A stretch of 64,000 nucleotides of DNA from Yuukianura sp. NJ FZ-2021 (lineage: Eukaryota): positions 6,076,001-6,140,000 of the forward strand of contig CM102290.1 in the NCBI GenBank assembly GCA_046563655.1. Reading direction: 5' to 3'. A program made the position numbers and the translations under genes. Shown here one piece after another: positions 1-64,000 of this stretch. The notes under the pieces are model-generated. The model did no database searches and was not told the origin of the DNA. It saw only the letters and a list, made by a program, of their open reading frames with translations. The number at the start of each line of letters is the position of its first letter. Position 1 is the stretch's first letter.

Positions 1-207
1 GTAGTAATGCTAAAAGCGTTGACTGTTACACACGAAAGATTGAGAGAGCGGTACCTTTGTCATACACATACTATCCCTTCTCTAGTGCGCAAGTCAGTAG
101 TACAATAGTACTATTTTCACATTAAAGTAAACGCTAACCCTTTCCCTTTGATTCTCTTTTCCACACAAGTGGATTAATTTAACTCTTTCTTTGTTTCTTT
201 CTTTTAA

Positions 208-459
208 CTCTTCGAAGAACCAATCTTTGATGTTAGTCTCGCATCAACCTCAGCTACGGAATTCCATTCAATCAACTCACTTTCAGACAATCAAGCCCCT
301 ATGGAATTTTTTGTACAAGGAAATCAAACTGAACTAATCGACTTGTCTGAAACGAAACTTTATTTAAAAGTTAAAATTGTAAAGTCGAACGGCACGGATT
401 TGGATGACAACAGCATTGTTGCTCCAGCCAACAATTTCCTTCACTCGCTATTTCTACAG
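208..459 (+). pseudogene. Polinton A major capsid protein (PY/MCP), N-terminal fragment
   Basis: The frame reads LFEEPIFDVSL...PMEFFVQGNQTELIDLSETKLYLKVKIVKSNG...VAPANNFLHSLFLQ, a typical Polinton MCP N-terminus resembling 15930-17231. It stops at the BEL LTR and resumes in frame (CSIYLNQVLIT) after the TACAG duplication at 29305-29309. The start codon was not found. Confidence 0.88.
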
Positions 460-830
460 TGAAATGATTTGAGCGCTGGTTCTGATTGGGTCCGAAGATG
501 ATTTAAGTTTTACTAGTTTATTTACATAATTAATCGAATACTTGAGTGGAAAGGAAAATTCTATCTTAGATTGTGGTCTGAAACCAAAAGAGACGCAGCA
601 AAGACTTATGAATGAATGAATACTACTAAAAGACAAAAAGTACACACAACTTCTTTTCCCCTAAGAACTAATGTAAAAGTGTATTGTTGTTGTTCGGGCT
701 TGAGTCGGAGGCCAGTTCGGAAGCATTCGATGATGCTATTTTAAATCAGAAAGAAAAAACCGCTTCCTCACTGGGATCATCTCAACCTGACACAACGGTA
801 TCAGAATGAAACTATCAATTCACCCAAACA
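460..830 (-). repeat. BEL/Pao 3' LTR (371 bp)
   Basis: Runs TGAAATG...CCCAAACA. It matches 28924-29304 with about 7 substitutions plus a 9-bp and a 1-bp indel by eye. A PPT-position motif GGTGGCCGGCA lies at 831-841 on the minus strand. Confidence 0.96.
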
Positions 831-863
831 TGCCGGCCACCATGACAGATCTCTGTCATCAAA

Positions 864-1106
864 TTAAACACTAAGAGACTCTTGACACCCTGATAAGGAA
901 CAGAGAGGGACAGTGATCGGATGAGCCAATCGAGCAGCGCTAGGCCTACTCTTCCCCGTCAAAACTAAGGGTAGGCTCAATTTACTTGACCTCCACTGAA
1001 GCAAGAAGAAAATGAAAGTGATCAGCAGCGTCAAGGTCACGTTATCTCCCAACGAAGTAAAAATCCAAATGAAAAGACACGGCATGTGGCAAATGACAAC
1101 TTCCAT
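864..1106 (-). CDS. Small hydrophobic ORF between BEL integrase and the 3' LTR (possible spliced exon)
   Basis: 80 aa with hydrophobic segments (CLFIWIF; VTLTLLITFIFFLLQW) followed by basic residues. It is preceded by a strong acceptor TTTTATTCTTTAATTTCAG ending near 1112. Confidence 0.3.
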   Translation of the reverse strand: MEVVICHMPCLFIWIFTSLGDNVTLTLLITFIFFLLQWRSSKLSLPLVLTGKSRPSAARLAHPITVPLCSLSGCQESLSV

Positions 1107-1273
1107 CTGATCTGAAATTAAAGAATAAAATGAAATTAACCTAAAGTTAAACCAATGTTGAAATGTAAAATTGAAAAGTAAAATTATGACTTAACTAATG
1201 AAATAGCCTATCATTAAACTCGAAATCATGCAAATTAAAAAACTGAGTAGATGACGTATTGTTTGTAGAAGAG

Positions 1274-4200
1274 TTATGTAATGACGATTGACTTGATTAG
1301 AGGTTCAGCTTCATCTTCCAATTCTTCTCGTTGTAACAATGGAGCGATCTTCACAACAGGACGAGTGAATGAGCCAGTTTCTGTCTTGACGGTAACTACT
1401 CGAACGTAACCGTCGTCACCAGGATGAGTTTCCGTCACTCGAGCCAATCTCCACTTCAACGGTGGTTGGTTATCTTCGATCATGGTGACCAAATCTCCGG
1501 TTTTGATGTTATTAGCAGGATTTCGCCATTTCTGCCGTTCTTGGAGTCCGGCCAAGTACTCCTTGGACCACCTAGTCCAAAACGTTTGACAAATCTTCTG
1601 CTGCCTCTCCCATCTGGCCAATCTGTTAATTGGAACTTCCACGACGTTAGGTTGTGGCAATGCAACCAATGATCTCCCAATCAGAAAATGAGCCGGAGTC
1701 AATGCTTCTAGGTCATCGAGTCCATCTGTCAACTCGCAAAGTGGCCTAGAATTCAAAATTGCCTCAATCTGGCACAACACAGTTATGAACTCCGATAATG
1801 TTAAAATGTCAATACCAATGATAGTTTTAAGATGAAACTTTACGCTTTTTACCGCTACTTCCCATAACCCACCCTGATGAGGTGCTGCAGGAGGATTGAA
1901 ATGCCATTCAATCCCATCAGCAGCCAAATTGGAGTAAATGTCAGCGTTAAATGATTCGGACAAAATGATCTCCCGTAGTTCATTGTCCAAACCGACGAAA
2001 TTACTTCCACAGTCGGAAAACATATGACTCGGCTTACCCCTTCTCGAAATGAAGCGTTTAAAGGCTCCCATGAAACCCCAGTGGTAAGATCCGTAACCAC
2101 TTCAATATGAATGGTCTTGATGACGAAACATACGAAGACTGAGATGTATGCCTTGAAGGGCTTCCTGCCTCTGCCACCAATCGATTGTAGTGTGAAGGGG
2201 CCCCCAAAGTCAACTCCTGTCTTCTCAAATATGGCAGCAGGACGAACTCTTGCTTCTGGCAGATTACCCATCATCTGCTTCCATGCCATGCCTCGAACTT
2301 TCCTACATTTGATACACTTTCGCAGCTTGTCCTTGACACAGTTTCTCACCCGCAGTATCCAGAACCGTTGTCGTAATTCCGATCTCATGACCATCTCACC
2401 AGCATGGAGTAACTTCTTATGGAGACTACGAACCAGCAGTTTCGTAAATGTTGATCAGCCGTCCAGAATCACCTGATGTTTGGTGTCCTCGGTCAGATCC
2501 GATTTCACCAGTCTCCCATCGACTCGTAGGTGACCATGGCCATCTAAAAATGGGTTTAAACACAAAATGGAACTTACGGCCTTTACTCTTTTACCAACAC
2601 TGAGACGATTGATTTCCTCTGCGAAATCTTACCTTTGGTAAATCCAAATGCACTTGAGGAGTGACCAATCCACTTCCACAGCGGATAATGGTGACAATGA
2701 GCCTTGAAGTTGCCCAATCGTCCTCTTATGCTCCTTACAGTTCCGAATGAAGCGAATGATGTAGCCCATGACCTTTGTGAGCTTTCCTATGTCTGAATAC
2801 TTATTCAGAATAGATTCAAAAAGACAATTATGATGCACCAAGTTAACCTTACGTTCTTCCGGTTTCTGCTTGTCAATTTCCTTTTGACACTGGAAGTTTG
2901 GTACTCCTGGACTCCAAAGGAACTCGGTCCCTTCCACCACAGGTCGAAACGAACCAATTCATCGACCGTGAGTCCACGACTTGCACAATCTGCAGGATTG
3001 ATGGTTCCAGGAATGAAACGAAAAGACTCGACTGGCAGAAGTTCCTGGATCTCAGAAACTCTGTTCGCGACGAAGTTCGCAAATCGTCTGGATGGTGAAG
3101 AGATCCACTTCAGCACGATCTCACTGTCGCTCCAGCAGTAGATCTGACATTGTAATTCTGTGGCAGTGACGACCGAGTTGATCAGTTTGGCCAAGAGAAG
3201 AGCCCCACACAATTCCAGACGTGGAAGACTTTGGGCTTTCAGTGGTGCGACTTTAGTCTTTGCTGCAACGATCCGAACTGAAATCAAAGAACTAAACGAT
3301 CGCACGTAAACAACGGCTCCGTATGCCCTCTCAGAGGCGTCGGAAAAGCCATCAATTTTCAGAATATGACCACAAATTATCAATCTCGGAATTTTAATGA
3401 TGGATAACTTACTAACCCCATCCAAGTAGCAAATCCACCCCTCCAAAATGGAATCCGGGATCGGAGCATCCCATTCCATTTTCTTTCCGTCTTCACGGTC
3501 CAGTGTCCAGAGCTTCTGAAAAATCAGTTTCCCAGTGACCGTGAATGGAGCGAGGAATCCCAGTGGGTCGTAGACTCTGGCAATTTCCTTCAGAAGGTGT
3601 CTCCTTGTAAAATCCTTCTGAGTTGACCAGTAACTTGGAAAAGAAAAGACATCGTCCCTAGAGTCCCACTGAACTCCTAGGGTTTTCGATACATCGTCAT
3701 CAGTTAGACAAACCAGATTAGACACATTTTCGTTACCATGATCATTTTTCAACCTCATTTCATCACAATTTGACACCCACTTACGCAATTCTAGACCAGC
3801 AGTCTTCAGGACAGCATTTAACTGCCGCTTGACCTCTAACGCCTTAGTTACCGAGTCGTAACTTACCAAAAGGTCATCAACGTACACATGCTTCCTGAGA
3901 GCCTCTGCTGCTAATGGTAATTCTGCTCCTCTGTCCTCTGCAATTTGATTAAGAAGATGTGTGGCCAAAAATGGAGCAGAAGCGGTGCCGTACGTAATCG
4001 TTGTGAGCCGATATTCACGAATTGGCTCATCAGGTGACTCTCTCCATAAGATTCGCTGCATGTCCTTGTCTGTTGGGGAAACTAAAAATTGTCTGTACAT
4101 TTTGGCAATGTCAGACTTTAATGCGACCTTATGCAAGCGAAATCTTAGCAAATGAGTAAAAATGTCAGGTTGTACCACAGGACCCACCATCATGAAATCA

Positions 4201-4437
4201 TTCAGAGACTTACCACTGGTGGTCTTACATGACCCGTCGAAAACTACTCGCAGTTTCGTGGTCAGACTGTCTTCTTTTAAGACGGAATAATGTGGCAAGT
4301 AGTTAGTGACCCCAACTACCTCTCCACACTCATCTTCAGGAACTGCTTCCATGTGACCCAAATCCAAGTACTCCTTCATGAAAGCAGAATACTGAGCCTT
4401 ATGCTCTTCGTCCTTGGCCAGTTTTCTTTCTAATTTC
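1274..4437 (-). pseudogene. pol: BEL/Pao pol 3' part: RT, RNase H, integrase (frameshifted)
   Basis: ORFs 2805-4379 (YLPHYSV, LRVVFDGS, DIAKMYRQ, YVDD, FSDASERAYG, PRLELCGA), 2629-2940, 1855-2394 (CxxC, GVDFGGPF) and 1274-2071 (SDCGSNF, GGLWE, LTPAHFLIG, RPVVKIAPL), joined by frameshifts. Confidence 0.95.
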
Positions 4438-4930
4438 TATAGTGATAATGCAAAAGATGATTGATTATTGGTGTGGTAGCTCCACTCGGAATAAACGAGG
4501 AGTTAACAAGTTCCATTGATCTCTAGCATCCAAGTTTTGTTCTAGCTGGAAGTTTACGACTAAAATAATCAGACTTAAAAGGATTTCTGAATTCCTAATC
4601 CGAATTCTTTCCATTACTCCAATCAGAACGGGAGTGTATAGTTCAGTAAAAACTAGGTGATGATAAAGGACTAAAACTTTACGATGACTTTCTTTTGAAT
4701 CTGATGTTCACTGAATGCTAAAAGTAGTTTCTTTAAGAAATGCCTTCATAAAACAATAAAACTAAACAATAGTGATTCAGTTCTTCGCTGGACTCGAGGT
4801 ACTTCCTTCCTTCTGGAGACCTTTATATCTATGGCCAATCTGATGTCAGCCACCCAACAGCTTGGAATACCTTCTATTCTAAACAACTTCTGCTCTTATC
4901 TTTCTTACATTTCTAGCGATTAAAAAAAAT
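4438..4930 (-). other. LTR-like non-coding fragment of uncertain origin
   Basis: TATA-like GATATAAAG on the minus strand near 4821-4829 and no ORF. It does not visibly match the LTR-like region at 26000-26626. Confidence 0.3.
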
Positions 4931-5134
4931 TATTGGGTGCAAACTCACAATGTGAGTGCCTTCCCCAACTTGGCCTCCTGCTACTCCTGGAGTAGCGTTT
5001 GTCAATGGCTCGAGGAATCCCGCTTCCTGTTTATCATGAATTCGAAGTCTTCTTTTTGAATGAGAATGTCAATGACATCCTTAGGCGTCTTTGGTTGACG
5101 AAGAAAGACCTCATAGCTTTCTTCGGGATTTAAA
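4930..5134 (-). pseudogene. gag: Gypsy-like gag, C-terminal continuation
   Basis: Removing Polinton B and one TTTAAA copy gives ...INYLLKGL-NPEESYEVFLRQPKTPKDVIDILIQKEDFEF, the GLxP...PxT capsid C-terminal pattern, in frame. Confidence 0.85.
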
Positions 5135-5172
5135 AGTTAGTAGTGAATGTCCATTATTAGAAAGTAGGTCAA
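5135..5172 (+). repeat. Left terminal inverted repeat of Polinton B
   Basis: AGTTAGTAGTGAATGTCCATTATTAGAAAGTAGGTCAA is the exact reverse complement of 21601-21638. A second inverted block pairs ~5398-5464 with ~21168-21232. Confidence 0.95.
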
Positions 5173-5670
5173 TTCAAAATAAAACTGTGCTAAATTTTAA
5201 ACTAACTATCGTTTTCCAGCTTTTTTTTCAGTTTCAAATTCAATGCTATGCCTTATACTTTATGTGGCTAAGCTCTTCTTTTGAACAACATTGAATTTGA
5301 AACTGAAAATAACTGGAAAAGGAAAACCTAACCTAATGAACATGGTTCATTCCCATTTGCCATTAAACAAATGACGTTTCTTCAGCACTGAATCTATGAG
5401 ATTTGAACAAAAAGAATTGAGATGGCGCTTGAGTTGGATTTTGCAAAGAACGGGTGGATTCTTCATTTCTGTTTCTTTTCATTTTTTTTCTCAAAAATTG
5501 AAAAACATTTCCAAAGCTGTTTCAAAAGAAAAGCAAACTAATCAGACATGTGCTCCGAGTGAGTATAAAAACTCCTTGAAGCTGTAGAGTTTTTTCAGTT
5601 TGATTCCAGAAAGAGCTTAAAGTTGTTGTTTGTAGGAAGTGCTTCATCGAGCTATTCCATTATTTCAGAA

Positions 5671-6107
5671 ATGTCAAAGGATTCTGCACCTCTCGCTGGT
5701 AAGATTAAAAACTGGCAACACCTGAACTTTGACCTTAGAGATTTCTCTTTTCAGATTGCCCCAACAGACAGGAGAAACCCCTTGCTCAACTCCTAGATGA
5801 GCTCTATCAAGAAGACGAGTACGGGCGTGGCGTTATAAAGCACAACTGCTGGAACCGTGAGGGTCACCGGGACTGCTACTTTTTTGACGCAGAATTCATT
5901 GAAGCAAAAAGAAAGAAAGAGCTGGCAGATGAACTTGCCGCGTATTTCGATGAAGATGAACTGGAAAAGTTCTTGAAAGATATGAAGAGTTGCTCATTAG
6001 GTTGCGGACAAACAGGATTTCAGTGCTCCGAGACTCCGTGCCTTTTGGCAAATTCGCTCGACGACAACGCAGAAGACATTATGGATAGGATTGACTCGAT
6101 AAACTGA
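5671..6107 (+). CDS. Two-exon Cys/His-containing orphan protein, paralog of 12601-13046
   Basis: MSKDSAPLA, then a GT-AG intron at 5699-5754, then DCPNRQEKPLAQLLDEL...KHNCWNREGHRDCYFFD...CSLGCGQTGFQCSETPCLL...stop. TATAAAA at ~5564 and TCAGTT at ~5596 lie upstream. It is missed by the ORF track. Confidence 0.8.
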
Positions 6108-6225
6108 CCCCTGTTTTAGTTTTGAGTTTCATTTATTCTCGAAAATTTGGTTCCAAAAAAATTAAAAAATTATTCTTTTTAAGCAACAAATTGTTTCAAC
6201 AATAGGAAAACTTGGTATTTGGAAT

Positions 6226-6310
6226 AAAAAAAAAGTAGAACCACACGAGATTTGAACCCAAGTCAACAAGAAATTTCAGAACACGCTCATATCATTGAAC
6301 CATTTGTGCC
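6226..6310 (-). ncRNA. Candidate Pol III (A-box/B-box) tRNA-like small RNA
   Basis: On the minus strand: TGGTTCAATGA (6302-6292), GGTTCAAATC (6258-6249), then a T9 run (6234-6226). No convincing full cloverleaf. Confidence 0.35.
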
Positions 6311-6350
6311 GTGTTAAAAATTCATGCAAATTAAATACAGTTGAATGGAA

Positions 6351-6425
6351 CTCTATGACAACTTTTATTAGCAAACCCAAAATTCGTAATCTCTATGACA
6401 ACTTTTATTAGCAAACCCAAAATTC
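6351..6425. repeat. Two-copy 35-bp direct repeat (40-bp period) downstream of the helicase stop
   Basis: CTCTATGACAACTTTTATTAGCAAACCCAAAATTC at 6351 and at 6391. Confidence 0.9.
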
Positions 6426-6446
6426 ATAATGCTACCATAAAACTGT

Positions 6447-8372
6447 TTATTTTAAATCTAAAATTAAATTGAAATTCGTGTTGGTGTTGGCTTCCATGGC
6501 TTCTAGGCGCTGTAATTCCTCCTGCCATTGCCGAATAGCTAGGCTCCTATGTCCCACGACCAGATTTGGACTGAATGGGTGCTGGAACATTAATCCGTCC
6601 AGAGTTGTGACACGACCTAAATTTTAAATTTCATTATTAAGCTTGAAAAAATACGAAAAAAAAATGCAAAAAAAATGTTTCTTACTCATTGCTAAATAAA
6701 CCAACTGTGGCGCTTGACTAGTAAACATTGTTGATGTGTCACCGGGTGCTGGATTCCCCACCACTACCCGTTTGCAAGTTTTGCCCTATAAAGAAAAAAC
6801 AAATGATCAAATGTTTTTAGCATAGTCTTGAGGTAATTCACCTGTGCCTTGTGACATGTCATTCCCCAAGCCAGTTGCAATGGGAATAACTTTCTTTGGT
6901 AAGTTCTTCCCGCATACTTGTCATAGTATGGCATCACGAGCGGAACTATAGGAATATCTCTCCTGAGTGGGTATGGAACGCCAAAATATGTGTCGGGACG
7001 GACGAAAACGAAACTTGGAACTCCGTTTTCGTCTACTTCGGTTGAAATCTGAGTGACTGTGACTAGTGCTCCGTTGTAAAGTCCTGTTTAGAAAAATCAG
7101 AAATTAGTCTTTTTAAAATTAATATGGTTACTATGGTATACCTGCTGCGACAAAAAGATTCTTGGTTAACATGCAGCGGGCTCCAACCGCTAGCTTCAAT
7201 TTGTCGCCAGTCTTTGTCTCATCTCGCATGTCGATGGCGTCCACCTCCGTAATGTCAACGCCCAGCTCCGAAATTCGTTTTCTATTTTTTTTACATTTTT
7301 AATAGTATGCATAAATTCAGTATCTTATAGAGACTTACTCATTGTAACTATTCACGTTGTGATTTTCTGCAAAGAGAACAGGAGCGGAGAGGAAAAGTGA
7401 AAGCTCTTCCGCAGTCAGGACTGAAGAAAGTTGTTCCAAAGACCTCAATTGCAGCGCTTCAATGTCTTGTTCTTCTAGTTTTCCGCACCGTACGCGCGAC
7501 AAAATTTCTTTCAACTTGGCTTGAGACTCGTCTTGCCGCATAATTTCTGTCAGTATTATGCATTTGTTAAAATGCGCGTACGCCTTGATCCCATCCAAGC
7601 ACAAGCCTTCGGCATGCGCAGACTTGTAGTATAAGGGTCGATCTGCCACTGGACTTAGCCTTAAACATCAAACATTATTATTATGAGGTATACACATTTA
7701 AATGTGTAACTTACTGTGCCAGGTCACCCATGGCCAACACCGTTAGACCTCCAAATGGTTCTTGTGTGTGGTTCTCGCTTCTGAAAATTGCCCGAAGTCT
7801 TCGCTCCATGTATCCCAGGAGACCAACCCCGAGCATAAAAACTTCGTCAATTATTAAAAGTCGTACTCCCTTCAGTCTCTCCCTTGGAAATTCGACATAT
7901 TTTTCCGGGTCATGCTTTCGATGACCTAGACTTAATGAGAGGCCGCTGTGAACAGTTATTCCTCCCGCGTTGAATGCCGCTGCACCAGTAAATGCAAAGA
8001 CACGGAAACGAATCTTCCTCTTTTCAAAATAGCCTCTTAAATAGTGTATTATGAAGCTTTTTCCTAAATTTTGAGAACAATAAATAATTTCAAATGAAAT
8101 TTCTAAAGAAATGGCTGTTGCTTGCCTGTCCCAGCCGCGCCGTGGCACAAAATGAATTCCTGGTTACGAGCAGAGAGGGCTTCAGTCACCAGTTTTGCAG
8201 TTTGTCGCTGCTTGGAATTGAGCTGCTCTAGTTCAACGACCGGAAATACTCTGTTGACGGGCTGAGTTTTGCAGTATTCTAAAAACGTTAATGGATTACT
8301 CGGAACCAACTTGTGTACAACGTTTCCGCTTTCTCCTTTCTCCAGCTTTCGTTTGAGTGAACTTTTATCCAT
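6447..8372 (-). CDS. PIF1-family SF1B DNA helicase, 7 exons, apparently intact
   Basis: Introns at 8064-8125 (GC-AG), 7660-7714, 7282-7338, 7084-7141, 6786-6841 and 6617-6685. Splicing restores GAAGTGKS, AFTGAAA, IIDEVFM, GDLAQLSPV, LTEIMRQ, LAVGARCMLTKNL..GLYNG, FPLQLAWGMTCHKAQGKT and YLAMSRV. Confidence 0.92.
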
Positions 8373-8374
8373 CT

Positions 8375-8881
8375 TTACAGTCTGCAACGCTTGATGGACT
8401 TTACGGGCAGACGTGAAGAGTAGAAAACGTTAAAGTTTTTCAAAATTTCTTCTTGAATGTAAGCGGCGTCCAATGCGGTGACTCTTCCAATTTTGAATCT
8501 AAATCCGCCAAACGTAAATGGCTCTTTGCTGCTCCAACGCTGAATACTACACAAAATCTCCACAATACTCAAAGGCTTCGAAGGCTTTGTCGACGGGCAG
8601 ACGTGTTGCGCAAATCCGTCCCACACAATGTCGCAGTTTGTGCACTGCGAGTAGTCTTCCCGAACAATTTTCTCAATGTCTTGGCAGCGCGACTTAGTAA
8701 GTCTGTCTTTGATTACTTTGATTCTGATTGGACTAAATATTTTTACACATTTACAGCAATGATGTGTAGATGAATTCATACTGACTGGCTTAAGAAATTT
8801 TGCAGACTTAAAAACGATTTTAAGGCGGGATTTTATACGACTGTTTTTGATGCTAACGCTGTAGGGGTTACCTTCGGTCAT
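8375..8881 (-). CDS. Hypothetical Cys-rich basic protein (possible Zn-binding)
   Basis: Open 168 codons from the first ATG, with HHCCKC and CTNC...HVC. It ends next to the helicase start. Confidence 0.55.
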   Translation of the reverse strand: MTEGNPYSVSIKNSRIKSRLKIVFKSAKFLKPVSMNSSTHHCCKCVKIFSPIRIKVIKDRLTKSRCQDIEKIVREDYSQCTNCDIVWDGFAQHVCPSTKPSKPLSIVEILCSIQRWSSKEPFTFGGFRFKIGRVTALDAAYIQEEILKNFNVFYSSRLPVKSIKRCRL

Positions 8882-9462
8882 TGAACTGAGCACAAAAGCC
8901 TGGAGGGTAGTAACCAGCCAAAGTTCTTCAACCCTATCGAGGACAATGCAAAATTGCAAAATTGGAGAGTCGTGAAGCGCCGCTTTGTTGTCCGAGATAT
9001 AATTTCGTGATATTCAAATTGCAAGGAGAGAATAACATGAATGGATAATCATTGTTGGAGCTAAGATTCTTCATCCCTAAAGAGCACAATGCCCAGATTA
9101 GGGAGTCGTGACGTGCCGCTTTGTCGGCCTGGAGATAATTTGTTTTGATATTCAAAATTTAACATAATTGAGCAATTGAATTGTATTAAGATGGTAATGA
9201 TCGTATCTCCGACGGAGTGCACTGGCCCTTCCGCAACTGTCTGAAAAAGTCGCCGGTCGTCCGAGGTCAAAAGTTTATCGCCGAAACGGCGTTGGGGGGG
9301 GGAGGTAGGGTGGGGACCAAGCACAGCATTGGATTGGCTAGTTCATGAACCTCAGGGGTCACGCGGGGCTGAAATTTTCCCTTAAAAAGGCCCGGATTCG
9401 AGGTCCAGTCACCAGTACTTTCACAAATTCAAGAACGTCAGCCAAAGTAACGCAGCTCGAAG

Positions 9463-10364
9463 ATGGGAAGCAATAGCGCTGGTTAGTATTTACAATTGAT
9501 ACTAAAGTTTCTTTTTGGAGCTAATTCTTTTAAAATGTTTTCAGAAATTCCAACGCAAAAGGTGGGAGCGTTTAGAAGACGCTTGGACTTTGATGACGCA
9601 GATGAAGCTACACCGGCCGTCAGGAGTCGACGGGCCATTGACTTGTTGACCGGCGTCGCCAATCCGGGTGGCCAGGACGTCGTGGAGGGAAGACCGCCGA
9701 ACACTCCTTTTATTTTCACCGAGGCATTCTCTGGGTTACCGATGAGTTACGTGAAAAAGGCAAAGCAACTGGAGCTTGGGCCAAAGAATGCGCAAGCGTT
9801 CTTTGGTGAATTGGGGCTCGTGGAGAAGTTTGGGACGTCAACAACGTTTTACGCTCGGCTTGGATTTGACCCATTTTCTCAAAGTAAGAAAAAGAATGAT
9901 TAGTTTCAGCTCATATTTTTGACTTTTCGTCTTTTCTTTTTCTTACAGCGATGAAAATTTACATCCAAAAGCTAAATTCTAACCAAAGCCCAACGATTCT
10001 GGGGATCCTATTTCGCGAAATTGGTGTCATCGTTGAACAAATTAAATCTACCTTGGCGGAGATTGACGAGTCGGTGAAAGCTGGCACTCCTTTGTTCAAG
10101 TATGAGGCGGGAACATTGATCGAACCAAAAGAACTCTCATTCTGGACCCATGACGACACCTGGTATAGTGAAACAATGCGGTTCCGGATGCGTTTCATCA
10201 ACGTTCGCCGAGACAGATATTTTTTTTATCTTAATTCTCCCAGCGACAATTCAAAATTTGATGGCTATTTTGGGCCAAAGTTAACGTTTGGCAGAGGTGA
10301 CATTGACGCTTTTGTAAAGACGATGGAAAGCATCATTGCTAAGGTTGACCCTGAAGATTTGTAA
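9463..10364 (+). CDS. Three-exon hypothetical protein (~258 aa)
   Basis: ATG at 9463. Introns 9482-9544 and 9884-9948 (GT-AG) join ORFs 9496-9903 and 9951-10364 in frame. AATAAA at ~10385. Confidence 0.72.
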
Positions 10365-10544
10365 AGAGACAAAAAAAAGTTTTCAATAAATGTGTGGCTA
10401 TCAGCCGCTTTTTCTTCTTCAAGGTTTAAGATGCATTTTTTTTGCTCGTCGTCTACAGTATTTAAAGTCTGTAGTTTCTGCAGTGTTGCATTAGATCAGT
10501 TTTCGCTTTACAGTCTAAAAGTCTCAAAGGAAAAAAAAATAGAA

Positions 10545-10950
10545 ATGGGATCCATAGTTTCGCGTCCTTGTGACCACGAAGACTGGGACGGGTGCTCGTG
10601 CCCCCAGGAGGTCATCTATGATGACCAGAGGACTGGCGGGAACTGGCGGCGGCGCCTAACATTGGAGGCCTTTTTCCGCTACGATTGTTTACGTGCCGCT
10701 TGGCACCACTTCTGGGCAAGACGCCGCGAGATTCCAAACTACTATCTGAAGCCAGAGGAGCCGGGCGCAATGGAACATTTCCTGCACTACCGGAACATGC
10801 ACCGGATAGCGCAGATGGAGCTGATCGAGAAGAGTAAGTTAATAATTCAATAATTATCTAAACCGAAATTAATTTGGAATAATATTTTTTGTCTTTTCAG
10901 TTATATTCAATGCAAATGACGCAGATCTTCGACAGCGGAGACTTCTTTAA
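10545..10950 (+). CDS. Two-exon small protein with an N-myristoylation-like start (MGSIVS)
   Basis: ATG at 10545 downstream of TATTTAAA and TCAGTT. Intron 10834-10900, then an in-frame last exon IIFNANDADLRQRRLL*. Contains CDHEDWDGCSC. Confidence 0.65.
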
Positions 10951-11393
10951 CATCTTCCGACTTATAAACTTAGTCTCCGAAAAAAAAGGAATAAAAAAAT
11001 GAATTTTGAAAGGATTCTTGTATTTTCTTGTTTTGCATTTTTTTCGATTTGGCAGAGTAGTATGTGGAGTTCAGCGAACCGGAACCAACTGCATTTTGTT
11101 TTGTTTTTACGTTTTGAGCTTTATTAAAAATACAAAATTTAGGCAAAGAAAAAGAAAAGGTTGAATTTGAACAAAAAAGCAATTTTTTTTGAAAACTTTT
11201 GAAGTTTCTTTTGTTTTTTTCTCTTTTTTTTCTTGTCTTATTATTTTTTTTCAGTGGAACTTTCGTAAGAGTATTGAGCTTTTCGGGGTCAAGACAGTGG
11301 AACAAAGGCTAAAAAAATATACTGAATGAAGGGGAAGTGGAGAGTATTTCAAATACATTTTTTTTATTTCTCATCAAGTTTCAAATGTTTTCA

Positions 11394-12332
11394 TCAGATT
11401 TCAGACTGATCAGCCCCAAATTTCTTTTCATCGTTAATTTCATAAGTCTCATACACAGTATGTGGTCCACAATATCCTCCAGGGAAGCGGAATATTTCTG
11501 TCATTGTTAGGACTTCAGCGTGGGGTCCATCTTCACCCTCAACTGGCCACTTTGTATAATCCATAGAGTGCTTGTCTCGAATCACTAGGCATGTCGTACC
11601 TTTATCTTCATAGAGTTTGATTTTGGGTAGGTCGCTGACCCCCCCACCGCCCTGAAGAAAGAGTTGATACAGCTTCCCATTAAGTCTGGGAACCATTTCA
11701 AAATCCACCATGGCTGCAGTGCCGTGTTGTCCGATCCGGAGTAATTTGGAGACCTTTTGATCTTTGAGTAGTAAAGAACAGTCCAAACTGTCTTGATGAG
11801 TGATGCTTACTTCGTGTACTGTTTCCGCCTCATTTTTCTTATTTCCCAATTTCATTATTCTCTCCGCTAGATGCGTATTATACAGCGTAACTGTTCCGCG
11901 ATACCACCTTGGAGGGCAGGGAGGGTTTTGGGTCAGTGATCGGAGTTCAGTGCTTTGTCCATCTTCGGCGTATACAACATTCGTCCACTCCTTGACGTCC
12001 GTAATATCCTTCTGTTGAATCACAACGCGAACCAAACCGCGGTTGTCAGTAATTTTTATTTTCGGCAGTTCGTCGACTCGCCCACCACCATGAAGAAATA
12101 GCTTGAAAAGCTTCCCAATGAGTCTCGGAATCATTTCGAAATCCACAGTGACTGCTGTACCGTGTTGTTCGATCCGGAGTACTGTTGGAATTGGACGATA
12201 AGTTATTAGAGAGCAATCCAAAGTTTCCGGATGATTGATACACCATTTTGTCACTACTTAGTATTCCCCACTCGCCCTTTCAGGACAAGAGGTATATCTA
12301 AACCAAGTAGCTATCTTTGAGCTTTCTTCCAT
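11394..12332 (-). pseudogene. Orphan protein made of two tandem ~145-aa repeats, with an early nonsense codon
   Basis: LDCSL..LRIxQHGTA..VDFEMxPRLxGKL..LFLxGGGxVxxLPKIK occurs twice. An ATG at 12332 is in frame, but codon 25 is TAA. Confidence 0.65.
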
Positions 12333-12600
12333 TGTTTTACAAGTCTTTAGATTTTTGTGTCTGACTTGAGTTGTGAGTGAGCAAAATGAGGCTGAGCGCC
12401 AGAGAACACGGTCAATTTATACCCCGTTCTCTCGGTGTGAACGACTCATGGAAGGGAAGATGGAGCATTCGCCGTGGGGAGTCATTGACCTTTCCGCATT
12501 TTCTCAAAAACGTTTGTGCTCATTTTGATTGGGTATATAAAGCGGTAAAAACTTGGAAAGATGATTATTCCTTTTTTAGGCTCAGTGATTTCAAAATTGT

Positions 12601-13046
12601 GCACCTCTGGCGGGTAAAATTTCATAAATGTCAGTTTTTGAACTTTGACCTTAAGTTTCTCTTTGTACCTAGATTGCCCAAACAGACAGGAAAAGCCATT
12701 GGCTGAACTTTTGGACGAGCTTGCCGAAGTGGATCCTGTCATACTCCAACTTGGCAGGGCTGTGCTGAAACATAGCTGCTGGAACCGCTGGGATCACCGT
12801 GACTGCTACGTCTACGATGCAGAAATTAACAAAGACAAGACAATAAATGAACTGGCAGCGGATCACTCGGCCTATGTTCGGGAAGGAGACTTGGAAGAGT
12901 TCATGAAGGACATGAAGTGTCACTTGGTACTATCCGAACCGTGTATCTTGGGCTGTGGACGAACCGGATCACAGTGTTTTGAAAATCCGTGCTTCTTGGT
13001 AAAGTCAATGGACTGGGACGACGACGACGCTATGGATACCAACTGA
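12601..13046 (+). CDS. Orphan Cys/His protein, paralog of 5671-6107 (start unclear)
   Basis: Same APLA|DCPNRQEKPLA junction with an intron at the same position (~12614-12672). Contains KHSCWNRWDHRDCY and CILGCGRTGSQCFENPCFL. Confidence 0.7.
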
Positions 13047-13177
13047 CCCCTGACTCTTAAGCTTAAATAATTCTCAAAAATTCGGTCGTTTTTTAAATAA
13101 ATTTGGTAAAAAGTCACACTCAGCCGGCAGTCGCCGTCATACACTGTTTTGTATAATTTCTTCCGTAGGTTCTTAGC

Positions 13178-14343
13178 ATGTCTGAAAGACAAATAAAGTC
13201 AGCCTATTTGAATAAAAAAGCAGTTGGAAGCTTTTCTGGTTTTCCGTCATTCTTAAAGTCGTCAGGTTTTTTAGACAAAGAGAAGGTCAAGCAAGCTTTG
13301 TCCGGAGTTCCTGCATATTCTTTACACAGGCCGCAAAGAAAGCCAAGGACCAGGCCAGTATTAACGTTTTTTCCTTATATGACATTTGGAGTGGACCTTT
13401 TACAGTTGGACAAAAAGTCTGCCAAAAAAGAAAAGATTGGCTTCATTCTCATCTGCATGGACTTGTTTAGCCGCTTTGTGTGGACAGAGTTCTGTGTCAA
13501 CAAGACAGCACGGGTCGTTCTAGAAGCCATAAAGAAAGTTTTCAAAAAAGCTGGGGTAAATGTCTTCTTTTCTCTCTCATGTCCATTTAAAGTTTATCAT
13601 TTTTTTTCTCAGCATCTCCCGCATTTCTTGGCTTCTGATTTTGGCAAAGAATTCAAGAATAAAAGCCTTTTGAAATATTTGGAAGCCAATGACATTCACA
13701 GCTATTCCCCGAGAACTGCGAGAAAAGTTTCACAAGTAGAACGTGTAATTCAAACGTTAAGAAGAAACTTGACCCGGGCTCAATTTGCAAATCCAAAGTC
13801 TTCTATGAAAACTCTATGGCCGGACATTGTCTCAAATTACAATAAAACGGTGCATTCAACTCTGAAAATGACCCCCACAGAGGCTATTGACCCCAAAAAC
13901 AAAACCACGGTTTTTATAAACGTGTACGACAAACTGATAAATTCCAAACCCGAGAAGCCAAAATTCAAGGTATTGAGTTGATGCTAAACATTCACTTTGT
14001 CTCATTAAAACATAGTCTTTTTCTTCAGGTGGGTCAGCTCGTGAGGGTCGCTAGAAAGCGGCTAACTTTTGAAAAAGCTTCAACGTCACAATCGTACTCT
14101 ACGGAAGTCTTTAGGTAAAGAAGCATATTCGCCCTGTTTTGGAATGTATGCCAAGCGTTTCTTTTTTTTATAGGATTAGAAAGGCAATCAGCGCCGTGCC
14201 TCCCTTTTACTATCTTGAGACGCTAAAAAAGGAGGAGATTAAAGGTAATCGTTTTAGACGGATTTTGCCAGTTGACAAAGCCACATCCAATTCTTTTTTT
14301 AGGGAGTTTCTTAAACGAAGATCTGACCCCAGTGACCGCATAA
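13178..14343 (+). CDS. Polinton retroviral-like (rve, DDE) integrase, 5 exons
   Basis: GVDLL / SDFGKEF / VERVIQTL catalytic triad and YNKTVHSTLKMTP. Introns at 13556-13612, 13970-14028, 14115-14173 and 14245-14302 restore KFKVGQLVRV..FEK..EVFRI..YYL..IKGSFLNEDL, the typical Polinton integrase C-terminus. Confidence 0.93.
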
Positions 14344-14344
14344 A

Positions 14345-15445
14345 ATGTACCCGTTTTCGCGCTTCGTGACTCTAGGTTCTACTTCATTTCCCTCATTCTT
14401 CCCATCTAATAATACAAGTTCTTTTCGAAATAAGCTTTTGGACAATATTCCTTTGCACAAAAATCTCCCGCTAGAAGTTGCAGTGTGTAATTTGTGGTAC
14501 CCCGCAACGCCAGACACTGGAAAGTATACGATTTTTGGCCATGAACCCGACGACAATGTCGTTTCCGTGGTTCAGCGCTTTGAATCGAGCATGGAAGTGT
14601 TTCGAGCCAAAGGTGAAAGTTATATTGAAACAATGAACAAATGCAATACGAATTTTGCAATATTCAACAACAAGCTGACATTCCTATTGGAAGTAGAAGA
14701 AGGAAAGGACTTTTTAATATTTCGCAACAATGACACTGGCTACGACGTGAAGATTCCAGAAGTCTATGCGCGTGCTCTCGGATTTACAAAAAATGTGTTT
14801 GGCCAAGGTGAAACCGATGCCCCGTCGTCTCCAAGCCAAGCAGCGTTGGACGCAATTGACATTTCAGAGCCGCTAAAGTTTACTGTTTTTCGTGAAGTCA
14901 GTTCTACCGTAAAGGTCAATGAACCCAAGGTCAAGGCTGTCGAAGGCATAGTTAGTGAAATCAACGTTGCTTTGAAACAGTTGGGAATTACATTTTCCTA
15001 CGACGAAAGCAAGCTCAGCGTCAACGGTGTCTCCGGAAGAGGCTATAGGGTTCGTCTCTCGGAATTTCTAGAAAAAACTTTTGGCCTCAAAACTCCATGT
15101 TGGTTTAGCTACAGCAATACTTCATTCCCGACAATCGCCAACATTGACCTGGATATACATCACAACAATGTGATTGTGCTCTGCGATGCTGTTAAACCAC
15201 AGGAATTCAAATCCAAGGCAGTTCGGCACATGAGCATTTTACCAAGGCGAGATTTGAAAAAAGAGGAAGGAGCTAGAATTATACACGAAACCCCACGGCC
15301 ATTGCTGTATTTTCCTGTTGACATGGACCGGAAGGAAATTAATGAAATTGGAATCGATCTTGTTTTTGAAAATATGGAACCAATCCCTCAAGCTAACGAT
15401 TTATATTCTGCCGTCGTACTTCATTTTCAAAATAAAACTTTGTGA
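14345..15445 (+). CDS. Minor capsid protein (penton, PZ), intronless
   Basis: N-terminal FVTLxS..FPSNNTSSFRNKL..LEVAVCNLWYP and C-terminal VLCDAV..LYFPV..INEIGI..VVLHF match my recollection of Polinton pentons. The position between integrase and MCP fits. Confidence 0.82.
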   Translation: MYPFSRFVTLGSTSFPSFFPSNNTSSFRNKLLDNIPLHKNLPLEVAVCNLWYPATPDTGKYTIFGHEPDDNVVSVVQRFESSMEVFRAKGESYIETMNKCNTNFAIFNNKLTFLLEVEEGKDFLIFRNNDTGYDVKIPEVYARALGFTKNVFGQGETDAPSSPSQAALDAIDISEPLKFTVFREVSSTVKVNEPKVKAVEGIVSEINVALKQLGITFSYDESKLSVNGVSGRGYRVRLSEFLEKTFGLKTPCWFSYSNTSFPTIANIDLDIHHNNVIVLCDAVKPQEFKSKAVRHMSILPRRDLKKEEGARIIHETPRPLLYFPVDMDRKEINEIGIDLVFENMEPIPQANDLYSAVVLHFQNKTL

Positions 15446-15511
15446 AACCAATATAAATAATCTGCTCCATTAGTTAGTCGTCATTTGACTTTCGTCGGAT
15501 CCACAGGCCAC

Positions 15512-15868
15512 ATGCTTGAAGTTGTGTGTGAAGGTGAAAGTTGTAAGCTTTTAAAAAGAATGGACGGAGAAAAGACTCGTCAGGTTGGGTATGGGGCATT
15601 GACCTCGGTAGTTTTACCAAATTCAATTCTATTTCAGAGTGTGAAAAAGGCTAAAAAGGGTAAAAAGAACGGTGCTTCAGAAATGACAGGAGAAGGAAGA
15701 AAAAAATCCAAAGGTCGCAAAAAGACGGGAGCTGCTAAAAGAAAGGGAAAAGCACCACAAAAGAAAGTCTCCGCGGTGGAAACTTCTGCTTCTAAAAAGA
15801 AAACTCCTAAAAAGAAAAAGATGGGCTGTGGACCAACGAAACAAGCCAAGCCAAAATCGTTTAAATAG
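15512..15868 (+). CDS. Lys-rich basic protein, putative DNA-condensing core protein
   Basis: Very K-rich C-terminal half with xGxG motifs (QVGYG, MTGEG, KMGCG) resembling maturation-protease sites. It lies between penton and MCP. Confidence 0.6.
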   Translation: MLEVVCEGESCKLLKRMDGEKTRQVGYGALTSVVLPNSILFQSVKKAKKGKKNGASEMTGEGRKKSKGRKKTGAAKRKGKAPQKKVSAVETSASKKKTPKKKKMGCGPTKQAKPKSFK

Positions 15869-15929
15869 AAGAACCATTTACAAGATTCCTCAGTCTTCAG
15901 TCCAGCGTTAGTCGGTAGTCAGTCTCAAG

Positions 15930-17231
15930 ATGGCTTCAGTAAACACGCTTCCGGGTACAAAGCCCAATTACGTCTCCCAACTCGATCTATTTTCAGTTCC
16001 CCCGACTGACATTAGTGTGCAGCAAACAGAGTTCATCAAGATTATTCCAGTGAATACTGTAAAAGAAAATCCTCAAATCACATTCAACATTGGGCAGTTT
16101 CAATTTCCGCCAAACGTTTACTTGGATTTCTCATCTTCATACCTATACCTAAAATGTAAAGTTCTCACTGCAAGTGGAGAAACGCTTCCGGACACTGCCG
16201 ACGTTGCTATTAGCAACATGATGTTCTACACAATCTTTGACTCCTGCACGGTCACGGTAGGTGGCGTCCAAATGAGTGAGTACCCACAAAGTTACAGTTA
16301 CAGAGGAATTCTGTCGCATCTCCTGGGCTACAGTCAAGAACTCAAAGCGAGCCTCCTGTCATCAATTGCCTACTACCCAGATTCCAAACAGGATGTCTTT
16401 GACGCAACAAACACTGGATATACGAAACGAAAAGCAATGTGTGCCGGGTCAAAGACCTTTGATTTGTTTGGAAAAATTTCATGTTCATTGTGTGAACTCC
16501 AACGATGGATTCCTTCGGGACTAAAAATTGAACTTACACTGACTAAAAACTCCGCCCCTTTCTGCTTGGACACGCCCACCGACACAAAGTATACGTATTC
16601 CATTGAAGATGCCGTCTTTCATCTCAAGGCACATACAATTAGCCCTCGAATCTACTCTAACCATCAGCAACTATTCAACCATGGAAAAAAAGCAATCTAC
16701 AGTTACCGAGAAATTGAAATTGAAAGAAACACAATCGCTTCCGGAACTGTCAGCTTCACCTCGGATCGACTTTTTCTTCGCAGGATGCCTACGATTGTTG
16801 CAATTGCCTTGGTTAAATCAAAAGCGTTTCGAGGAAACTACAAGAATAGCGCACAGAATTTTGCCGACTTTGGTACAACTTCAATCAGCGTCAGGACCGA
16901 AGAATTTGTTCCATTTTACAGAGAACTTGTCTGTAATTACGCTGCAAACCTGTACATGGAACCATTCGTGGCTCTATTTGATACACTCGGTTCTTTTGGA
17001 AACGGAATTTCCCGCGAGAATTTCAAACTTGGCAACGCCGTCTACCTTTTCCAACTTTCTGAAGCTGCAGTTTCCAACAATGACCTCCTTCCTGCTCGCG
17101 AAGGACCAGTCCGTGTAACTGCAGTCTTTGCTGAAGCCCTGAACGAGCCAGTCGAGTTGATTGTGCTGGGAACTTTTCAAAACGTTTTAACAATTGACAA
17201 AAACAGAAACGCACAAGTTCTTAAAACTTGA
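15930..17231 (+). CDS. Major capsid protein (double jelly-roll, PY), intact and intronless
   Basis: 433 aa with SQLDLFSVPPTDISV, YLDFSSSYLYLKCKV, YSYRGIL..LLGYS, WIPSGLKIELTL and AFRGNYKNSAQNF, which are Polinton MCP motifs. Confidence 0.93.
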   Translation: MASVNTLPGTKPNYVSQLDLFSVPPTDISVQQTEFIKIIPVNTVKENPQITFNIGQFQFPPNVYLDFSSSYLYLKCKVLTASGETLPDTADVAISNMMFYTIFDSCTVTVGGVQMSEYPQSYSYRGILSHLLGYSQELKASLLSSIAYYPDSKQDVFDATNTGYTKRKAMCAGSKTFDLFGKISCSLCELQRWIPSGLKIELTLTKNSAPFCLDTPTDTKYTYSIEDAVFHLKAHTISPRIYSNHQQLFNHGKKAIYSYREIEIERNTIASGTVSFTSDRLFLRRMPTIVAIALVKSKAFRGNYKNSAQNFADFGTTSISVRTEEFVPFYRELVCNYAANLYMEPFVALFDTLGSFGNGISRENFKLGNAVYLFQLSEAAVSNNDLLPAREGPVRVTAVFAEALNEPVELIVLGTFQNVLTIDKNRNAQVLKT

Positions 17232-17233
17232 GG

Positions 17234-17818
17234 ATGAACGGAGCGGAACTGGAGGAAGCGATGGCGTGTATAAAAGAGTGCTCTGACCCGAAAATTCGAA
17301 CTTTTGTTAGTTCTAATGATGGAATTAGCCTTCTAAACCCACGCCCTCCATTCTGTTGTATACAAAATACCGGCTTAACTTCTTCTCCAGGTAAATGCTT
17401 GAGGTAAAAAAATATGGAAACGCAAGAGATTTATTTTTTGTTTTAATTTAGGAATCCATTGGGTTCTCTGGGCGCACTTGGAGCAAGGCCGGTTGGTTTT
17501 TTTGACAGTTTTGGGAAATTGCCTAGCGATTACAACCTATCTCTTCCTTACGGCCCATGCACTACAATCTCGGAATGGAACACTAAAAAACTACAAAAGG
17601 ATGACAGTGCAACGTGCGGCATGTTCTGCTTAAAAGTCTTTCAAGAGTTGAGCAGCGGAAAAGATTTGTGTAGTTCTTTACGTATATTTAGTCCTAAAAA
17701 TTTAAACAAAAACGAAAAAATTGTACATGATTTTTATAACAGTTTAGGCATCTGTACGAATAGGGGTCACTCAGGGTCATCCCAGGCATGCTTTTCTTAT
17801 TGCGATTGGTTAAAATAA
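17234..17818 (+). CDS. Adenain-like cysteine maturation protease, 2 exons, one frameshift in a T run
   Basis: QNT..SSPG, then intron 17391-17451, then IHWV; FFDSFG; LQ....TCG. The HW and FDSFG frames join if the T7 run at 17497-17503 is T8 (mutation or sequencing error). Confidence 0.87.
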
Positions 17819-17913
17819 TTTTTTTACGGTAAATAAAATATAAATTCCTACAATTTCTCGACGATTGTTTCAGTATTCATTTCACTCATTTTGAGTCAAC
17901 AAGTAGTGTAAAA

Positions 17914-18449
17914 ATGGCTCTCTGTAGTTTCCTCGTGTTGTGTTTACTAATCTCAGCGTCATCAGGCAAGTAACCAATTTCCTTCTCCAAGGTCATTTTT
18001 TGTGATTCTTTTCTTTTTGGAAGCAGGAGAGCAAAAAACTCTCCAAGAACGCTGTAGGAACTGCATCTCTGGCGGTCATGTATTTATCAAAGGATGGCAT
18101 TTCAATTCGATTCAAAACTTTTTTTTGCACAAATGACTTGACCCGGAACCTCCCGGGAACACTCATAATGGGCGCAACTAATGTCACGGCCAATTGCGAT
18201 TCGCACAAGCAAGATACGGATGGAATCGTGTATGGAACGTTGTTTGCTGATAATATCAGCAATGGGACGGCGCTAAAAGACATTTCGAATTTATTGAGAG
18301 CAATGACCGGCTGCAAGAAGCAACAAAAATACGAACCCGCCTCCCAACTTCCAGTATTACAAGCTATTCTGGGTATGACGCTACACCTTATAGTTTGGTC
18401 GCCTATATACATTAATTGTTTTATTCATCCACAGCCTTGTCCTGCGTGA
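17914..18449 (+). CDS. Possible secreted or membrane glycoprotein (gene model uncertain)
   Basis: Signal-like first exon MALCSFLVLCLLISASS and a probable intron ~17966-18026. The downstream ORF has NVT, NIS and NGT sequons and a hydrophobic C-terminus. Joining them needs a frameshift at the T8 run near 18119. Confidence 0.4.
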
Positions 18450-18648
18450 CTTTTGCCGCCGCCGTCGCAAACGTCTTGGGGTGGAGTTTGGGAGGTCAGT
18501 GCCATGGTAGCCAATCCCGCGGGACATTCGGCAGCGTATTTAACGTCGCCCTCCGTCGATCCCCCCGTCAGTCCGAAGTTTGAGCTTGGGAATAGCTTTA
18601 GCAAACTTTTCAGTTTAGTTTTTAAAACAGTACTAGTGTTTGAATAAA

Positions 18649-20465
18649 ATGAGTTTTCCAAATAAACGGGCAGCTGAGGTAAAAAAATATTCTAAGTCAT
18701 CTTAGTATTGTTGTTTCACAAAAAATTTTATTTGTAGTTTAGTTGCGGTTATCAAAGTGCTACGTTGCACTGCACTTTCAAATGCACGACCTACAAGGCC
18801 ATGGCTATCCATGTGGAAACTGTAAGACATTACTTTTAGTACAGGCATGCGGAAAGATGTGAAACTTTCACTTTTGATGCAGGTACATAGCTGTAATTCT
18901 TGTGGAGGGTACTTTGATGAGGCTAGTCTTCACCGTCCAATCTGTCCTCAGAGAGGCATGGGCCGTACAGCGAACAATGACCTCGCTACTGCGGACATTC
19001 GTCCTTTCAAAGAAATCCGGCATGCTCTAAAGGGGACTTTGAAGTTGTTTTCTGCACCCGTTGAGCCACCCACCGAATGTCAAGTACTCTCGGTTTTTGA
19101 AAACCTCGACTTTCCCATCAGGAAGCTGCTGAAGTCAGTGATTGGGCAGTTCAGCGGAGTCAAAGTCAACTTTACTTTAATTGCTGACATGATTGAGGTC
19201 ACACACAATGTCATTCACCTCGGAGACGCCATCGGAGCACCCTTCATGCCCTCTCTCATCCAGACTTCATTTCAAGGGTGGTTACAAACTCTTGTGTATA
19301 CATCATCAACGCCCTCAACTTATACCTAGAAAACGGAAGCAATTGGCAGATTCTGCGGCTACGTTCTCTCCACATTGGTATTGGTCAGTGGAATCCAGTT
19401 GTTCGGGGGCGGGGCTACATTCCGATTCCAAAGGAATTGGCTCGCAGGCGCGGACTGCTGTCGATAAATACCAATTCCAACTGCTTTCAATTGAGCGTAC
19501 TATGTGCACTATACGAAGATGAAATTTTGGAGTTGGGAACAATGAAGCGTCACTGTCTTGGGCTCAAGGATCACCAAAAGTCAAAAGTTGAGAGAGCAAT
19601 TTTGGAAAAAACAGCAAGTTATGAAGCCTTCTTGGAGAGAATGGATTTGAGCTTTCTCCCGCACCCTGACGTTTCTCTTTTGGACATTGACTTGGTAGAA
19701 GAGAAATTCTCAGACCTTAGCATCACCGTGTATGGAAACCAGGGGCCAGAAATTGTTCTATGTAGGGCACCTCAAACTGAGAGGGCAAATCACGTCAATC
19801 TCCTACTAATCAAGCACCCAGAGCGAGAAGAACATCACTATGTTTGCATTAGGGACATTTCGGCACTCCTCGGAAAAAATGGCCACCATAAGCATCAGTT
19901 TTGTCCCGTGTGTCAAAAACGTTTTGACTCGAGGCCTTGGTCCTCCGTAAACCATACTTGTGGTGAAAACTCTGTAAAAGTAAAAGTTCCTACGAATGAT
20001 ATTGTGAAATTTCGAAAGTTTGATGCCCTCCTGAAAGCTCCTTACATTTTCTTCTACAAATTTTTCTACATCTCTGTTCAAACTCCGATGACCATTGGAC
20101 AAGAATGTATCAGTGTCACAGAAAAGGTTCCAATTGGCTTCAGTCTACTGAGTGTATGTGAAACAGGCCACGTAGACCGCCACTCTTACATTGGAAAAGA
20201 TTGTGTGGATGTTTTCTTTAAAACTGCAATGGAAATGGCGAAAATGAAGCTAGACGAAATTAAATTTACAAACAACATGCTCCCCATGACCGAGGAACAA
20301 GAAAGGCTTTTTCTAAAGGCAACAAATTGTGAAATTTGTGGAAAGCAATTCAACGACGATTCCGTGCTTAAGGCTTACCACCATAACCATTTCACATTTA
20401 ATAAATCTGTTATTAAGTGGGCTTGCTACTGGCCATTGCAGCCTATATGGTCACTCGTATCGTGA
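18649..20465 (+). pseudogene. Protein-primed DNA polymerase B, N-terminal part only (Zn finger, terminal-protein region, vOTU-like, start of EndoVII-like)
   Basis: Introns at 18679-18737 and 18822-18882. Motifs NGSNW..WNPVVRGRGYIPIPKEL..INTNSNCFQLSVL..VNLLLI..HYVCI and CEICGKQF..YHHNHFT. Frameshift near 19270. Similarity stops at ~20400, and no polymerase core follows. Confidence 0.85.
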
Positions 20466-20611
20466 GGCGCCGTCGACGACCAAGGCCCCTTAGTGACCAA
20501 CTCCAGAGGGGCGAAGCTGCTCTTCAAATGCAGGCTTTCACTACACATGAAAGCTCACTTTAGGACTTGACCAACATACAGAAATTAGAGTCCAAATTTC
20601 CCATAAGTCAC

Positions 20612-20716
20612 TGTGAGGTGCAACTTGCACCTCACACAAAAACCAAGTTGATGTACTCTGTAGTAGTCTTTAAAATTCTCCCATAAGCTTCTGTGAGGTG
20701 CAACTTGCACCTCACA
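20612..20716. repeat. Two copies of the 25-bp palindrome TGTGAGGTGCAA-C-TTGCACCTCACA, 80 bp apart
   Basis: Copies at 20612-20636 and 20692-20716, each preceded by TCCCATAAG. Confidence 0.92.
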
Positions 20717-21306
20717 CAACTCCACATCTCCTTCTCATTCCATCATTCTCTTTCACCTGAGTTTATTTTTTACTATTTTAGCTCACCCAATTCCCTTCCC
20801 TTTGCCGTAAAAATGGTTTTACTTCTTTTATTTTACAACAATTTTACAACTTTTTGTCATAGAAAACCTCAGAATAATAAATAAAATTAATTACAAAATT
20901 TCACAAGCTGGTAAAGAGTGCATTAAGTTATTTGTAGTGCTTGCAGTATAAGTCAAGGCACAAAATTATAAGCGAACAGCACATTTACCGGGATTTTTTA
21001 TGAGTTTTTTTTTTCTTCGACGACGATGTCTTGATTTTTCCAAAAACAACAGAACCTAATGTTTTTATCAATGATTTGTTTTGGTTTGTTTTTTTTTGTC
21101 AACAACAACTATGGAAATGTTTTTCAATGGTTGACAAACAAAAAAAATGAAAAGAAACGGAGAGAAAGAAGTCATCCGTTCTTTGAAAAATCCAACTCAA
21201 GCGCCATCTCAATTCTTTTTGTTGAAATCTCAAAACAAACAAAATGTAAACTCAACTTGCACGTATGAAGTTCACAGCCCACTTTTTTTTTAAAACTTTC
21301 AGCACT

Positions 21307-21394
21307 GCCATTGTGGTTAGTTGGTGTAGAGATACAGTCAACAAGATAGAGAGAGGAAAAGACGCGAGTTCGAATCTCGGATTATTTTTTTTTT
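21307..21394 (+). ncRNA. Candidate Pol III (A-box/B-box) tRNA-like small RNA
   Basis: TGGTTAGTTGG (21314-21324), a T-arm hairpin CGAG-TTCGAAT-CTCG (21365-21379) and a T10 run (21385-21394). Confidence 0.45.
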
Positions 21395-21600
21395 GTATAA
21401 CACATTTAAAATTAAATTTAATTTAAATGTTAACTACAAATAATATTTAACTAAATTAAACAAATTATTCTTTATTAATTTATTTATTTATTTTTTTAAT
21501 ACCTTGTAAATTTCTGTTTCACACCACCACATGCCTCCCAAGGGTAAATAATTCTGAGCGGGGTGAACGGACAGGGGCTGGGGGGTGTGGGGAGGGGGGC

Positions 21601-21638
21601 TTGACCTACTTTCTAATAATGGACATTCACTACTAACT
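21601..21638 (-). repeat. Right terminal inverted repeat of Polinton B
   Basis: Reverse complement of 5135-5172, followed by the TSD TTTAAA at 21639-21644. Confidence 0.95.
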
Positions 21639-22519
21639 TTTAAACCTTTCAATAAATAATTGATACGTTTTTCGTCTTTCATAATCGTCCCCTGACTCTT
21701 GTCCAGTTGGTCGCACAAGCGCATTATCTTGCTACAATATTCCTCGATAGGAACATTCTTCTCACGTCGCATCTGAGCGAGTTTATGTTCAAGTTCGTCT
21801 TCAGTGAGACGCGACTTGAAAGCTATCCTAAAAGTCTCCTCTATCTTTGTCCATGTCAATGGCAACACTTTGCCATCGGCGTCAATATTTGCCGGATCTC
21901 TTTTCCATTCTGTGCAACAGTTTAACCACCAAGTCTTAGCATACTTGGTTAGGTAAAGTGGAAAATGGACGACCTTAGCAGCGTCGTCCCAATGCTGCGT
22001 AGCTGCAACAGCTTTAAAAGTTTGCATAAAATTGGTAGCATGGGTCCCTCTCTTTCCTTCAAACATGGGGTCCCCTGGTGGAGTCCAAACGGAAACAAAG
22101 ACGTTTCCAGTGCCTCCTGGTATAGCTAAGGCCATTGGACCCGGACCACTCCCTCCTGGAGTTCCTGTGCTAGTATTGCCTGTTTCCGACATTACGCTTC
22201 TGTTTGCACCAGATAAATCTAGGTGTAAGTCTCTGCGAAAACTTTCTGTTTTCCTCTCCGGAAGTTGGAAGTGACTAAGACGGCTTGATCCGTTGATTTC
22301 AGTTGTTTTAGTGGTCTGCCGTCTCGTCCGTGTCACACCTTCGTCCTTCGTAGCAGAGATTACTTCTCCAACCACTACCTCGGATAGAATCCTTGTTGCT
22401 CCTTCCTCTTGATTCTTATGCGATTTCAATTTAGATCGATTGTCCTTCAATACTGTGTCGAACGCAAAGAACGAAAATTCTGGTGTCCTTCGATCTTTCC
22501 TTTCTCTAACGGGAATCAC
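21639..22519 (-). pseudogene. gag: Ty3/Gypsy-like gag (capsid), N-terminal part
   Basis: PMFEG...FMQTF..VA...WDDAAKV..FPLYLTKYAKTWW...TW......FRIAF...IEEYCSKIMRLC...INYLLKGL fits a retrotransposon capsid. The predicted ORF tail VSSECP... is read-through into the Polinton TIR. Confidence 0.9.
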
Positions 22520-22634
22520 CAGTACTCATGCCCTAACCTAGGCGTAGTACCTGAATAAAGTAATACATCGACTTCACAAATGTGGGTCGATAGGTTAATC
22601 TTGGAAATCCAACACATGGATTTGAATTAATTTC

Positions 22635-23996
22635 TTAATTGGATGAATTCCAATTTGCAATCTGTGCAATCAATAAAATCATAACACTGAAAATTGCCCA
22701 TGTGGGTGACCCTATCTCGGCTGCCCCGGCAGTCGGGTCACTGTCGTCAGACTCACAATCAATGTTTAGGAACTCTGCTAACCGACAATATCGTTGAAGT
22801 CGTAAGTTCCAATCATAGTCTATAATATAGCCATATTCTAACGAAGAAAACCCTAGGAGGTTTTCGTTAACGATAACAATGGGTGCACGAACTTTGCTCA
22901 ATCGTGCTGGATAGTCGACTTTATCCCTAAGAAACAATTTCCCCTGAGAGTGGTGGTAACCTAGCCAAGTGCCATTGACTTGTAAATACAAGTTCCTTCT
23001 TTGCGTGATTACTCCAGTAATCGGAAGTGAAATTCCTAATTTTCTGATTTCTAATGGGTACCCTTTTTCTAATATGTTGGAAGTAGAGTACTTCCAGTAT
23101 CGTGTATTTGCAAAAATGTAAACAAACCCATCGAACAAAAAGATTCTGTCGATTTGGATAGTTTCTGGAAAATGTTGGTAATATTGATGGTTGATGATGA
23201 ATTTAGGATAGTTAAATTTACTCTTCTCTACTTGGTAATGCCCGTAGTCTGGGAATAGAAAGTAGACGTTGTTCAATTGGTATGCATGGTTGATGCGATC
23301 GGTGCATACTGCCTTGCTTAGTCGGCTTTGTACTTCCTTGCCTTCGGCATCGTTTTTAATTAGAAGGTGGGGTTGGTTGTAGAGTTTGTCAAGAGCTTGT
23401 CTATCTACCATGTTTAATTTTAGTTTAGGGTCCCTTACTTTGTACCAAGGGTACATGATCGAACTATTCTCTGAGGTATGTACAAGGCCGAGAAAATGAC
23501 CTACCTCGTGCAAAAGAACTGTATATAGATTAATTCCAGTTGTATTGAATCCTGTTACCCATTTTTATGATGCATCTAAATGCACATCGCCTCCTAGTCC
23601 TACACTAGGGTAAAATGCATGGCCTATAATACCCCCCTCGGCGTCAAATGGTTTTGAGTCGTTATGATCAAGTTTTGCAAATTTAATTTGAATCTCTGCG
23701 GTCGAGTCACCTGGCTTGTTTTTAAAAGTAAAATTGGAAACCTCGTTCCATCTAAGTAATGCTAACTTAATATCAGAGATAGCATCTAATTCCTCAACAT
23801 CCAAGGGTACATCCTGTAGGGTCCATCCTAACTGGAACGTGGACCACATCCTTGGGTTTAATACGTGACGCTTAGTCCTCAAAGTGTCTGCAGGATCTTC
23901 TTCCCAGCAGCGGATGGCACCGTCTTCCTCCCTGGTGAGTACGGATGCTTCGGCCATCAGTATCAGCGTCATCACAAATAAAAAGTATGGAGTCAT
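22635..23996 (-). pseudogene. Intronless matrix metalloproteinase (M10A) with hemopexin-like domain and GPI/TM tail; one in-frame stop
   Basis: Signal peptide, IRCWEED (cysteine-switch-like), furin site RTKR, HNDSKPFD.EGGIIGHAFYP..GGDVHLD, HEVGHFLGLVH, Met-turn SIMYPWY, hemopexin-like YIFANTRYWKY..GYPLEI and a hydrophobic C-terminus. The two ORFs share one frame, separated only by TAA at 23565-23567 (DAS*KW, where E is expected). Confidence 0.93.
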
Positions 23997-26626
23997 GTCG
24001 TCGCTCCTATCTCCTTCTCCTGGAAGGGTTTGTATGGAGTTAATACTCCTTCTTCAATCCATGAAGAAATGGAACCTGCTTAGCTCTAGATTCCTAGCAC
24101 CCCTAGCAAGATCTCTCGTAGTAGGCTCGGTTCCCTCTCAGTCCAAACTCTCAGAGGTAAAGATGCTCCCTTCCATGAGCATGGGGTGTTTGTGTCGAAA
24201 CCTTCGACGTCATCAGTATGAAATTGCCTATCAGTGCCTATCAGACTGGCGAGGTCTGGGCATGGTGCTCCATGGACTGAGATTCTTACCAAAATTTTAA
24301 AGAAAAAGTTGAGCCGTTTCTAGAGGGACTATGGTACCTTAGTCCCTTCGCACCAGTATTCGTTTTAGGAACATCTACGGAGACTTGACCTATCCTCTTC
24401 TACCTATGCTGAGCTCGTTGGTCCAGGTGGAACCTTCACCACCTCGGAGCTCATCGTGGTATCCTGTCTTCAGAATTTCAGCTATTGTCCTACCTAATTA
24501 CAAACTTCTGCTGGTCATGACTCCAGCGTCCATAAATGTTCGGATTGTCCAACCGATAAGAGCAGCTATGGGGCATTCTCGCCACAAACCATAGCCCCGG
24601 TCAAAGCATACACCAGTTGCTAAGGGCCTACCTCATGACCCCGACTTGTCCCTACAGACGGGATCGACCAAGTCCTTACATGGACTCGGACCTCCAGCTG
24701 TCTTTCTTGAACAGTACTCATATTCACAGGGTCTACCCTTCCCCGTGAAGAAGTCAATCTTAAATTATTGCTATTTCTTTACAAGAGCTTCTCCTTGCTT
24801 CTTGAAAAGCTTTTAAACTTCGGTTCAGATTTTAGTTACTTTAATCAAGTTGGAAATCCCGTCCAACAACTCTATTTTCTCTATCTTCCAGTCTTTGGGT
24901 TAAATAAATGAGAATGAGATCAAGTGTCAAACTCTTAGGTCAATAGGTCGATAGGGCCTTCACATAGGTCAGCAGGGGCCGTTAATAAACGTTACGTTAT
25001 ATTTTCTGAAAAGAGTGCTTGCAGCTTTGATCAAATTCGTTAATGTTTTTAGAATTCTCCAGGGCGTTTTTCTAAGTTTAATTGATTTGGATAAATTTAA
25101 CGTAAATTATTTTGCATTAGTGTTTCCGTTAAAGTTTTGATTGATTTCTACTTTTATTTTTGAAAAATGAGTGAAATAGGAAATGAAACTTTTTGGTTTT
25201 ATAAAAAAAAATGAGTAACATAAAATGAGTCGAAATGAGAATCGGGCAACAGATCGTTATTGCTTTGGTAAGAATTAGTAACAGAGTTAAAAGTTCAAAA
25301 GTTCAATTGAAAATATGCGAACATACCCCTTAGCACTCTACTTTGAATTTAGGACCTAATACCCTCATACACTCTACTTATGAGATTTTCAAAAATTTGA
25401 AAAATTTGAATTTTCGCGCCATTTCAACTGGATGGATTTTCTGTTAAAAATGTGTCCTACATATTATCCTGACCTTTGTGACCTACCTACTGACCTTTTC
25501 TAGAAGCCTTAAGGGCTGTACAGGAGGATCTCAGTAGAACCTCCATTGAAACGGGGTGAATCTTCGAATCCCTAAAACATTTAGAAAAACCTTTGCTCTA
25601 ATGAAAACTACTGGTAATTCTCTGAAAATTACCAATAGCCGAGGCCCCCGGGCCTCTGCGGGTCTAACACCCGCTCACCCCTCGTGACCTTTTGACCCTC
25701 CCGGGCCCTTAAGACTATCTGGACTGATTTTGAGATAAAGAATAGGATGGAACCTAGCCTACCTAATCTACCTGTTTTCCCCCTGACTACTACTCATTAA
25801 CCCCAGGTGGGGCCTGGTCCCACCAGTCCCACCACTAGTCCTAACTGCCCAAGATTTTGTCTAAATGAAATAAGTCCAAACCTAGCTCCCTTAAACAATA
25901 GAGTAATTGTTTCAATTACCTCTTCAGCTACAGGCGGACTCTTAGCAGTCAATCGGAGTTCAGCAAGAGCGCAGCAAACAGCAGAGAGTTGGATTTTTAG
26001 AGTTTATTTCCCCAAATAAAGAAAGTTCTTCCCAACAGAGCTTGAAGAAAAGCTAATTTGAAAATGACTTCTAAAAGCTTGAAAGAAAAGCTAACCTAAG
26101 ACTGACTTTCAGAGTCTCTAGCAAGAAACCTAATTTAAGATTGACTTAATTTTAACAGAGTTCCTACTACTATTTATAACCTAGTTCTTGACCCACGCTA
26201 TCCTCAAGGTTTGACCACCCTTGGCAACACCCTTGGGACTCAAGTCCGTGATCAGACGTTAATGACCAGGATTTATGATCCAATTCAGTCATTAATGTCT
26301 GGTATCAGACAAAGTTGCGATCGTATGCAAATTGACATCTCGTCAATTTGAATTAAAATCACTCGCTTTACTTGTGACATTACATGTCCAACAAGTGTAA
26401 AAACTTGTTGGAAGTAAAACTGCTGCGTCGGCCCTCTTCTGATCTGTCAGAGCAAAGATCAAATATCATAAGTCTTTGCAACTTTGTTGAGAAAGCGGGT
26501 TTTGCCAATTTGCATACATGCTCCCTTTTTCACTCTTATCTCTAATTACTCATAATTAGTAACTCATCCAGATTTTAACTTGTCCCGAAATACGAATTTC
26601 GGGAGAAGTCAAAATCCGTCGTTACA

Positions 26627-28881
26627 GACCGACCAAGACCTGAAATGGTAGACTTAAAAGGCAATGAAACTTCATACCTTCCATTGTTTAGGAGGAAATG
26701 ACTGGAGAAATGAGCCTCTGCGTCTTTCTCTTCAGTAGTCCAACTCCTATGTTGTGGAACTTGCTCAAGTTCCCAAAATTTTTGTAGTATGTCCTTACAG
26801 CCGACAGTAGCCGAATGGACCTGAACACTGACGGTTGAACACGAGACTTTGCCCCCACAGGACCAGGTCCAGAACAGGACCGGAAAAAATCCAACCAAGT
26901 GGACTGGAGCGTGCCACTGGTTGACACCGTTTCCCTGTCACACGTTGGTCCAGAAAAATGTGTTCCGCCACATCAGCACCTAAAAGAATGTCCACTTCCC
27001 TTGGCTCAAAAAATTTGGGATCTGCCCAGCCCCCTGCAAATGGCGCCCATAGCAACCAACGCAATTTTTTGTTTGTGACGTCACCAGCTGAAAAATACCG
27101 TAATCGTGAAATTGGAACCCGCTGGCATTTATGTAAACAAGATGTGTCTTACGGGTTTCTATTGGACATCACCAATAAGTGGCAGAATTCCGGTATTTTC
27201 AGCGGGTGACGTCATTTTTTTTTTCCACATGGCAACCAAACAAACTTTCCATTCGCACTACCTAGTAGTATTCTATTTACCTTGGGATCTGCCAACGTCA
27301 AGTTCTGCAGAAAGTCCCAGGACTTAAAATTTGAGCCAACTGGAAAAGATGGAAGATCACCTGTGACTTCAGAAAGGATTAAGGCACAAACATTGATTTC
27401 AAATTCATTGACACATGAGCGCAACTTGAACTCCACAGTTCCTTTGGCCTTACACATACCATTTGCGCCAATTCCATTAATCGCGACAACACACGTACGC
27501 CTGCGCATACCCAATTTACTTACGCACTTGTCCGTGATGAAACTCGCTTCAGATCCGTTGTCCAAAAAAATGCGACATTTTTGCAAAGATCCACTTGAGT
27601 CCTCCACATTGACCATTGCAGTGGACAGAAGCACTCCTCCGCCACTGACAAAGTTGGAAGACACAACTGCCTTCGATGCTGGCTCTGGGACTTGTCGGTC
27701 ATTCTCCCTGTGAATGAACCACACTTACGACATGTCCCCTTCCAGCCACACTTGTCAATGTGATGACCCCTAGACAAACAATTGAAACAAACATTTGACT
27801 TTTTCAAAAGCGTTATTTTGTCACCCCTCTTCAAATCCGCAAATTTAGGACAACGAAATAACGGATGAGACTCTTCGGGACAGATCGGACACTTCCACTG
27901 CTCCCTAGTCTTCACGAAATGAGCACTTTTTTCCTCAAAGTGCTTCTTGACCTTGTCCGTGGGTTTGTCTTTTCCTGAAAATGCAACCAAACTCCTTATG
28001 TAATTTTCCAGGAACTCTTCCAGTTCCTTTAGAGTTGGCATGGCAGTGCCCGTAAGTGACTTGGCCCACTCCAATGGAGTATCCAAGTCCAACTTGTTGA
28101 CTAAATTGACGGCGAGAAGGTCATCCCAATCAGTAACCTTCCGTTCCATTACTTCCAGCATCCGCATGATCTGAAAAAAAGAATCTAGAAATTGGAGTAA
28201 ATTAACTGCCACATTATCACAATTGACCTTTGGCAGGGCATACAATTTTCTAATCAGTGAGAAAATGATTTCGCGTTCATTGTCGTAACGCTTTACCAAC
28301 AATTCCCAGGCTGGAGTAAAGTTCTGCACTGAAATCGAAAAATGATTAACCAGTATCTCCGCCTCGACCTTGAGACACGACTTGAGGTACTGCAGCTTGT
28401 CACTTCCAGAAAGTGACGTATTGGCGATGATCAGTGACTGGAACTGGTCACGGAAGCTGATCCATTCCTCGAATGAACCACTGAAACTAGGTAACTCAAG
28501 TTTAGGCAATTTAGCATTCATTTTCGGGTTACCATTGACACTACTAGCAGAACTCGTCCCAGCTACCTCACTTACGACAGGCGTAGTGACCTTCTTGTCA
28601 GTGATTCCCTGACGTATGAGAAACTGACAGTTCTGAATTAGCATGTCCACTTGTAACCCTGCCTCTATTTGGACGTTGACCTCGTCTGGCTCTGTGACGA
28701 TGGAGAACATCGACTCCTGAATACTGTCCAATTTCGTTTGGCATTTGTCCACTCCATCAAGTAGAACCTGCAATTCTACTAAAGAATAATCAATCGATTT
28801 AGACTTTAAATCACCTTCAACCAGTTGAAGTTTGGACTTGAGCGCAGTCCGCATCGACACCATCTTCATTAAATCCGCCAT
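26627..28881 (-). pseudogene. gag: BEL/Pao gag and aspartic protease region (frameshifted, one 255-bp insertion)
   Basis: KLPKLELPSFSG..WISFRDQF..KLQYLKSCL; Zn knuckles CPIC..HPLFRC and CFNCL..GH..C..C..C; protease FLDNGSEASFI; LADP.F..P..VDILLGAD; LQKFWELE; GRYEVSLPFK. Confidence 0.94.
27027..27281. mobile_element. 255-bp non-coding insertion flanked by a 12-bp direct repeat
   Basis: TTGGGATCTGCC at 27015-27026 and 27282-27293. Removing the insert restores LADPKFFEP. It contains an internal ~25-bp inverted repeat. Confidence 0.8.
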
Positions 28882-28912
28882 AACGAAGACTGATGACCCG
28901 AATTGCACGATT

Positions 28913-28923
28913 TCGAAGGACCA
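28913..28923 (-). promoter_or_regulatory. Primer-binding site (tRNA-Tyr type)
   Basis: TGGTCCTTCGA immediately after the 5' LTR, complementary to the tRNA-Tyr 3' end, as is common in BEL/Pao elements. Confidence 0.85.
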
Positions 28924-29304
28924 TGAAATGATTTGAGCGCTGGTTCTGATTGGGTCCGAAAATGATTTAACTTTTACTAGTTTATTTACCTAATTAATCG
29001 ACTTACAGTTATACTTGAGTGGAAAGGAAAATTCTATCTTTAGATTGTGGTATGAAACCAAAAGAGACGCAGCAAAGACTTATGAATGAATGAATACTAC
29101 TAAAAGACAAAAAGTACACACAACTTTTTTCCCCCTAAGAACTAATGTAAAAGTGTATTGTTGTTGTTCGGGCTTGAGTCGGAGGCCAGTTCGGAAGCAT
29201 TCGATGATGCTATTTTAAATCAGAAAGAAAAAACCGCTTCCTCACTGGCATCATCTCAACCTGACACAACGGTATCAGAATGAAACTATCAATTCACCCA
29301 AACA
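28924..29304 (-). repeat. BEL/Pao 5' LTR (381 bp)
   Basis: Direct repeat of 460-830 with TG..CA ends, followed by the TSD TACAG. Confidence 0.96.
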
Positions 29305-29309
29305 TACAG

Positions 29310-30304
29310 TGTTCCATATATCTCAATCAAGTTTTAATTACTCCTGCGAGTTTACAGTATGCCTACAGAGCATACTTGGAAACTTTACTCGGATATGGAA
29401 AAAAATACAAACGCTCTCAAAGTCAATGCTCACTTTTCTACGAGGACAAGGATCCTAAATGTACAGATGAAACAAAAGAAGATGGATTTAAACAAAGATA
29501 CACATTTGCAGTCAAAAGCAAAACAATTGAAATGGTTGGACGCCCGTTTACTCACCTTTATGTAAAAAAAAATTTCTCGTTCCTTCAATCGACTTACGCA
29601 TTTCATTTTTAAGATCCACACCAGAGTTTTGTCTCGTTGCCAAAACAGCTGGTAACTACCAAGTTCAAATTCAAGATGCTCGCCTCATTGTACAACGCCA
29701 TCAACTCCTTCCCTCATTACTAACTTCAATTCTCAAAACTTGGTAGCATGGAAGGCCAGCAACTTACCCAATGAAACGAGTTGAAATTAAAACATATACT
29801 CTATCCCCTGGCACAGTTACCAACGTCAACGAAAATCTCATTTCTGGTGTCATATGTGATCGACTACTAATTGGACTTTTACCATCAGAAAACTACATTG
29901 GATCTATAACCACAAATCTATTCGCATTTGAACACTTTGATTTGAGCTGCATAAATGCTAAGCATTAATGGTGACTTGGGACACATGTACACTTTACGCA
30001 AGATCAATATGTTCAACTCTACCACAATCTATTTTGTAGTCTCGGAATTGCCAACGATGACGTTGGACTAGATTTGAACCGTGAAGAATTCAAATCTCAT
30101 CCGCTAATGCTATATAATCTCAGACATTCAAAAGAAGGTTTTCCTACTCCCAAATATGGCAACGTCAAGATTGATCTAAAATTTAAAGCTGCACTCAAAA
30201 GCTCTGTCACCGTCCTTGTCTACGCCGAACAATCCGTCCTACACATTGATTCCTCAAAATCAGTATACTTTAGTGACTACAGTCTTGCCAGCCTTCAACA
30301 ATGA
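29310..30304 (+). pseudogene. Polinton A major capsid protein, remainder (frameshifts and stop)
   Basis: CSIYLNQ..YAYRAYLETLLGYG..SLFYED..GFKQR; YPMKRVEIKTY..LLIGL..YIGS..NLFAFEHF; GNVKIDLKF..VTVLVYAE. Confidence 0.9.
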
Positions 30305-30820
30305 ATACACAACAAATTTACTCGTATCTGGCGAAAATTGTTGGCAAACATCCTTCCGCTTTTGATGTAATTCCAATTGATCATTTGAATACTATGGAAA
30401 TTTTCACCCATCCTTTTCTACTTGTCGTCAACAGTGCTCCTTCTCATCATCCAGGACAACATTGGCTAGCCCTGTTTAGAGAAAATTCAAAATCTCCACT
30501 AACATTTGTAGATTCCTATGGACTTGGTGTAGAAATTTATGTTGTAGCTCTGCAAAATTTTGCCAACGTTTAAACACAACCATAATCGCAAATACAAAGC
30601 AACTTCAAAGTATAAATTCTACAGTTTGTGGTGAGTATGCAATTTACTTTCTGTTTAAACTTTTGCATTCCTGCTGTTTAATGTCAATCTACTGTAACTT
30701 TACATCAAATACTATCAGAAATGATAGACTAGTAAAGCGGTTTGTCAGAAAACCGCTACGCCAAATAATAAAAACTATGCCCTACTATGGCCCAACTCAA
30801 TGTTGCACCCCACATACTAA
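30301..30820 (+). pseudogene. Polinton A adenain-like protease, intronless, frameshifted
   Basis: MNTQQI..VVNSAPSHHPGQHWLAL..FVDSYG, then after a frameshift near 30570 NTKQLQSINSTVCGEYAIYFL. Confidence 0.88.
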
Positions 30821-31129
30821 ATAAGAACCGTAGCTTTGTCCAAATCACACCAGACGGCGCGGCAATAAATGTTGGTTAATTTCCGCATCACCCGCCCCTC
30901 AAAGATGACCAACTTTCCCTTGCGTTTAAAGTAAACCCAACTGTAGGGCCTTCCTTGAAACATCGAGTCCCGATGAAAAACTTCCAACTTTTTGTCATCG
31001 TCCACATAATTCAACACCTCACGATCCACGCCGTCATATACGACCGCTTCATCTCCTAATACACACACACAAAAAATCACTTTCCCCTTCGTTTCTATTG
31101 TAGTAAAAAAAATTACGTTTCTTGTCCAT
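30817..31129 (-). pseudogene. Small hypothetical gene convergent with the protease
   Basis: 87-aa ORF, with an upstream ATG (MDKKRNFFYY) in another frame and a TATAAAA upstream near 31204-31210. Confidence 0.35.
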
Positions 31130-31311
31130 TGTTAAACGTAAGAGCTTCCTTCTCCAAATGCTTCTCAGAAACTGAATGATTTGACATGCAACAAGTGCCA
31201 TGATTTTATACCCCACACAACACGTATTGACAACGACTTTTTATTGAATCGAAAAGGGGTGACAGCAAAACGTTTACATTTCAGAAATAGACATGAGTCA
31301 TACAGTGACGA

Positions 31312-33177
31312 TTACGAATTTGCATAGTCAGCAGCAATCGTTTCCAACTCCTTCACCAGCACTTCCTTCGCTTCCATGTCCTCATCAAACTTAAATGCAA
31401 ACGACTTTCCCGCCAAAATCTGCCCTCCCCGGGTGCTTGCTGAACTCCCTCTTCCGTTTTCCATCACCACCAGAATCCCCAAAGCATCAGCTGCAGCCAA
31501 AATCTTGTTCCAGCATTCCTTGTCCTGCTCAAAGCCGAACCTTGTTTGCTGACACACACCGGACAAAGAAATTTCTCGCAGGGCTGGAAGTCTCGGAACT
31601 AGTTCCAAGAACACAACATGGTCAACAGCGCAAGAAAAATCAATGTGACCCACAAGGCGGTCCAAATGTACTTTTCTCAAATTTGGTAGAGATGCAATCG
31701 ATCTTACTAGCTCCCCACGTAACATATTTGCACCGACCAGGGTAAGCTTGTTAATTGACTTTGGATAATTCTGCTGGCAGACAGTTTTGAGTAACCCTTG
31801 ACATCTGCCATGTCCAAAGAAGAATTGGCTATGGCTGTGGGGAATAAACTCCAGGCGCAACTCCGTCAAATTATTCAATTCATCCAACCCCTCAATCCTA
31901 TATGGCGACCTGGCGTCCATCACCACGTTACTAACATCAAGCTTGCGTATGGTTTCTTTGCTATTCTTGATTAATACAGCCATCCGTTGCATTGAAACTC
32001 CGTCTAGTTCTACCTTCAAGCATTCAAAGGCATTTGGCAAGTCCACCAACTAATACTAAAAAACGAGGATGGGAAAGCGTAGTGCGGAAGACAACTGATC
32101 TCCAAAACCCGCAACTTCGGCAACACCACGTTTGGCACAGGGCCGATCTCTCCAAACTCCATGTTGCTCCGCATACATGTTAAGCTCAAAACTTCCAACT
32201 TCCCTTGATGCCGTTGGAAGAATTCGAAGAAGCTATGAACTGTGCGCGGCTTGAATTTGTAACACAACTGGAACTCGGAAAGTTGTTCTAGTACAGAGTA
32301 GGGTTTTGAGCACAAAATTTCAAACAACCCGGGCTGTTGGTGCCTCCCGGCATTTCCGTGGGACAGGCAAGAGTCAATCTCGAGTATCAAGTACTGGAAG
32401 TGGCTCACCATTTGAGACGGCGTGAATTGGGCACAATTGATTTTTCCAATTACACCAACGTGAAAAAAGTTCATCGCCGGAAAAATACGTCCGAATTGCG
32501 TTCCGGAGACCGCTCAAAGAACAAGCACCAGAAAATGTTACCTCCTGGAGCAGGTTTCGAAACTTCATTGCAGGCAGCGCTCCTTCGCGGTAGTTTTTCA
32601 GCACGAGATGCTTCACTTTTGCGTTCTTCATGTGCGGCGGAAGCCAATTGTTGTAGCACACAAGTTTCCACAAAGCTAACCTAAACAAAAGAAACCCTTG
32701 GAACGAACTACTAAATTTTTCAACAGAAGTGTTATGTGACATACCTGTCAACCCGACTTTTCCATTCCCTTGACACAAGTCGCATGGTGTTGAGCTCATG
32801 ATTGCTCAAATGTGACAACACTAAGGCCATCATCTACACAACAAAGAATTGGTGGATACAGAGATATCAAAATCTTGCATATATATATATATATATATAT
32901 CGGGTATACGGATTTGCCACCTTTGGGTTAATGTAAGAATTACCCCAAAGTTCCACGTATATATTAACAACATTTAACCATCGTACCTACTCTGGACGAA
33001 GTAGTTACATCAGCACAATCAAAACACACGTATACGGGTACATTTCTCACACTGCCCCAGTTTCAGGAATATGCGAAAACAGGGTTCATTCTTATGTCGT
33101 CCCACAGAAGCAAAATTTAAACACCCAACCCAACCCCTTACCTCAGCTGGAAGGCTTTCAAACATGGAGTCTTGCAT
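31312..33177 (-). pseudogene. F-box/LRR protein (3 exons, two frameshifts)
   Basis: Exons 33177-33142, 32833-32745 and 32680 onward splice to FESLPAE|MMALVLSHLSNHELNTMRLVSREWKSRVDR|LALW, an F-box. LxxLxL repeats follow (LEVLSL, LRVLEI, LTELRL, LRKVHL, LREISL). Confidence 0.82.
32879..32900. repeat. (AT)n microsatellite in F-box intron 1
   Basis: About 11 AT units. Confidence 0.9.
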
Positions 33178-33679
33178 TGCCCCAAATTCTTCTTTTTTTT
33201 TAATTTGTGTTTGATATTTCTCTCGCAAACGATGTGTTGCAAACGAGAGGAAGTACAGGCAATTATATACCCCAGACCAAAAATGTATGAAACGTTCCAT
33301 TCACGTTGGGGCGTCCAAGGTCAAACGAACTGTCACTCCACGAGAGTCCAAAGTCAATACCGATGAGCTCACCAAGGACAATGGGGCTGAGTCCAGGGTT
33401 CGTTTTGAAGTGAACTTCCTACCCTGCCATCTACTATATGGCATTGATGGTCCAAGGTCATGTGCCCCAAATCTAAGTTCTCAACGTAACTGTTGCAAAT
33501 CTAAACTTGTTCAATTGGTATACTAAAACACCAAATTACTGTGAAAAGAATCAGAATTTTAATAAGAAATTCGATTTGACAAAATAAAGAAAGTGTTGTG
33601 CAATCATAGCTGAATCATATTTACTTCTGAACTTTTTTTTAAATCAATTTCCAAAAAACTTCGTGCAAAGAAAAACAAT

Positions 33680-35224
33680 TTAGAAGCGTCTGATCTTGCG
33701 TCTCAAGGAGCGATGCGTGGATAACACAATTGGTGAAATACCGACGCATTTGCGTGGCCGGCCTCTTCGTCGCTTGTGTAGATCGGTTCCAGAAGCACCC
33801 ACACCGGTTCCCGAAGCACCCGCTCCGGTTCCCGAAGCACCCGCTCCGGCTCTTGAAGCACACGCATAAGCTCCTTCCGCAGCGGCAATTGTCACACCCA
33901 CGGCTGCCGCACTCACTCCGTCTCCCACTCCTGGCGTCACCGAAGCTGACGGTCCGTTTGCTGCTGGTTAAAACTCCCTCTTGATAGTCATGCTGGCCAG
34001 CTCCGACCTCAAGCGAGCACGTTCATCGACGGCTTCCTGCCTACTGCGGTCAGCTGCTGAAGCCCTAGCTTCGGCAAAATATGCGGAATCCCGTGCATTG
34101 CCTAGTTGTTCTTGTAAGTCGAATATTCGTTGTCCGTACGACGAACATTCGTGCATCTGACATTGCAAAGTGTCCATTCTCGCAGCTGATGAGTACTGCT
34201 CTTGAGCCAAACGAATCTTCTCAGCATCAACCTGAGGTTTGGACTCAAGTAGCCTTGCACTCAACTGCTCAACTCGGTTCTCGGATGCTGAAAGTCGCTG
34301 GTTCATGCCGCTCATCACTGCAGTGTTGCTCGCCAAAGTTTTTTCCCGGAAAAAACAACATACACAAAAAATCATAAATGGAACGTGTGGAAATTCAAAC
34401 AAATTCTACTTATTTTTTTTTGTGAAACTTACCACGACTGCGTTTGGGATTTCAGTTCATTCTGTTTTTTTCCAGCTCCAACTGGAGCTGAATGATGACA
34501 CTTCTTTTGTGGGCAGAACCACATTCAACTACAGTAGCTCTACGTGCTCTAAAAATTTAGCAAACCAAAAAACTTTTAATTCTTTGTTTGCAAACGATTC
34601 CAACCATGTAAGATCAAAAAAAATAATTCATACTTACAAAACATTTTGCATAGGCAGAGATGCAACCCTCCCTTGAATATCATTGAGCACGGTCCGAATC
34701 TCACAGATAAAAGCACTGAAACAAAAAAATACATTTAACTATTAAAAAAAATATTTCATGATAATAATAATAATTTTACAAAACGCACTAACCTGGTGTT
34801 CTGGGTTTTCGCCGGAAACATAAGCCCCGTCGTAAGCGGAGAAGTAGATTTTCCGCCCATCAACTCGTTCGCCCATAGTTTTGACACCAGCATAACACAC
34901 TGGACATGGTGTCCTGCAAAAAAAACAAACAGATTAAAATTTCACTTAAAATATCACTTCGAATTAAAAAAAACTTACTCCACTTCGTTTTGATGTCCAA
35001 GGGATCCTGGGTTTGTCGACGCCGCCCAGTTGATCATGCACAACCTAAAAAAAAAAGACACATCAAGCATTTGCTGCATTTTGGAAAAACACAAACTACA
35101 AAAAAAACTTTCTTTTTTCTTACCTGTGCAACACGTGGTTGCACTCGGTGACCACTACCACCGACTTCAGATCTGAAGGCGGGTGTTCCCCAAGCACTTC
35201 CCGGCAGATTGAACAGATTATCAT
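33680..35224 (-). pseudogene. RING-H2 + coiled-coil + AT-hook-like protein (multi-exon, decayed)
   Basis: Spliced exons give MIICSICREVL..VVTECNHVLHR|LCMINW...E|TPCPVC..RKIYF (C3H2C3 RING). A heptad-rich region follows (33968-34350), then 21-bp GASGTGA repeats and KRRRGRPRK. There are several frameshifts and one acceptor appears mutated. TATATAAAT lies at ~35296-35304. Confidence 0.75.
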
Positions 35225-35675
35225 TTCCAAATCGACTTTTTTGCCACTTAAAACTGTTGACTAACTGCACACATCTCAATTTTGAGTCGTCCGTATTTAT
35301 ATATAACGATCAACGAGGACTTAAAACAAAACCACATCAGATGAATTAAAGACTTGTGCAAGCAACGCGCATTTTACACGGGTCAAAGGTCGGAATGAAC
35401 GCGCACCAAGAAATGGTCCTAGTGGCACAATGACACATACGACATATTTCCGTGCACATTCCTACAAACGTTTCAAGGACATCTTACATAAATAACTACA
35501 GCAACTATCACTGACTCATTTTAGAAAAATACTCGCTTTTGAAAGAGGAAAATTCAAGTTGCAATCGAACGAAAAATGTTTGACCTTAACCTTGCATTCT
35601 TCATAACTGCTTCCTGTGACTCAACTTACGAAGCACAAACGTTTTACGTTCTTGGACACACTAGTCATGCTACTC

Positions 35676-38600
35676 TAAAAGTGTCAAGAAACGAACTCTG
35701 TCACGTCAAACTGAAAAAGAAAGTAAAATTGCTACTAGATGTTTTCATAATTCTGAACTTACATATATTTGTTTACAACGTTAGTGCTGAAACTACTAAT
35801 AGTTCCCGCCCTACTTACCCATAATGTCTATTCACATAGTGAGCACAAGCAATTATGTTAGCCTATTTTTACCTAACTTTAACACTACGAAGCTAAACCG
35901 TAAGTTTACAACAAGTGACCGCCTTCCTGCATTCTTAATAAAAACAAAATAATAAATGTTCTAAAAAGCTACAACTGCCTGTTCTGACAAGAGAAATAAA
36001 CTTTAGGCCGTTGCTCAGGGTGCTCGTGCTTCAGCTTAAGCTAATAAAACTTTTGACACGTAAGAAATGTTTCTGTAACAAGCTAGCGTGAACGCTGTGT
36101 AGAAACACTGAGGAGTTAGTTCGAACAAGGTACCGGGTTTCTACAATTTGGAACACTAAACCAATCTTTTCAAGTGTCGAGAACTTTACTCAGAATCAAA
36201 TCAGTCTAGTCAGATTTGGAATTAGTACTAGAACGAAGCTAAAAGAGTAAAGAAACGAACTCTGTCAAGTCAAACTGAAAAAGAAAGAAAAATTGCTACT
36301 AGATGTTTTCATAATTCTGAACTTATATATATTTGTTTACAACGTTAGAGCTGAAACTCCTAATAGTTCTCGCCCTACTTACCCATAATGTATATTCACA
36401 TAGTGAGCACAAGCAATTATGTTAGCCTATTTTTACCTAGCTTTAACACTACGAAGCTAAACCGTACGTTTACAACACGTGACCGCCTTGCTGCATTCTT
36501 AATAAAAACAAAATAATAAATGTTCTAGAAAGCTACAACTGCCTGTTCTGACAAGAGAAATAAACTTTAGGCCGTTGCTCAGGGTGCTCGTGCTTCAGCT
36601 TAAGCTAATAAAACTTTTGACACGTAAGAAATGTTTCTGTAACAAGCTAGCGTGAACGCTGTGTAGAAACACTGAGGAGTTAGTTCGAACAAGGTACCGG
36701 GTTTCTACAATTTGGAACACTAGACCAATCTTTTCAAGTGTCGAGAACTTTACTCAGAATCAAATCAGTCTAGTCAGATTTGGAATTAGTACTAGAACGA
36801 AGCTAAAAGAGTAAAGAAACGAACTCTGTCAAGTCAAACTGAAAAAGAAAGAAAAATTGCTACTAGATGTTTTCATAATTCTGAACTTATATATATTTGT
36901 TTACAACGTTAGAGCTGAAACTCCTAATAGTTCTCGCCCTACTTACCCATAATGTATATTCACATAGTGAGCACAAGCAATTATGTTAGCCTATTTTTAC
37001 CTAGCTTTAACACTACGAAGCTAAACCGTAAGTTTACAACACGTGACCGCCTTGCTGCATTCTTAATAAAAACAAAATAATAAATGTTCTAGAAAGCTAC
37101 AACTGCCTGTTCTGACAAGAGAAATAAACTTTAGGCCGTTGCTCAGGGTGCTCGTGCTTCAGCTTAAGCTAATAAAACTTTTGACACGTAAGAAATGTTT
37201 CTGTAACAAGCTAGCGTGAACGCTGTGTAGAAACACTGAGGAGTTAGTTCGAACAAGGTACCGGGTTTCTACAATTTGGAACACTAGACCAATCTTTTCA
37301 AGTGTCGAGAACTTTACTCAGAATCAAATCAGTCTAGTCAGATTTGGAATTAGTACTAGAACCAAGCTAAAAGTGTAAAGAAACGAACTCTGTCAAGTCA
37401 AACTGAAAAAGAAAGAAAAATTGCTACTAGATGTTTTCATAATTCTGAACTTATATATATTTGTTTACAACGTTAGAACTGAAACTCCTAATAGTTCTCG
37501 CCCTACTTACCCATAATGTCTATTTACATAGTGAGCACAACCAATTATGTTAGCCTATTTTTACCTAACTTTAACACTACGAAGCTAAACCGTAAGTTTA
37601 CAACCAGTGACCGCCTTCCTGCATTCTTAATAAAAACAAAATAATAAATGTTCTAGAAAGCTACAAGTGCCTGTTCTGACAAGAGAAACGACTTTAGGCC
37701 GTTGCTCAGGGTGCTCGTGCTTCAGCTTAAGCTAATAAAACTTTTGACACGTAAGAAATGTTTCTGTAACAAGCTAAGGTGAACGCTGTGTAGAAACACT
37801 GAGGAGTTAGTTCGAACACGGTACCGGGTTTCTACAATTTGGAACACCAGACCAATCTTTTCAAGTGTCGAGAACTTTACTCAGAATCAAATCAATCTAG
37901 TCAGATTTGGAATTAGTACTAGAACCAAGCTAAAAGTGTAAAGAAACGAACTCTGTCACGTCAAACTGAAAAGGAAAGTAAAATTGCTACTAGATGTTTT
38001 CATAATTCTGAACTTATATATATTTGTTTACAACGTTAGAGCTGAAACTCCTAATAGTTCTCGCCCTACTTACCCATAATGTATATTCACATAGTGAGCA
38101 CAAGCAATTATGTTAGCCTATTTTTACCTAGCTTTAACACTACGAAGCTAAACCGCAAGTTTACAGAAATGTGACCGCCTTCCTGCATTATTAATAAAAA
38201 CAAAATAATAAATGTTCTAGCAAGCTACAAGTGCCTGTTCTGACAAGAGAAACGACTTTAGGCCGTTGCTCAGGGTGCTCGTGCTTTAGCTTAAGCTAAT
38301 AAAACTTTTGACACGTAAGAAATGTTTCTGTAACAAGCTAGCGTGAACGCTGTGTAGAAACACTGAGGAGTTAGTTCCAACACGGTACCGGGTTTCTACA
38401 ATTTGGAACACTAGACCAATCTTTTCAAGTGTCGAGAACTTTACTCAGAATCAAATCAGTCTAGTCAGATTTGGAATTAGTACTAGAACGAAGCTAAAAG
38501 AGTAAAGAAACGAACTCTGTCAAGTCAAACTGAAAAAGAAAGAAAAATTGCTACTAGATGTTTTCATAATTCTGAACTTACATATATTTGTTTACAACGT

Positions 38601-41600
38601 TAGAGCTGAAACTACTAATAGTGCCCGCCCTACTTACACATAATGTCTATTCACATAGTGAGCACAAGCAATTATGTTAGCCTATTTTTACCTAACTTTA
38701 ACACTACGAAGCTAAACCGTAAGTTTACAACAAGTGACCGCCTTCCTGCATTCTTAATAAAAACAAAATAATAAATGTTCTAAAAAGCTACAACTGCCTG
38801 TTCTGACAAGAGAAATAAACTTTAGGCCGTTGCTCAGGGTGCTCGTGCTTCAGCTTAAGCTAATAAAACTTTTGACACGTAAGAAATGTTTTTGTAACAA
38901 GCTAGCGTGAACGCTGTGTAGAAACACTGAGGAGTTAGTTCGAACAAGGTACCGGGTTTCTACAATTTGGAACACTAGACCAATCTTTTCAAGTGTCGAG
39001 AACTTTACTCAGAATCAAATCAGTCTAGTCAGATTTGGAATTAGTACTAGAACGAAGCTAAAAGAGTAAAGAAACGAACTCTGTCAAGTCAAACTGAAAA
39101 AGAAAGAAAAATTGCTACTAGATGTTTTCATAATTCTGAACTTATATATATTTGTTTACAACGTTAGAGCTGAAACTCCTAATAGTTCTCGCCCTACTTA
39201 CCCATAATGTCTATTCACATAGTGAGCACAAGCAATTATGTTAGCCTATTTTTACCTAGCTTTAACACTACGAAGCTAAACCGTAAGTTTACAACAAGTG
39301 ACCGCCTTCCTGCATTATTAATAAAAACAAAATAATAAATGTTCTAAAAAGCTACAACTGCCTGTTCTGACAAGAGAAATAAACTTTAGGCCGTTGCTCA
39401 GGGTGCTCGTGCTTCAGCTTAAGCTAATAAAACTTTTGACACGTAAGAAATGTTTCTGTAACAAGCTAGCGTGAACGCTGTGTAGAAACACTGAGGAGTT
39501 AGTTCGAACAAGGTACCGGGTTTCTACAATTTGGAACACTAGACCAATCTTTTCAAGTGTCGAGAACTTTACTCAGAATCAAATCAGTCTAGTCAGATTT
39601 GGAATTAGTACTAGAACGAAGCTAAAAGAGTAAAGAAACGAACTCTGTCAAGTCAAACTGAAAAAGAAAGAAAAATTGCTACTAGATGTTTTCATAATTC
39701 TGAACTTATATATATTTGTTTACAACGTTAGAACTGAAACTCCTAATAGTTCTCGCCTTACTTACCCATAATGTCTATTCACATAGTGAGCACAAGCAAT
39801 TATGTTAGCCTATTTTTACCTAGCTTTAACACTACGAAGCTAAACCGCAAGTTTACAGAAATGTGACCGCCTTCCTGCATTATTAATAAAAACAAAATAA
39901 TAAATGTTCTAGAAAGCTACAAGTGCCTGTTCTGACAAGAGAAACGACTTTAGGCCGTTGCTCAGGGTGCTCGTGCTTCAGCTTAAGCTAATAAAACTTT
40001 TGACACGTAAGAAATGTTTCTGTAACAAGCTAAGGTGAACGCTGTGTAGAAACACTGAGGAGTTAGTTCGAACACGGTACCGGGTTTCTACAATTTGGAA
40101 CACTAGACCAATCTTTTCAAGTGTCGAGAACTTTACTCAGAATCAAATCAGTCTAGTCAGATTTGGAATTAGTACTAGAACCAAGCTAAAAGGGTAAAGA
40201 AACTGAAAAAGAAAGAAAAATTGCTACTAGATGTTTTCATAATTCTGAACTTATATATATTTGTTTACAACGTTAGGACTGAAACTCCTAATAGTTCTCG
40301 CCCTACTTACCCATAATGTCTATTTACATAGTGAGCACAAGCAATTATGTTAGCCTATTTTTACCTAACTTTAACACTACGAAGCTAAACCGTAAGTTTA
40401 CAACCAGTGACCGCCTTCCTGCATTCTTAATAAAAACAAAATAATAAATGTTCTAGAAAGCTACAAGTGCCTGTTCTGACAAGAGAAACGACTTTAGGCC
40501 GTTGCTCAGGGTGCTCGTGCTTCAGCTTAAGCTAATAAAACTTTTGACACGTAAGAAATGTTTCTGTAACAAGCTAGCGTGAACGCTGTGTAGAAACACT
40601 GAGGAGTTAGTTCGAACACGGTACCGGGTTTCTACAATTTGGAACACTAGACCAATCTTTTCAAGTGTCGAGAACTTTACTCAGAATCAAATCATTCTAG
40701 TCAGATTTGGAATTAGTACTAGAACCAAGCTAAAAGTGTAAAGAAACGAACTCTGTCACGTCAAACTGAAAAGGAAAGTAAAATTGCTACTAGATGTTTT
40801 CATAATTCTGAACTTATATATATTTGTTTACAACGTTAGAGCTGAAACTCCTAATAGTTCTCGCCCTACTTACCCATAATGTCTATTCACATAGTGAGCA
40901 CAAGCAATTATGTTAGCCTATTTTTACCTAGCTTTAACACTACGAAGCTAAACCGTAAGTTTACAACACGTGACCGCCTTGCTGCATTCTTAATAAAAAC
41001 AAAATAATAAATGTTCTAGAAAGCTACAAGTGCCTGTTCTGACAAGAGAAACGACTTTAGGCCGTTGCTCAGGGTGCTCGTGCTTCAGCTTAAGCTAATA
41101 AAACTTTTGGCAGGTAAGAAATGTTTCTGTAACAAGCTAGGGTGAACGCTGTGTAGAAACACTGAGGAGTTAGTTCGAACAAGGTACCGGGTTTCTACAA
41201 TTTGGAACATTAGACCAATCTTTTCAAGTGTCGAGAACTTTACTCAGAATCAAATCATTCTAGTCAGATTTGGAATTAGTACTAGAACCAAGCTAAAAGT
41301 GTAAAGAAACGAACTCTGTCAAGTCAAACTGAAAAAGAAAGACAAATTGCTACTAGATGTTTTCATAATTCTGAACTTATATATATTTGTTTATAAACGT
41401 TAGAGCTGAAACTCCTAATAGTTCTCGCCCTACTTACACATAATGTCTATTCACATAGTGAGCACAAGCAATTATGTTAGCCTATTTTTACCTAGCTTTA
41501 ACACTACGAAGCTAAACCGTAAGTTTACAACACGTGACCGCCTTCCTGCATTCTTAATAAAAACAAAATAATAAATGTTCTAAAAAGCTACAACTGCCTG

Positions 41601-44600
41601 TTCTGACAAGAGAAATAAACTTTAGGCCGTTGCTCAGGATGCTCGTGCTTCAGCTTAAGCTAATAAAACTTTTGACACGTAAGAAATGTTTCTGTAACAA
41701 GCTAGCGTGAACGCTGTGTAGAAACACTGAGGAGTTAGTTCGAACACGGTACCGGGTTTCTACAATTTGGAACACTAGACAAATCTTTTCAAGTGTCGAG
41801 AACTTTACTCAGAATCAAATCAGTCCAGTCAGATTTGGAATTAGTACTAGAACGAAGCTAAAAGAGTAAAGAAACGAACTCTGTCAAGTCAAACTGAAAA
41901 AGAAAGAAAAATTGCTACTAGATGTTTTCATAATTCTGAACTTACATATATTTGTTTACAACGTTAGAGCTGAAACTACTAATAGTTCTCGCCTTACTTA
42001 CCCATAATGTCTATTCACATAGTGAGCACAAGCAATTATGTTAGCCTATTTTTACCTAACTTTAACACTACGAAGCTAAACCGTAAGTTTACAACAAGTG
42101 ACCGCCTTCCTGCATTCTTAATAAAAACAAAATAATAAATGTTCTAAAAAGCTACAACTGCCTGTTCTGACAAGAGAAATAAACTTTAGGCCGTTGCTCA
42201 GGGTGCTCGTGCTTCAGCTTAAGCTAATAAAACTTTTGACACGTAAGAAATGTTTCTGTAACAAGCTAGCGTGAACGCTGTGTAGAAACACTGAGGAGTT
42301 AGTTCGAACAAGGTACCGGGTTTCTACAATTTGGAACACTAGACCAATCTTTTCAAGTGTCGAGAACTTTACTCAGAATCAAATCAGTCTAGTCAGATTT
42401 GGAATTAGTACTAGAACGAAGCTAAAAGAGTAAAGAAACGAACTCTGTCAAGTCAAACTGAAAAAGAAAGAAAAATTGCTACTAGATGTTTTCATAATTC
42501 TGAACTTATATATATTTGTTTACAACGTTAGAGCTGAAACTCCTAATAGTTCTCGCCTTACTTACCCATAATGTCTATTCACATAGTGAGCACAAGTAAT
42601 TATGTTAGCCTATTTTTACCTAGCTTTAACACTACGAAGCTAAACCGTAAGTTTACAGAAATGTGACCGCCTTCCTGCATTCTTAATAAAAACAAAATAA
42701 TAAATGTTCTAGAAAGCTACAAGTGCCTGTTCTGACAAGAGAAACTACTTTAGGCCGTTGCTCAGGGTGCTCGTGCTTCAGCTTAAGCTAATAAAACTTT
42801 TGACACGTAAGAAATGTTTCTGTAACAAGCTAAGGTGAACGCTGTGTAGAAACACTGAGGAGTTAGTTCGAACACGGTACCGGGTTTCTACAATTTGGAA
42901 CACTAGACCAATCTTTTCAAGTGTCGAGAACTTTACTCAGAATCAAATCAGTCTAGTCAGATTTGGAATTAGTACTAGAACCAAGCTAAAAGGGTAAAGA
43001 AACTGAAAAAGAAAGAAAAATTGCTACTAGATGTTTTCATAATTCTGAACTTATATATATTTGTTTACAACGTTAGGACTGAAACTCCTAATAGTTCTCG
43101 CCCTACTTACCCATAATGTCTATTTACATAGTGAGCACAACCAATTATGTTAGCCTATTTTTACCTAACTTTAACACTACGAAGCTAAACCGTAAGTTTA
43201 CAACCAGTGACCGCCTTCCTGCATTCTTAATAAAAACAAAATAATAAATGTTCTAAAAAGCTACAACTGCCTGTTCTGACAAGAGAAATAAACTTTAGGC
43301 CGTTGCTCAGGGTGCTCGTGCTTCAGCTTAAGCTAATAAAACTTTTGACACGTAAGAAATGTTTCTGTAACAAGCTAGCGTGAACGCTGTGTAGAAACAC
43401 TGAGGAGTTAGTTCCAACAAGGTACCGGGTTTCTACAATTTGGAACACTAGACAGACCAATCTTTTCAAGTGTCGAGAACTTTACTCAGAATCAAATCAG
43501 TCTAGTCAGATTTGGAATTAGTACTAGAACGAAGCTAAAAGAGTAAAGAAACGAACTCTGTCAAGTCAAACTGAAAAAGAAAGAAAAATTGCTACTAGAT
43601 GTTTTCATAATTCTGAACTTATATATATTTGTTTACAACGTTAGGACTGAAACTCCTAATAGTTCTCGCCCTACTTACCCATAATGTCTATTTACATAGT
43701 GAGCACAACCAATTATGTTAGCCTATTTTTACCTAACTTTAACACTACGAAGCTAAACCGTAAGTTTACAACCAGTGACCGCCTTCCTGCATTCTTAATA
43801 AAAACAAAATAATAAATGTTCTAAAAAGCTACAACTGCCTGTTCTGACAAGAGAAATAAACTTTAGGCCGTTGCTCAGGGTGCTCGTGCTTCAGCTTAAG
43901 CTAATAAAACTTTTGACACGTAAGAAATGTTTTTGTAACAAGCTAGCGTGAACGCTGTGTAGAAACACTGAGGAGTTAGTTCCAACAAGGTACCGGGTTT
44001 CTACAATTTGGAACACTAGACCAATCTTTTCAAGTGTCGAGAACTTTACTCAGAATCAAATCAGTCTAGTCAGATTTGGAATTAGTACTAGAACGAAGCT
44101 AAAAGAGTAAAGAAACGAACTCTGTCAAGTCAAACTGAAAAAGAAAGAAAAATTGCTACTAGATGTTTTCATAATTCTGAACTTATATATATTTGTTTAC
44201 AACGTTAGAGCTGAAACTCCTAATAGTTCTCGCCTTACTTACCCATAATGTCTATTCACATAGTGAGCACAAGTAATTATGTTAGCCTATTTTTACCTAG
44301 CTTTAACACTACGAAGCTAAACCGCAAGTTTACAGAAATGTGACCGCCTTCCTGCATTCTTAATAAAAACAAAATAATAAATGTTCTAGAAAGCTACAAG
44401 TGCCTGTTCTGACAAGAGAAACGACTTTAGGCCGTTGCTCAGGGTGCTCGTGCTTCAGCTTAAGCTAATAAAACTTTTGACACGTAAGAAATGTTTCTGT
44501 AACAAGCTAAGGTGAACGCTGTGTAGAAACACTGAGGAGTTAGTTCGAACACGGTACCGGGTTTCTACAATTTGGAACACTAGACCAATCTTTTCAAGTG

Positions 44601-47600
44601 TCGAGAACTTTACTCAGAATCAAATCAGTCTAGTCAGATTTGGAATTAGTACTAGAACCAAGCTAAAAGGGTAAAGAAACTGAAAAAGAAAGAAAAATTG
44701 CTACTAGATGTTTTCATAATTCTGAACTTATATATATTTGTTTACAACGTTAGGACTGAAACTCCTAATAGTTCTCGCCCTACTTACCCATAATGTCTAT
44801 TTACATAGTGAGCACAACCAATTATGTTAGCCTATTTTTACCTAACTTTAACACTACGAAGCTAAACCGTAAGTTTACAACCAGTGACCGCCTTCCTGCA
44901 TTCTTAATAAAAACAAAATAATAAATGTTCTAAAAAGCTACAACTGCCTGTTCTGACAAGAGAAATAAACTTTAGGCCGTTGCTCAGGGTGCTCGTGCTT
45001 CAGCTTAAGCTAATAAAACTTTTGACACGTAAGAAATGTTTTTGTAACAAGCTAGCGTGAACGCTGTGTAGAAACACTGAGGAGTTAGTTCCAACAAGGT
45101 ACCGGGTTTCTACAATTTGGAACACTAGACAGACCAATCTTTTCAAGTGTCGAGAACTTTACTCAGAATCAAATCAGTCTAGTCAGATTTGGAATTAGTA
45201 CTAGAACGAAGCTAAAAGAGTAAAGAAACGAACTCTGTCAAGTCAAACTGAAAAAGAAAGAAAAATTGCTACTAGATGTTTTCATAATTCTGAACTTATA
45301 TATATTTGTTTACAACGTTAGGACTGAAACTCCTAATAGTTCTCGCCCTACTTACCCATAATGTCTATTTACATAGTGAGCACAACCAATTATGTTAGCC
45401 TATTTTTACCTAACTTTAACACTACGAAGCTAAACCGTAAGTTTACAACCAGTGACCGCCTTCCTGCATTCTTAATAAAAACAAAATAATAAATGTTCTA
45501 AAAAGCTACAACTGCCTGTTCTGACAAGAGAAATAAACTTTAGGCCGTTGCTCAGGGTGCTCGTGCTTCAGCTTAAGCTAATAAAACTTTTGACACGTAA
45601 GAAATGTTTTTGTAACAAGCTAGCGTGAACGCTGTGTAGAAACACTGAGGAGTTAGTTCCAACAAGGTACCGGGTTTCTACAATTTGGAACACTAGACCA
45701 ATCTTTTCAAGTGTCGAGAACTTTACTCAGAATCAAATCAGTCTAGTCAGATTTGGAATTAGTACTAGAACGAAGCTAAAAGAGTAAAGAAACGAACTCT
45801 GTCAAGTCAAACTGAAAAAGAAAGAAAAATTGCTACTAGATGTTTTCATAATTCTGAACTTATATATATTTGTTTACAACGTTAGAGCTGAAACTCCTAA
45901 TAGTTCTCGCCTTACTTACCCATAATGTCTATTCACATAGTGAGCACAAGTAATTATGTTAGCCTATTTTTACCTAGCTTTAACACTACGAAGCTAAACC
46001 GCAAGTTTACAGAAATGTGACCGCCTTCCTGCATTATTAATAAAAACAAAATAATAAATGTTCTAGAAAGCTACAAGTGCCTGTTCTGACAAGAGAAACG
46101 ACTTTAGGCCGTTGCTCAGGGTGCTCGTGCTTCAGCTTAAGCTAATAAAACTTTTGACACGTAAGAAATGTTTCTGTAACAAGCTAAGGTGAACGCTGTG
46201 TAGAAACACTGAGGAGTTAGTTCGAACACGGTACCGGGTTTCTACAATTTGGAACACTAGACCAATCTTTTCAAGTGTCGAGAACTTTACTCAGAATCAA
46301 ATCAGTCTAGTCAGATTTGGAATTAGTACTAGAACCAAGCTAAAAGGGTAAAGAAACTGAAAAAGAAAGAAAAATTGCTACTAGATGTTTTCATAATTCT
46401 GAACTTATATATATTTGTTTACAACGTTAGGACTGAAACTCCTAATAGTTCTCGCCCTACTTACCCATAATGTCTATTTACATAGTGAGCACAACCAATT
46501 ATGTTAGCCTATTTTTACCTAACTTTAACACTACGAAGCTAAACCGTAAGTTTACAACCAGTGACCGCCTTCCTGCATTCTTAATAAAAACAAAATAATA
46601 AATGTTCTAGAAAGCTACAAGTGCCTGTTCTGACAAGAGAAACGACTTTAGGCCGTTGCTCAGGGTGCTCGTGCTTCAGCTTAAGCTAATAAAACTTTTG
46701 ACACGTAAGAAATGTTTCTGTAACAAGCTAAGGTGAACGCTGTGTAGAAACACTGAGGAGTTAGTTCGAACACGGTACCGGGTTTCTACAATTTGGAACA
46801 CCAGACCAATCTTTTCAAGTGTCGAGAACTTTACTCAGAATCAAATCAATCTAGTCAGATTTGGAATTAGTACTAGAACCAAGCTAAAAGTGTAAAGAAA
46901 CGAACTCTGTCACGTCAAACTGAAAAGGAAAGTAAAATTGCTACTAGATGTTTTCATAATTCTGAACTTATATATATTTGTTTATAAACGTTAGAGCTGA
47001 AACTCCTAATAGTTCTCGCCCTACTTACCCATAATGTATATTCACTTTGTGAGCACAAGCAATTATGTTAGCCTATTTTTACCTAGCTTTAACACTACGA
47101 AGCTAAACCGTAAGTTTACAACACGTGACCGCCTTCCTGCATTCTTAATAAAAACAAAATAATAAATGTTCTAAAAAGCTACAACTGCCTGTTCTGACAA
47201 GAGAAATAAACTTTAGGCCGTTGCTCAGGGTGCTCGTGCTTTAGCTTAAGCTAATAAAACTTTTGACACGTAAGAAATGTTTCTGTAACAAGCTAGCGTG
47301 AACGCTGTGTAGAAACACTGAGGAGTTAGTTCGAACACGGTACCGGGTTTCTACAATTTGGAACACTAGACAAATCTTTTCAAGTGTCGAGAACTTTACT
47401 CAGAATCAAATCAGTCTAGTCAGATTTGGAATTAGTACTAGAACCAAGCTAAAAGGGTAAAGAAACTGAAAAAGAAAGAAAAATTGCTACTAGATGTTTT
47501 CATAATTCTGAACTTATATATATTTGTTTACAACGTTAGGACTGAAACTCCTAATAGTTCTCGCCCTACTTACCCATAATGTCTATTTACATAGTGAGCA

Positions 47601-50600
47601 CAACCAATTATGTTAGCCTATTTTTACCTAACTTTAACACTACGAAGCTAAACCGTAAGTTTACAACCAGTGACCGCCTTCCTGCATTCTTAATAAAAAC
47701 AAAATAATAAATGTTCTAGAAAGCTACAAGTGCCTGTTCTGACAAGAGAAACGACTTTAGGCCGTTGCTCAGGGTGCTCGTGCTTCAGCTTAAGCTAATA
47801 AAACTTTTGACACGTAAGAAATGTTTCTGTAACAAGCTAAGGTGAACGCTGTGTAGAAACACTGAGGAGTTAGTTCGAACACGGTACCGGGTTTCTACAA
47901 TTTGGAACACCAGACCAATCTTTTCAAGTGTCGAGAACTTTACTCAGAATCAAATCAATCTAGTCAGATTTGGAATTAGTACTAGAACCAAGCTAAAAGT
48001 GTAAGGAAACGAACTCTGTCACGTCAAACTGAAAAGGAAAGTAAAATTGCTACTAGATGTTTTCATAATTCTGAACTTATATATATTTGTTTACAGCGTT
48101 AGAGCTGAAACTCCTAATAGTTCTCGCCCTACTTACCCATAATGTATATTCACATAGTGAGCACAAGCAATTATGTTAGCCTATTTTTACCTAGCTTTAA
48201 CACTACGAAGCTAAACCGTAAGTTTACAACACGTGACCGCCTTGCTGCATTCTTAATAAAAACAAAATAATAAATGTTCCAGAAAGCTACAAGTGCCTGT
48301 TCTGACAAGAGAAACGACTTTAGGCCGTTGCTCAGGGTGCTCGTGCTTCAGCTTAAGCTAATAAAACTTTTGGCAGGTAAGAAATGTTTCTGTAACAAGC
48401 TAGGGTGAACGCTGTGTAGAAAAACTGAGGAGTTAGTTCGAACACGGTACCGGGTTTCTACAATTTGGAACATTAGACCAATCTTTTCAAGTGTCGAGAA
48501 CTTTACTCAGAATCAAATCATTCTAGTCAGATTTGGAATTAGTACTAGAACCAAGCTAAAAGTGTAAAGAAACGAACTCTGTCACGTCAAACTGAAAAGG
48601 AAAGTAAAATTGCTACTAGATGTTTTCATAATTCTGAACTTATATATATTTGTTTATAAACGTTAGAGCTGAAACTCCTAATAGTTCTCGCCCTACTTAC
48701 ACATAATGTCTATTCACATAGTGAGCACAAGCAATTATGTTAGCCTATTTTTACCTAGCTTTAACACTACGAAGCTAAACCGTAAGTTTACAACACGTGA
48801 CCGCCTTCCTGCATTCTTAATAAAAACAAAATAATAAATGTTCTAAAAAGCTACAACTGCCTGTTCTGACAAGAGAAATAAACTTTAGGCCGTTGCTCAG
48901 GGTGCTCGTGCTTCAGCTTAAGCTAATAAAACTTTTGACACGTAAGAAATGTTTTTGTAACAAGCTAGCGTGAACGCTGTGTAGAAACACTGAGGAGTTA
49001 GTTCGAACAAGGTACCGGGTTTCTACAATTTGGAACACTAGACCAATCTTTTCAAGTGTCGAGAACTTTACTCAGAATCAAATCAGTCTAGTCAGATTTG
49101 GAATTAGTACTAGAACGAAGCTAAAAGAGTAAAGAAACGAACTCTGTCAAGTCAAACTGAAAAAGAAAGAAAAATTGCTACTAGATGTTTTCATAATTCT
49201 GAACTTATATATATTTGTTTACAACGTTAGAGCTGAAACTCCTAATAGTTCTCGCCTTACTTACCCATAATGTCTATTCACATAGTGAGCACAAGTAATT
49301 ATGTTAGCCTATTTTTACCTAGCTTTAACACTACGAAGCTAAACCGCAAGTTTACAGAAATGTGACCGCCTTCCTGCATTATTAATAAAAACAAAATAAT
49401 AAATGTTCTAGAAAGCTACAAGTGCCTGTTCTGACAAGAGAAACTACTTTAGGCCGTTGCTCAGGGTGCTCGTGCTTCAGCTTAAGCTAATAAAACTTTT
49501 GACACGTAAGAAATGTTTCTGTAACAAGCTAAGGTGAACGCTGTGTAGAAACACTGAGGAGTTAGTTCGAACACGGTACCGGGTTTCTACAATTTGGAAC
49601 ACTAGACCAATCTTTTCAAGTGTCGAGAACTTTACTCAGAATCAAATCAGTCTAGTCAGATTTGGAATTAGTACTAGAACCAAGCTAAAAGGGTAAAGAA
49701 ACTGAAAAAGAAAGAAAAATTGCTACTAGATGTTTTCATAATTCTGAACTTATATATATTTGTTTACAACGTTAGGACTGAAACTCCTAATAGTTCTCGC
49801 CCTACTTACCCATAATGTCTATTTACATAGTGAGCACAACCAATTATGTTAGCCTATTTTTACCTAACTTTAACACTACGAAGCTAAACCGTAAGTTTAC
49901 AACCAGTGACCGCCTTCCTGCATTCTTAATAAAAACAAAATAATAAATGTTCTAAAAAGCTACAACTGCCTGTTCTGACAAGAGAAATAAACTTTAGGCC
50001 GTTGCTCAGGGTGCTCGTGCTTCAGCTTAAGCTAATAAAACTTTTGACACGTAAGAAATGTTTTTGTAACAAGCTAGCGTGAACGCTGTGTAGAAACACT
50101 GAGGAGTTAGTTCCAACAAGGTACCGGGTTTCTACAATTTGGAACACTAGACCAATCTTTTCAAGTGTCGAGAACTTTACTCAGAATCAAATCAGTCTAG
50201 TCAGATTTGGAATTAGTACTAGAACGAAGCTAAAAGAGTAAAGAAACGAACTCTGTCAAGTCAAACTGAAAAAGAAAGAAAAATTGCTACTAGATGTTTT
50301 CATAATTCTGAACTTATATATATTTGTTTACAACGTTAGGACTGAAACTCCTAATAGTTCTCGCCCTACTTACCCATAATGTCTATTTACATAGTGAGCA
50401 CAACCAATTATGTTAGCCTATTTTTACCTAACTTTAACACTACGAAGCTAAACCGTAAGTTTACAACCAGTGACCGCCTTCCTGCATTCTTAATAAAAAC
50501 AAAATAATAAATGTTCTAAAAAGCTACAACTGCCTGTTCTGACAAGAGAAATAAACTTTAGGCCGTTGCTCAGGGTGCTCGTGCTTCAGCTTAAGCTAAT

Positions 50601-53600
50601 AAAACTTTTGACACGTAAGAAATGTTTTTGTAACAAGCTAGCGTGAACGCTGTGTAGAAACACTGAGGAGTTAGTTCGAACAAGGTACCGGGTTTCTACA
50701 ATTTGGAACACTAGACCAATCTTTTCAAGTGTCGAGAACTTTACTCAGAATCAAATCAGTCTAGTCAGATTTGGAATTAGTACTAGAACGAAGCTAAAAG
50801 AGTAAAGAAACGAACTCTGTCAAGTCAAACTGAAAAAGAAAGAAAAATTGCTACTAGATGTTTTCATAATTCTGAACTTATATATATTTGTTTACAACGT
50901 TAGAGCTGAAACTCCTAATAGTTCTCGCCTTACTTACCCATAATGTCTATTCACATAGTGAGCACAAGCAATTATGTTAGCCTATTTTTACCTAGCTTTA
51001 ACACTACGAAGCTAAACCGTAAGTTTACAGAAATGTGACCGCCTTCCTGCATTATTAATAAAAACAAAATAATAAATGTTCTAGAAAGCTACAAGTGCCT
51101 GTTCTGACAAGAGAAACGACTTTAGGCCGTTGCTCAGGGTGCTCGTGCTTCAGCTTAAGCTAATAAAACTTTTGACACGTAAGAAATGTTTCTGTAACAA
51201 GCTAAGGTGAACGCTGTGTAGAAACACTGAGGAGTTAGTTCGAACACGGTACCGGGTTTCTACAATTTGGAACACTAGACCAATCTTTTCAAGTGTCGAG
51301 AACTTTACTCAGAATCAAATCAGTCTAGTCAGATTTGGAATTAGTACTAGAACCAAGCTAAAAGGGTAAAGAAACTGAAAAAGAAAGAAAAATTGCTACT
51401 AGATGTTTTCATAATTCTGAACTTATATATATTTGTTTACAACGTTAGGACTGAAACTCCTAATAGTTCTCGCCCTACTTACCCATAATGTCTATTTACA
51501 TAGTGAGCACAACCAATTATGTTAGCCTATTTTTACCTAACTTTAACACTACGAAGCTAAACCGTAAGTTTACAACCAGTGACCGCCTTCCTGCATTCTT
51601 AATAAAAACAAAATAATAAATGTTCTAGAAAGCTACAAGTGCCTGTTCTGACAAGAGAAACGACTTTAGGCCGTTGCTCAGGGTGCTCGTGCTTCAGCTT
51701 AAGCTAATAAAACTTTTGACACGTAAGAAATGTTTCTGTAACAAGCTAGCGTGAACGCTGTGTAGAAACACTGAGGAGTTAGTTCGAACACGGTACCGGG
51801 TTTCTACAATTTGGAACACTAGACCAATCTTTTCAAGTGTCGAGAACTTTACTCAGAATCAAATCATTCTAGTCAGATTTGGAATTAGTACTAGAACCAA
51901 GCTAAAAGTGTAAGGAAACGAACTCTGTCACGTCAAACTGAAAAGGAAAGTAAAATTGCTACTAGATGTTTTCATAATTCTGAACTTATATATATTTGTT
52001 TACAACGTTAGAGCTGAAACTCCTAATAGTTCTCGCCCTACTTACCCATAATGTATATTCACATAGTGAGCACAAGCAATTATGTTAGCCTATTTTTACC
52101 TAGCTTTAACACTACGAAGCTAAACCGTAAGTTTACAACACGTGACCGCCTTCCTGCATTCTTAATAAAAACAAAATAATAAATGTTCTAAAAAGCTACA
52201 ACTGCCTGTTCTGACAAGAGAAATAAACTTTAGGCCGTTGCTCAGGGTGCTCGTGCTTTAGCTTAAGCTAATAAAACTTTTGACACGTAAGAAATGTTTC
52301 TGTAACAAGCTAGCGTGAACGCTGTGTAGAAACACTGAGGAGTTAGTTCGAACACGGTACCGGGTTTCTACAATTTGGAACACTAGACAAATCTTTTCAA
52401 GTGTCGAGAACTTTACTCAGAATCAAATCAGTCTAGTCAGATTTGGAATTAGTACTAGAACCAAGCTAAAAGGGTAAAGAAACTGAAAAAGAAAGAAAAA
52501 TTGCTACTAGATGTTTTCATAATTCTGAACTTATATATATTTGTTTACAACGTTAGGACTGAAACTCCTAATAGTTCTCGCCCTACTTACCCATAATGTC
52601 TATTTACATAGTGAGCACAACCAATTATGTTAGCCTATTTTTACCTAACTTTAACACTACGAAGCTAAACCGTAAGTTTACAACCAGTGACCGCCTTCCT
52701 GCATTCTTAATAAAAACAAAATAATAAATGTTCTAGAAAGCTACAAGTGCCTGTTCTGACAAGAGAAACGACTTTAGGCCGTTGCTCAGGGTGCTCGTGC
52801 TTCAGCTTAAGCTAATAAAACTTTTGACACGTAAGAAATGTTTCTGTAACAAGCTAAGGTGAACGCTGTGTAGAAACACTGAGGAGTTAGTTCGAACACG
52901 GTACCGGGTTTCTACAATTTGGAACACTAGACCAATCTTTTCAAGTGTCGAGAACTTTACTCAGAATCAAATCAATCTAGTCAGATTTGGAATTAGTACT
53001 AGAACCAAGCTAAAAGTGTAAGGAAACGAACTCTGTCACGTCAAACTGAAAAAGAAAGTAAAATTGCTACTAGATGTTTTCATAATTCTGAACTTATATA
53101 TATTTGTTTACAACGTTAGAGCTGAAACTCCTAATAGTTCTCGCCCTACTTACCCATAATGTATATTCACATAGTGAGCACAAGCAATTATGTTAGCCTA
53201 TTTTTACCTAGCTTTAACACTACGAAGCTAAACCGTAAGTTTACAACACGTGACCGCCTTCCTGCATTCTTAATAAAAACAAAATAATAAATGTTCTAGA
53301 AAGCTACAAGTGCCTGTTCTGACAAGAGAAACGCCTTTAGGCCGTTGCTCAGGGTGCTCGTGCTTCAGCTTAAGCTAATAAAACTTTTGACACGTAAGAA
53401 ATGTTTCTGTAACAAGCTAGCGTGAACGCTGTGTAGAAACACTGAGGAGTTAGTTCGAACACGGTACCGGGTTTCTACAATTTGGAACACTAGACCAATC
53501 TTTTCAAGTGTCGAGAACTTTACTCAGAATCAAATCAGTCTAGTCAGATTTGGAATTAGTACTAGAACCAAGCTAAAAGTGTAAAGAAACGAACTCTGTC

Positions 53601-56600
53601 ACGTCAAACTGAAAAGGAAAGTAAAATTGCTACTAGATGTTTTCATAATTCTGAACTTATATATATTTGTTTACAACGTTAGAGCTGAAACTCCTAATAG
53701 TTCTCGCCCTACTTACCCATAATGTCTATTCACATAGTGAGCACAAGCAATTATGTTAGCCTATTTTTACCTAGCTTTAACACTACGAAGCTAAACCGTA
53801 AGTTTACAACACGTGACCGCCTTCCTGCATTCTTAATAAAAACAAAATAATAAATGTTCTAAAAAGCTACAACTGCCTGTTCTGACAAGAGAAATAAACT
53901 TTAGGCCGTTGCTCAGGATGCTCGTGCTTCAGCTTAAGCTAATAAAACTTTTGACACGTAAGAAATGTTTCTGTAACAAGCTAGCGTGAACGCTGTGTAG
54001 AAACACTGAGGAGTTAGTTCGAACACGGTACCGGGTTTCTACAATTTGGAACACTAGACAAATCTTTTCAAGTGTCGAGAACTTTACTCAGAATCAAATC
54101 AGTCCAGTCAGATTTGGAATTAGTACTAGAACGAAGCTAAAAGAGTAAAGAAACGAACTCTGTCAAGTCAAACTGAAAAAGAAAGAAAAATTGCTACTAG
54201 ATGTTTTCATAATTCTGAACTTACATATATTTGTTTACAACGTTAGAGCTGAAACTACTAATAGTTCCCGCCCTACTTACCCATAATGTCTATTCACATA
54301 GTGAGCACAAGCAATTATGTTAGCCTATTTTTACCTAACTTTAACACTACGAAGCTAAACCGTAAGTTTACAACAAGTGACCGCCTTCCTGCATTCTTAA
54401 TAAAAACAAAATAATAAATGTTCTAGAAAGCTACAACTGCCTGTTCTGACAAGAGAAATAAACTTTAGGCCGTTGCTCAGGGTGCTCGTGCTTCAGCTTA
54501 AGCTAATAAAACTTTTGACACGTAAGAAATGTTTTTGTAACAAGCTAGCGTGAACGCTGTGTAGAAACACTGAGGAGTTAGTTCGAACACGGTACCGGGT
54601 TTCTACAATTTGGAACACTAGACCAATCTTTTCAAGTGTCGAGAACTTTACTCAGAATCAAATCAGTCTAGTCAGATTTGGAATTAGTACTAGAACGAAG
54701 CTAAAAGAGTAAAGAAACGAACTCTGTCAAGTCAAACTGAAAAAGAAAGAAAAATTGCTACTAGATGTTTTCATAATTCTGAACTTATATATATTTGTTT
54801 ACAACGTTAGAGCTGAAACTCCTAATAGTTCTCGCCCTACTTACCCATAATGTCTATTCACATAGTGAGCACAAGCAATTATGTTAGCCTATTTTTACCT
54901 AGCTTTAACACTACGAAGCTAAACCGTAAGTTTACAGAAATGTGACCGCCTTCCTGCATTCTTAATAAAAACAAAATAATAAATGTTCTAGAAAGCTACA
55001 AGTGCCTGTTCTGACAAGAGAAACGACTTTAGGCCGTTGCTCAGGGTGCTCGTGCTTCAGCTTAAGCTAATAAAACTTTTGACACGTAAGAAATGTTTCT
55101 GTAACAAGCTAAGGTGAACGCTGTGTAGAAACACTGAGGAGTTAGTTCGAACACGGTACCGGGTTTCTACAATTTGGAACACTAGACCAATCTTTTCAAG
55201 TGTCGAGAACTTTACTCAGAATCAAATCAGTCTAGTCAGATTTGGAATTAGTACTAGAACCAAGCTAAAAGGGTAAAGAAACGAACTCTGTCAAGTCAAA
55301 CTGAAAAAGAAAGAAAAATTGCTACTAGATGTTTTCATAATTCTGAACTTATATATATTTGTTTACAACGTTAGGACTGAAACTCCTAATAGTTCTCGCC
55401 CTACTTACCCATAATGTCTATTTACATAGTGAGCACAAGCAATTATGTTAGCCTATTTTTACCTAACTTTAACACTACGAAGCTAAACCGTAAGTTTACA
55501 ACCAGTGACCGCCTTCCTGCATTCTTAATAAAAACAAAATAATAAATGTTCTAAAAAGCTACAACTGCCTGTTCTGACAAGAGAAATAAACTTTAGGCCG
55601 TTGCTCAGGGTGCTCGTGCTTCAGCTTAAGCTAATAAAACTTTTGACACGTAAGAAATGTTTTTGTAACAAGCTAGCGTGAACGCTGTGTAGAAACACTG
55701 AGGAGTTAGTTCGAACACGGTACCGGGTTTCTACAATTTGGAACACTAGACCAATCTTTTCAAGTGTCGAGAACTTTACTCAGAATCAAATCAGTCTAGT
55801 CAGATTTGGAATTAGTACTAGAACGAAGCTAAAAGAGTAAAGAAACGAACTCTGTCAAGTCAAACTGAAAAAGAAAGAAAAATTGCTACTAGATGTTTTC
55901 ATAATTCTGAACTTATATATATTTGTTTACAACGTTAGAGCTGAAACTCCTAATAGTTCTCGCCTTACTTACCCATAATGTCTATTCACATAGTGAGCAC
56001 AAGCAATTATGTTAGCCTATTTTTACCTACCTTTAACACTACGAAGCTAAACCGCAAGTTTACAGAAATGTGACCGCCTTCCTGCATTATTAATAAAAAC
56101 AAAATAATAAATGTTCTAGAAAGCTACAAGTGCCTGTTCTGACAAGAGAAACGACTTTAGGCCGTTGCTCAGGGTGCTCGTGCTTCAGCTTAAGCTAATA
56201 AAACTTTTGACACGTAAGAAATGTTTCTGTAACAAGCTAGCGTGAACGCTGTGTAGAAACACTGAGGAGTTAGTTCGAACACGGTACCGGGTTTCTACAA
56301 TTTGGAACACTAGACCAATCTTTTCAAGTGTCGAGAACTTTACTCAGAATCAAATCAGTCTAGTCAGATTTTTGGAATTAGTACTAGAACGAAACTAAAA
56401 GGGTAAAGAAACTGAAAAAGAAAGAAAAATTGCTACCAGATGTTTTCATAATTCTGAACTTACATATATTTGTTTACAACGTTAGAGCTGAAACTCCTAA
56501 TAGTTCTCGCCCTACTTACCCATAATGTCTATTTACATAGTGAGCACAACCAATTATGTTAGCCTATTTTTACCTAACTTTAACACTACGAAGCTAAACC

Positions 56601-59600
56601 GTAAGTTTACAACCAGTGACCGCCTTCCTGCATTCTTAATAAAAACAAAATAATAAATGTTCTAGAAAGCTACAAGTGCCTGTTCTGACAAGAGAAACGA
56701 CTTTAGGCCGTTGCTCAGGGTGCTCGTGCTTCAGCTTAAGCTAATAAAACTTTTGACACGTAAGAAATGTTTCTGTAACAAGCTAAGGTGAACGCTGTGT
56801 AGAAACACTGAGGAGTTAGTTCGAACACGGTACCGGGTTTCTACAATTTGGAACACTAGACCAATCTTTTCAAGTGTCGAGAACTTTACTCAGAATCAAA
56901 TCAGTCTAGTCAGATTTGGAATTAGTACTAGAACGAAGCTAAAAGTGTAAAGAAACGAACTCTGTCAAGTCAAACTGAAAAGGAAAGAAAAATTGCTACT
57001 AGATGTTTTCATAATTCTGAACTTATATATATTTGTTTACAACGTTAGAGCTGAAACTCCTAATAGTTCTCGCCCTACTTACCCATAATGTCTATTCACA
57101 TAGTGAGCACAAGCAATTATGTTAGCCTATTTTTACCTAGCTTTAACACTACGAAGCTAAACCGTAAGTTTACAACACGTGACCGCCTTCCTGCATTCTT
57201 AATAAAAACAAAATAATAAATGTTCTAGAAAGCTACAACTGCCTGTTCTGACAAGAGAAATAAACGGCTTTAGGCCGTTGCTCAGGGTGCTCGTGCTTTA
57301 GCTTAAGCTAATAAAACTTTTGACACGTAAGAAATGTTTCTGTAACAAGCTAGCGTGAACGCTGTGTAGAAACACTGAGGAGTTAGTTCGAACACGGTAC
57401 CGGGTTTCTACAATTTGGAACACTAGACAAATCTTTTCAAGTGTCGAGAACTTTACTCAGAATCAAATCAGTCCTAGTCAGATTTGGAATTAGTACTAGA
57501 ACGAAGCTAAAAGAGTAAAGAAACGAACTCTGTCAAGTCAAACTGAAAAAGAAAGAAAAATTGCTACTAGATGTTTTCATAATTCTGAACTTATATATAT
57601 TTGTTTACAACGTTAGAGCTGAAACTACTAATAGTTCTCGCCCTTACTTACCCATAATGTCTATTCACATAGTGAGCACAAGCAATTATGTTAGCCTATT
57701 TTTACCTAGCTTTAACACTACGAAGCTAAACCGTAAGTTTACAGAAATGTGACCGCCTTCCTGCATTCTTAATAAAAACAAAATAATAAATGTTCTAGAA
57801 AGCTACAAGTGCCTGTTCTGACAAGAGAAACGACTTTAGGCCGTTGCTCAGGGTGCTCGTGCTTCAGCTTAAGCTAATAAAACTTTTGACACGTAAGAAA
57901 TGTTTCTGTAACAAGCTAAGGTGAACGCTGTGTAGAAACACTGAGGAGTTAGTTCGAACACGGTACCGGGTTTCTACAATTTGGAACACTAGACCAATCT
58001 TTTCAAGTGTCGAGAACTTTACTCAGAATCAAATCAGTCTAGTCAGATTTGGAATTAGTACTAGAACCAAGCTAAAAGGGTAAAGAAACTGAAAAAGAAA
58101 GAAAAATTGCTACTAGATGTTTTCATAATTCTGAACTTATATATATTTGTTTACAACGTTAGAGCTGAAACTCCTAATAGTTCTCGCCCTACTTACCCAT
58201 AATGTCTATTTACATAGTGAGCACAAGCAATTATGTTAGCCTATTTTTACCTAACTTTAACACTACGAAGCTAAACCGTAAGTTTACAACCAGTGACCGC
58301 CTTCCTGCATTCTTAATAAAAACAAAATAATAAATGTTCTAAAAAGCTACAACTGCCTGTTCTGACAAGAGAAATAAACTTTAGGCCGTTGCTCAGGGTG
58401 CTCGTGCTTCAGCTTAAGCTAATAAAACTTTTGACACGTAAGAAATGTTTTTGTAACAAGCTAGCGTGAACGCTGTGTAGAAACACTGAGGAGTTAGTTC
58501 GAACACGGTACCGGGTTTCTACAATTTGGAACACTAGACCAATCTTTTCAAGTGTCGAGAACTTTACTCAGAATCAAATCAGTCTAGTCAGATTTGGAAT
58601 TAGTACTAGAACGAAGCTAAAAGAGTAAAGAAACGAACTCTGTCAAGTCAAACTGAAAAAGAAAGAAAAATTGCTACTAGATGTTTTCATAATTCTGAAC
58701 TTATATATATTTGTTTACAACGTTAGAGCTGAAACTCCTAATAGTTCTCGCCTTACTTACCCATAATGTCTATTCACATAGTGAGCACAAGTAATTATGT
58801 TAGCCTATTTTTACCTAGCTTTAACACTACGAAGCTAAACCGTAAGTTTACAGAAATGTGACCGCCTTCCTGCATTCTTAATAAAAACAAAATAATAAAT
58901 GTTCTAGAAAGCTACAAGTGCCTGTTCTGACAAGAGAAACGACTTTAGGCCGTTGCTCAGGGTGCTCGTGCTTCAGCTTAAGCTAATAAAACTTTTGACA
59001 CGTAAGAAATGTTTCTGTAACAAGCTAGCGTGAACGCTGTGTAGAAACACTGAGGAGTTAGTTCGAACACGGTACCGGGTTTCTACAATTTGGAACACTA
59101 GACCAATCTTTTCAAGTGTCGAGAACTTTACTCAGAATCAAATCAGTCTAGTCAGATTTGGAATTAGTACTAGAACGAAGCTAAAAGGGTAAAGAAACGA
59201 ACTCTGTCAAGTCAAACTGAAAAAGAAAGAAAAATTGCTACTAGATGTTTTCATAATTCTGAACTTATATATATTTGTTTACAACGTTAGAGCTGAAACT
59301 CCTAATAGTTCTCGCCCTACTTACCCATAATGTCTATTCACATAGTGAGCACAAGCAATTATGTTAGCCTATTTTTACCTAGCTTTAACACTACGAAGCT
59401 AAACCGTAAGTTTACAACCAGTGACCGCCTTCCTGCATTCTTAATAAAAACAAAATAATAAATGTTCTAGAAAGCTACAAGTGCCTGTTCTGACAAGAGA
59501 AACGACTTTAGGCCGTTGCTCAGGGTGCTCGTGCTTCAGCTTAAGCTAATAAAACTTTTGACACGTAAGAAATGTTTCTGTAACAAGCTAAGGTGAACGC

Positions 59601-62600
59601 TGTGTAGAAACACTGAGGAGTTAGTTCGAACACGGTACCGGGTTTCTACAATTTGGAACACTAGACCAATCTTTTCAAGTGTCGAGAACTTTACTCAGAA
59701 TCAAATCAGTCCAGTCAGATTTGGAATTAGTACTAGAACGAAGCTAAAAGTGTAAAGAAACGAACTCTGTCAAGTCAAACTGAAAAAGAAAGAAAAATTG
59801 CTACTAGATGTTTTCATAATTCTGAACTTATATATATTTGTTTACAACGTTAGAGCTGAAACTCCTAATAGTTCTCGCCCTACTTACCCATAATGTCTAT
59901 TCACATAGTGAGCACAAGCAATTATGTTAGCCTATTTTTACCTAAGCTTTAACACTACGAAACTAAACCGTAAGTTTACAACAAGTGACCGCCTTCCTGC
60001 ATTCTTAATAAAAACAAAATAATAAATGTTCTAGAAAGCTACAAGTGCCTGTTCTGACAAGAGAAATAAACTTTAGGCCGTTGCTCAGGGTGCTCGTGCT
60101 TCAGCTTAAGCTAATAAAACCTTTTGACACGTAAGAAATGTTTCTGTAACAAGCTAGGGTGAACGCTGTGTAGAAACACTGAGGAGTTAGTTCGAACACG
60201 GTACCGGGTTTCTACAATTTGGAACACTAGACCAATCTTTTCAAGTGTCGAGAACTTTACTCAGAATCAAATCATTCTAGTCAGATTTGGAATTAGTACT
60301 AGAACGAAGCTAAAAGTGTAAAGAAACGAACTCTGTCAAGTCAAACTGAAAAAGGAAAGTAAAATTGCTACTAGATGTTTTCATAATTCTGAACTTATAT
60401 ATATTTGTTTACAACGTTAGAGCTGAAACTCCTAATAGTTCTCGCCCTACTTACCCATAATGTATATTCACATAGTGAGCACAAGCAATTATGTTAGCCT
60501 ATTTTTACCTAGCTTTAACACTACGAAGCTAAACCGTAAGTTTACAACACGTGACCGCCTTCCTGCATTCTTAATAAAAACAAAATAATAAATGTTCTAG
60601 AAAGCTACAACTGCCTGTTCTGACAAGAGAAATAAACTTTAGGCCGTTGCTCAGGGTGCTCGTGCTTCAGCTTAAGCTAATAAAACCTTTTGACACGTAA
60701 GAAATGTTTCGGTAACAAGCTAGCGTGAACGCTGTGTAGAAACACTGAGGAGTTAGTTCGAACACGGTACCGGGTTTCTACAATTTGGAACACTAGACCA
60801 ATCTTTTCAAGTGTCGAGAACTTTACTCAGAATCAAATCAGTCTAGTCAGATTTGGAATTAGTACTAGAACGAAGCTAAAAGAGTAAAGAAACGAACTCT
60901 GTCAAGTCAAACTGAAAAAGAAAGAAAAATTGCTACTAGATGTTTTCATAATTCTGAACTTATATATATTTGTTTACAACGTTAGAGCTGAAACTCCTAA
61001 TAGTTCTCGCCCTTACTTACCCATAATGTCTATTCACATAGTGAGCACAAGCAATTATGTTAGCCTATTTTTACCTAGCTTTAACACTACGAAGCTAAAC
61101 CGTAAGTTTACAGAAATGTGACCGCCTTCCTGCATTCTTAATAAAAACAAAATAATAAATGTTCTAGAAAGCTACAAGTGCCTGTTCTGACAAGAGAAAC
61201 GCCTTTAGGCCGTTGCTCAGGGTGCTCGTGCTTCAGCTTAAGCTAATAAAACCTTTTGACACGTAAGAAATGTTTCTGTAACAAGCTAGCGTGAACGCTG
61301 TGTAGAAACACTGAGGAGTTAGTTCGAACACGGTACCGGGTTTCTACAATTTGGAACACTAGACAAATCTTTTCAAGTGTCGAGAACTTTACTCAGAATC
61401 AAATCAGTCCAGTCAGATTTGGAATTAGTACTAGAACGAAGCTAAAAGAGTAAAGAAACGAACTCTGTCAAGTCAAACTGAAAAAGAAAGAAAAATTGCT
61501 ACTAGATGTTTTCATAATTCTGAACTTACATATATTTGTTTACAACGTTAGAGCTGAAACTCCTAATAGTTCTCGCCCTACTTACCCATAATGTCTATTC
61601 ACATAGTGAGCACAAGCAATTATGTTAGCCTATTTTTACCTAGCTTTAACACTACGAAGCTAAACCGTAAGTTTACAGAAATGTGACCGCCTTCCTGCAT
61701 TCTTAATAAAAACAAAATAATAAATGTTCTAGAAAGCTACAAGTGCCTGTTCTGACAAGAGAAACGACTTTAGGCCGTTGCTCAGGGTGCTCGTGCTTCA
61801 GCTTAAGCTAATAAAACTTTTGACACGTAAGAAATGTTTCTGTAACAAGCTAGCGTGAACGCTGTGTAGAAACACTGAGGAGTTAGTTCGAACACGGTAC
61901 CGGGTTTCTACAATTTGGAACACTAGACAAATCTTTTCAAGTGTCGAGAACTTTACTCAGAATCAAATCAGTCCAGTCAGATTTGGAATTAGTACTAGAA
62001 CGAAGCTAAAAGTGTAAAGAAACGAACTCTGTCAAGTCAAACTGAAAAAGAAAGAAAAATTGCTACTAGATGTTTTCATAATTCTGAACTTACATATATT
62101 TGTTTACAACGTTAGAGCTGAAACTACTAATAGTTCCCGCCCTACTTACCCATAATGTCTATTCACATAGTGAGCACAAGCAATTATGTTAGCCTATTTT
62201 TACCTAACTTTAACACTACGAAGCTAAACCGTAAGTTTACAACAAGTGACCGCCTTCCTGCATTCTTAATAAAAACAAAATAATAAATGTTCTAGAAAGC
62301 TACAACTGCCTGTTCTGACAAGAGAAATAAACTTTAGGCCGTTGCTCAGGGTGCTCGTGCTTCAGCTTAAGCTAATAAAACTTTTGACACGTAAGAAATG
62401 TTTTTGTAACAAGCTAGCGTGAACGCTGTGTAGAAACACTGAGGAGTTAGTTCGAACACGGTACCGGGTTTCTACAATTTGGAACACTAGACCAAATCTT
62501 TTCAAGTGTCGAGAACTTTACTCAGAATCAAATCAGTCCAGTCAGATTTGGAATTAGTACTAGAACGAAGCTAAAAGAGTAAAGAAACGAACTCTGTCAA

Positions 62601-64000
62601 GTCAAACTGAAAAAGAAAAGAAAAATTGCTACTAGATGTTTTCATAATTCTGAACTTATATATATTTGTTTACAACGTTAGAGCTGAAACTCCTAATAGT
62701 TCTCGCCCTTACTTACCCATAATGTCTATTCACATAGTGAGCACAAGCAATTATGTTAGCCTATTTTTACCTAGCTTTAACACTACGAAGCTAAACCGTA
62801 AGTTTACAGAAATGTGACCGCCTTCCTGCATTCTTAATAAAAACAAAATAAGAAATGTTCTAGAAAGCTACAAGTGCCTGTTCTGACAAGAGAAACGACT
62901 TTAGGCCGTTGCTCAGGGTGCTCGTGCTTCAGCTTAAGCTAATAAAACTTTTGACACGTAAGAAATGTTTCTGTAACAAGCTAGCGTGAACGCTGTGTAG
63001 AAACACTGAGGAGTTAGTTCGAACACGGTACCGGGTTTCTACAATTTGGAACACTAGACCAATCTTTTCAAGTGTCGAGAACTTTACTCAGAATCAAATC
63101 ATTCTAGTCAGATTTGGAATTAGTACTAGAACCAAGCTAAAAGTGTAAAGAAACGAACTCTGTCAAGTCAAACTGAAAAAGAAAGACAAATTGCTACTAG
63201 ATGTTTTCATAATTCTGAACTTATATATATTTGTTTACAACGTTAGAGCTGAAACTCCTAATAGTTCTCGCCCTACTTACCCATAATGTCTATTCACATA
63301 GTGAGCACAAGCAATTATGTTAGCCTATTTTTACCTAGCTTTAACACTACGAAGCTAAACCGTAAGTTTACAACACGTGACCGCCTTCCTGCATTCTTAA
63401 TAAAAACAAAATAATAAATGTTCTAAAAAGCTACAACTGCCTGTTCTGACAAGAGAAATAAACTTTAGGCCGTTGCTCAGGGTGCTCGTGCTTCAGCTTA
63501 AGCTAATAAAACCTTTGACACGTAAGAAATGTTTCTGTAACAAGCTAGCGTGAACGCTGTGTAGAAACACTGAGGAGTTAGTTCGAACACGGTACCGGGT
63601 TTCTACAATTTGGAACACTAGACCAATCTTTTCAAGTGTCGAGAACTTTACTCAGAATCAAATCAGTCTAGTCAGATTTGGAATTAGTACTAGAACGAAG
63701 CTAAAAGAGTAAAGAAACGAACTCTGTCAAGTCAAACTGAAAAAGAAAGAAAAATTGCTACTAGATGTTTTCATAATTCTGAACTTATATATATTTGTTT
63801 ACAACGTTAGAACTGAAACTCCTAATAGTTCTCGCCTTACTTACCCATAATGTCTATTCACATAGTGAGCACAAGCAATTATGTTAGCCTATTTTTACCT
63901 AGCTTTAACACTACGAAGCTAAACCGTAAGTTTACAGAAATGTGACCGCCTTCCTGCATTATTAATAAAAACAAAATAATAAATGTTCTAGAAAGCTACA
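35676..64000. repeat. Tandem satellite, ~564-bp monomer, ~50 copies, running off the window end
   Basis: CGAACTCTGTC recurs at 35692, 36256, 36820 and 37384 (period 564). Monomers are near-identical, with recurrent variants including a 19-bp deletion form. Confidence 0.98.

What the first reader, a model, noticed from the sequence alone, without database searches (positions are those of the whole stretch)
5135..21638. Intron-rich Polinton-like virus with host-sized spliceosomal introns
Seen: at least 18 introns of 55-69 nt can be placed, and removing them restores conserved motifs or open frames (helicase 6, integrase 4, pPolB 2, protease 1, orphan genes 5 or more). The element still has perfect termini and a TSD and landed in a young nested site, so it was mobile while carrying introns. 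Known: most described Polintons have mainly intronless genes, and spliced ones are easily missed by ORF-based surveys. Inference: this is a lineage adapted to host nuclear splicing.
Basis: partly seen in the sequence, partly recalled or inferred. Interest (0 to 1): 0.85.

Follow-up and report, generated by a model that had tools for sequence, protein, structure and literature searches.

The report
Intron-bearing Polinton, cut-down copy
This is a virus-like jumping gene (a Polinton/Maverick) in an animal genome whose integrase, helicase, protease and several small genes are split by about twenty very short introns, which is unusual for this group, although the copy seen here has lost half of its DNA polymerase.

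Summary
Window 5135-21638 is a Polinton/Maverick. It has perfect 38-bp terminal inverted repeats and a 6-bp TTTAAA target duplication. Contigs of two public runs join the flanks exactly without it.

I placed 20 candidate introns of 55-69 nt (median 59), with 27.8% GC against 41.1% for the element. Intronless homologues confirm 12 of them:
- helicase: 6
- integrase: 4
- protease: 1
- pPolB N-terminus: 1

Once spliced, the helicase reads as 522 open codons and the integrase as 310. Each aligns to its homologues as a single stretch across the junctions. Contigs of sister copies from two organism labels, down to about 90% identity, keep the introns.

The capsid genes and the body of pPolB have no intron.

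- pPolB stops at 20396 and lacks its polymerase domain; 9 of 9 full-length homologues match only its first 500-583 residues.
- pPolB has a frame break near 19245, and the protease has one near 17497.
- No packaging ATPase was found.

No RNA data could be obtained, so splicing is inferred. Host intron size could not be tested.

Verdict: a real, multicopy, intron-bearing Polinton family, a new variant of a known kind. Interest is moderate.

The parts
5129..5134 (.). left target-site duplication TTTAAA
   Evidence: 6 letters shared at the empty-site joint
5135..5172 (.). left terminal inverted repeat, 38 bp
   Evidence: 100% complementary to 21601-21638
5671..6107 (+). gene A (small Cys-rich protein, no known family), one intron 5699-5754 (56 nt)
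   Evidence: 19 of 5044 background pairs score as high
6447..8372 (-). PIF1-family SF1B helicase gene, seven exons. Introns: 8064-8125 (GC-AG, 62 nt), 7660-7714 (55), 7282-7338 (57), 7084-7141 (58), 6786-6841 (56), 6617-6685 (69)
   Evidence: Pfam PIF1 profile 1-36 and 32-151 in successive frames, Pif1_2B; PDB Pif1 5ftb residues 36-145; junction peptides restore GTGKS, GDLAQLSPV, HKAQG and YLAMSRV; the spliced frame of 522 codons aligns in one stretch to 7 of 7 homologues
8378..9013 (-). 212-codon open frame upstream of the helicase, Cys-rich, no family; its link to the helicase is unresolved
9463..10364 (+). gene B (no known family), introns 9482-9544 (63 nt) and 9884-9948 (65 nt)
10545..10950 (+). 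gene C (no known family), intron 10834-10900 (67 nt)
   Evidence: no background pair scores as high
11397..12257 (-). gene D, 287 codons, internally duplicated, no intron, no known family
12589..13046 (+). gene A', paralogue of gene A, with the homologous intron 12614-12672 (59 nt); no start codon in the matching frame in this copy
   Evidence: the two introns share 15 identical letters
13178..14343 (+). rve integrase with C-terminal SH3/chromo-like part, five exons. Introns: 13556-13612 (57), 13970-14028 (59), 14115-14173 (59), 14245-14302 (58)
   Evidence: Pfam rve, weak; P0007 (rve+chromo, one ORF) is contiguous across all four
14345..15445 (+). 366-codon ORF, probable minor capsid (penton) protein, no intron
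   Evidence: Atlas leads only: DUF5901 and a Sputnik V18/19 cluster, scores 0.96-0.97; position next to the MCP
15461..15868 (+). Lys/Arg-rich basic protein ORF, no intron; same position as the basic ORF upstream of the MCP in L001
15930..17231 (+). major capsid protein, double jelly roll, no intron
   Evidence: model pLDDT 73.6; Foldseek against viral models gives 155 matches at E<=0.001, including NCLDV, virophage, adintovirus and adomavirus capsid proteins; best E 3e-23
17234..17818 (+). cysteine protease, intron 17391-17451 (61 nt); frame break in a T-run near 17497
   Evidence: read with X at the break: aligns to L001 protease 1-166, E 5e-16, with the GxHWVLW and TCGxxCL stretches; length difference at 17496 in sister contigs (table 4)
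17914..18583 (+). small gene with signal-peptide-like start and hydrophobic tail. Second intron 18373-18434 (62 nt). First intron ambiguous: 17970-18031 or GC-AG 17966-18026
18649..20396 (+). protein-primed DNA polymerase B, N-terminal part only. Introns 18679-18737 (59) and 18822-18882 (61). Frame break at about 19245-19251. Homology ends at 20396
   Evidence: sister contigs run on unlike the window after 20396 (table 7)
20397..21600 (.). right non-coding end region, with subterminal inverted repeats to 5397-5521
21601..21638 (.). right terminal inverted repeat
21639..21644 (.). right target-site duplication TTTAAA

Best explanation
The element is one copy of a recently active, multicopy Polinton/Maverick family of an animal genome. 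Its non-capsid genes carry short (55-69 nt), AT-rich spliceosomal introns.

Shown:
- The element has the Polinton ends and genes.
- The intervening pieces sit where intronless relatives are uninterrupted.
- Removing them gives long open frames with all helicase and integrase motifs.
- Sister copies keep them.

Inferred:
- The genes are transcribed in the nucleus by the host and spliced by the host spliceosome to yield integrase, PIF1-type helicase, protease and the accessory proteins.
- Because the element moves as DNA, the introns travel with every new copy.

The introns are lineage-specific. The related contig L001 and protein P0007 lack them.

The copy in the window is an internally deleted derivative. 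It lacks the polymerase domain of pPolB and any packaging ATPase, so it cannot replicate itself. If it moved in that state, it relied on full-length relatives. Sister contigs do continue the polymerase gene beyond the deletion point.
For: - TIR and TSD, and an empty-site joint of exactly element plus 6 bp in 6 contigs of 2 runs.
- Gene content: rve, pPolB N-terminal part (1421 hits at E<=0.001), double jelly-roll MCP, protease, PIF1 helicase.
- Introns: 20 candidates, 55-69 nt, GC 27.8% against 41.1%.
- Helicase: 522 open codons. One stretch crosses junctions 1-6 in 6 of 7 homologues, E 1e-26 to 4e-33, against 4e-15 to 7e-13 for the best single exon.
- Integrase: 310 codons, one stretch, E 1.4e-46. 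A 21-residue gap in P0007 lies exactly over 13556-13612.
- Protease and pPolB intron 2 are crossed by the uninterrupted L001 genes.
- Leave-one-out scores of 10 of the 12 checked introns lie within the best 65 of 5044 background pairs.
- Sister contigs bridge introns without loss: X1 records 2, 3, 7; X2 12, 15, 16; X3 17, 18, 20, 23, 24; X4 25, 26, 30. Identity goes down to about 90% (X1 record 2: 48 differences in 479). None of the 15 listed joints equals an intron.
- Multicopy: 543, 529, 113 and 185 contigs were laid in X1-X4.
- Deletion: 9 of 9 full-length pPolBs match only residues up to 500-583. There are loose ends at 20396 in X1 (2 contigs) and X4 record 31.
Against: - There is no RNA evidence at all. 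No listed run is RNA.
- Two leave-one-out scores are mediocre: HELc has 293 and POL2 has 167 background pairs scoring as high.
- Of the eight introns that no homologue can check (the seven orphan-gene introns plus POL1), SP1 scores poorly (1585 background pairs as high). A' has no start codon in frame.
- Frame breaks in the protease and pPolB, and the truncated pPolB, show that this copy is not under full selection.
- Only 15 of 20 joints and 32 of about 1400 contig pieces were listed, so an intronless copy among the unlisted ones cannot be excluded.
- The runs are contigs, and three of the four come from one sample.
Confidence: 0.78

Rival explanations
1. The intron-rich genes (integrase, PIF1 helicase, small accessory genes) were captured with their introns from the host or from other resident transposons. 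The truly viral genes stayed intronless. On this reading the element is a mosaic, not a virus lineage that gained introns.
For: - Introns are very unevenly spread. There are none in the MCP, the putative penton, the basic protein, gene D and the pPolB body (about 4.8 kb of coding sequence). There are 10 in about 2.5 kb of integrase plus helicase.
- The PIF1 helicase of Polinton-2 of Hydra falls inside the cellular PIF1 clade (PMC5499653, passages).
- Ginger1 transposases, relatives of this integrase, have 1-4 introns (PMC2836005, passages).
- Cargo genes with introns are known in Caenorhabditis Mavericks (preprint 10.1101/2022.07.12.499685, passages).
Against: - The protease and the N-terminus of pPolB, both hallmark genes, also carry introns at places where L001 is uninterrupted.
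- The only close integrase relative found, P0007, is an uninterrupted rve+chromo protein.
- No host or transposon gene with the same intron positions was found, but no host genome could be searched.
Confidence: 0.12
2. The intervening pieces are not spliced. The element is a dead copy, and the pieces are insertions or decay that happen to be bounded by GT and AG.
For: The copy has two frame breaks and a large deletion. GT/GC..AG pairs of 50-75 nt are plentiful, with 5044 in the element. No RNA data exist.
Against: - All 12 pieces that could be checked against homologues have GT/GC-AG ends and lie within 55-69 nt.
- They are AT-rich.
- They leave 522 and 310 codons without a single stop.
- They are kept in copies about 10% diverged.
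- They share no sequence family. Only the paralogous A/A' pair and short low-complexity matches were found.
Confidence: 0.05
3. The frame breaks, and perhaps the truncation, are errors of the assembly and not features of the copy. If so, the locus could be a more intact element than it looks.
For: At the T-run near 17496, all contigs of X1 (3), X2 (1) and X3 (1) differ in length from the window by one letter. The X4 contig agrees with the window (table 4). X1, X2 and X4 are one sample.
Against: - The pPolB break at about 19245 is not in a long homopolymer.
- The deletion at 20396 removes about 700 codons, and the perfect right TIR follows in the same contig.
- Contigs are collapsed over many copies, so they cannot be assigned to this locus.
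Confidence: 0.3

Closest known systems
Polintons/Mavericks of animals (vertebrate and Caenorhabditis elements)
   Same: TIRs, 6-bp TSD, rve integrase, protein-primed PolB, double jelly-roll capsid protein, cysteine protease and a size of 15-20 kb. Cargo genes with introns are known in Caenorhabditis Mavericks.
   Different: - Intact vertebrate elements have eight intronless ORFs, 'in agreement with Kapitonov and Jurka 2006' (PMC8097293, passages).
- Caenorhabditis core genes are called intronless.
- Here the integrase, protease and pPolB N-terminus are split.
- This copy lacks the ATPase and the polymerase domain.
Polinton-2 of Hydra magnipapillata (Polinton with a PIF1-clade helicase)
   Same: A bona fide Polinton that also carries an SF1B helicase of the PIF1 clade, not a Tlr1-like helicase-polymerase fusion (PMC5499653, passages).
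   Different: In Hydra the helicase gene lies immediately upstream of pPolB. Here it lies about 10 kb away on the other strand. The passages read do not mention introns. No sequence comparison was possible.
Maverick-polinton-like proviruses of dinoflagellates carrying introners
   Same: Polinton-type elements that contain spliceosomal introns (PMC11957031, abstract and passages).
   Different: Those introns are copies of transposable 'introner' families and were mostly gained after integration. Here the introns share no sequence family, are only 55-69 nt, and are kept across sister copies.
Ginger1 DNA transposons
   Same: An integrase-type transposase gene interrupted by 1-4 short introns, including a GC-AG one (PMC2836005, passages).
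   Different: These are cut-and-paste elements of 3-7 kb with no polymerase and no capsid genes.
Metagenome contig L001 (closest relative found)
   Same: Same gene order of basic protein, MCP, protease and pPolB. The MCP is 31% identical.
   Different: The protease and the first 548 codons of pPolB are single open frames with no intron. The host is unknown and the contig is only 4797 bp.

Membership tests
Polinton/Maverick | Terminal inverted repeats | tested here: met
   38 bp, 100%
Polinton/Maverick | 6-bp target-site duplication | tested here: met
   TTTAAA on both sides; empty-site joint with 6 shared letters
Polinton/Maverick | Retrovirus-like (rve) integrase | tested here: met
   Pfam rve is weak, E 3.7e-4, below the cut-off. 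The spliced protein aligns to the rve+chromo protein P0007 at E 1.4e-46.
Polinton/Maverick | [quoted passage not shown] | tested here: inconclusive
   The N-terminal roughly 500 residues are present: 1421 relatives at E<=0.001, and full-length ones are 1203-1299 aa. The polymerase domain is absent from this copy; 9 of 9 full-length homologues match only up to residues 500-583. Sister contigs continue past the cut.
Polinton/Maverick | Double jelly-roll major capsid protein | tested here: met
   AlphaFold model pLDDT 73.6, pTM 0.77; 155 Foldseek matches at E<=0.001 to viral capsid proteins
Polinton/Maverick | Minor capsid (penton) protein | tested here: inconclusive
   Language-model look-alikes only, including a Sputnik V18/19 cluster at 0.96. 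No Pfam hit. Not folded.
Polinton/Maverick | Adenovirus-type cysteine protease | tested here: inconclusive
   No Pfam hit. Aligns over its full length to the L001 protease, with His- and Cys-containing stretches. The frame is broken near 17497.
Polinton/Maverick | FtsK/A32-type packaging ATPase | tested here: not met
   No Pfam ATPase other than the helicase, among the 21 ORFs scanned from within the element, most of 100 codons or more. No Walker A pattern in any of the six frames. An ATPase may lie in the deleted part.
Polinton-like viruses (PLV) / Tlr1 | No pPolB and no rve integrase; a Tlr1-like helicase fused to an inactivated polymerase, or a primase-helicase, instead | tested here: not met
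   pPolB N-terminus and rve are present. The helicase matches Pfam PIF1 and PDB Pif1. The definition is taken from the abstract of PMC5499653.
PIF1-family SF1B helicase | Helicase motifs I to VI in order, and a 2B domain | tested here: met
   Pfam PIF1 and Pif1_2B_dom pieces in order. Junction peptides restore the motifs. One stretch aligns to 7 of 7 PIF1-family proteins.
Spliceosomal introns | GT/GC-AG ends, a pyrimidine-rich 3' end and a narrow length class | tested here: met
   19 GT-AG, 1 GC-AG, 55-69 nt
Spliceosomal introns | Removal from RNA | not testable with these tools
   No RNA run listed
Introners (intron-generating transposons) | Introns are copies of one or a few sequence families | tested here: not met
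   Among the 20 introns, only the paralogous A/A' pair (15 nt) and matches of 12-17 nt of low complexity were found

The most novel reading that the evidence does not exclude
The family runs two expression programmes in one genome. The first is an intron-rich set of genes for life as a nuclear transposon (integrase, helicase, protease, accessory genes). Their splicing marks the transcripts as 'self' and shields them from host surveillance of intronless foreign genes. The second is an intron-free capsid module, plus the polymerase body, kept in the compact viral state. If this is so, intron gain is an adaptive counter-defence of an integrating DNA virus, and ORF-based surveys systematically miss such lineages. 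As a hint, 8 of 40 pPolB relatives in which the motif was found end shortly after one conserved motif.
Probability: 0.15. Interest if true: 0.8.

Novelty: new variant of a known kind. Interest (0 to 1): 0.5.

Why it matters
Surveys of Polintons, Mavericks and related endogenous viruses usually call genes with prokaryote-type ORF finders, on the stated ground that such elements 'do not contain introns' (PMC10120064, passage). They also define intact elements by intronless ORFs (PMC8097293).

A multicopy animal family whose integrase, helicase and protease can only be read after splicing would be scored as degraded or missed.

The find also gives a concrete case for asking how and why an integrating DNA virus gains host-type introns, and why its capsid genes did not.

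Tried and rejected
- RNA evidence: no RNA holder listed.
- Whole genome: none held, so no sister loci, host intron lengths or full-length copy could be read.
- Host introns within the window: the only host-like gene, a matrixin-hemopexin, is two abutting open frames with no intron, so 'host-sized' stays untested.
- Relatives in viral contigs: 5 pattern matches, none confirmed.
With 3 sequences it returned one locus, L001.
- tRNA and Rfam scans found nothing.
- Earlier findings of this scan: nothing.
- The Protein Atlas on the matrixin gave Metazoa-wide clusters only, so no host clade.
- My first consensus scan for introns was too strict and missed most helicase introns. My first join script had a frame bug (corrected).
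- A second intron in the pPolB body near 19245 was rejected. Homologue coordinates are contiguous with no DNA gap (P0008 1-56 and 57-328), so it is a frame break.
- Direct tblastn of distant PIF1 proteins found only 2-4 colinear exon matches per protein, hence the spliced comparison.
- Literature: Kapitonov & Jurka 2006 and Krupovic & Koonin 2015 are not held. Whether they list intron-bearing Polintons (for example in Repbase entries) could not be checked.
- Literature searches found no paper describing spliceosomal introns in core Polinton genes of animals. PMC4028283 has no occurrence of intron, splic or exon.


Full report
**What is there**

Window 5135-21638 is bounded by perfect 38-bp inverted repeats. 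Outside them the palindromic hexamer TTTAAA occurs on both sides (arms 5129-5172 and 21601-21644, 44 nt, 100%; read directly). Further subterminal inverted repeats (5397-5521 against 21104-21232, 85-90%) follow inside.

When the contigs of four public DNA runs were laid on 5000-21800, three contigs of X1 and three of X2 joined 5128 directly to 21639. They skip 16510 bases, and 6 letters fit on either side (table 5). That is the uninterrupted target with a single TTTAAA, so the ends and the 6-bp duplication are confirmed independently of the window. X3 and X4 show no such joint.

The target is a BEL/Pao-type retrotransposon on the minus strand. A Retrotrans_gag ORF lies at 21641-22525. RT plus Peptidase_A17 lies at 2808-4436, with integrase parts at 1277-2454.

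**Gene content**

- **Integrase and helicase.** Pfam finds a weak rve match in 13169-13981 and a PIF1 helicase match in 7711-8163 on the minus strand.
- **Major capsid protein.** The 433-codon ORF 15930-17228 has only 6 relatives in the word-indexed search, the best at 31% identity. Its AlphaFold model (pLDDT 73.6, pTM 0.77) matches double jelly-roll capsid proteins of giant viruses, virophages, adintoviruses and adomaviruses. There are 155 matches at E<=0.001. The best, at 3e-23, is an uncharacterised protein of a bracovirus record.
- **Other capsid-module ORFs.** The ORF before it (14345-15442) has language-model look-alikes among a Sputnik minor-capsid cluster and DUF5901. This is a lead only. 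Between the two lies a Lys/Arg-rich ORF.
- **pPolB.** The ORF 19197-20462 found 1421 proteins at E<=0.001. The full-length ones are pPolBs of 1203-1299 residues.
- **Closest relative.** A 4797-bp metagenome contig, L001, has the same order of basic protein, MCP, protease and pPolB, all as single open frames.

The element is therefore a Polinton/Maverick proper, not a 'Polinton-like virus', which by definition lacks pPolB and rve (PMC5499653, abstract). A PIF1-clade helicase in a bona fide Polinton has a precedent in Polinton-2 of Hydra (same paper, passages).

**The introns**

Reading the frames on both strands and enumerating all frame-keeping GT/GC..AG joins, I placed 20 candidate introns.

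| Gene | Introns (window coordinates) |
|---|---|
| Helicase (minus strand) | 8064-8125, 7660-7714, 7282-7338, 7084-7141, 6786-6841, 6617-6685 |
| Integrase | 13556-13612, 13970-14028, 14115-14173, 14245-14302 |
| Protease | 17391-17451 |
| pPolB | 18679-18737, 18822-18882 |
| Gene A | 5699-5754 |
| Gene A' | 12614-12672 |
| Gene B | 9482-9544, 9884-9948 |
| Gene C | 10834-10900 |
| Signal-peptide gene | 17970-18031 (ambiguous), 18373-18434 |

Lengths are 55-69 nt with a median of 59. Nineteen are GT-AG and one is GC-AG. GC is 27.8% against 41.1% for the element. They do not form a sequence family. Only the paralogous A/A' pair and low-complexity matches of 12-17 nt were found, so they are not introner copies.

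**Are they more than chance?**

GT/GC..AG pairs of 50-75 nt are plentiful, with 5044 in the element on both strands. 'Can be placed' therefore proves nothing by itself. Homology is the test.

- **Helicase.**
  - Successive frames hit Pfam PIF1 profile positions 1-36 and 32-151 and then Pif1_2B. The second exon matches solved Bacteroides Pif1 residues 36-145 and stops exactly at the donor.
  - The junction peptides restore GTGK|S, GDLAQ|LSPV, HKAQ|GKT and YLAM|SRV.
  - Joined in a script, the seven exons give 522 codons without a stop.
  - They align as a single BLASTP stretch to 7 of 7 PIF1-family proteins. In 6 of the 7 the stretch covers all six junctions, at E 7e-26 to 4e-33. The seventh covers four.
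  - The best unspliced exon gives 4e-15 to 7e-13.
- **Integrase.**
  - P0007 is a 321-residue rve+chromo protein from one ORF.
  - It aligns with a 21-residue gap exactly over 13556-13612. The alignment then continues in two other frames at 14026-14112 and 14169-14246.
  - The spliced protein is 310 codons. It gives one stretch covering all four junctions, at E 1.4e-46 against 6.5e-32 unspliced.
- **Protease.**
  - After the intron the frame reads G-I-H-W-V-L-W, matching G-N-H-W-V-L-W of L001.
  - Read through with X at a later frame break, it aligns to L001 protease residues 1-166 at E 5e-16. Without that, only residues 81-170 align.
- **pPolB N-terminus.** The three-exon model has 159 open codons. 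The alignment crosses the second junction in 8 of 16 subjects (best P0017, E 1.2e-16) and the first junction in only 2 of 16.

So 12 introns are confirmed by uninterrupted relatives and one is borderline.

A splice-site and composition score was trained on those 12. In leave-one-out, 10 of the 12 fall within the best 65 of 5044 background pairs; HELc and POL2 rank lower, at 293 and 167. Among the untested ones:
- C, POL1, B1, A and A' fall within the best 40.
- B0 and SP2 are at 134 and 167.
- SP1 is poor, at 1585.

Most top background pairs are alternative ends of the same introns, or lie in the AT-rich non-coding termini.

**Sister copies**

laid 543, 529, 113 and 185 contigs (X1-X4) at 88-100% identity. 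X1, X2 and X4 are one sample of organism A, and X3 is organism B. In X1 the contigs split into 193 at 99% or more, 160 at 95-99%, 156 at 90-95% and 34 below. This is a multicopy family with near-identical members.

Listed pieces that bridge introns have about the same length as the window span, so they keep the introns:

| Record | Span | Differences |
|---|---|---|
| X1 record 2 | 6881-7360 | 48 in 479 |
| X1 record 7 | 14061-14537 | |
| X2 record 12 | 7979-8548 | |
| X2 record 15 | 17214-17627 | |
| X3 record 17 | 6715-7317 | |
| X3 record 18 | 7630-8725 | |
| X3 record 23 | 16260-18440 | |
| X3 record 24 | 18411-19687 | |
| X4 records 25, 26 and 30 | | |

None of the 15 listed joints equals an intron. 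The nearest is a skip of 8061-8120, which is not the 8064-8125 intron and may be a replacement. Five joints and about 1400 pieces were not listed.

1. **Truncated polymerase.**
   - All 9 full-length pPolBs match the window only up to their residues 500-583, ending at 20384-20426. Nothing matches their remaining 700 or so residues anywhere in the 64 kb.
   - The homology stops inside the conserved HH.H..G...C..CN stretch seen in relatives.
   - Two X1 contigs and X4 record 31 run on after 20396 with letters unlike the window (tables 7 and 8). Read by eye in frame, these continue that motif.
   - So full-length relatives exist, and this copy is an internal deletion derivative.
2. **Frame break in pPolB.** The frame change at about 19245-19251 is not an intron. 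Homologue coordinates are contiguous (P0008 1-56 then 57-328; L001 22-151 then 153-522) with no DNA between.
3. **Frame break in the protease.** It lies in a T-run near 17497. There, all contigs of X1 (3), X2 (1) and X3 (1) differ from the window in length by one letter. The X4 contig agrees with the window (table 4). The break may be private to this copy, or it may be an assembly error.
4. **No packaging ATPase.** None was found by Pfam among the 21 ORFs scanned from within the element, most of 100 codons or more, and there is no Walker A pattern in any frame.

**How it most likely works**

Shown: a DNA element with Polinton ends and genes, present in many copies, whose non-capsid genes can be read only after removing short GT-AG segments that relatives lack.

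Inferred: the genes are transcribed in the nucleus and spliced by the host. The integrase, with a full-length polymerase supplied by intact relatives, moves the element as DNA. The introns are therefore inherited by every copy.

The introns are lineage-specific relative to L001 and P0007.

Their distribution is uneven. There are none in the MCP, the putative penton, the basic protein, gene D and the pPolB body (about 4.8 kb). There are ten in about 2.5 kb of integrase plus helicase. With 20 introns in roughly 11 kb of coding sequence, a uniform spread would leave 4.8 kb empty with a probability of about 2e-4. This is my arithmetic on the coordinates.

That unevenness is the main support for the rival view that the intron-rich genes were captured with their introns. 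It also supports the bolder idea of two expression programmes.

**Comparison with what is known**

- Intact vertebrate Mavericks have intronless ORFs, 'in agreement with Kapitonov and Jurka (2006)' (PMC8097293, passages).
- In Caenorhabditis the core genes are intronless, and only cargo genes have introns (preprint 10.1101/2022.07.12.499685, passages).
- A large survey of protist endogenous viruses used a prokaryotic gene caller because these elements 'do not contain introns' (PMC10120064, passage).
- Dinoflagellate Maverick-like proviruses contain introners, which are transposable introns mostly gained after integration (PMC11957031, abstract and passages).
- Introns in DNA-transposon genes as such are ordinary, for example in Ginger1 (PMC2836005, passages).
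- From recall, relatives such as adenoviruses use splicing.

Searches found no description of an animal Polinton with spliceosomal introns in its integrase, protease or polymerase. The founding paper and the main review are not held, and Repbase entries could not be seen, so priority cannot be excluded.

**Verdict**

This is a new variant of a known kind: a real, multicopy, intron-bearing Polinton family, seen here as a defective copy.

Splicing itself and the match to host intron size remain untested.

Interest is moderate (0.5). The finding bears on how such elements are surveyed and on intron gain in integrating DNA viruses, but the mechanism is unsurprising for a nuclear DNA element.

Noticed in passing
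window 35600-64000: About 50 head-to-tail units of a 564-bp satellite (some units are 544-549 bp), 87-100% alike. It fills the right 28 kb of the window. TRF missed it because its period exceeds 500.
   Followed up: partly
window 208-453 (+), 29310-29962 (+), 30585-30743 (+): Fragments of other, distant Polinton capsid and protease genes, about 27% amino-acid identity to the element's MCP. The 29.3-30.0 kb piece changes frame between two matches, so it looks decayed.
   Followed up: partly
window 22638-24053 (-): The matrixin (Peptidase_M10) plus hemopexin coding sequence lies in two abutting open frames (Pfam profile 2-92 and 96-158) separated by a single stop codon, with no intron. It looks like a retrocopy or pseudogene, next to the retrotransposon gag.
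   Followed up: no
window 1277-4436 (-), 21641-22525 (-), 27215-28989 (-): These are BEL/Pao-type retrotransposon parts: RT plus Peptidase_A17, integrase and DUF5641, a Retrotrans_gag ORF directly right of the Polinton, and a separate DUF1759 gag with an aspartyl protease. The Polinton sits inside the first of these elements. Contigs of X1 and X2 show the same retrotransposon uninterrupted.
   Followed up: partly
proteins P0010, P0013, P0037, P0041, P0048, P0083, P0124, P0129, P0014: Of the 40 pPolB relatives in which the C..C...HH.H motif was found (150 were examined), 8 end within 45 residues after it, with tails that lose homology. P0014 has an extra stretch of about 24 residues right after it. 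These may be gene calls that ran into introns, which would mean other Polinton lineages are spliced too.
   Followed up: partly
window 5671-6107 and 12589-13046: Two paralogous small Cys-rich genes (DCPNRQEKPL...) lie in one element, each with an intron at the same place. The inner one has no start codon in frame in this copy.
   Followed up: partly
window 6351-6430: A 40-bp unit is present twice in tandem. One X4 contig has it once (joint 6351 to 6392).
   Followed up: no
window 9463 and 10545: Genes B and C both begin Met-Gly-Ser. From recall, not from a call, this resembles an N-myristoylation start.
   Followed up: no
window 6236-6300 and 21340-21380: Short tRNA T-arm-like strings (GTTCRAATCTCG) lie in opposite orientation in the two subterminal regions. 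ARAGORN calls no tRNA there.
   Followed up: no
window 8064-8125 and 17966-18026: GC-AG intron candidates with a good GCAAG donor. The first is needed to restore the helicase Walker A motif. The second is an alternative for the first intron of the signal-peptide gene, but it would need a frame change in a T-run near 18117-18125.
   Followed up: partly

Follow-up and report, generated by a model that had tools for sequence, protein, structure and literature searches.

A matrixin gene upstream of a Ty3/gypsy-like gag inside a BEL/Pao element of Yuukianura sp.

Why should a matrix metalloproteinase (MMP) gene lie directly ahead of a retroelement gag? LTR retroelements are known to acquire env and a few enzymes (dUTPase, esterase, exonuclease), and the added gene tells something of the element's lifestyle. 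In the window, by which we mean the whole 64,000-nucleotide stretch of Yuukianura sp. NJ FZ-2021 DNA that was analysed, an MMP gene is followed on the minus strand by a gag, and an earlier note had read the pair as part of an LTR retrotransposon carrying its own membrane-anchored MMP. We conclude that the unit in the window is probably a defective copy from a Ty3/gypsy-like lineage with the order MMP-gag-pol, in which the MMP is an accessory gene of the element and not a host gene.

The MMP-gag unit as an insert in BEL/Pao

Several elements are nested in one another here, next to a satellite. A BEL/Pao element on the minus strand (positions 460 to 29305), identified by its Pfam domains, LTR pair and target-site duplication (TSD), encloses both the MMP-gag unit and a further element that splits gag. 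Its LTRs (460-831 and 28924-29305) are identical at 365 of 372 positions, the TSD TACAG is found at 455-459 and 29306-29310, and the element is young. The domain set is that of BEL/Pao: a DUF1759 gag (28881-27520, minus strand) and a pol with reverse transcriptase (RT), Peptidase_A17, integrase and DUF5641 domains, which the inserted unit divides into two parts (27724-26626 and 4463-1277, minus strand). When we compared this pol with the homologues P0162 and P0163, the homology ended exactly at 26626 and picked up again at 4436, with the 9 intervening residues mapping to 4463-4437. The residue count around the unit equals that of both homologues, with none lost, and the same junctions revealed neither a TSD for the unit nor any repeated flank. 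In the public sequencing run X3, one BEL contig passes through the insertion point without the insert. The MMP-gag unit is one clean insert within BEL. The earlier note's TSD-bounded BEL enclosing MMP and gag was thus borne out by the LTR pair and the TACAG duplication, as was its exclusion of a resident host locus: because the unit sits within this TSD-bounded element, the MMP is not a resident host gene.

At 21639/5128, gag is split by a 16.5-kb insertion (5135-21638, plus strand) that forms no part of the MMP element. It is bounded by inverted repeats (about 5135-5521 versus 21104-21638, including a 93-nt stretch at 90% identity and a 44-nt stretch at 100%) and flanked by a 6-bp duplication, TTTAAA (5129-5134 and 21639-21644); long inverted termini and a TSD of 6 bp are both Maverick/Polinton traits. 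A PIF1 fragment (7714-8163) and a weak rve match below the cut-off (13169-13978, E 3.7e-04) lie within it. No polymerase or capsid match was obtained in Pfam or PDB; judging by motif likeness, some of its ORFs may encode these two proteins. The 16.5-kb insertion into gag came later than the MMP-gag unit. Record 17 of run X3 continues for 568 nt beyond 21669 in sequence unlike the inverted-repeat element, which fits a copy lacking the 16.5-kb insertion.

The unit's 5' non-coding part (24054-26626, minus strand), a candidate LTR plus leader, starts with TGTAACG at 26626 and has a hairpin with an 8-bp stem at 26616-26571. This 2.5 kb contains no ORF of at least 60 amino acids with a Pfam match and nothing credible in frames read through stops. 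At the other end, the non-coding tail (4464-5001, minus strand), beyond which BEL pol resumes at 4463, gave no Pfam match in read-through frames and no match to the 5' region or to the pol of a metagenomic relative, contig L001, described below. With a word size of 7, comparison of 26700-22500 with 5128-4300 gave no direct repeat, leaving the unit with no LTR pair, and repeat searches of the window revealed no second LTR or terminal inverted repeat (TIR) for it. Pattern scans recognised no primer-binding site (PBS) or polypurine tract, the window holding no tRNA gene for comparison, and candidate CA/TGG and TTACA sites in the unit were no better than chance. Rfam and tRNA scans returned 0 matches each, and Helitron-type ends and a poly(A) tail were not seen by eye.

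In the public run X4, six contigs terminate at 26626 with flanks unlike one another, and this position is a genuine element terminus, the 5' end. The earlier note had described a TG-initiated, LTR-like region breaking BEL pol. The TGTAACG edge does interrupt pol at 26626, but there is no second LTR, TIR or target duplication, so that "LTR-like" is an unproven name for this 2.5-kb stretch ahead of the MMP. Nor, lacking an LTR pair, a TSD and pol, is the window copy recognisable as the LTR retrotransposon that the note had taken it to be.

The matrixin and gag genes

The MMP ORF (22635-23996, minus strand; 453 codons plus stop, with ATG at 23996 and stop at 22637-22635) was identified by Pfam, a PDB match, alignments and its 36% identity to the MMP on L001. 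Pfam recognises a Peptidase_M10 domain (PF00413, MEROPS M10A, E 4.3e-41) and a single Hemopexin repeat (E 3.4e-05; 24.1 bits, the cut-off being 21.3). Among PDB entries MMP-1 matches best (E 8e-31), and the C-terminal part aligns to its blades; the Pfam repeat and the alignments together identify a hemopexin-like C-terminal domain. The catalytic motif HEVGHFLGLVH at residue 163 fits HExxHxxGxxH and is followed by the Met-turn; in a 36-row alignment, H163, E164, H167, H173 and M181 occupy invariant columns. The column of C231, the first hemopexin cysteine column, is nearly invariant. A furin-type site, RTKR, stands at residue 40, ahead of the catalytic domain. The pro-region is short, about 25 residues, and gave no PG_binding_1 match; its R29 and C30, a motif resembling part of the cysteine switch (PRCGxPD), align with nearly invariant R-C columns. 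Hydrophobic segments lie at the N-terminus (signal-like) and at residues 432-449 (anchor-like). Judged by these features, the product looks like a membrane-type matrixin that enters the secretory pathway, with its zinc site complete and a Met-turn present.

The gene is intronless, a single tblastn segment spanning 369 residues of the L001 homologue. Its reading frame is interrupted by one in-frame TAA within the catalytic domain (23567-23565, minus strand), at a column that is filled in aligned relatives and that L001 reads through. The full-length intronless MMP of the earlier note therefore holds as to both domains, the motifs, the hydrophobic ends and the lack of an intron, but the in-frame TAA means that the gene is not intact.

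A HMMER search of 1.84 billion representatives with the MMP gave 5738 matches, the best 150 of which are 27-43% identical to it, so that no cellular matrixin above 43% identity appears among them. Tandem gene models from various animals and plants score highest among these 150, and 28 of the 150 were scanned with Pfam, with 0 showing gag or RT domains. A word-index search produced a single weak bacterial-type match. Searches of metagenome contigs and IMG/VR with the MMP yielded no relatives, and an alignment of the two MMPs (window and L001) found no viral relative in IMG/VR. Capture of an mRNA is a plausible origin for the gene, given that it is intronless and has no close cellular relative among the best 150 of 5738 matches.

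As the earlier note had it, a gypsy-like gag follows the MMP on the same strand. Its frame is open from 22525, 110 nt past the MMP stop, and its first ATG comes 443 nt past the stop, making the spacer from MMP stop to gag ATG 22193-22634 (minus strand). The first part of gag (21639-22192, minus strand) carries the capsid domain (Retrotrans_gag, PF03732, E 1.3e-09), and residues 284-437 of the L001 gag match window positions 22096-21635 at 55%. Across the 16.5-kb insertion, the second part (5002-5128, minus strand), found by frame reading and the L001 gag match, completes the capsid domain and then reaches a stop; here positions 5118-5020 align with residues 440-472 of the L001 gag (E 4e-04). 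Frame reading and the L001 comparison showed no nucleocapsid zinc knuckle in the window gag, the stop coming after the capsid part. Pfam scans, including frames read through stops, and comparison with the L001 pol detected no pol in the unit. The window copy is dead: its MMP has a nonsense codon, its gag is split and without a nucleocapsid, and pol and a 3' LTR are absent. An incomplete or already deleted cDNA may have entered BEL pol by an aberrant or one-ended insertion, without target duplication.

Relatives of the unit and competing readings

The sole gag relative found, P0279, at 54% identity to the window gag (one of 214 candidates passed E 0.001), lies on the 4.4-kb metagenome contig L001. 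There, an MMP (2-1297), a 69-nt gap, a gag (1367-3199) and a pol in the -1 frame (3133-4434) follow one another in one orientation. All three frames are open, that of the MMP over 431 codons. The gag matches PF03732 (Retrotrans_gag, E 3e-10) and Ty3_capsid (E 6.8e-05) and has, by eye, a zinc knuckle C-x2-C-x3-H-x4-C that a standard-spacing pattern does not match. The pol has an LIDTGA protease motif and the start of RT, with a match to the PR-RT fingers of foamy virus (7kse, E 2e-08), before the contig ends. L001 is cut at both ends, starting inside the MMP, which places LTRs, RH-IN and any env outside its span.

The two MMPs are 36% identical over 371 residues (E 4e-83), co-linear through both domains, and both carry a furin-type site and a C-terminal anchor. 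A protein atlas placed the L001 MMP nearest to the MMP-14 and MMP-16 clusters (0.92 and 0.89). In a tree of 54 matrixins, these two and 52 others, they form one clade (SH-aLRT 99) on long branches that the tree tool flagged. A retroelement family with an MMP upstream of gag, as the earlier note had proposed, thus found support in the only gag relative available (one of one), which reads MMP-gag-pol. The refutation test set beforehand, that full-length copies of this gag family would be without the MMP, came out in favour of the proposal: the L001 gag has an MMP upstream, and it is the closest to that of the window.

An accidental adjacency, with a processed MMP pseudogene that landed in a host locus or in an unrelated gypsy fragment's leader, would suit a nested-element stack next to a satellite and the nonsense codon in the MMP. 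However, L001 repeats the order and orientation with diverged sequences (gag 54%, MMP 36%), no poly(A) tract or flanking duplication surrounds the MMP, the unit's place within a TSD-bounded BEL tells against a resident host gene, and the search of 1.84 billion representatives gave no close cellular relative among the best 150 of 5738 matches. Because the same order and orientation occur in L001, the MMP-gag adjacency is not an accident of nesting, and we regard this explanation as extremely improbable.

We also looked for other copies in four public DNA runs (X1-X4) from two organisms; as all four consist of contigs, depth was not used to rank parts of the unit. A site inside the MMP, 23672, is covered by 7, 2, 1 and 3 distinct contigs in X1, X2, X3 and X4, respectively. 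Record 18 of X3 spans 22709-23658 at 95% identity, and record 24 of X4 bridges 23800-24756, joining the MMP start to 760 nt of upstream sequence in a copy about 92% alike. The MMP-gag unit is repeated in the public runs of two organisms. Among the X1-X4 matches listed, no contig joins the MMP to gag in a copy elsewhere in a genome; the MMP-gag spacer has no covering X3 contig among the matches listed, which proves nothing.

These copies bear on a second alternative, in which the unit is a non-autonomous mobile unit of another kind, or a copy placed in BEL by repair or template switching, of gypsy-like ancestry but no longer mobile through LTRs. Such a unit would account for a 5.65-kb insert in which LTR pair, TIR, TSD, pol and nucleocapsid are all missing and which yet leaves BEL pol exactly continuous, and for the recurrence of one end in at least six other X4 contexts. 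Against it, these genes stand in an ordinary gag-pol setting in L001, nothing typical of another class was seen (Helitron-type ends by eye, poly(A), a ribozyme or other Rfam match), and one authentic plus one arbitrary end is also what a failed integration of LTR-element cDNA would leave. We consider this alternative unlikely.

A third reading concerns where the MMP sits. The superantigen gene of mouse mammary tumour virus (MMTV) sits in the LTR, and the MMP could likewise lie inside an LTR running from 26626 to just before gag, rather than between a 5' LTR and gag. The true element end at 26626, the lack of any placeable LTR 3' boundary or PBS upstream of the MMP, a TGG-initiated stretch at 22522 between MMP and gag, and, in L001, an AATAAA at the MMP stop, overlapping it and lying 69 nt ahead of gag, are all consistent with this arrangement. 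However, neither the MMP nor any LTR has a 3' copy in the window, the TGG stretch has no tRNA match (with no tRNA gene in the window to compare), and a 4.1-kb coding LTR would be unusual; we find the LTR-internal position quite improbable. An element-borne MMP in a defective member of a lineage ordered MMP-gag-pol is the reading that we carry forward.

Possible role and comparison with known systems

If its motifs are a guide, the MMP would be displayed on the surface of cells expressing the element, where furin would activate it; it could then cleave extracellular matrix or surface proteins, letting particles cross a tissue barrier such as the basal lamina, and would act beside or instead of env. 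We put this role forward tentatively. The fuller scenario we hold to be rather doubtful: an invertebrate gypsy-like lineage would be an infectious retrovirus-like agent whose furin-activated, membrane-anchored matrixin serves as a spread factor, opening the basal lamina or shedding surface proteins and so letting particles pass from one tissue to another (soma to germline) or between hosts, in company with env or in its stead. The gene would have been taken once from a cellular mRNA of the membrane-type MMP kind and kept while gag diverged to 54% identity. If conserved, a membrane-type MMP ahead of gag would represent a new type of accessory gene, one acting outside the cell. It would also be a testable candidate for the means by which retroelements with a poor envelope or none get through tissue barriers on the way to the germline or to another host. 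For annotation, the locus is a warning that when an MMP gene in an invertebrate assembly is intronless and divergent, it may be cargo of a transposon rather than a host gene.

Ty3/gypsy elements (Metaviridae) with extra ORFs include errantiviruses with env, the bdelloid Vesta and Juno elements, whose ORF3 encodes a GDSL esterase, a DEDDy exonuclease or an env-like protein, and plant elements. The present lineage resembles Ty3/gypsy in its Ty3-type capsid gag and, in L001, a -1 frame pol with an aspartic protease motif and RT, and it resembles the elements with extra ORFs in having one family-specific additional ORF for a secretory or membrane protein. Unlike in those elements, the additional ORF is a matrixin and lies upstream of gag instead of downstream of pol; the window copy also differs from Ty3/gypsy in having no LTRs, pol or TSD. 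The terms metalloprote, matrixin and MMP have 0 occurrences in the main texts of PMC5408684 and PMC13524379, and a full-text search of the literature found no MMP-bearing retroelement.

The protein shares with animal membrane-type MMPs (MMP-14, MMP-16) an RxKR before the catalytic domain, HExxHxxGxxH, the Met-turn, a hemopexin-like domain with the first cysteine column and a C-terminal anchor. It differs from them in being intronless and on a mobile element, in a pro-region of about 25 residues without the PG_binding_1 fold, in having one recognised Pfam hemopexin repeat, and in its identity of at most about 43% to the cellular matrixins listed. The MMTV superantigen is likewise encoded by a retroelement accessory gene that lies close to the 5' or 3' repeat and not within gag-pol-env, but it is a different protein. 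Granuloviruses and entomopoxviruses, which are insect DNA viruses, encode secreted MMPs thought to attack the basal lamina; to our knowledge, these MMPs have no hemopexin domain or membrane anchor. They too give a virus-like entity an MMP of its own, though in large DNA viruses, and an element-borne MMP would parallel them as a convergent capture.

Matrixin and gag frames in the window

Two stop-to-stop frames on the minus strand (24053-23565 and 23564-22635) make up a single reading frame with one TAA between them (23567-23565). Read from the ATG at 23996 to 22635, with the TAA read through as X, this matrixin ORF has 453 codons and matches the Pfam families Peptidase_M10 (E 4.3e-41) and, with 24.1 bits where the cut-off is 21.3, Hemopexin (E 3.4e-05). 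Human MMP-1 was its best solved relative (E 8e-31), the alignment running from the pro-region to the hemopexin blades. The N-terminus of the protein is hydrophobic; RTKR lies at residue 40 and HEVGHFLGLVH at residue 163, and a further hydrophobic segment (432-449) stops 4 residues short of the C-terminal end. In a 36-row alignment, invariant columns hold its catalytic histidines, motif glutamate, and Met-turn methionine, R29-C30 fall in the cysteine-switch columns, and C231 in that of the first hemopexin cysteine. The pro-region is only ~25 residues long and gave no Pfam match to PG_binding_1. This domain content shows a predicted furin-activated, membrane-anchored matrixin. The earlier note had described a full-length intronless MMP; the gene is real and lacks an intron, but the in-frame TAA means that it is not intact.

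The gag that had been placed on the same strand beyond the MMP is likewise present, as a downstream Retrotrans_gag ORF (minus strand, Pfam E 1.3e-09) whose frame is open from 22525 and whose first ATG is at 22192. By frame reading, gag resumes at 5128, beyond a 16.5-kb insertion with terminal inverted repeats (the TIR element), and reaches a stop at 5004-5002. Residues 284-437 of the gag encoded on L001, a metagenome contig, map to window positions 22096-21635 and residues 440-472 to 5118-5020. These segments lie on either side of the TIR element, confirming a single window gag gene that the element splits.

The TIR element itself (~5129-21644) lies within gag, has inverted repeats of ~0.4-0.5 kb (5129-5521 and 21104-21644), and is accompanied by a TTTAAA duplication. 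A weak match to the rve integrase (13169-13978) falls below the Pfam threshold. Its capsid-like (15912-17228) and polymerase-like (19197-20462) ORFs may be Maverick/Polinton-like, with no confirmation of either identity from Pfam and PDB; the second of these frames ends abruptly at 20462. The element also contains a PIF1-like helicase fragment (7714-9013, minus strand, Pfam E 1.2e-12), which could be a Helitron remnant or the element's own helicase.

The MMP-gag unit thus interrupted comprises 26626-21639 and 5128-4464 (~5.65 kb) and begins with 2.5 kb that show no coding signal, followed by the MMP, a gag limited to its capsid part, and a tail of 0.54 kb. Between the 5' 2.5 kb and the tail, we found neither direct nor inverted repeats at word sizes down to 7. 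In the window, the unit has no pol and no zinc knuckle, nor did we find a poly(A), an Rfam motif, or a tRNA gene in it. A hairpin with an 8-bp stem (26616-26571) is located ~10 nt inside the 5' terminus.

L001 and other relatives

Neither a word-index search nor a full search across 1.84 billion representatives found a close relative of the window MMP. The former gave one weak match and the latter 5738, the best 150 of which were 27-43% identical; the top scorers among these 150 were tandem-MMP gene models of fish, firefly, springtail, and plants. None of the 28 matches scanned carried gag or RT domains. When the capsid part of gag was compared with longer proteins, the single match was P0279 (610 aa, 54% identical), the gag encoded on L001.

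L001 (4435 nt) contains three open frames: a 5'-open matrixin of 431 codons (2-1297, Pfam M10 E 2.9e-47); a gag 69 nt beyond the MMP (1367-3199), with Retrotrans_gag, Ty3_capsid, and a C-x2-C-x3-H-x4-C knuckle; and a 3'-open pol (3133-4434) that overlaps gag in the -1 frame, carries LIDTGA, and matches the fingers of the foamy-virus PR-RT (E 2e-08). The L001 MMP carries an RKRR site and a 22-residue anchor of its own. It is the best relative of the window MMP (36% over 371 residues, 6 gaps, E 4e-83), aligning across the two domains as far as the last cysteine. The two MMPs group as a single clade (SH-aLRT 99) in a tree of 54 rows; the stem of this clade is long, and a long-branch warning applies. 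The protein atlas clusters nearest the L001 MMP were MMP-14 and MMP-16. An AATAAA on L001 (1295-1303) shares bases with the MMP stop codon, 69 nt upstream of the gag ATG, and gag is preceded by a pyrimidine-rich ...TTTTCTAATAG; both are possible polyadenylation or splice signals that may influence expression of the two genes.

Further copies and the BEL insertion site

Four public sequencing runs, three from one sample of organism A (X1, X2, and X4) and one from organism B (X3), contain 10-42% of the words of the MMP-gag unit; since all four consist of contigs, depth was not used. Site 23672, inside the MMP, is covered by 7, 2, 1, and 3 distinct contigs in X1, X2, X3, and X4, respectively. One X3 contig (record 18, 950 nt) is 95% identical to 22709-23658, another (record 17) covers gag and extends 568 nt past 21669 into sequence unlike the TIR element, and an X4 contig (record 24) spans the MMP start with 760 nt of its upstream sequence (~92% identity). 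None of the records listed was shown to connect MMP with gag in a further copy. In six X4 contigs the match stops at 26626 and gives way to sequences unlike one another, so this position is a true terminus of a repeated element. In its non-coding 5' region (25400-26250), copies in X1, X2, and X4 show many length variants, with skips of 42-363 nt.

As the earlier note had it, the unit lies within a TSD-bounded BEL/Pao element (460-29305, minus strand), whose LTRs are identical at 365 of 372 positions and whose flanks both carry TACAG. BEL gag and protease (28881-27212) and RT, Peptidase_A17, integrase, and DUF5641 (4436-1277) are all on the minus strand. Two database BEL polyproteins, P0162 (53% identical) and P0163 (52%), align up to 26626 and resume at 4436, and the nine residues missing between the alignments match 4463-4437 exactly; therefore, BEL pol is interrupted by an insert that occupies 26626 down to 4464, which cost BEL none of its residues and is not flanked by a duplication. 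In X3, a single BEL contig runs across the insertion site with no insert, and its letters, read by eye, give the expected BEL residues. Elsewhere in the BEL pol region, X1, X3, and X4 contigs skip a 267-bp stretch (27015-27281, joining 27014 to 27282) that many contigs cover; in the window BEL copy, this stretch probably represents a short MITE- or SINE-like insertion of high copy number.

The region consists of mobile elements nested in one another and adjoining a tandem satellite (35594-64000; ~50 copies, mostly 96-100% alike, of a 564-bp unit with variants of 544-568 bp), a juxtaposition that suggests heterochromatin. The BEL element is itself inserted in a capsid-like and protease-like ORF set (29306-30821, plus strand, and 1-459) resembling 15912-17228. 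An empty BEL site exists, because X1-X3 contigs cross 29305 without BEL and their letters agree with window 430-454.

A proposed accessory gene and its closest parallels

Taken by itself, the window copy lacks the structure of the LTR retrotransposon that had been proposed, having no repeat pair, pol, or duplicated flank. The proposed retroelement family with an MMP upstream of gag is supported by L001, which repeats this order and orientation with all frames open. Window and L001 have diverged to 54% in gag and 36% in MMP and yet keep the same genes, order, and orientation, which, together with the open L001 frames, argues that the adjacency is not due to chance. Judged from sequence, we conclude that a gypsy-like lineage carries the MMP as a heritable accessory gene and that its representative in the window is dead, given the nonsense codon in MMP, the later insertion in gag, and the lack of nucleocapsid, pol, and 3' LTR. 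This copy entered BEL without a TSD, and its one authentic terminus and one arbitrary end fit a cDNA, incomplete or already deleted, that was inserted aberrantly. Two readings that we consider unlikely are that in this genome the family moves as a non-autonomous unit of another mechanism and that the MMP sits inside a long LTR; on L001, pol accompanies MMP and gag.

As an accessory gene product, the matrixin might be displayed at the cell surface and cut extracellular matrix or surface proteins, helping particles to cross a barrier beside or instead of env, a role suggested by domain content that we consider rather unlikely. Among known systems, Ty3/gypsy elements with extra ORFs come closest; the main texts of two articles on such ORFs (PMC5408684 and PMC13524379) make no mention of a metalloproteinase. 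Full-text literature searches, at the level of listings and abstracts, found no MMP-bearing retroelement. Insect DNA viruses encode MMPs, and MMTV has a sag gene; the former offer a functional analogy to the window MMP and the latter a positional one.
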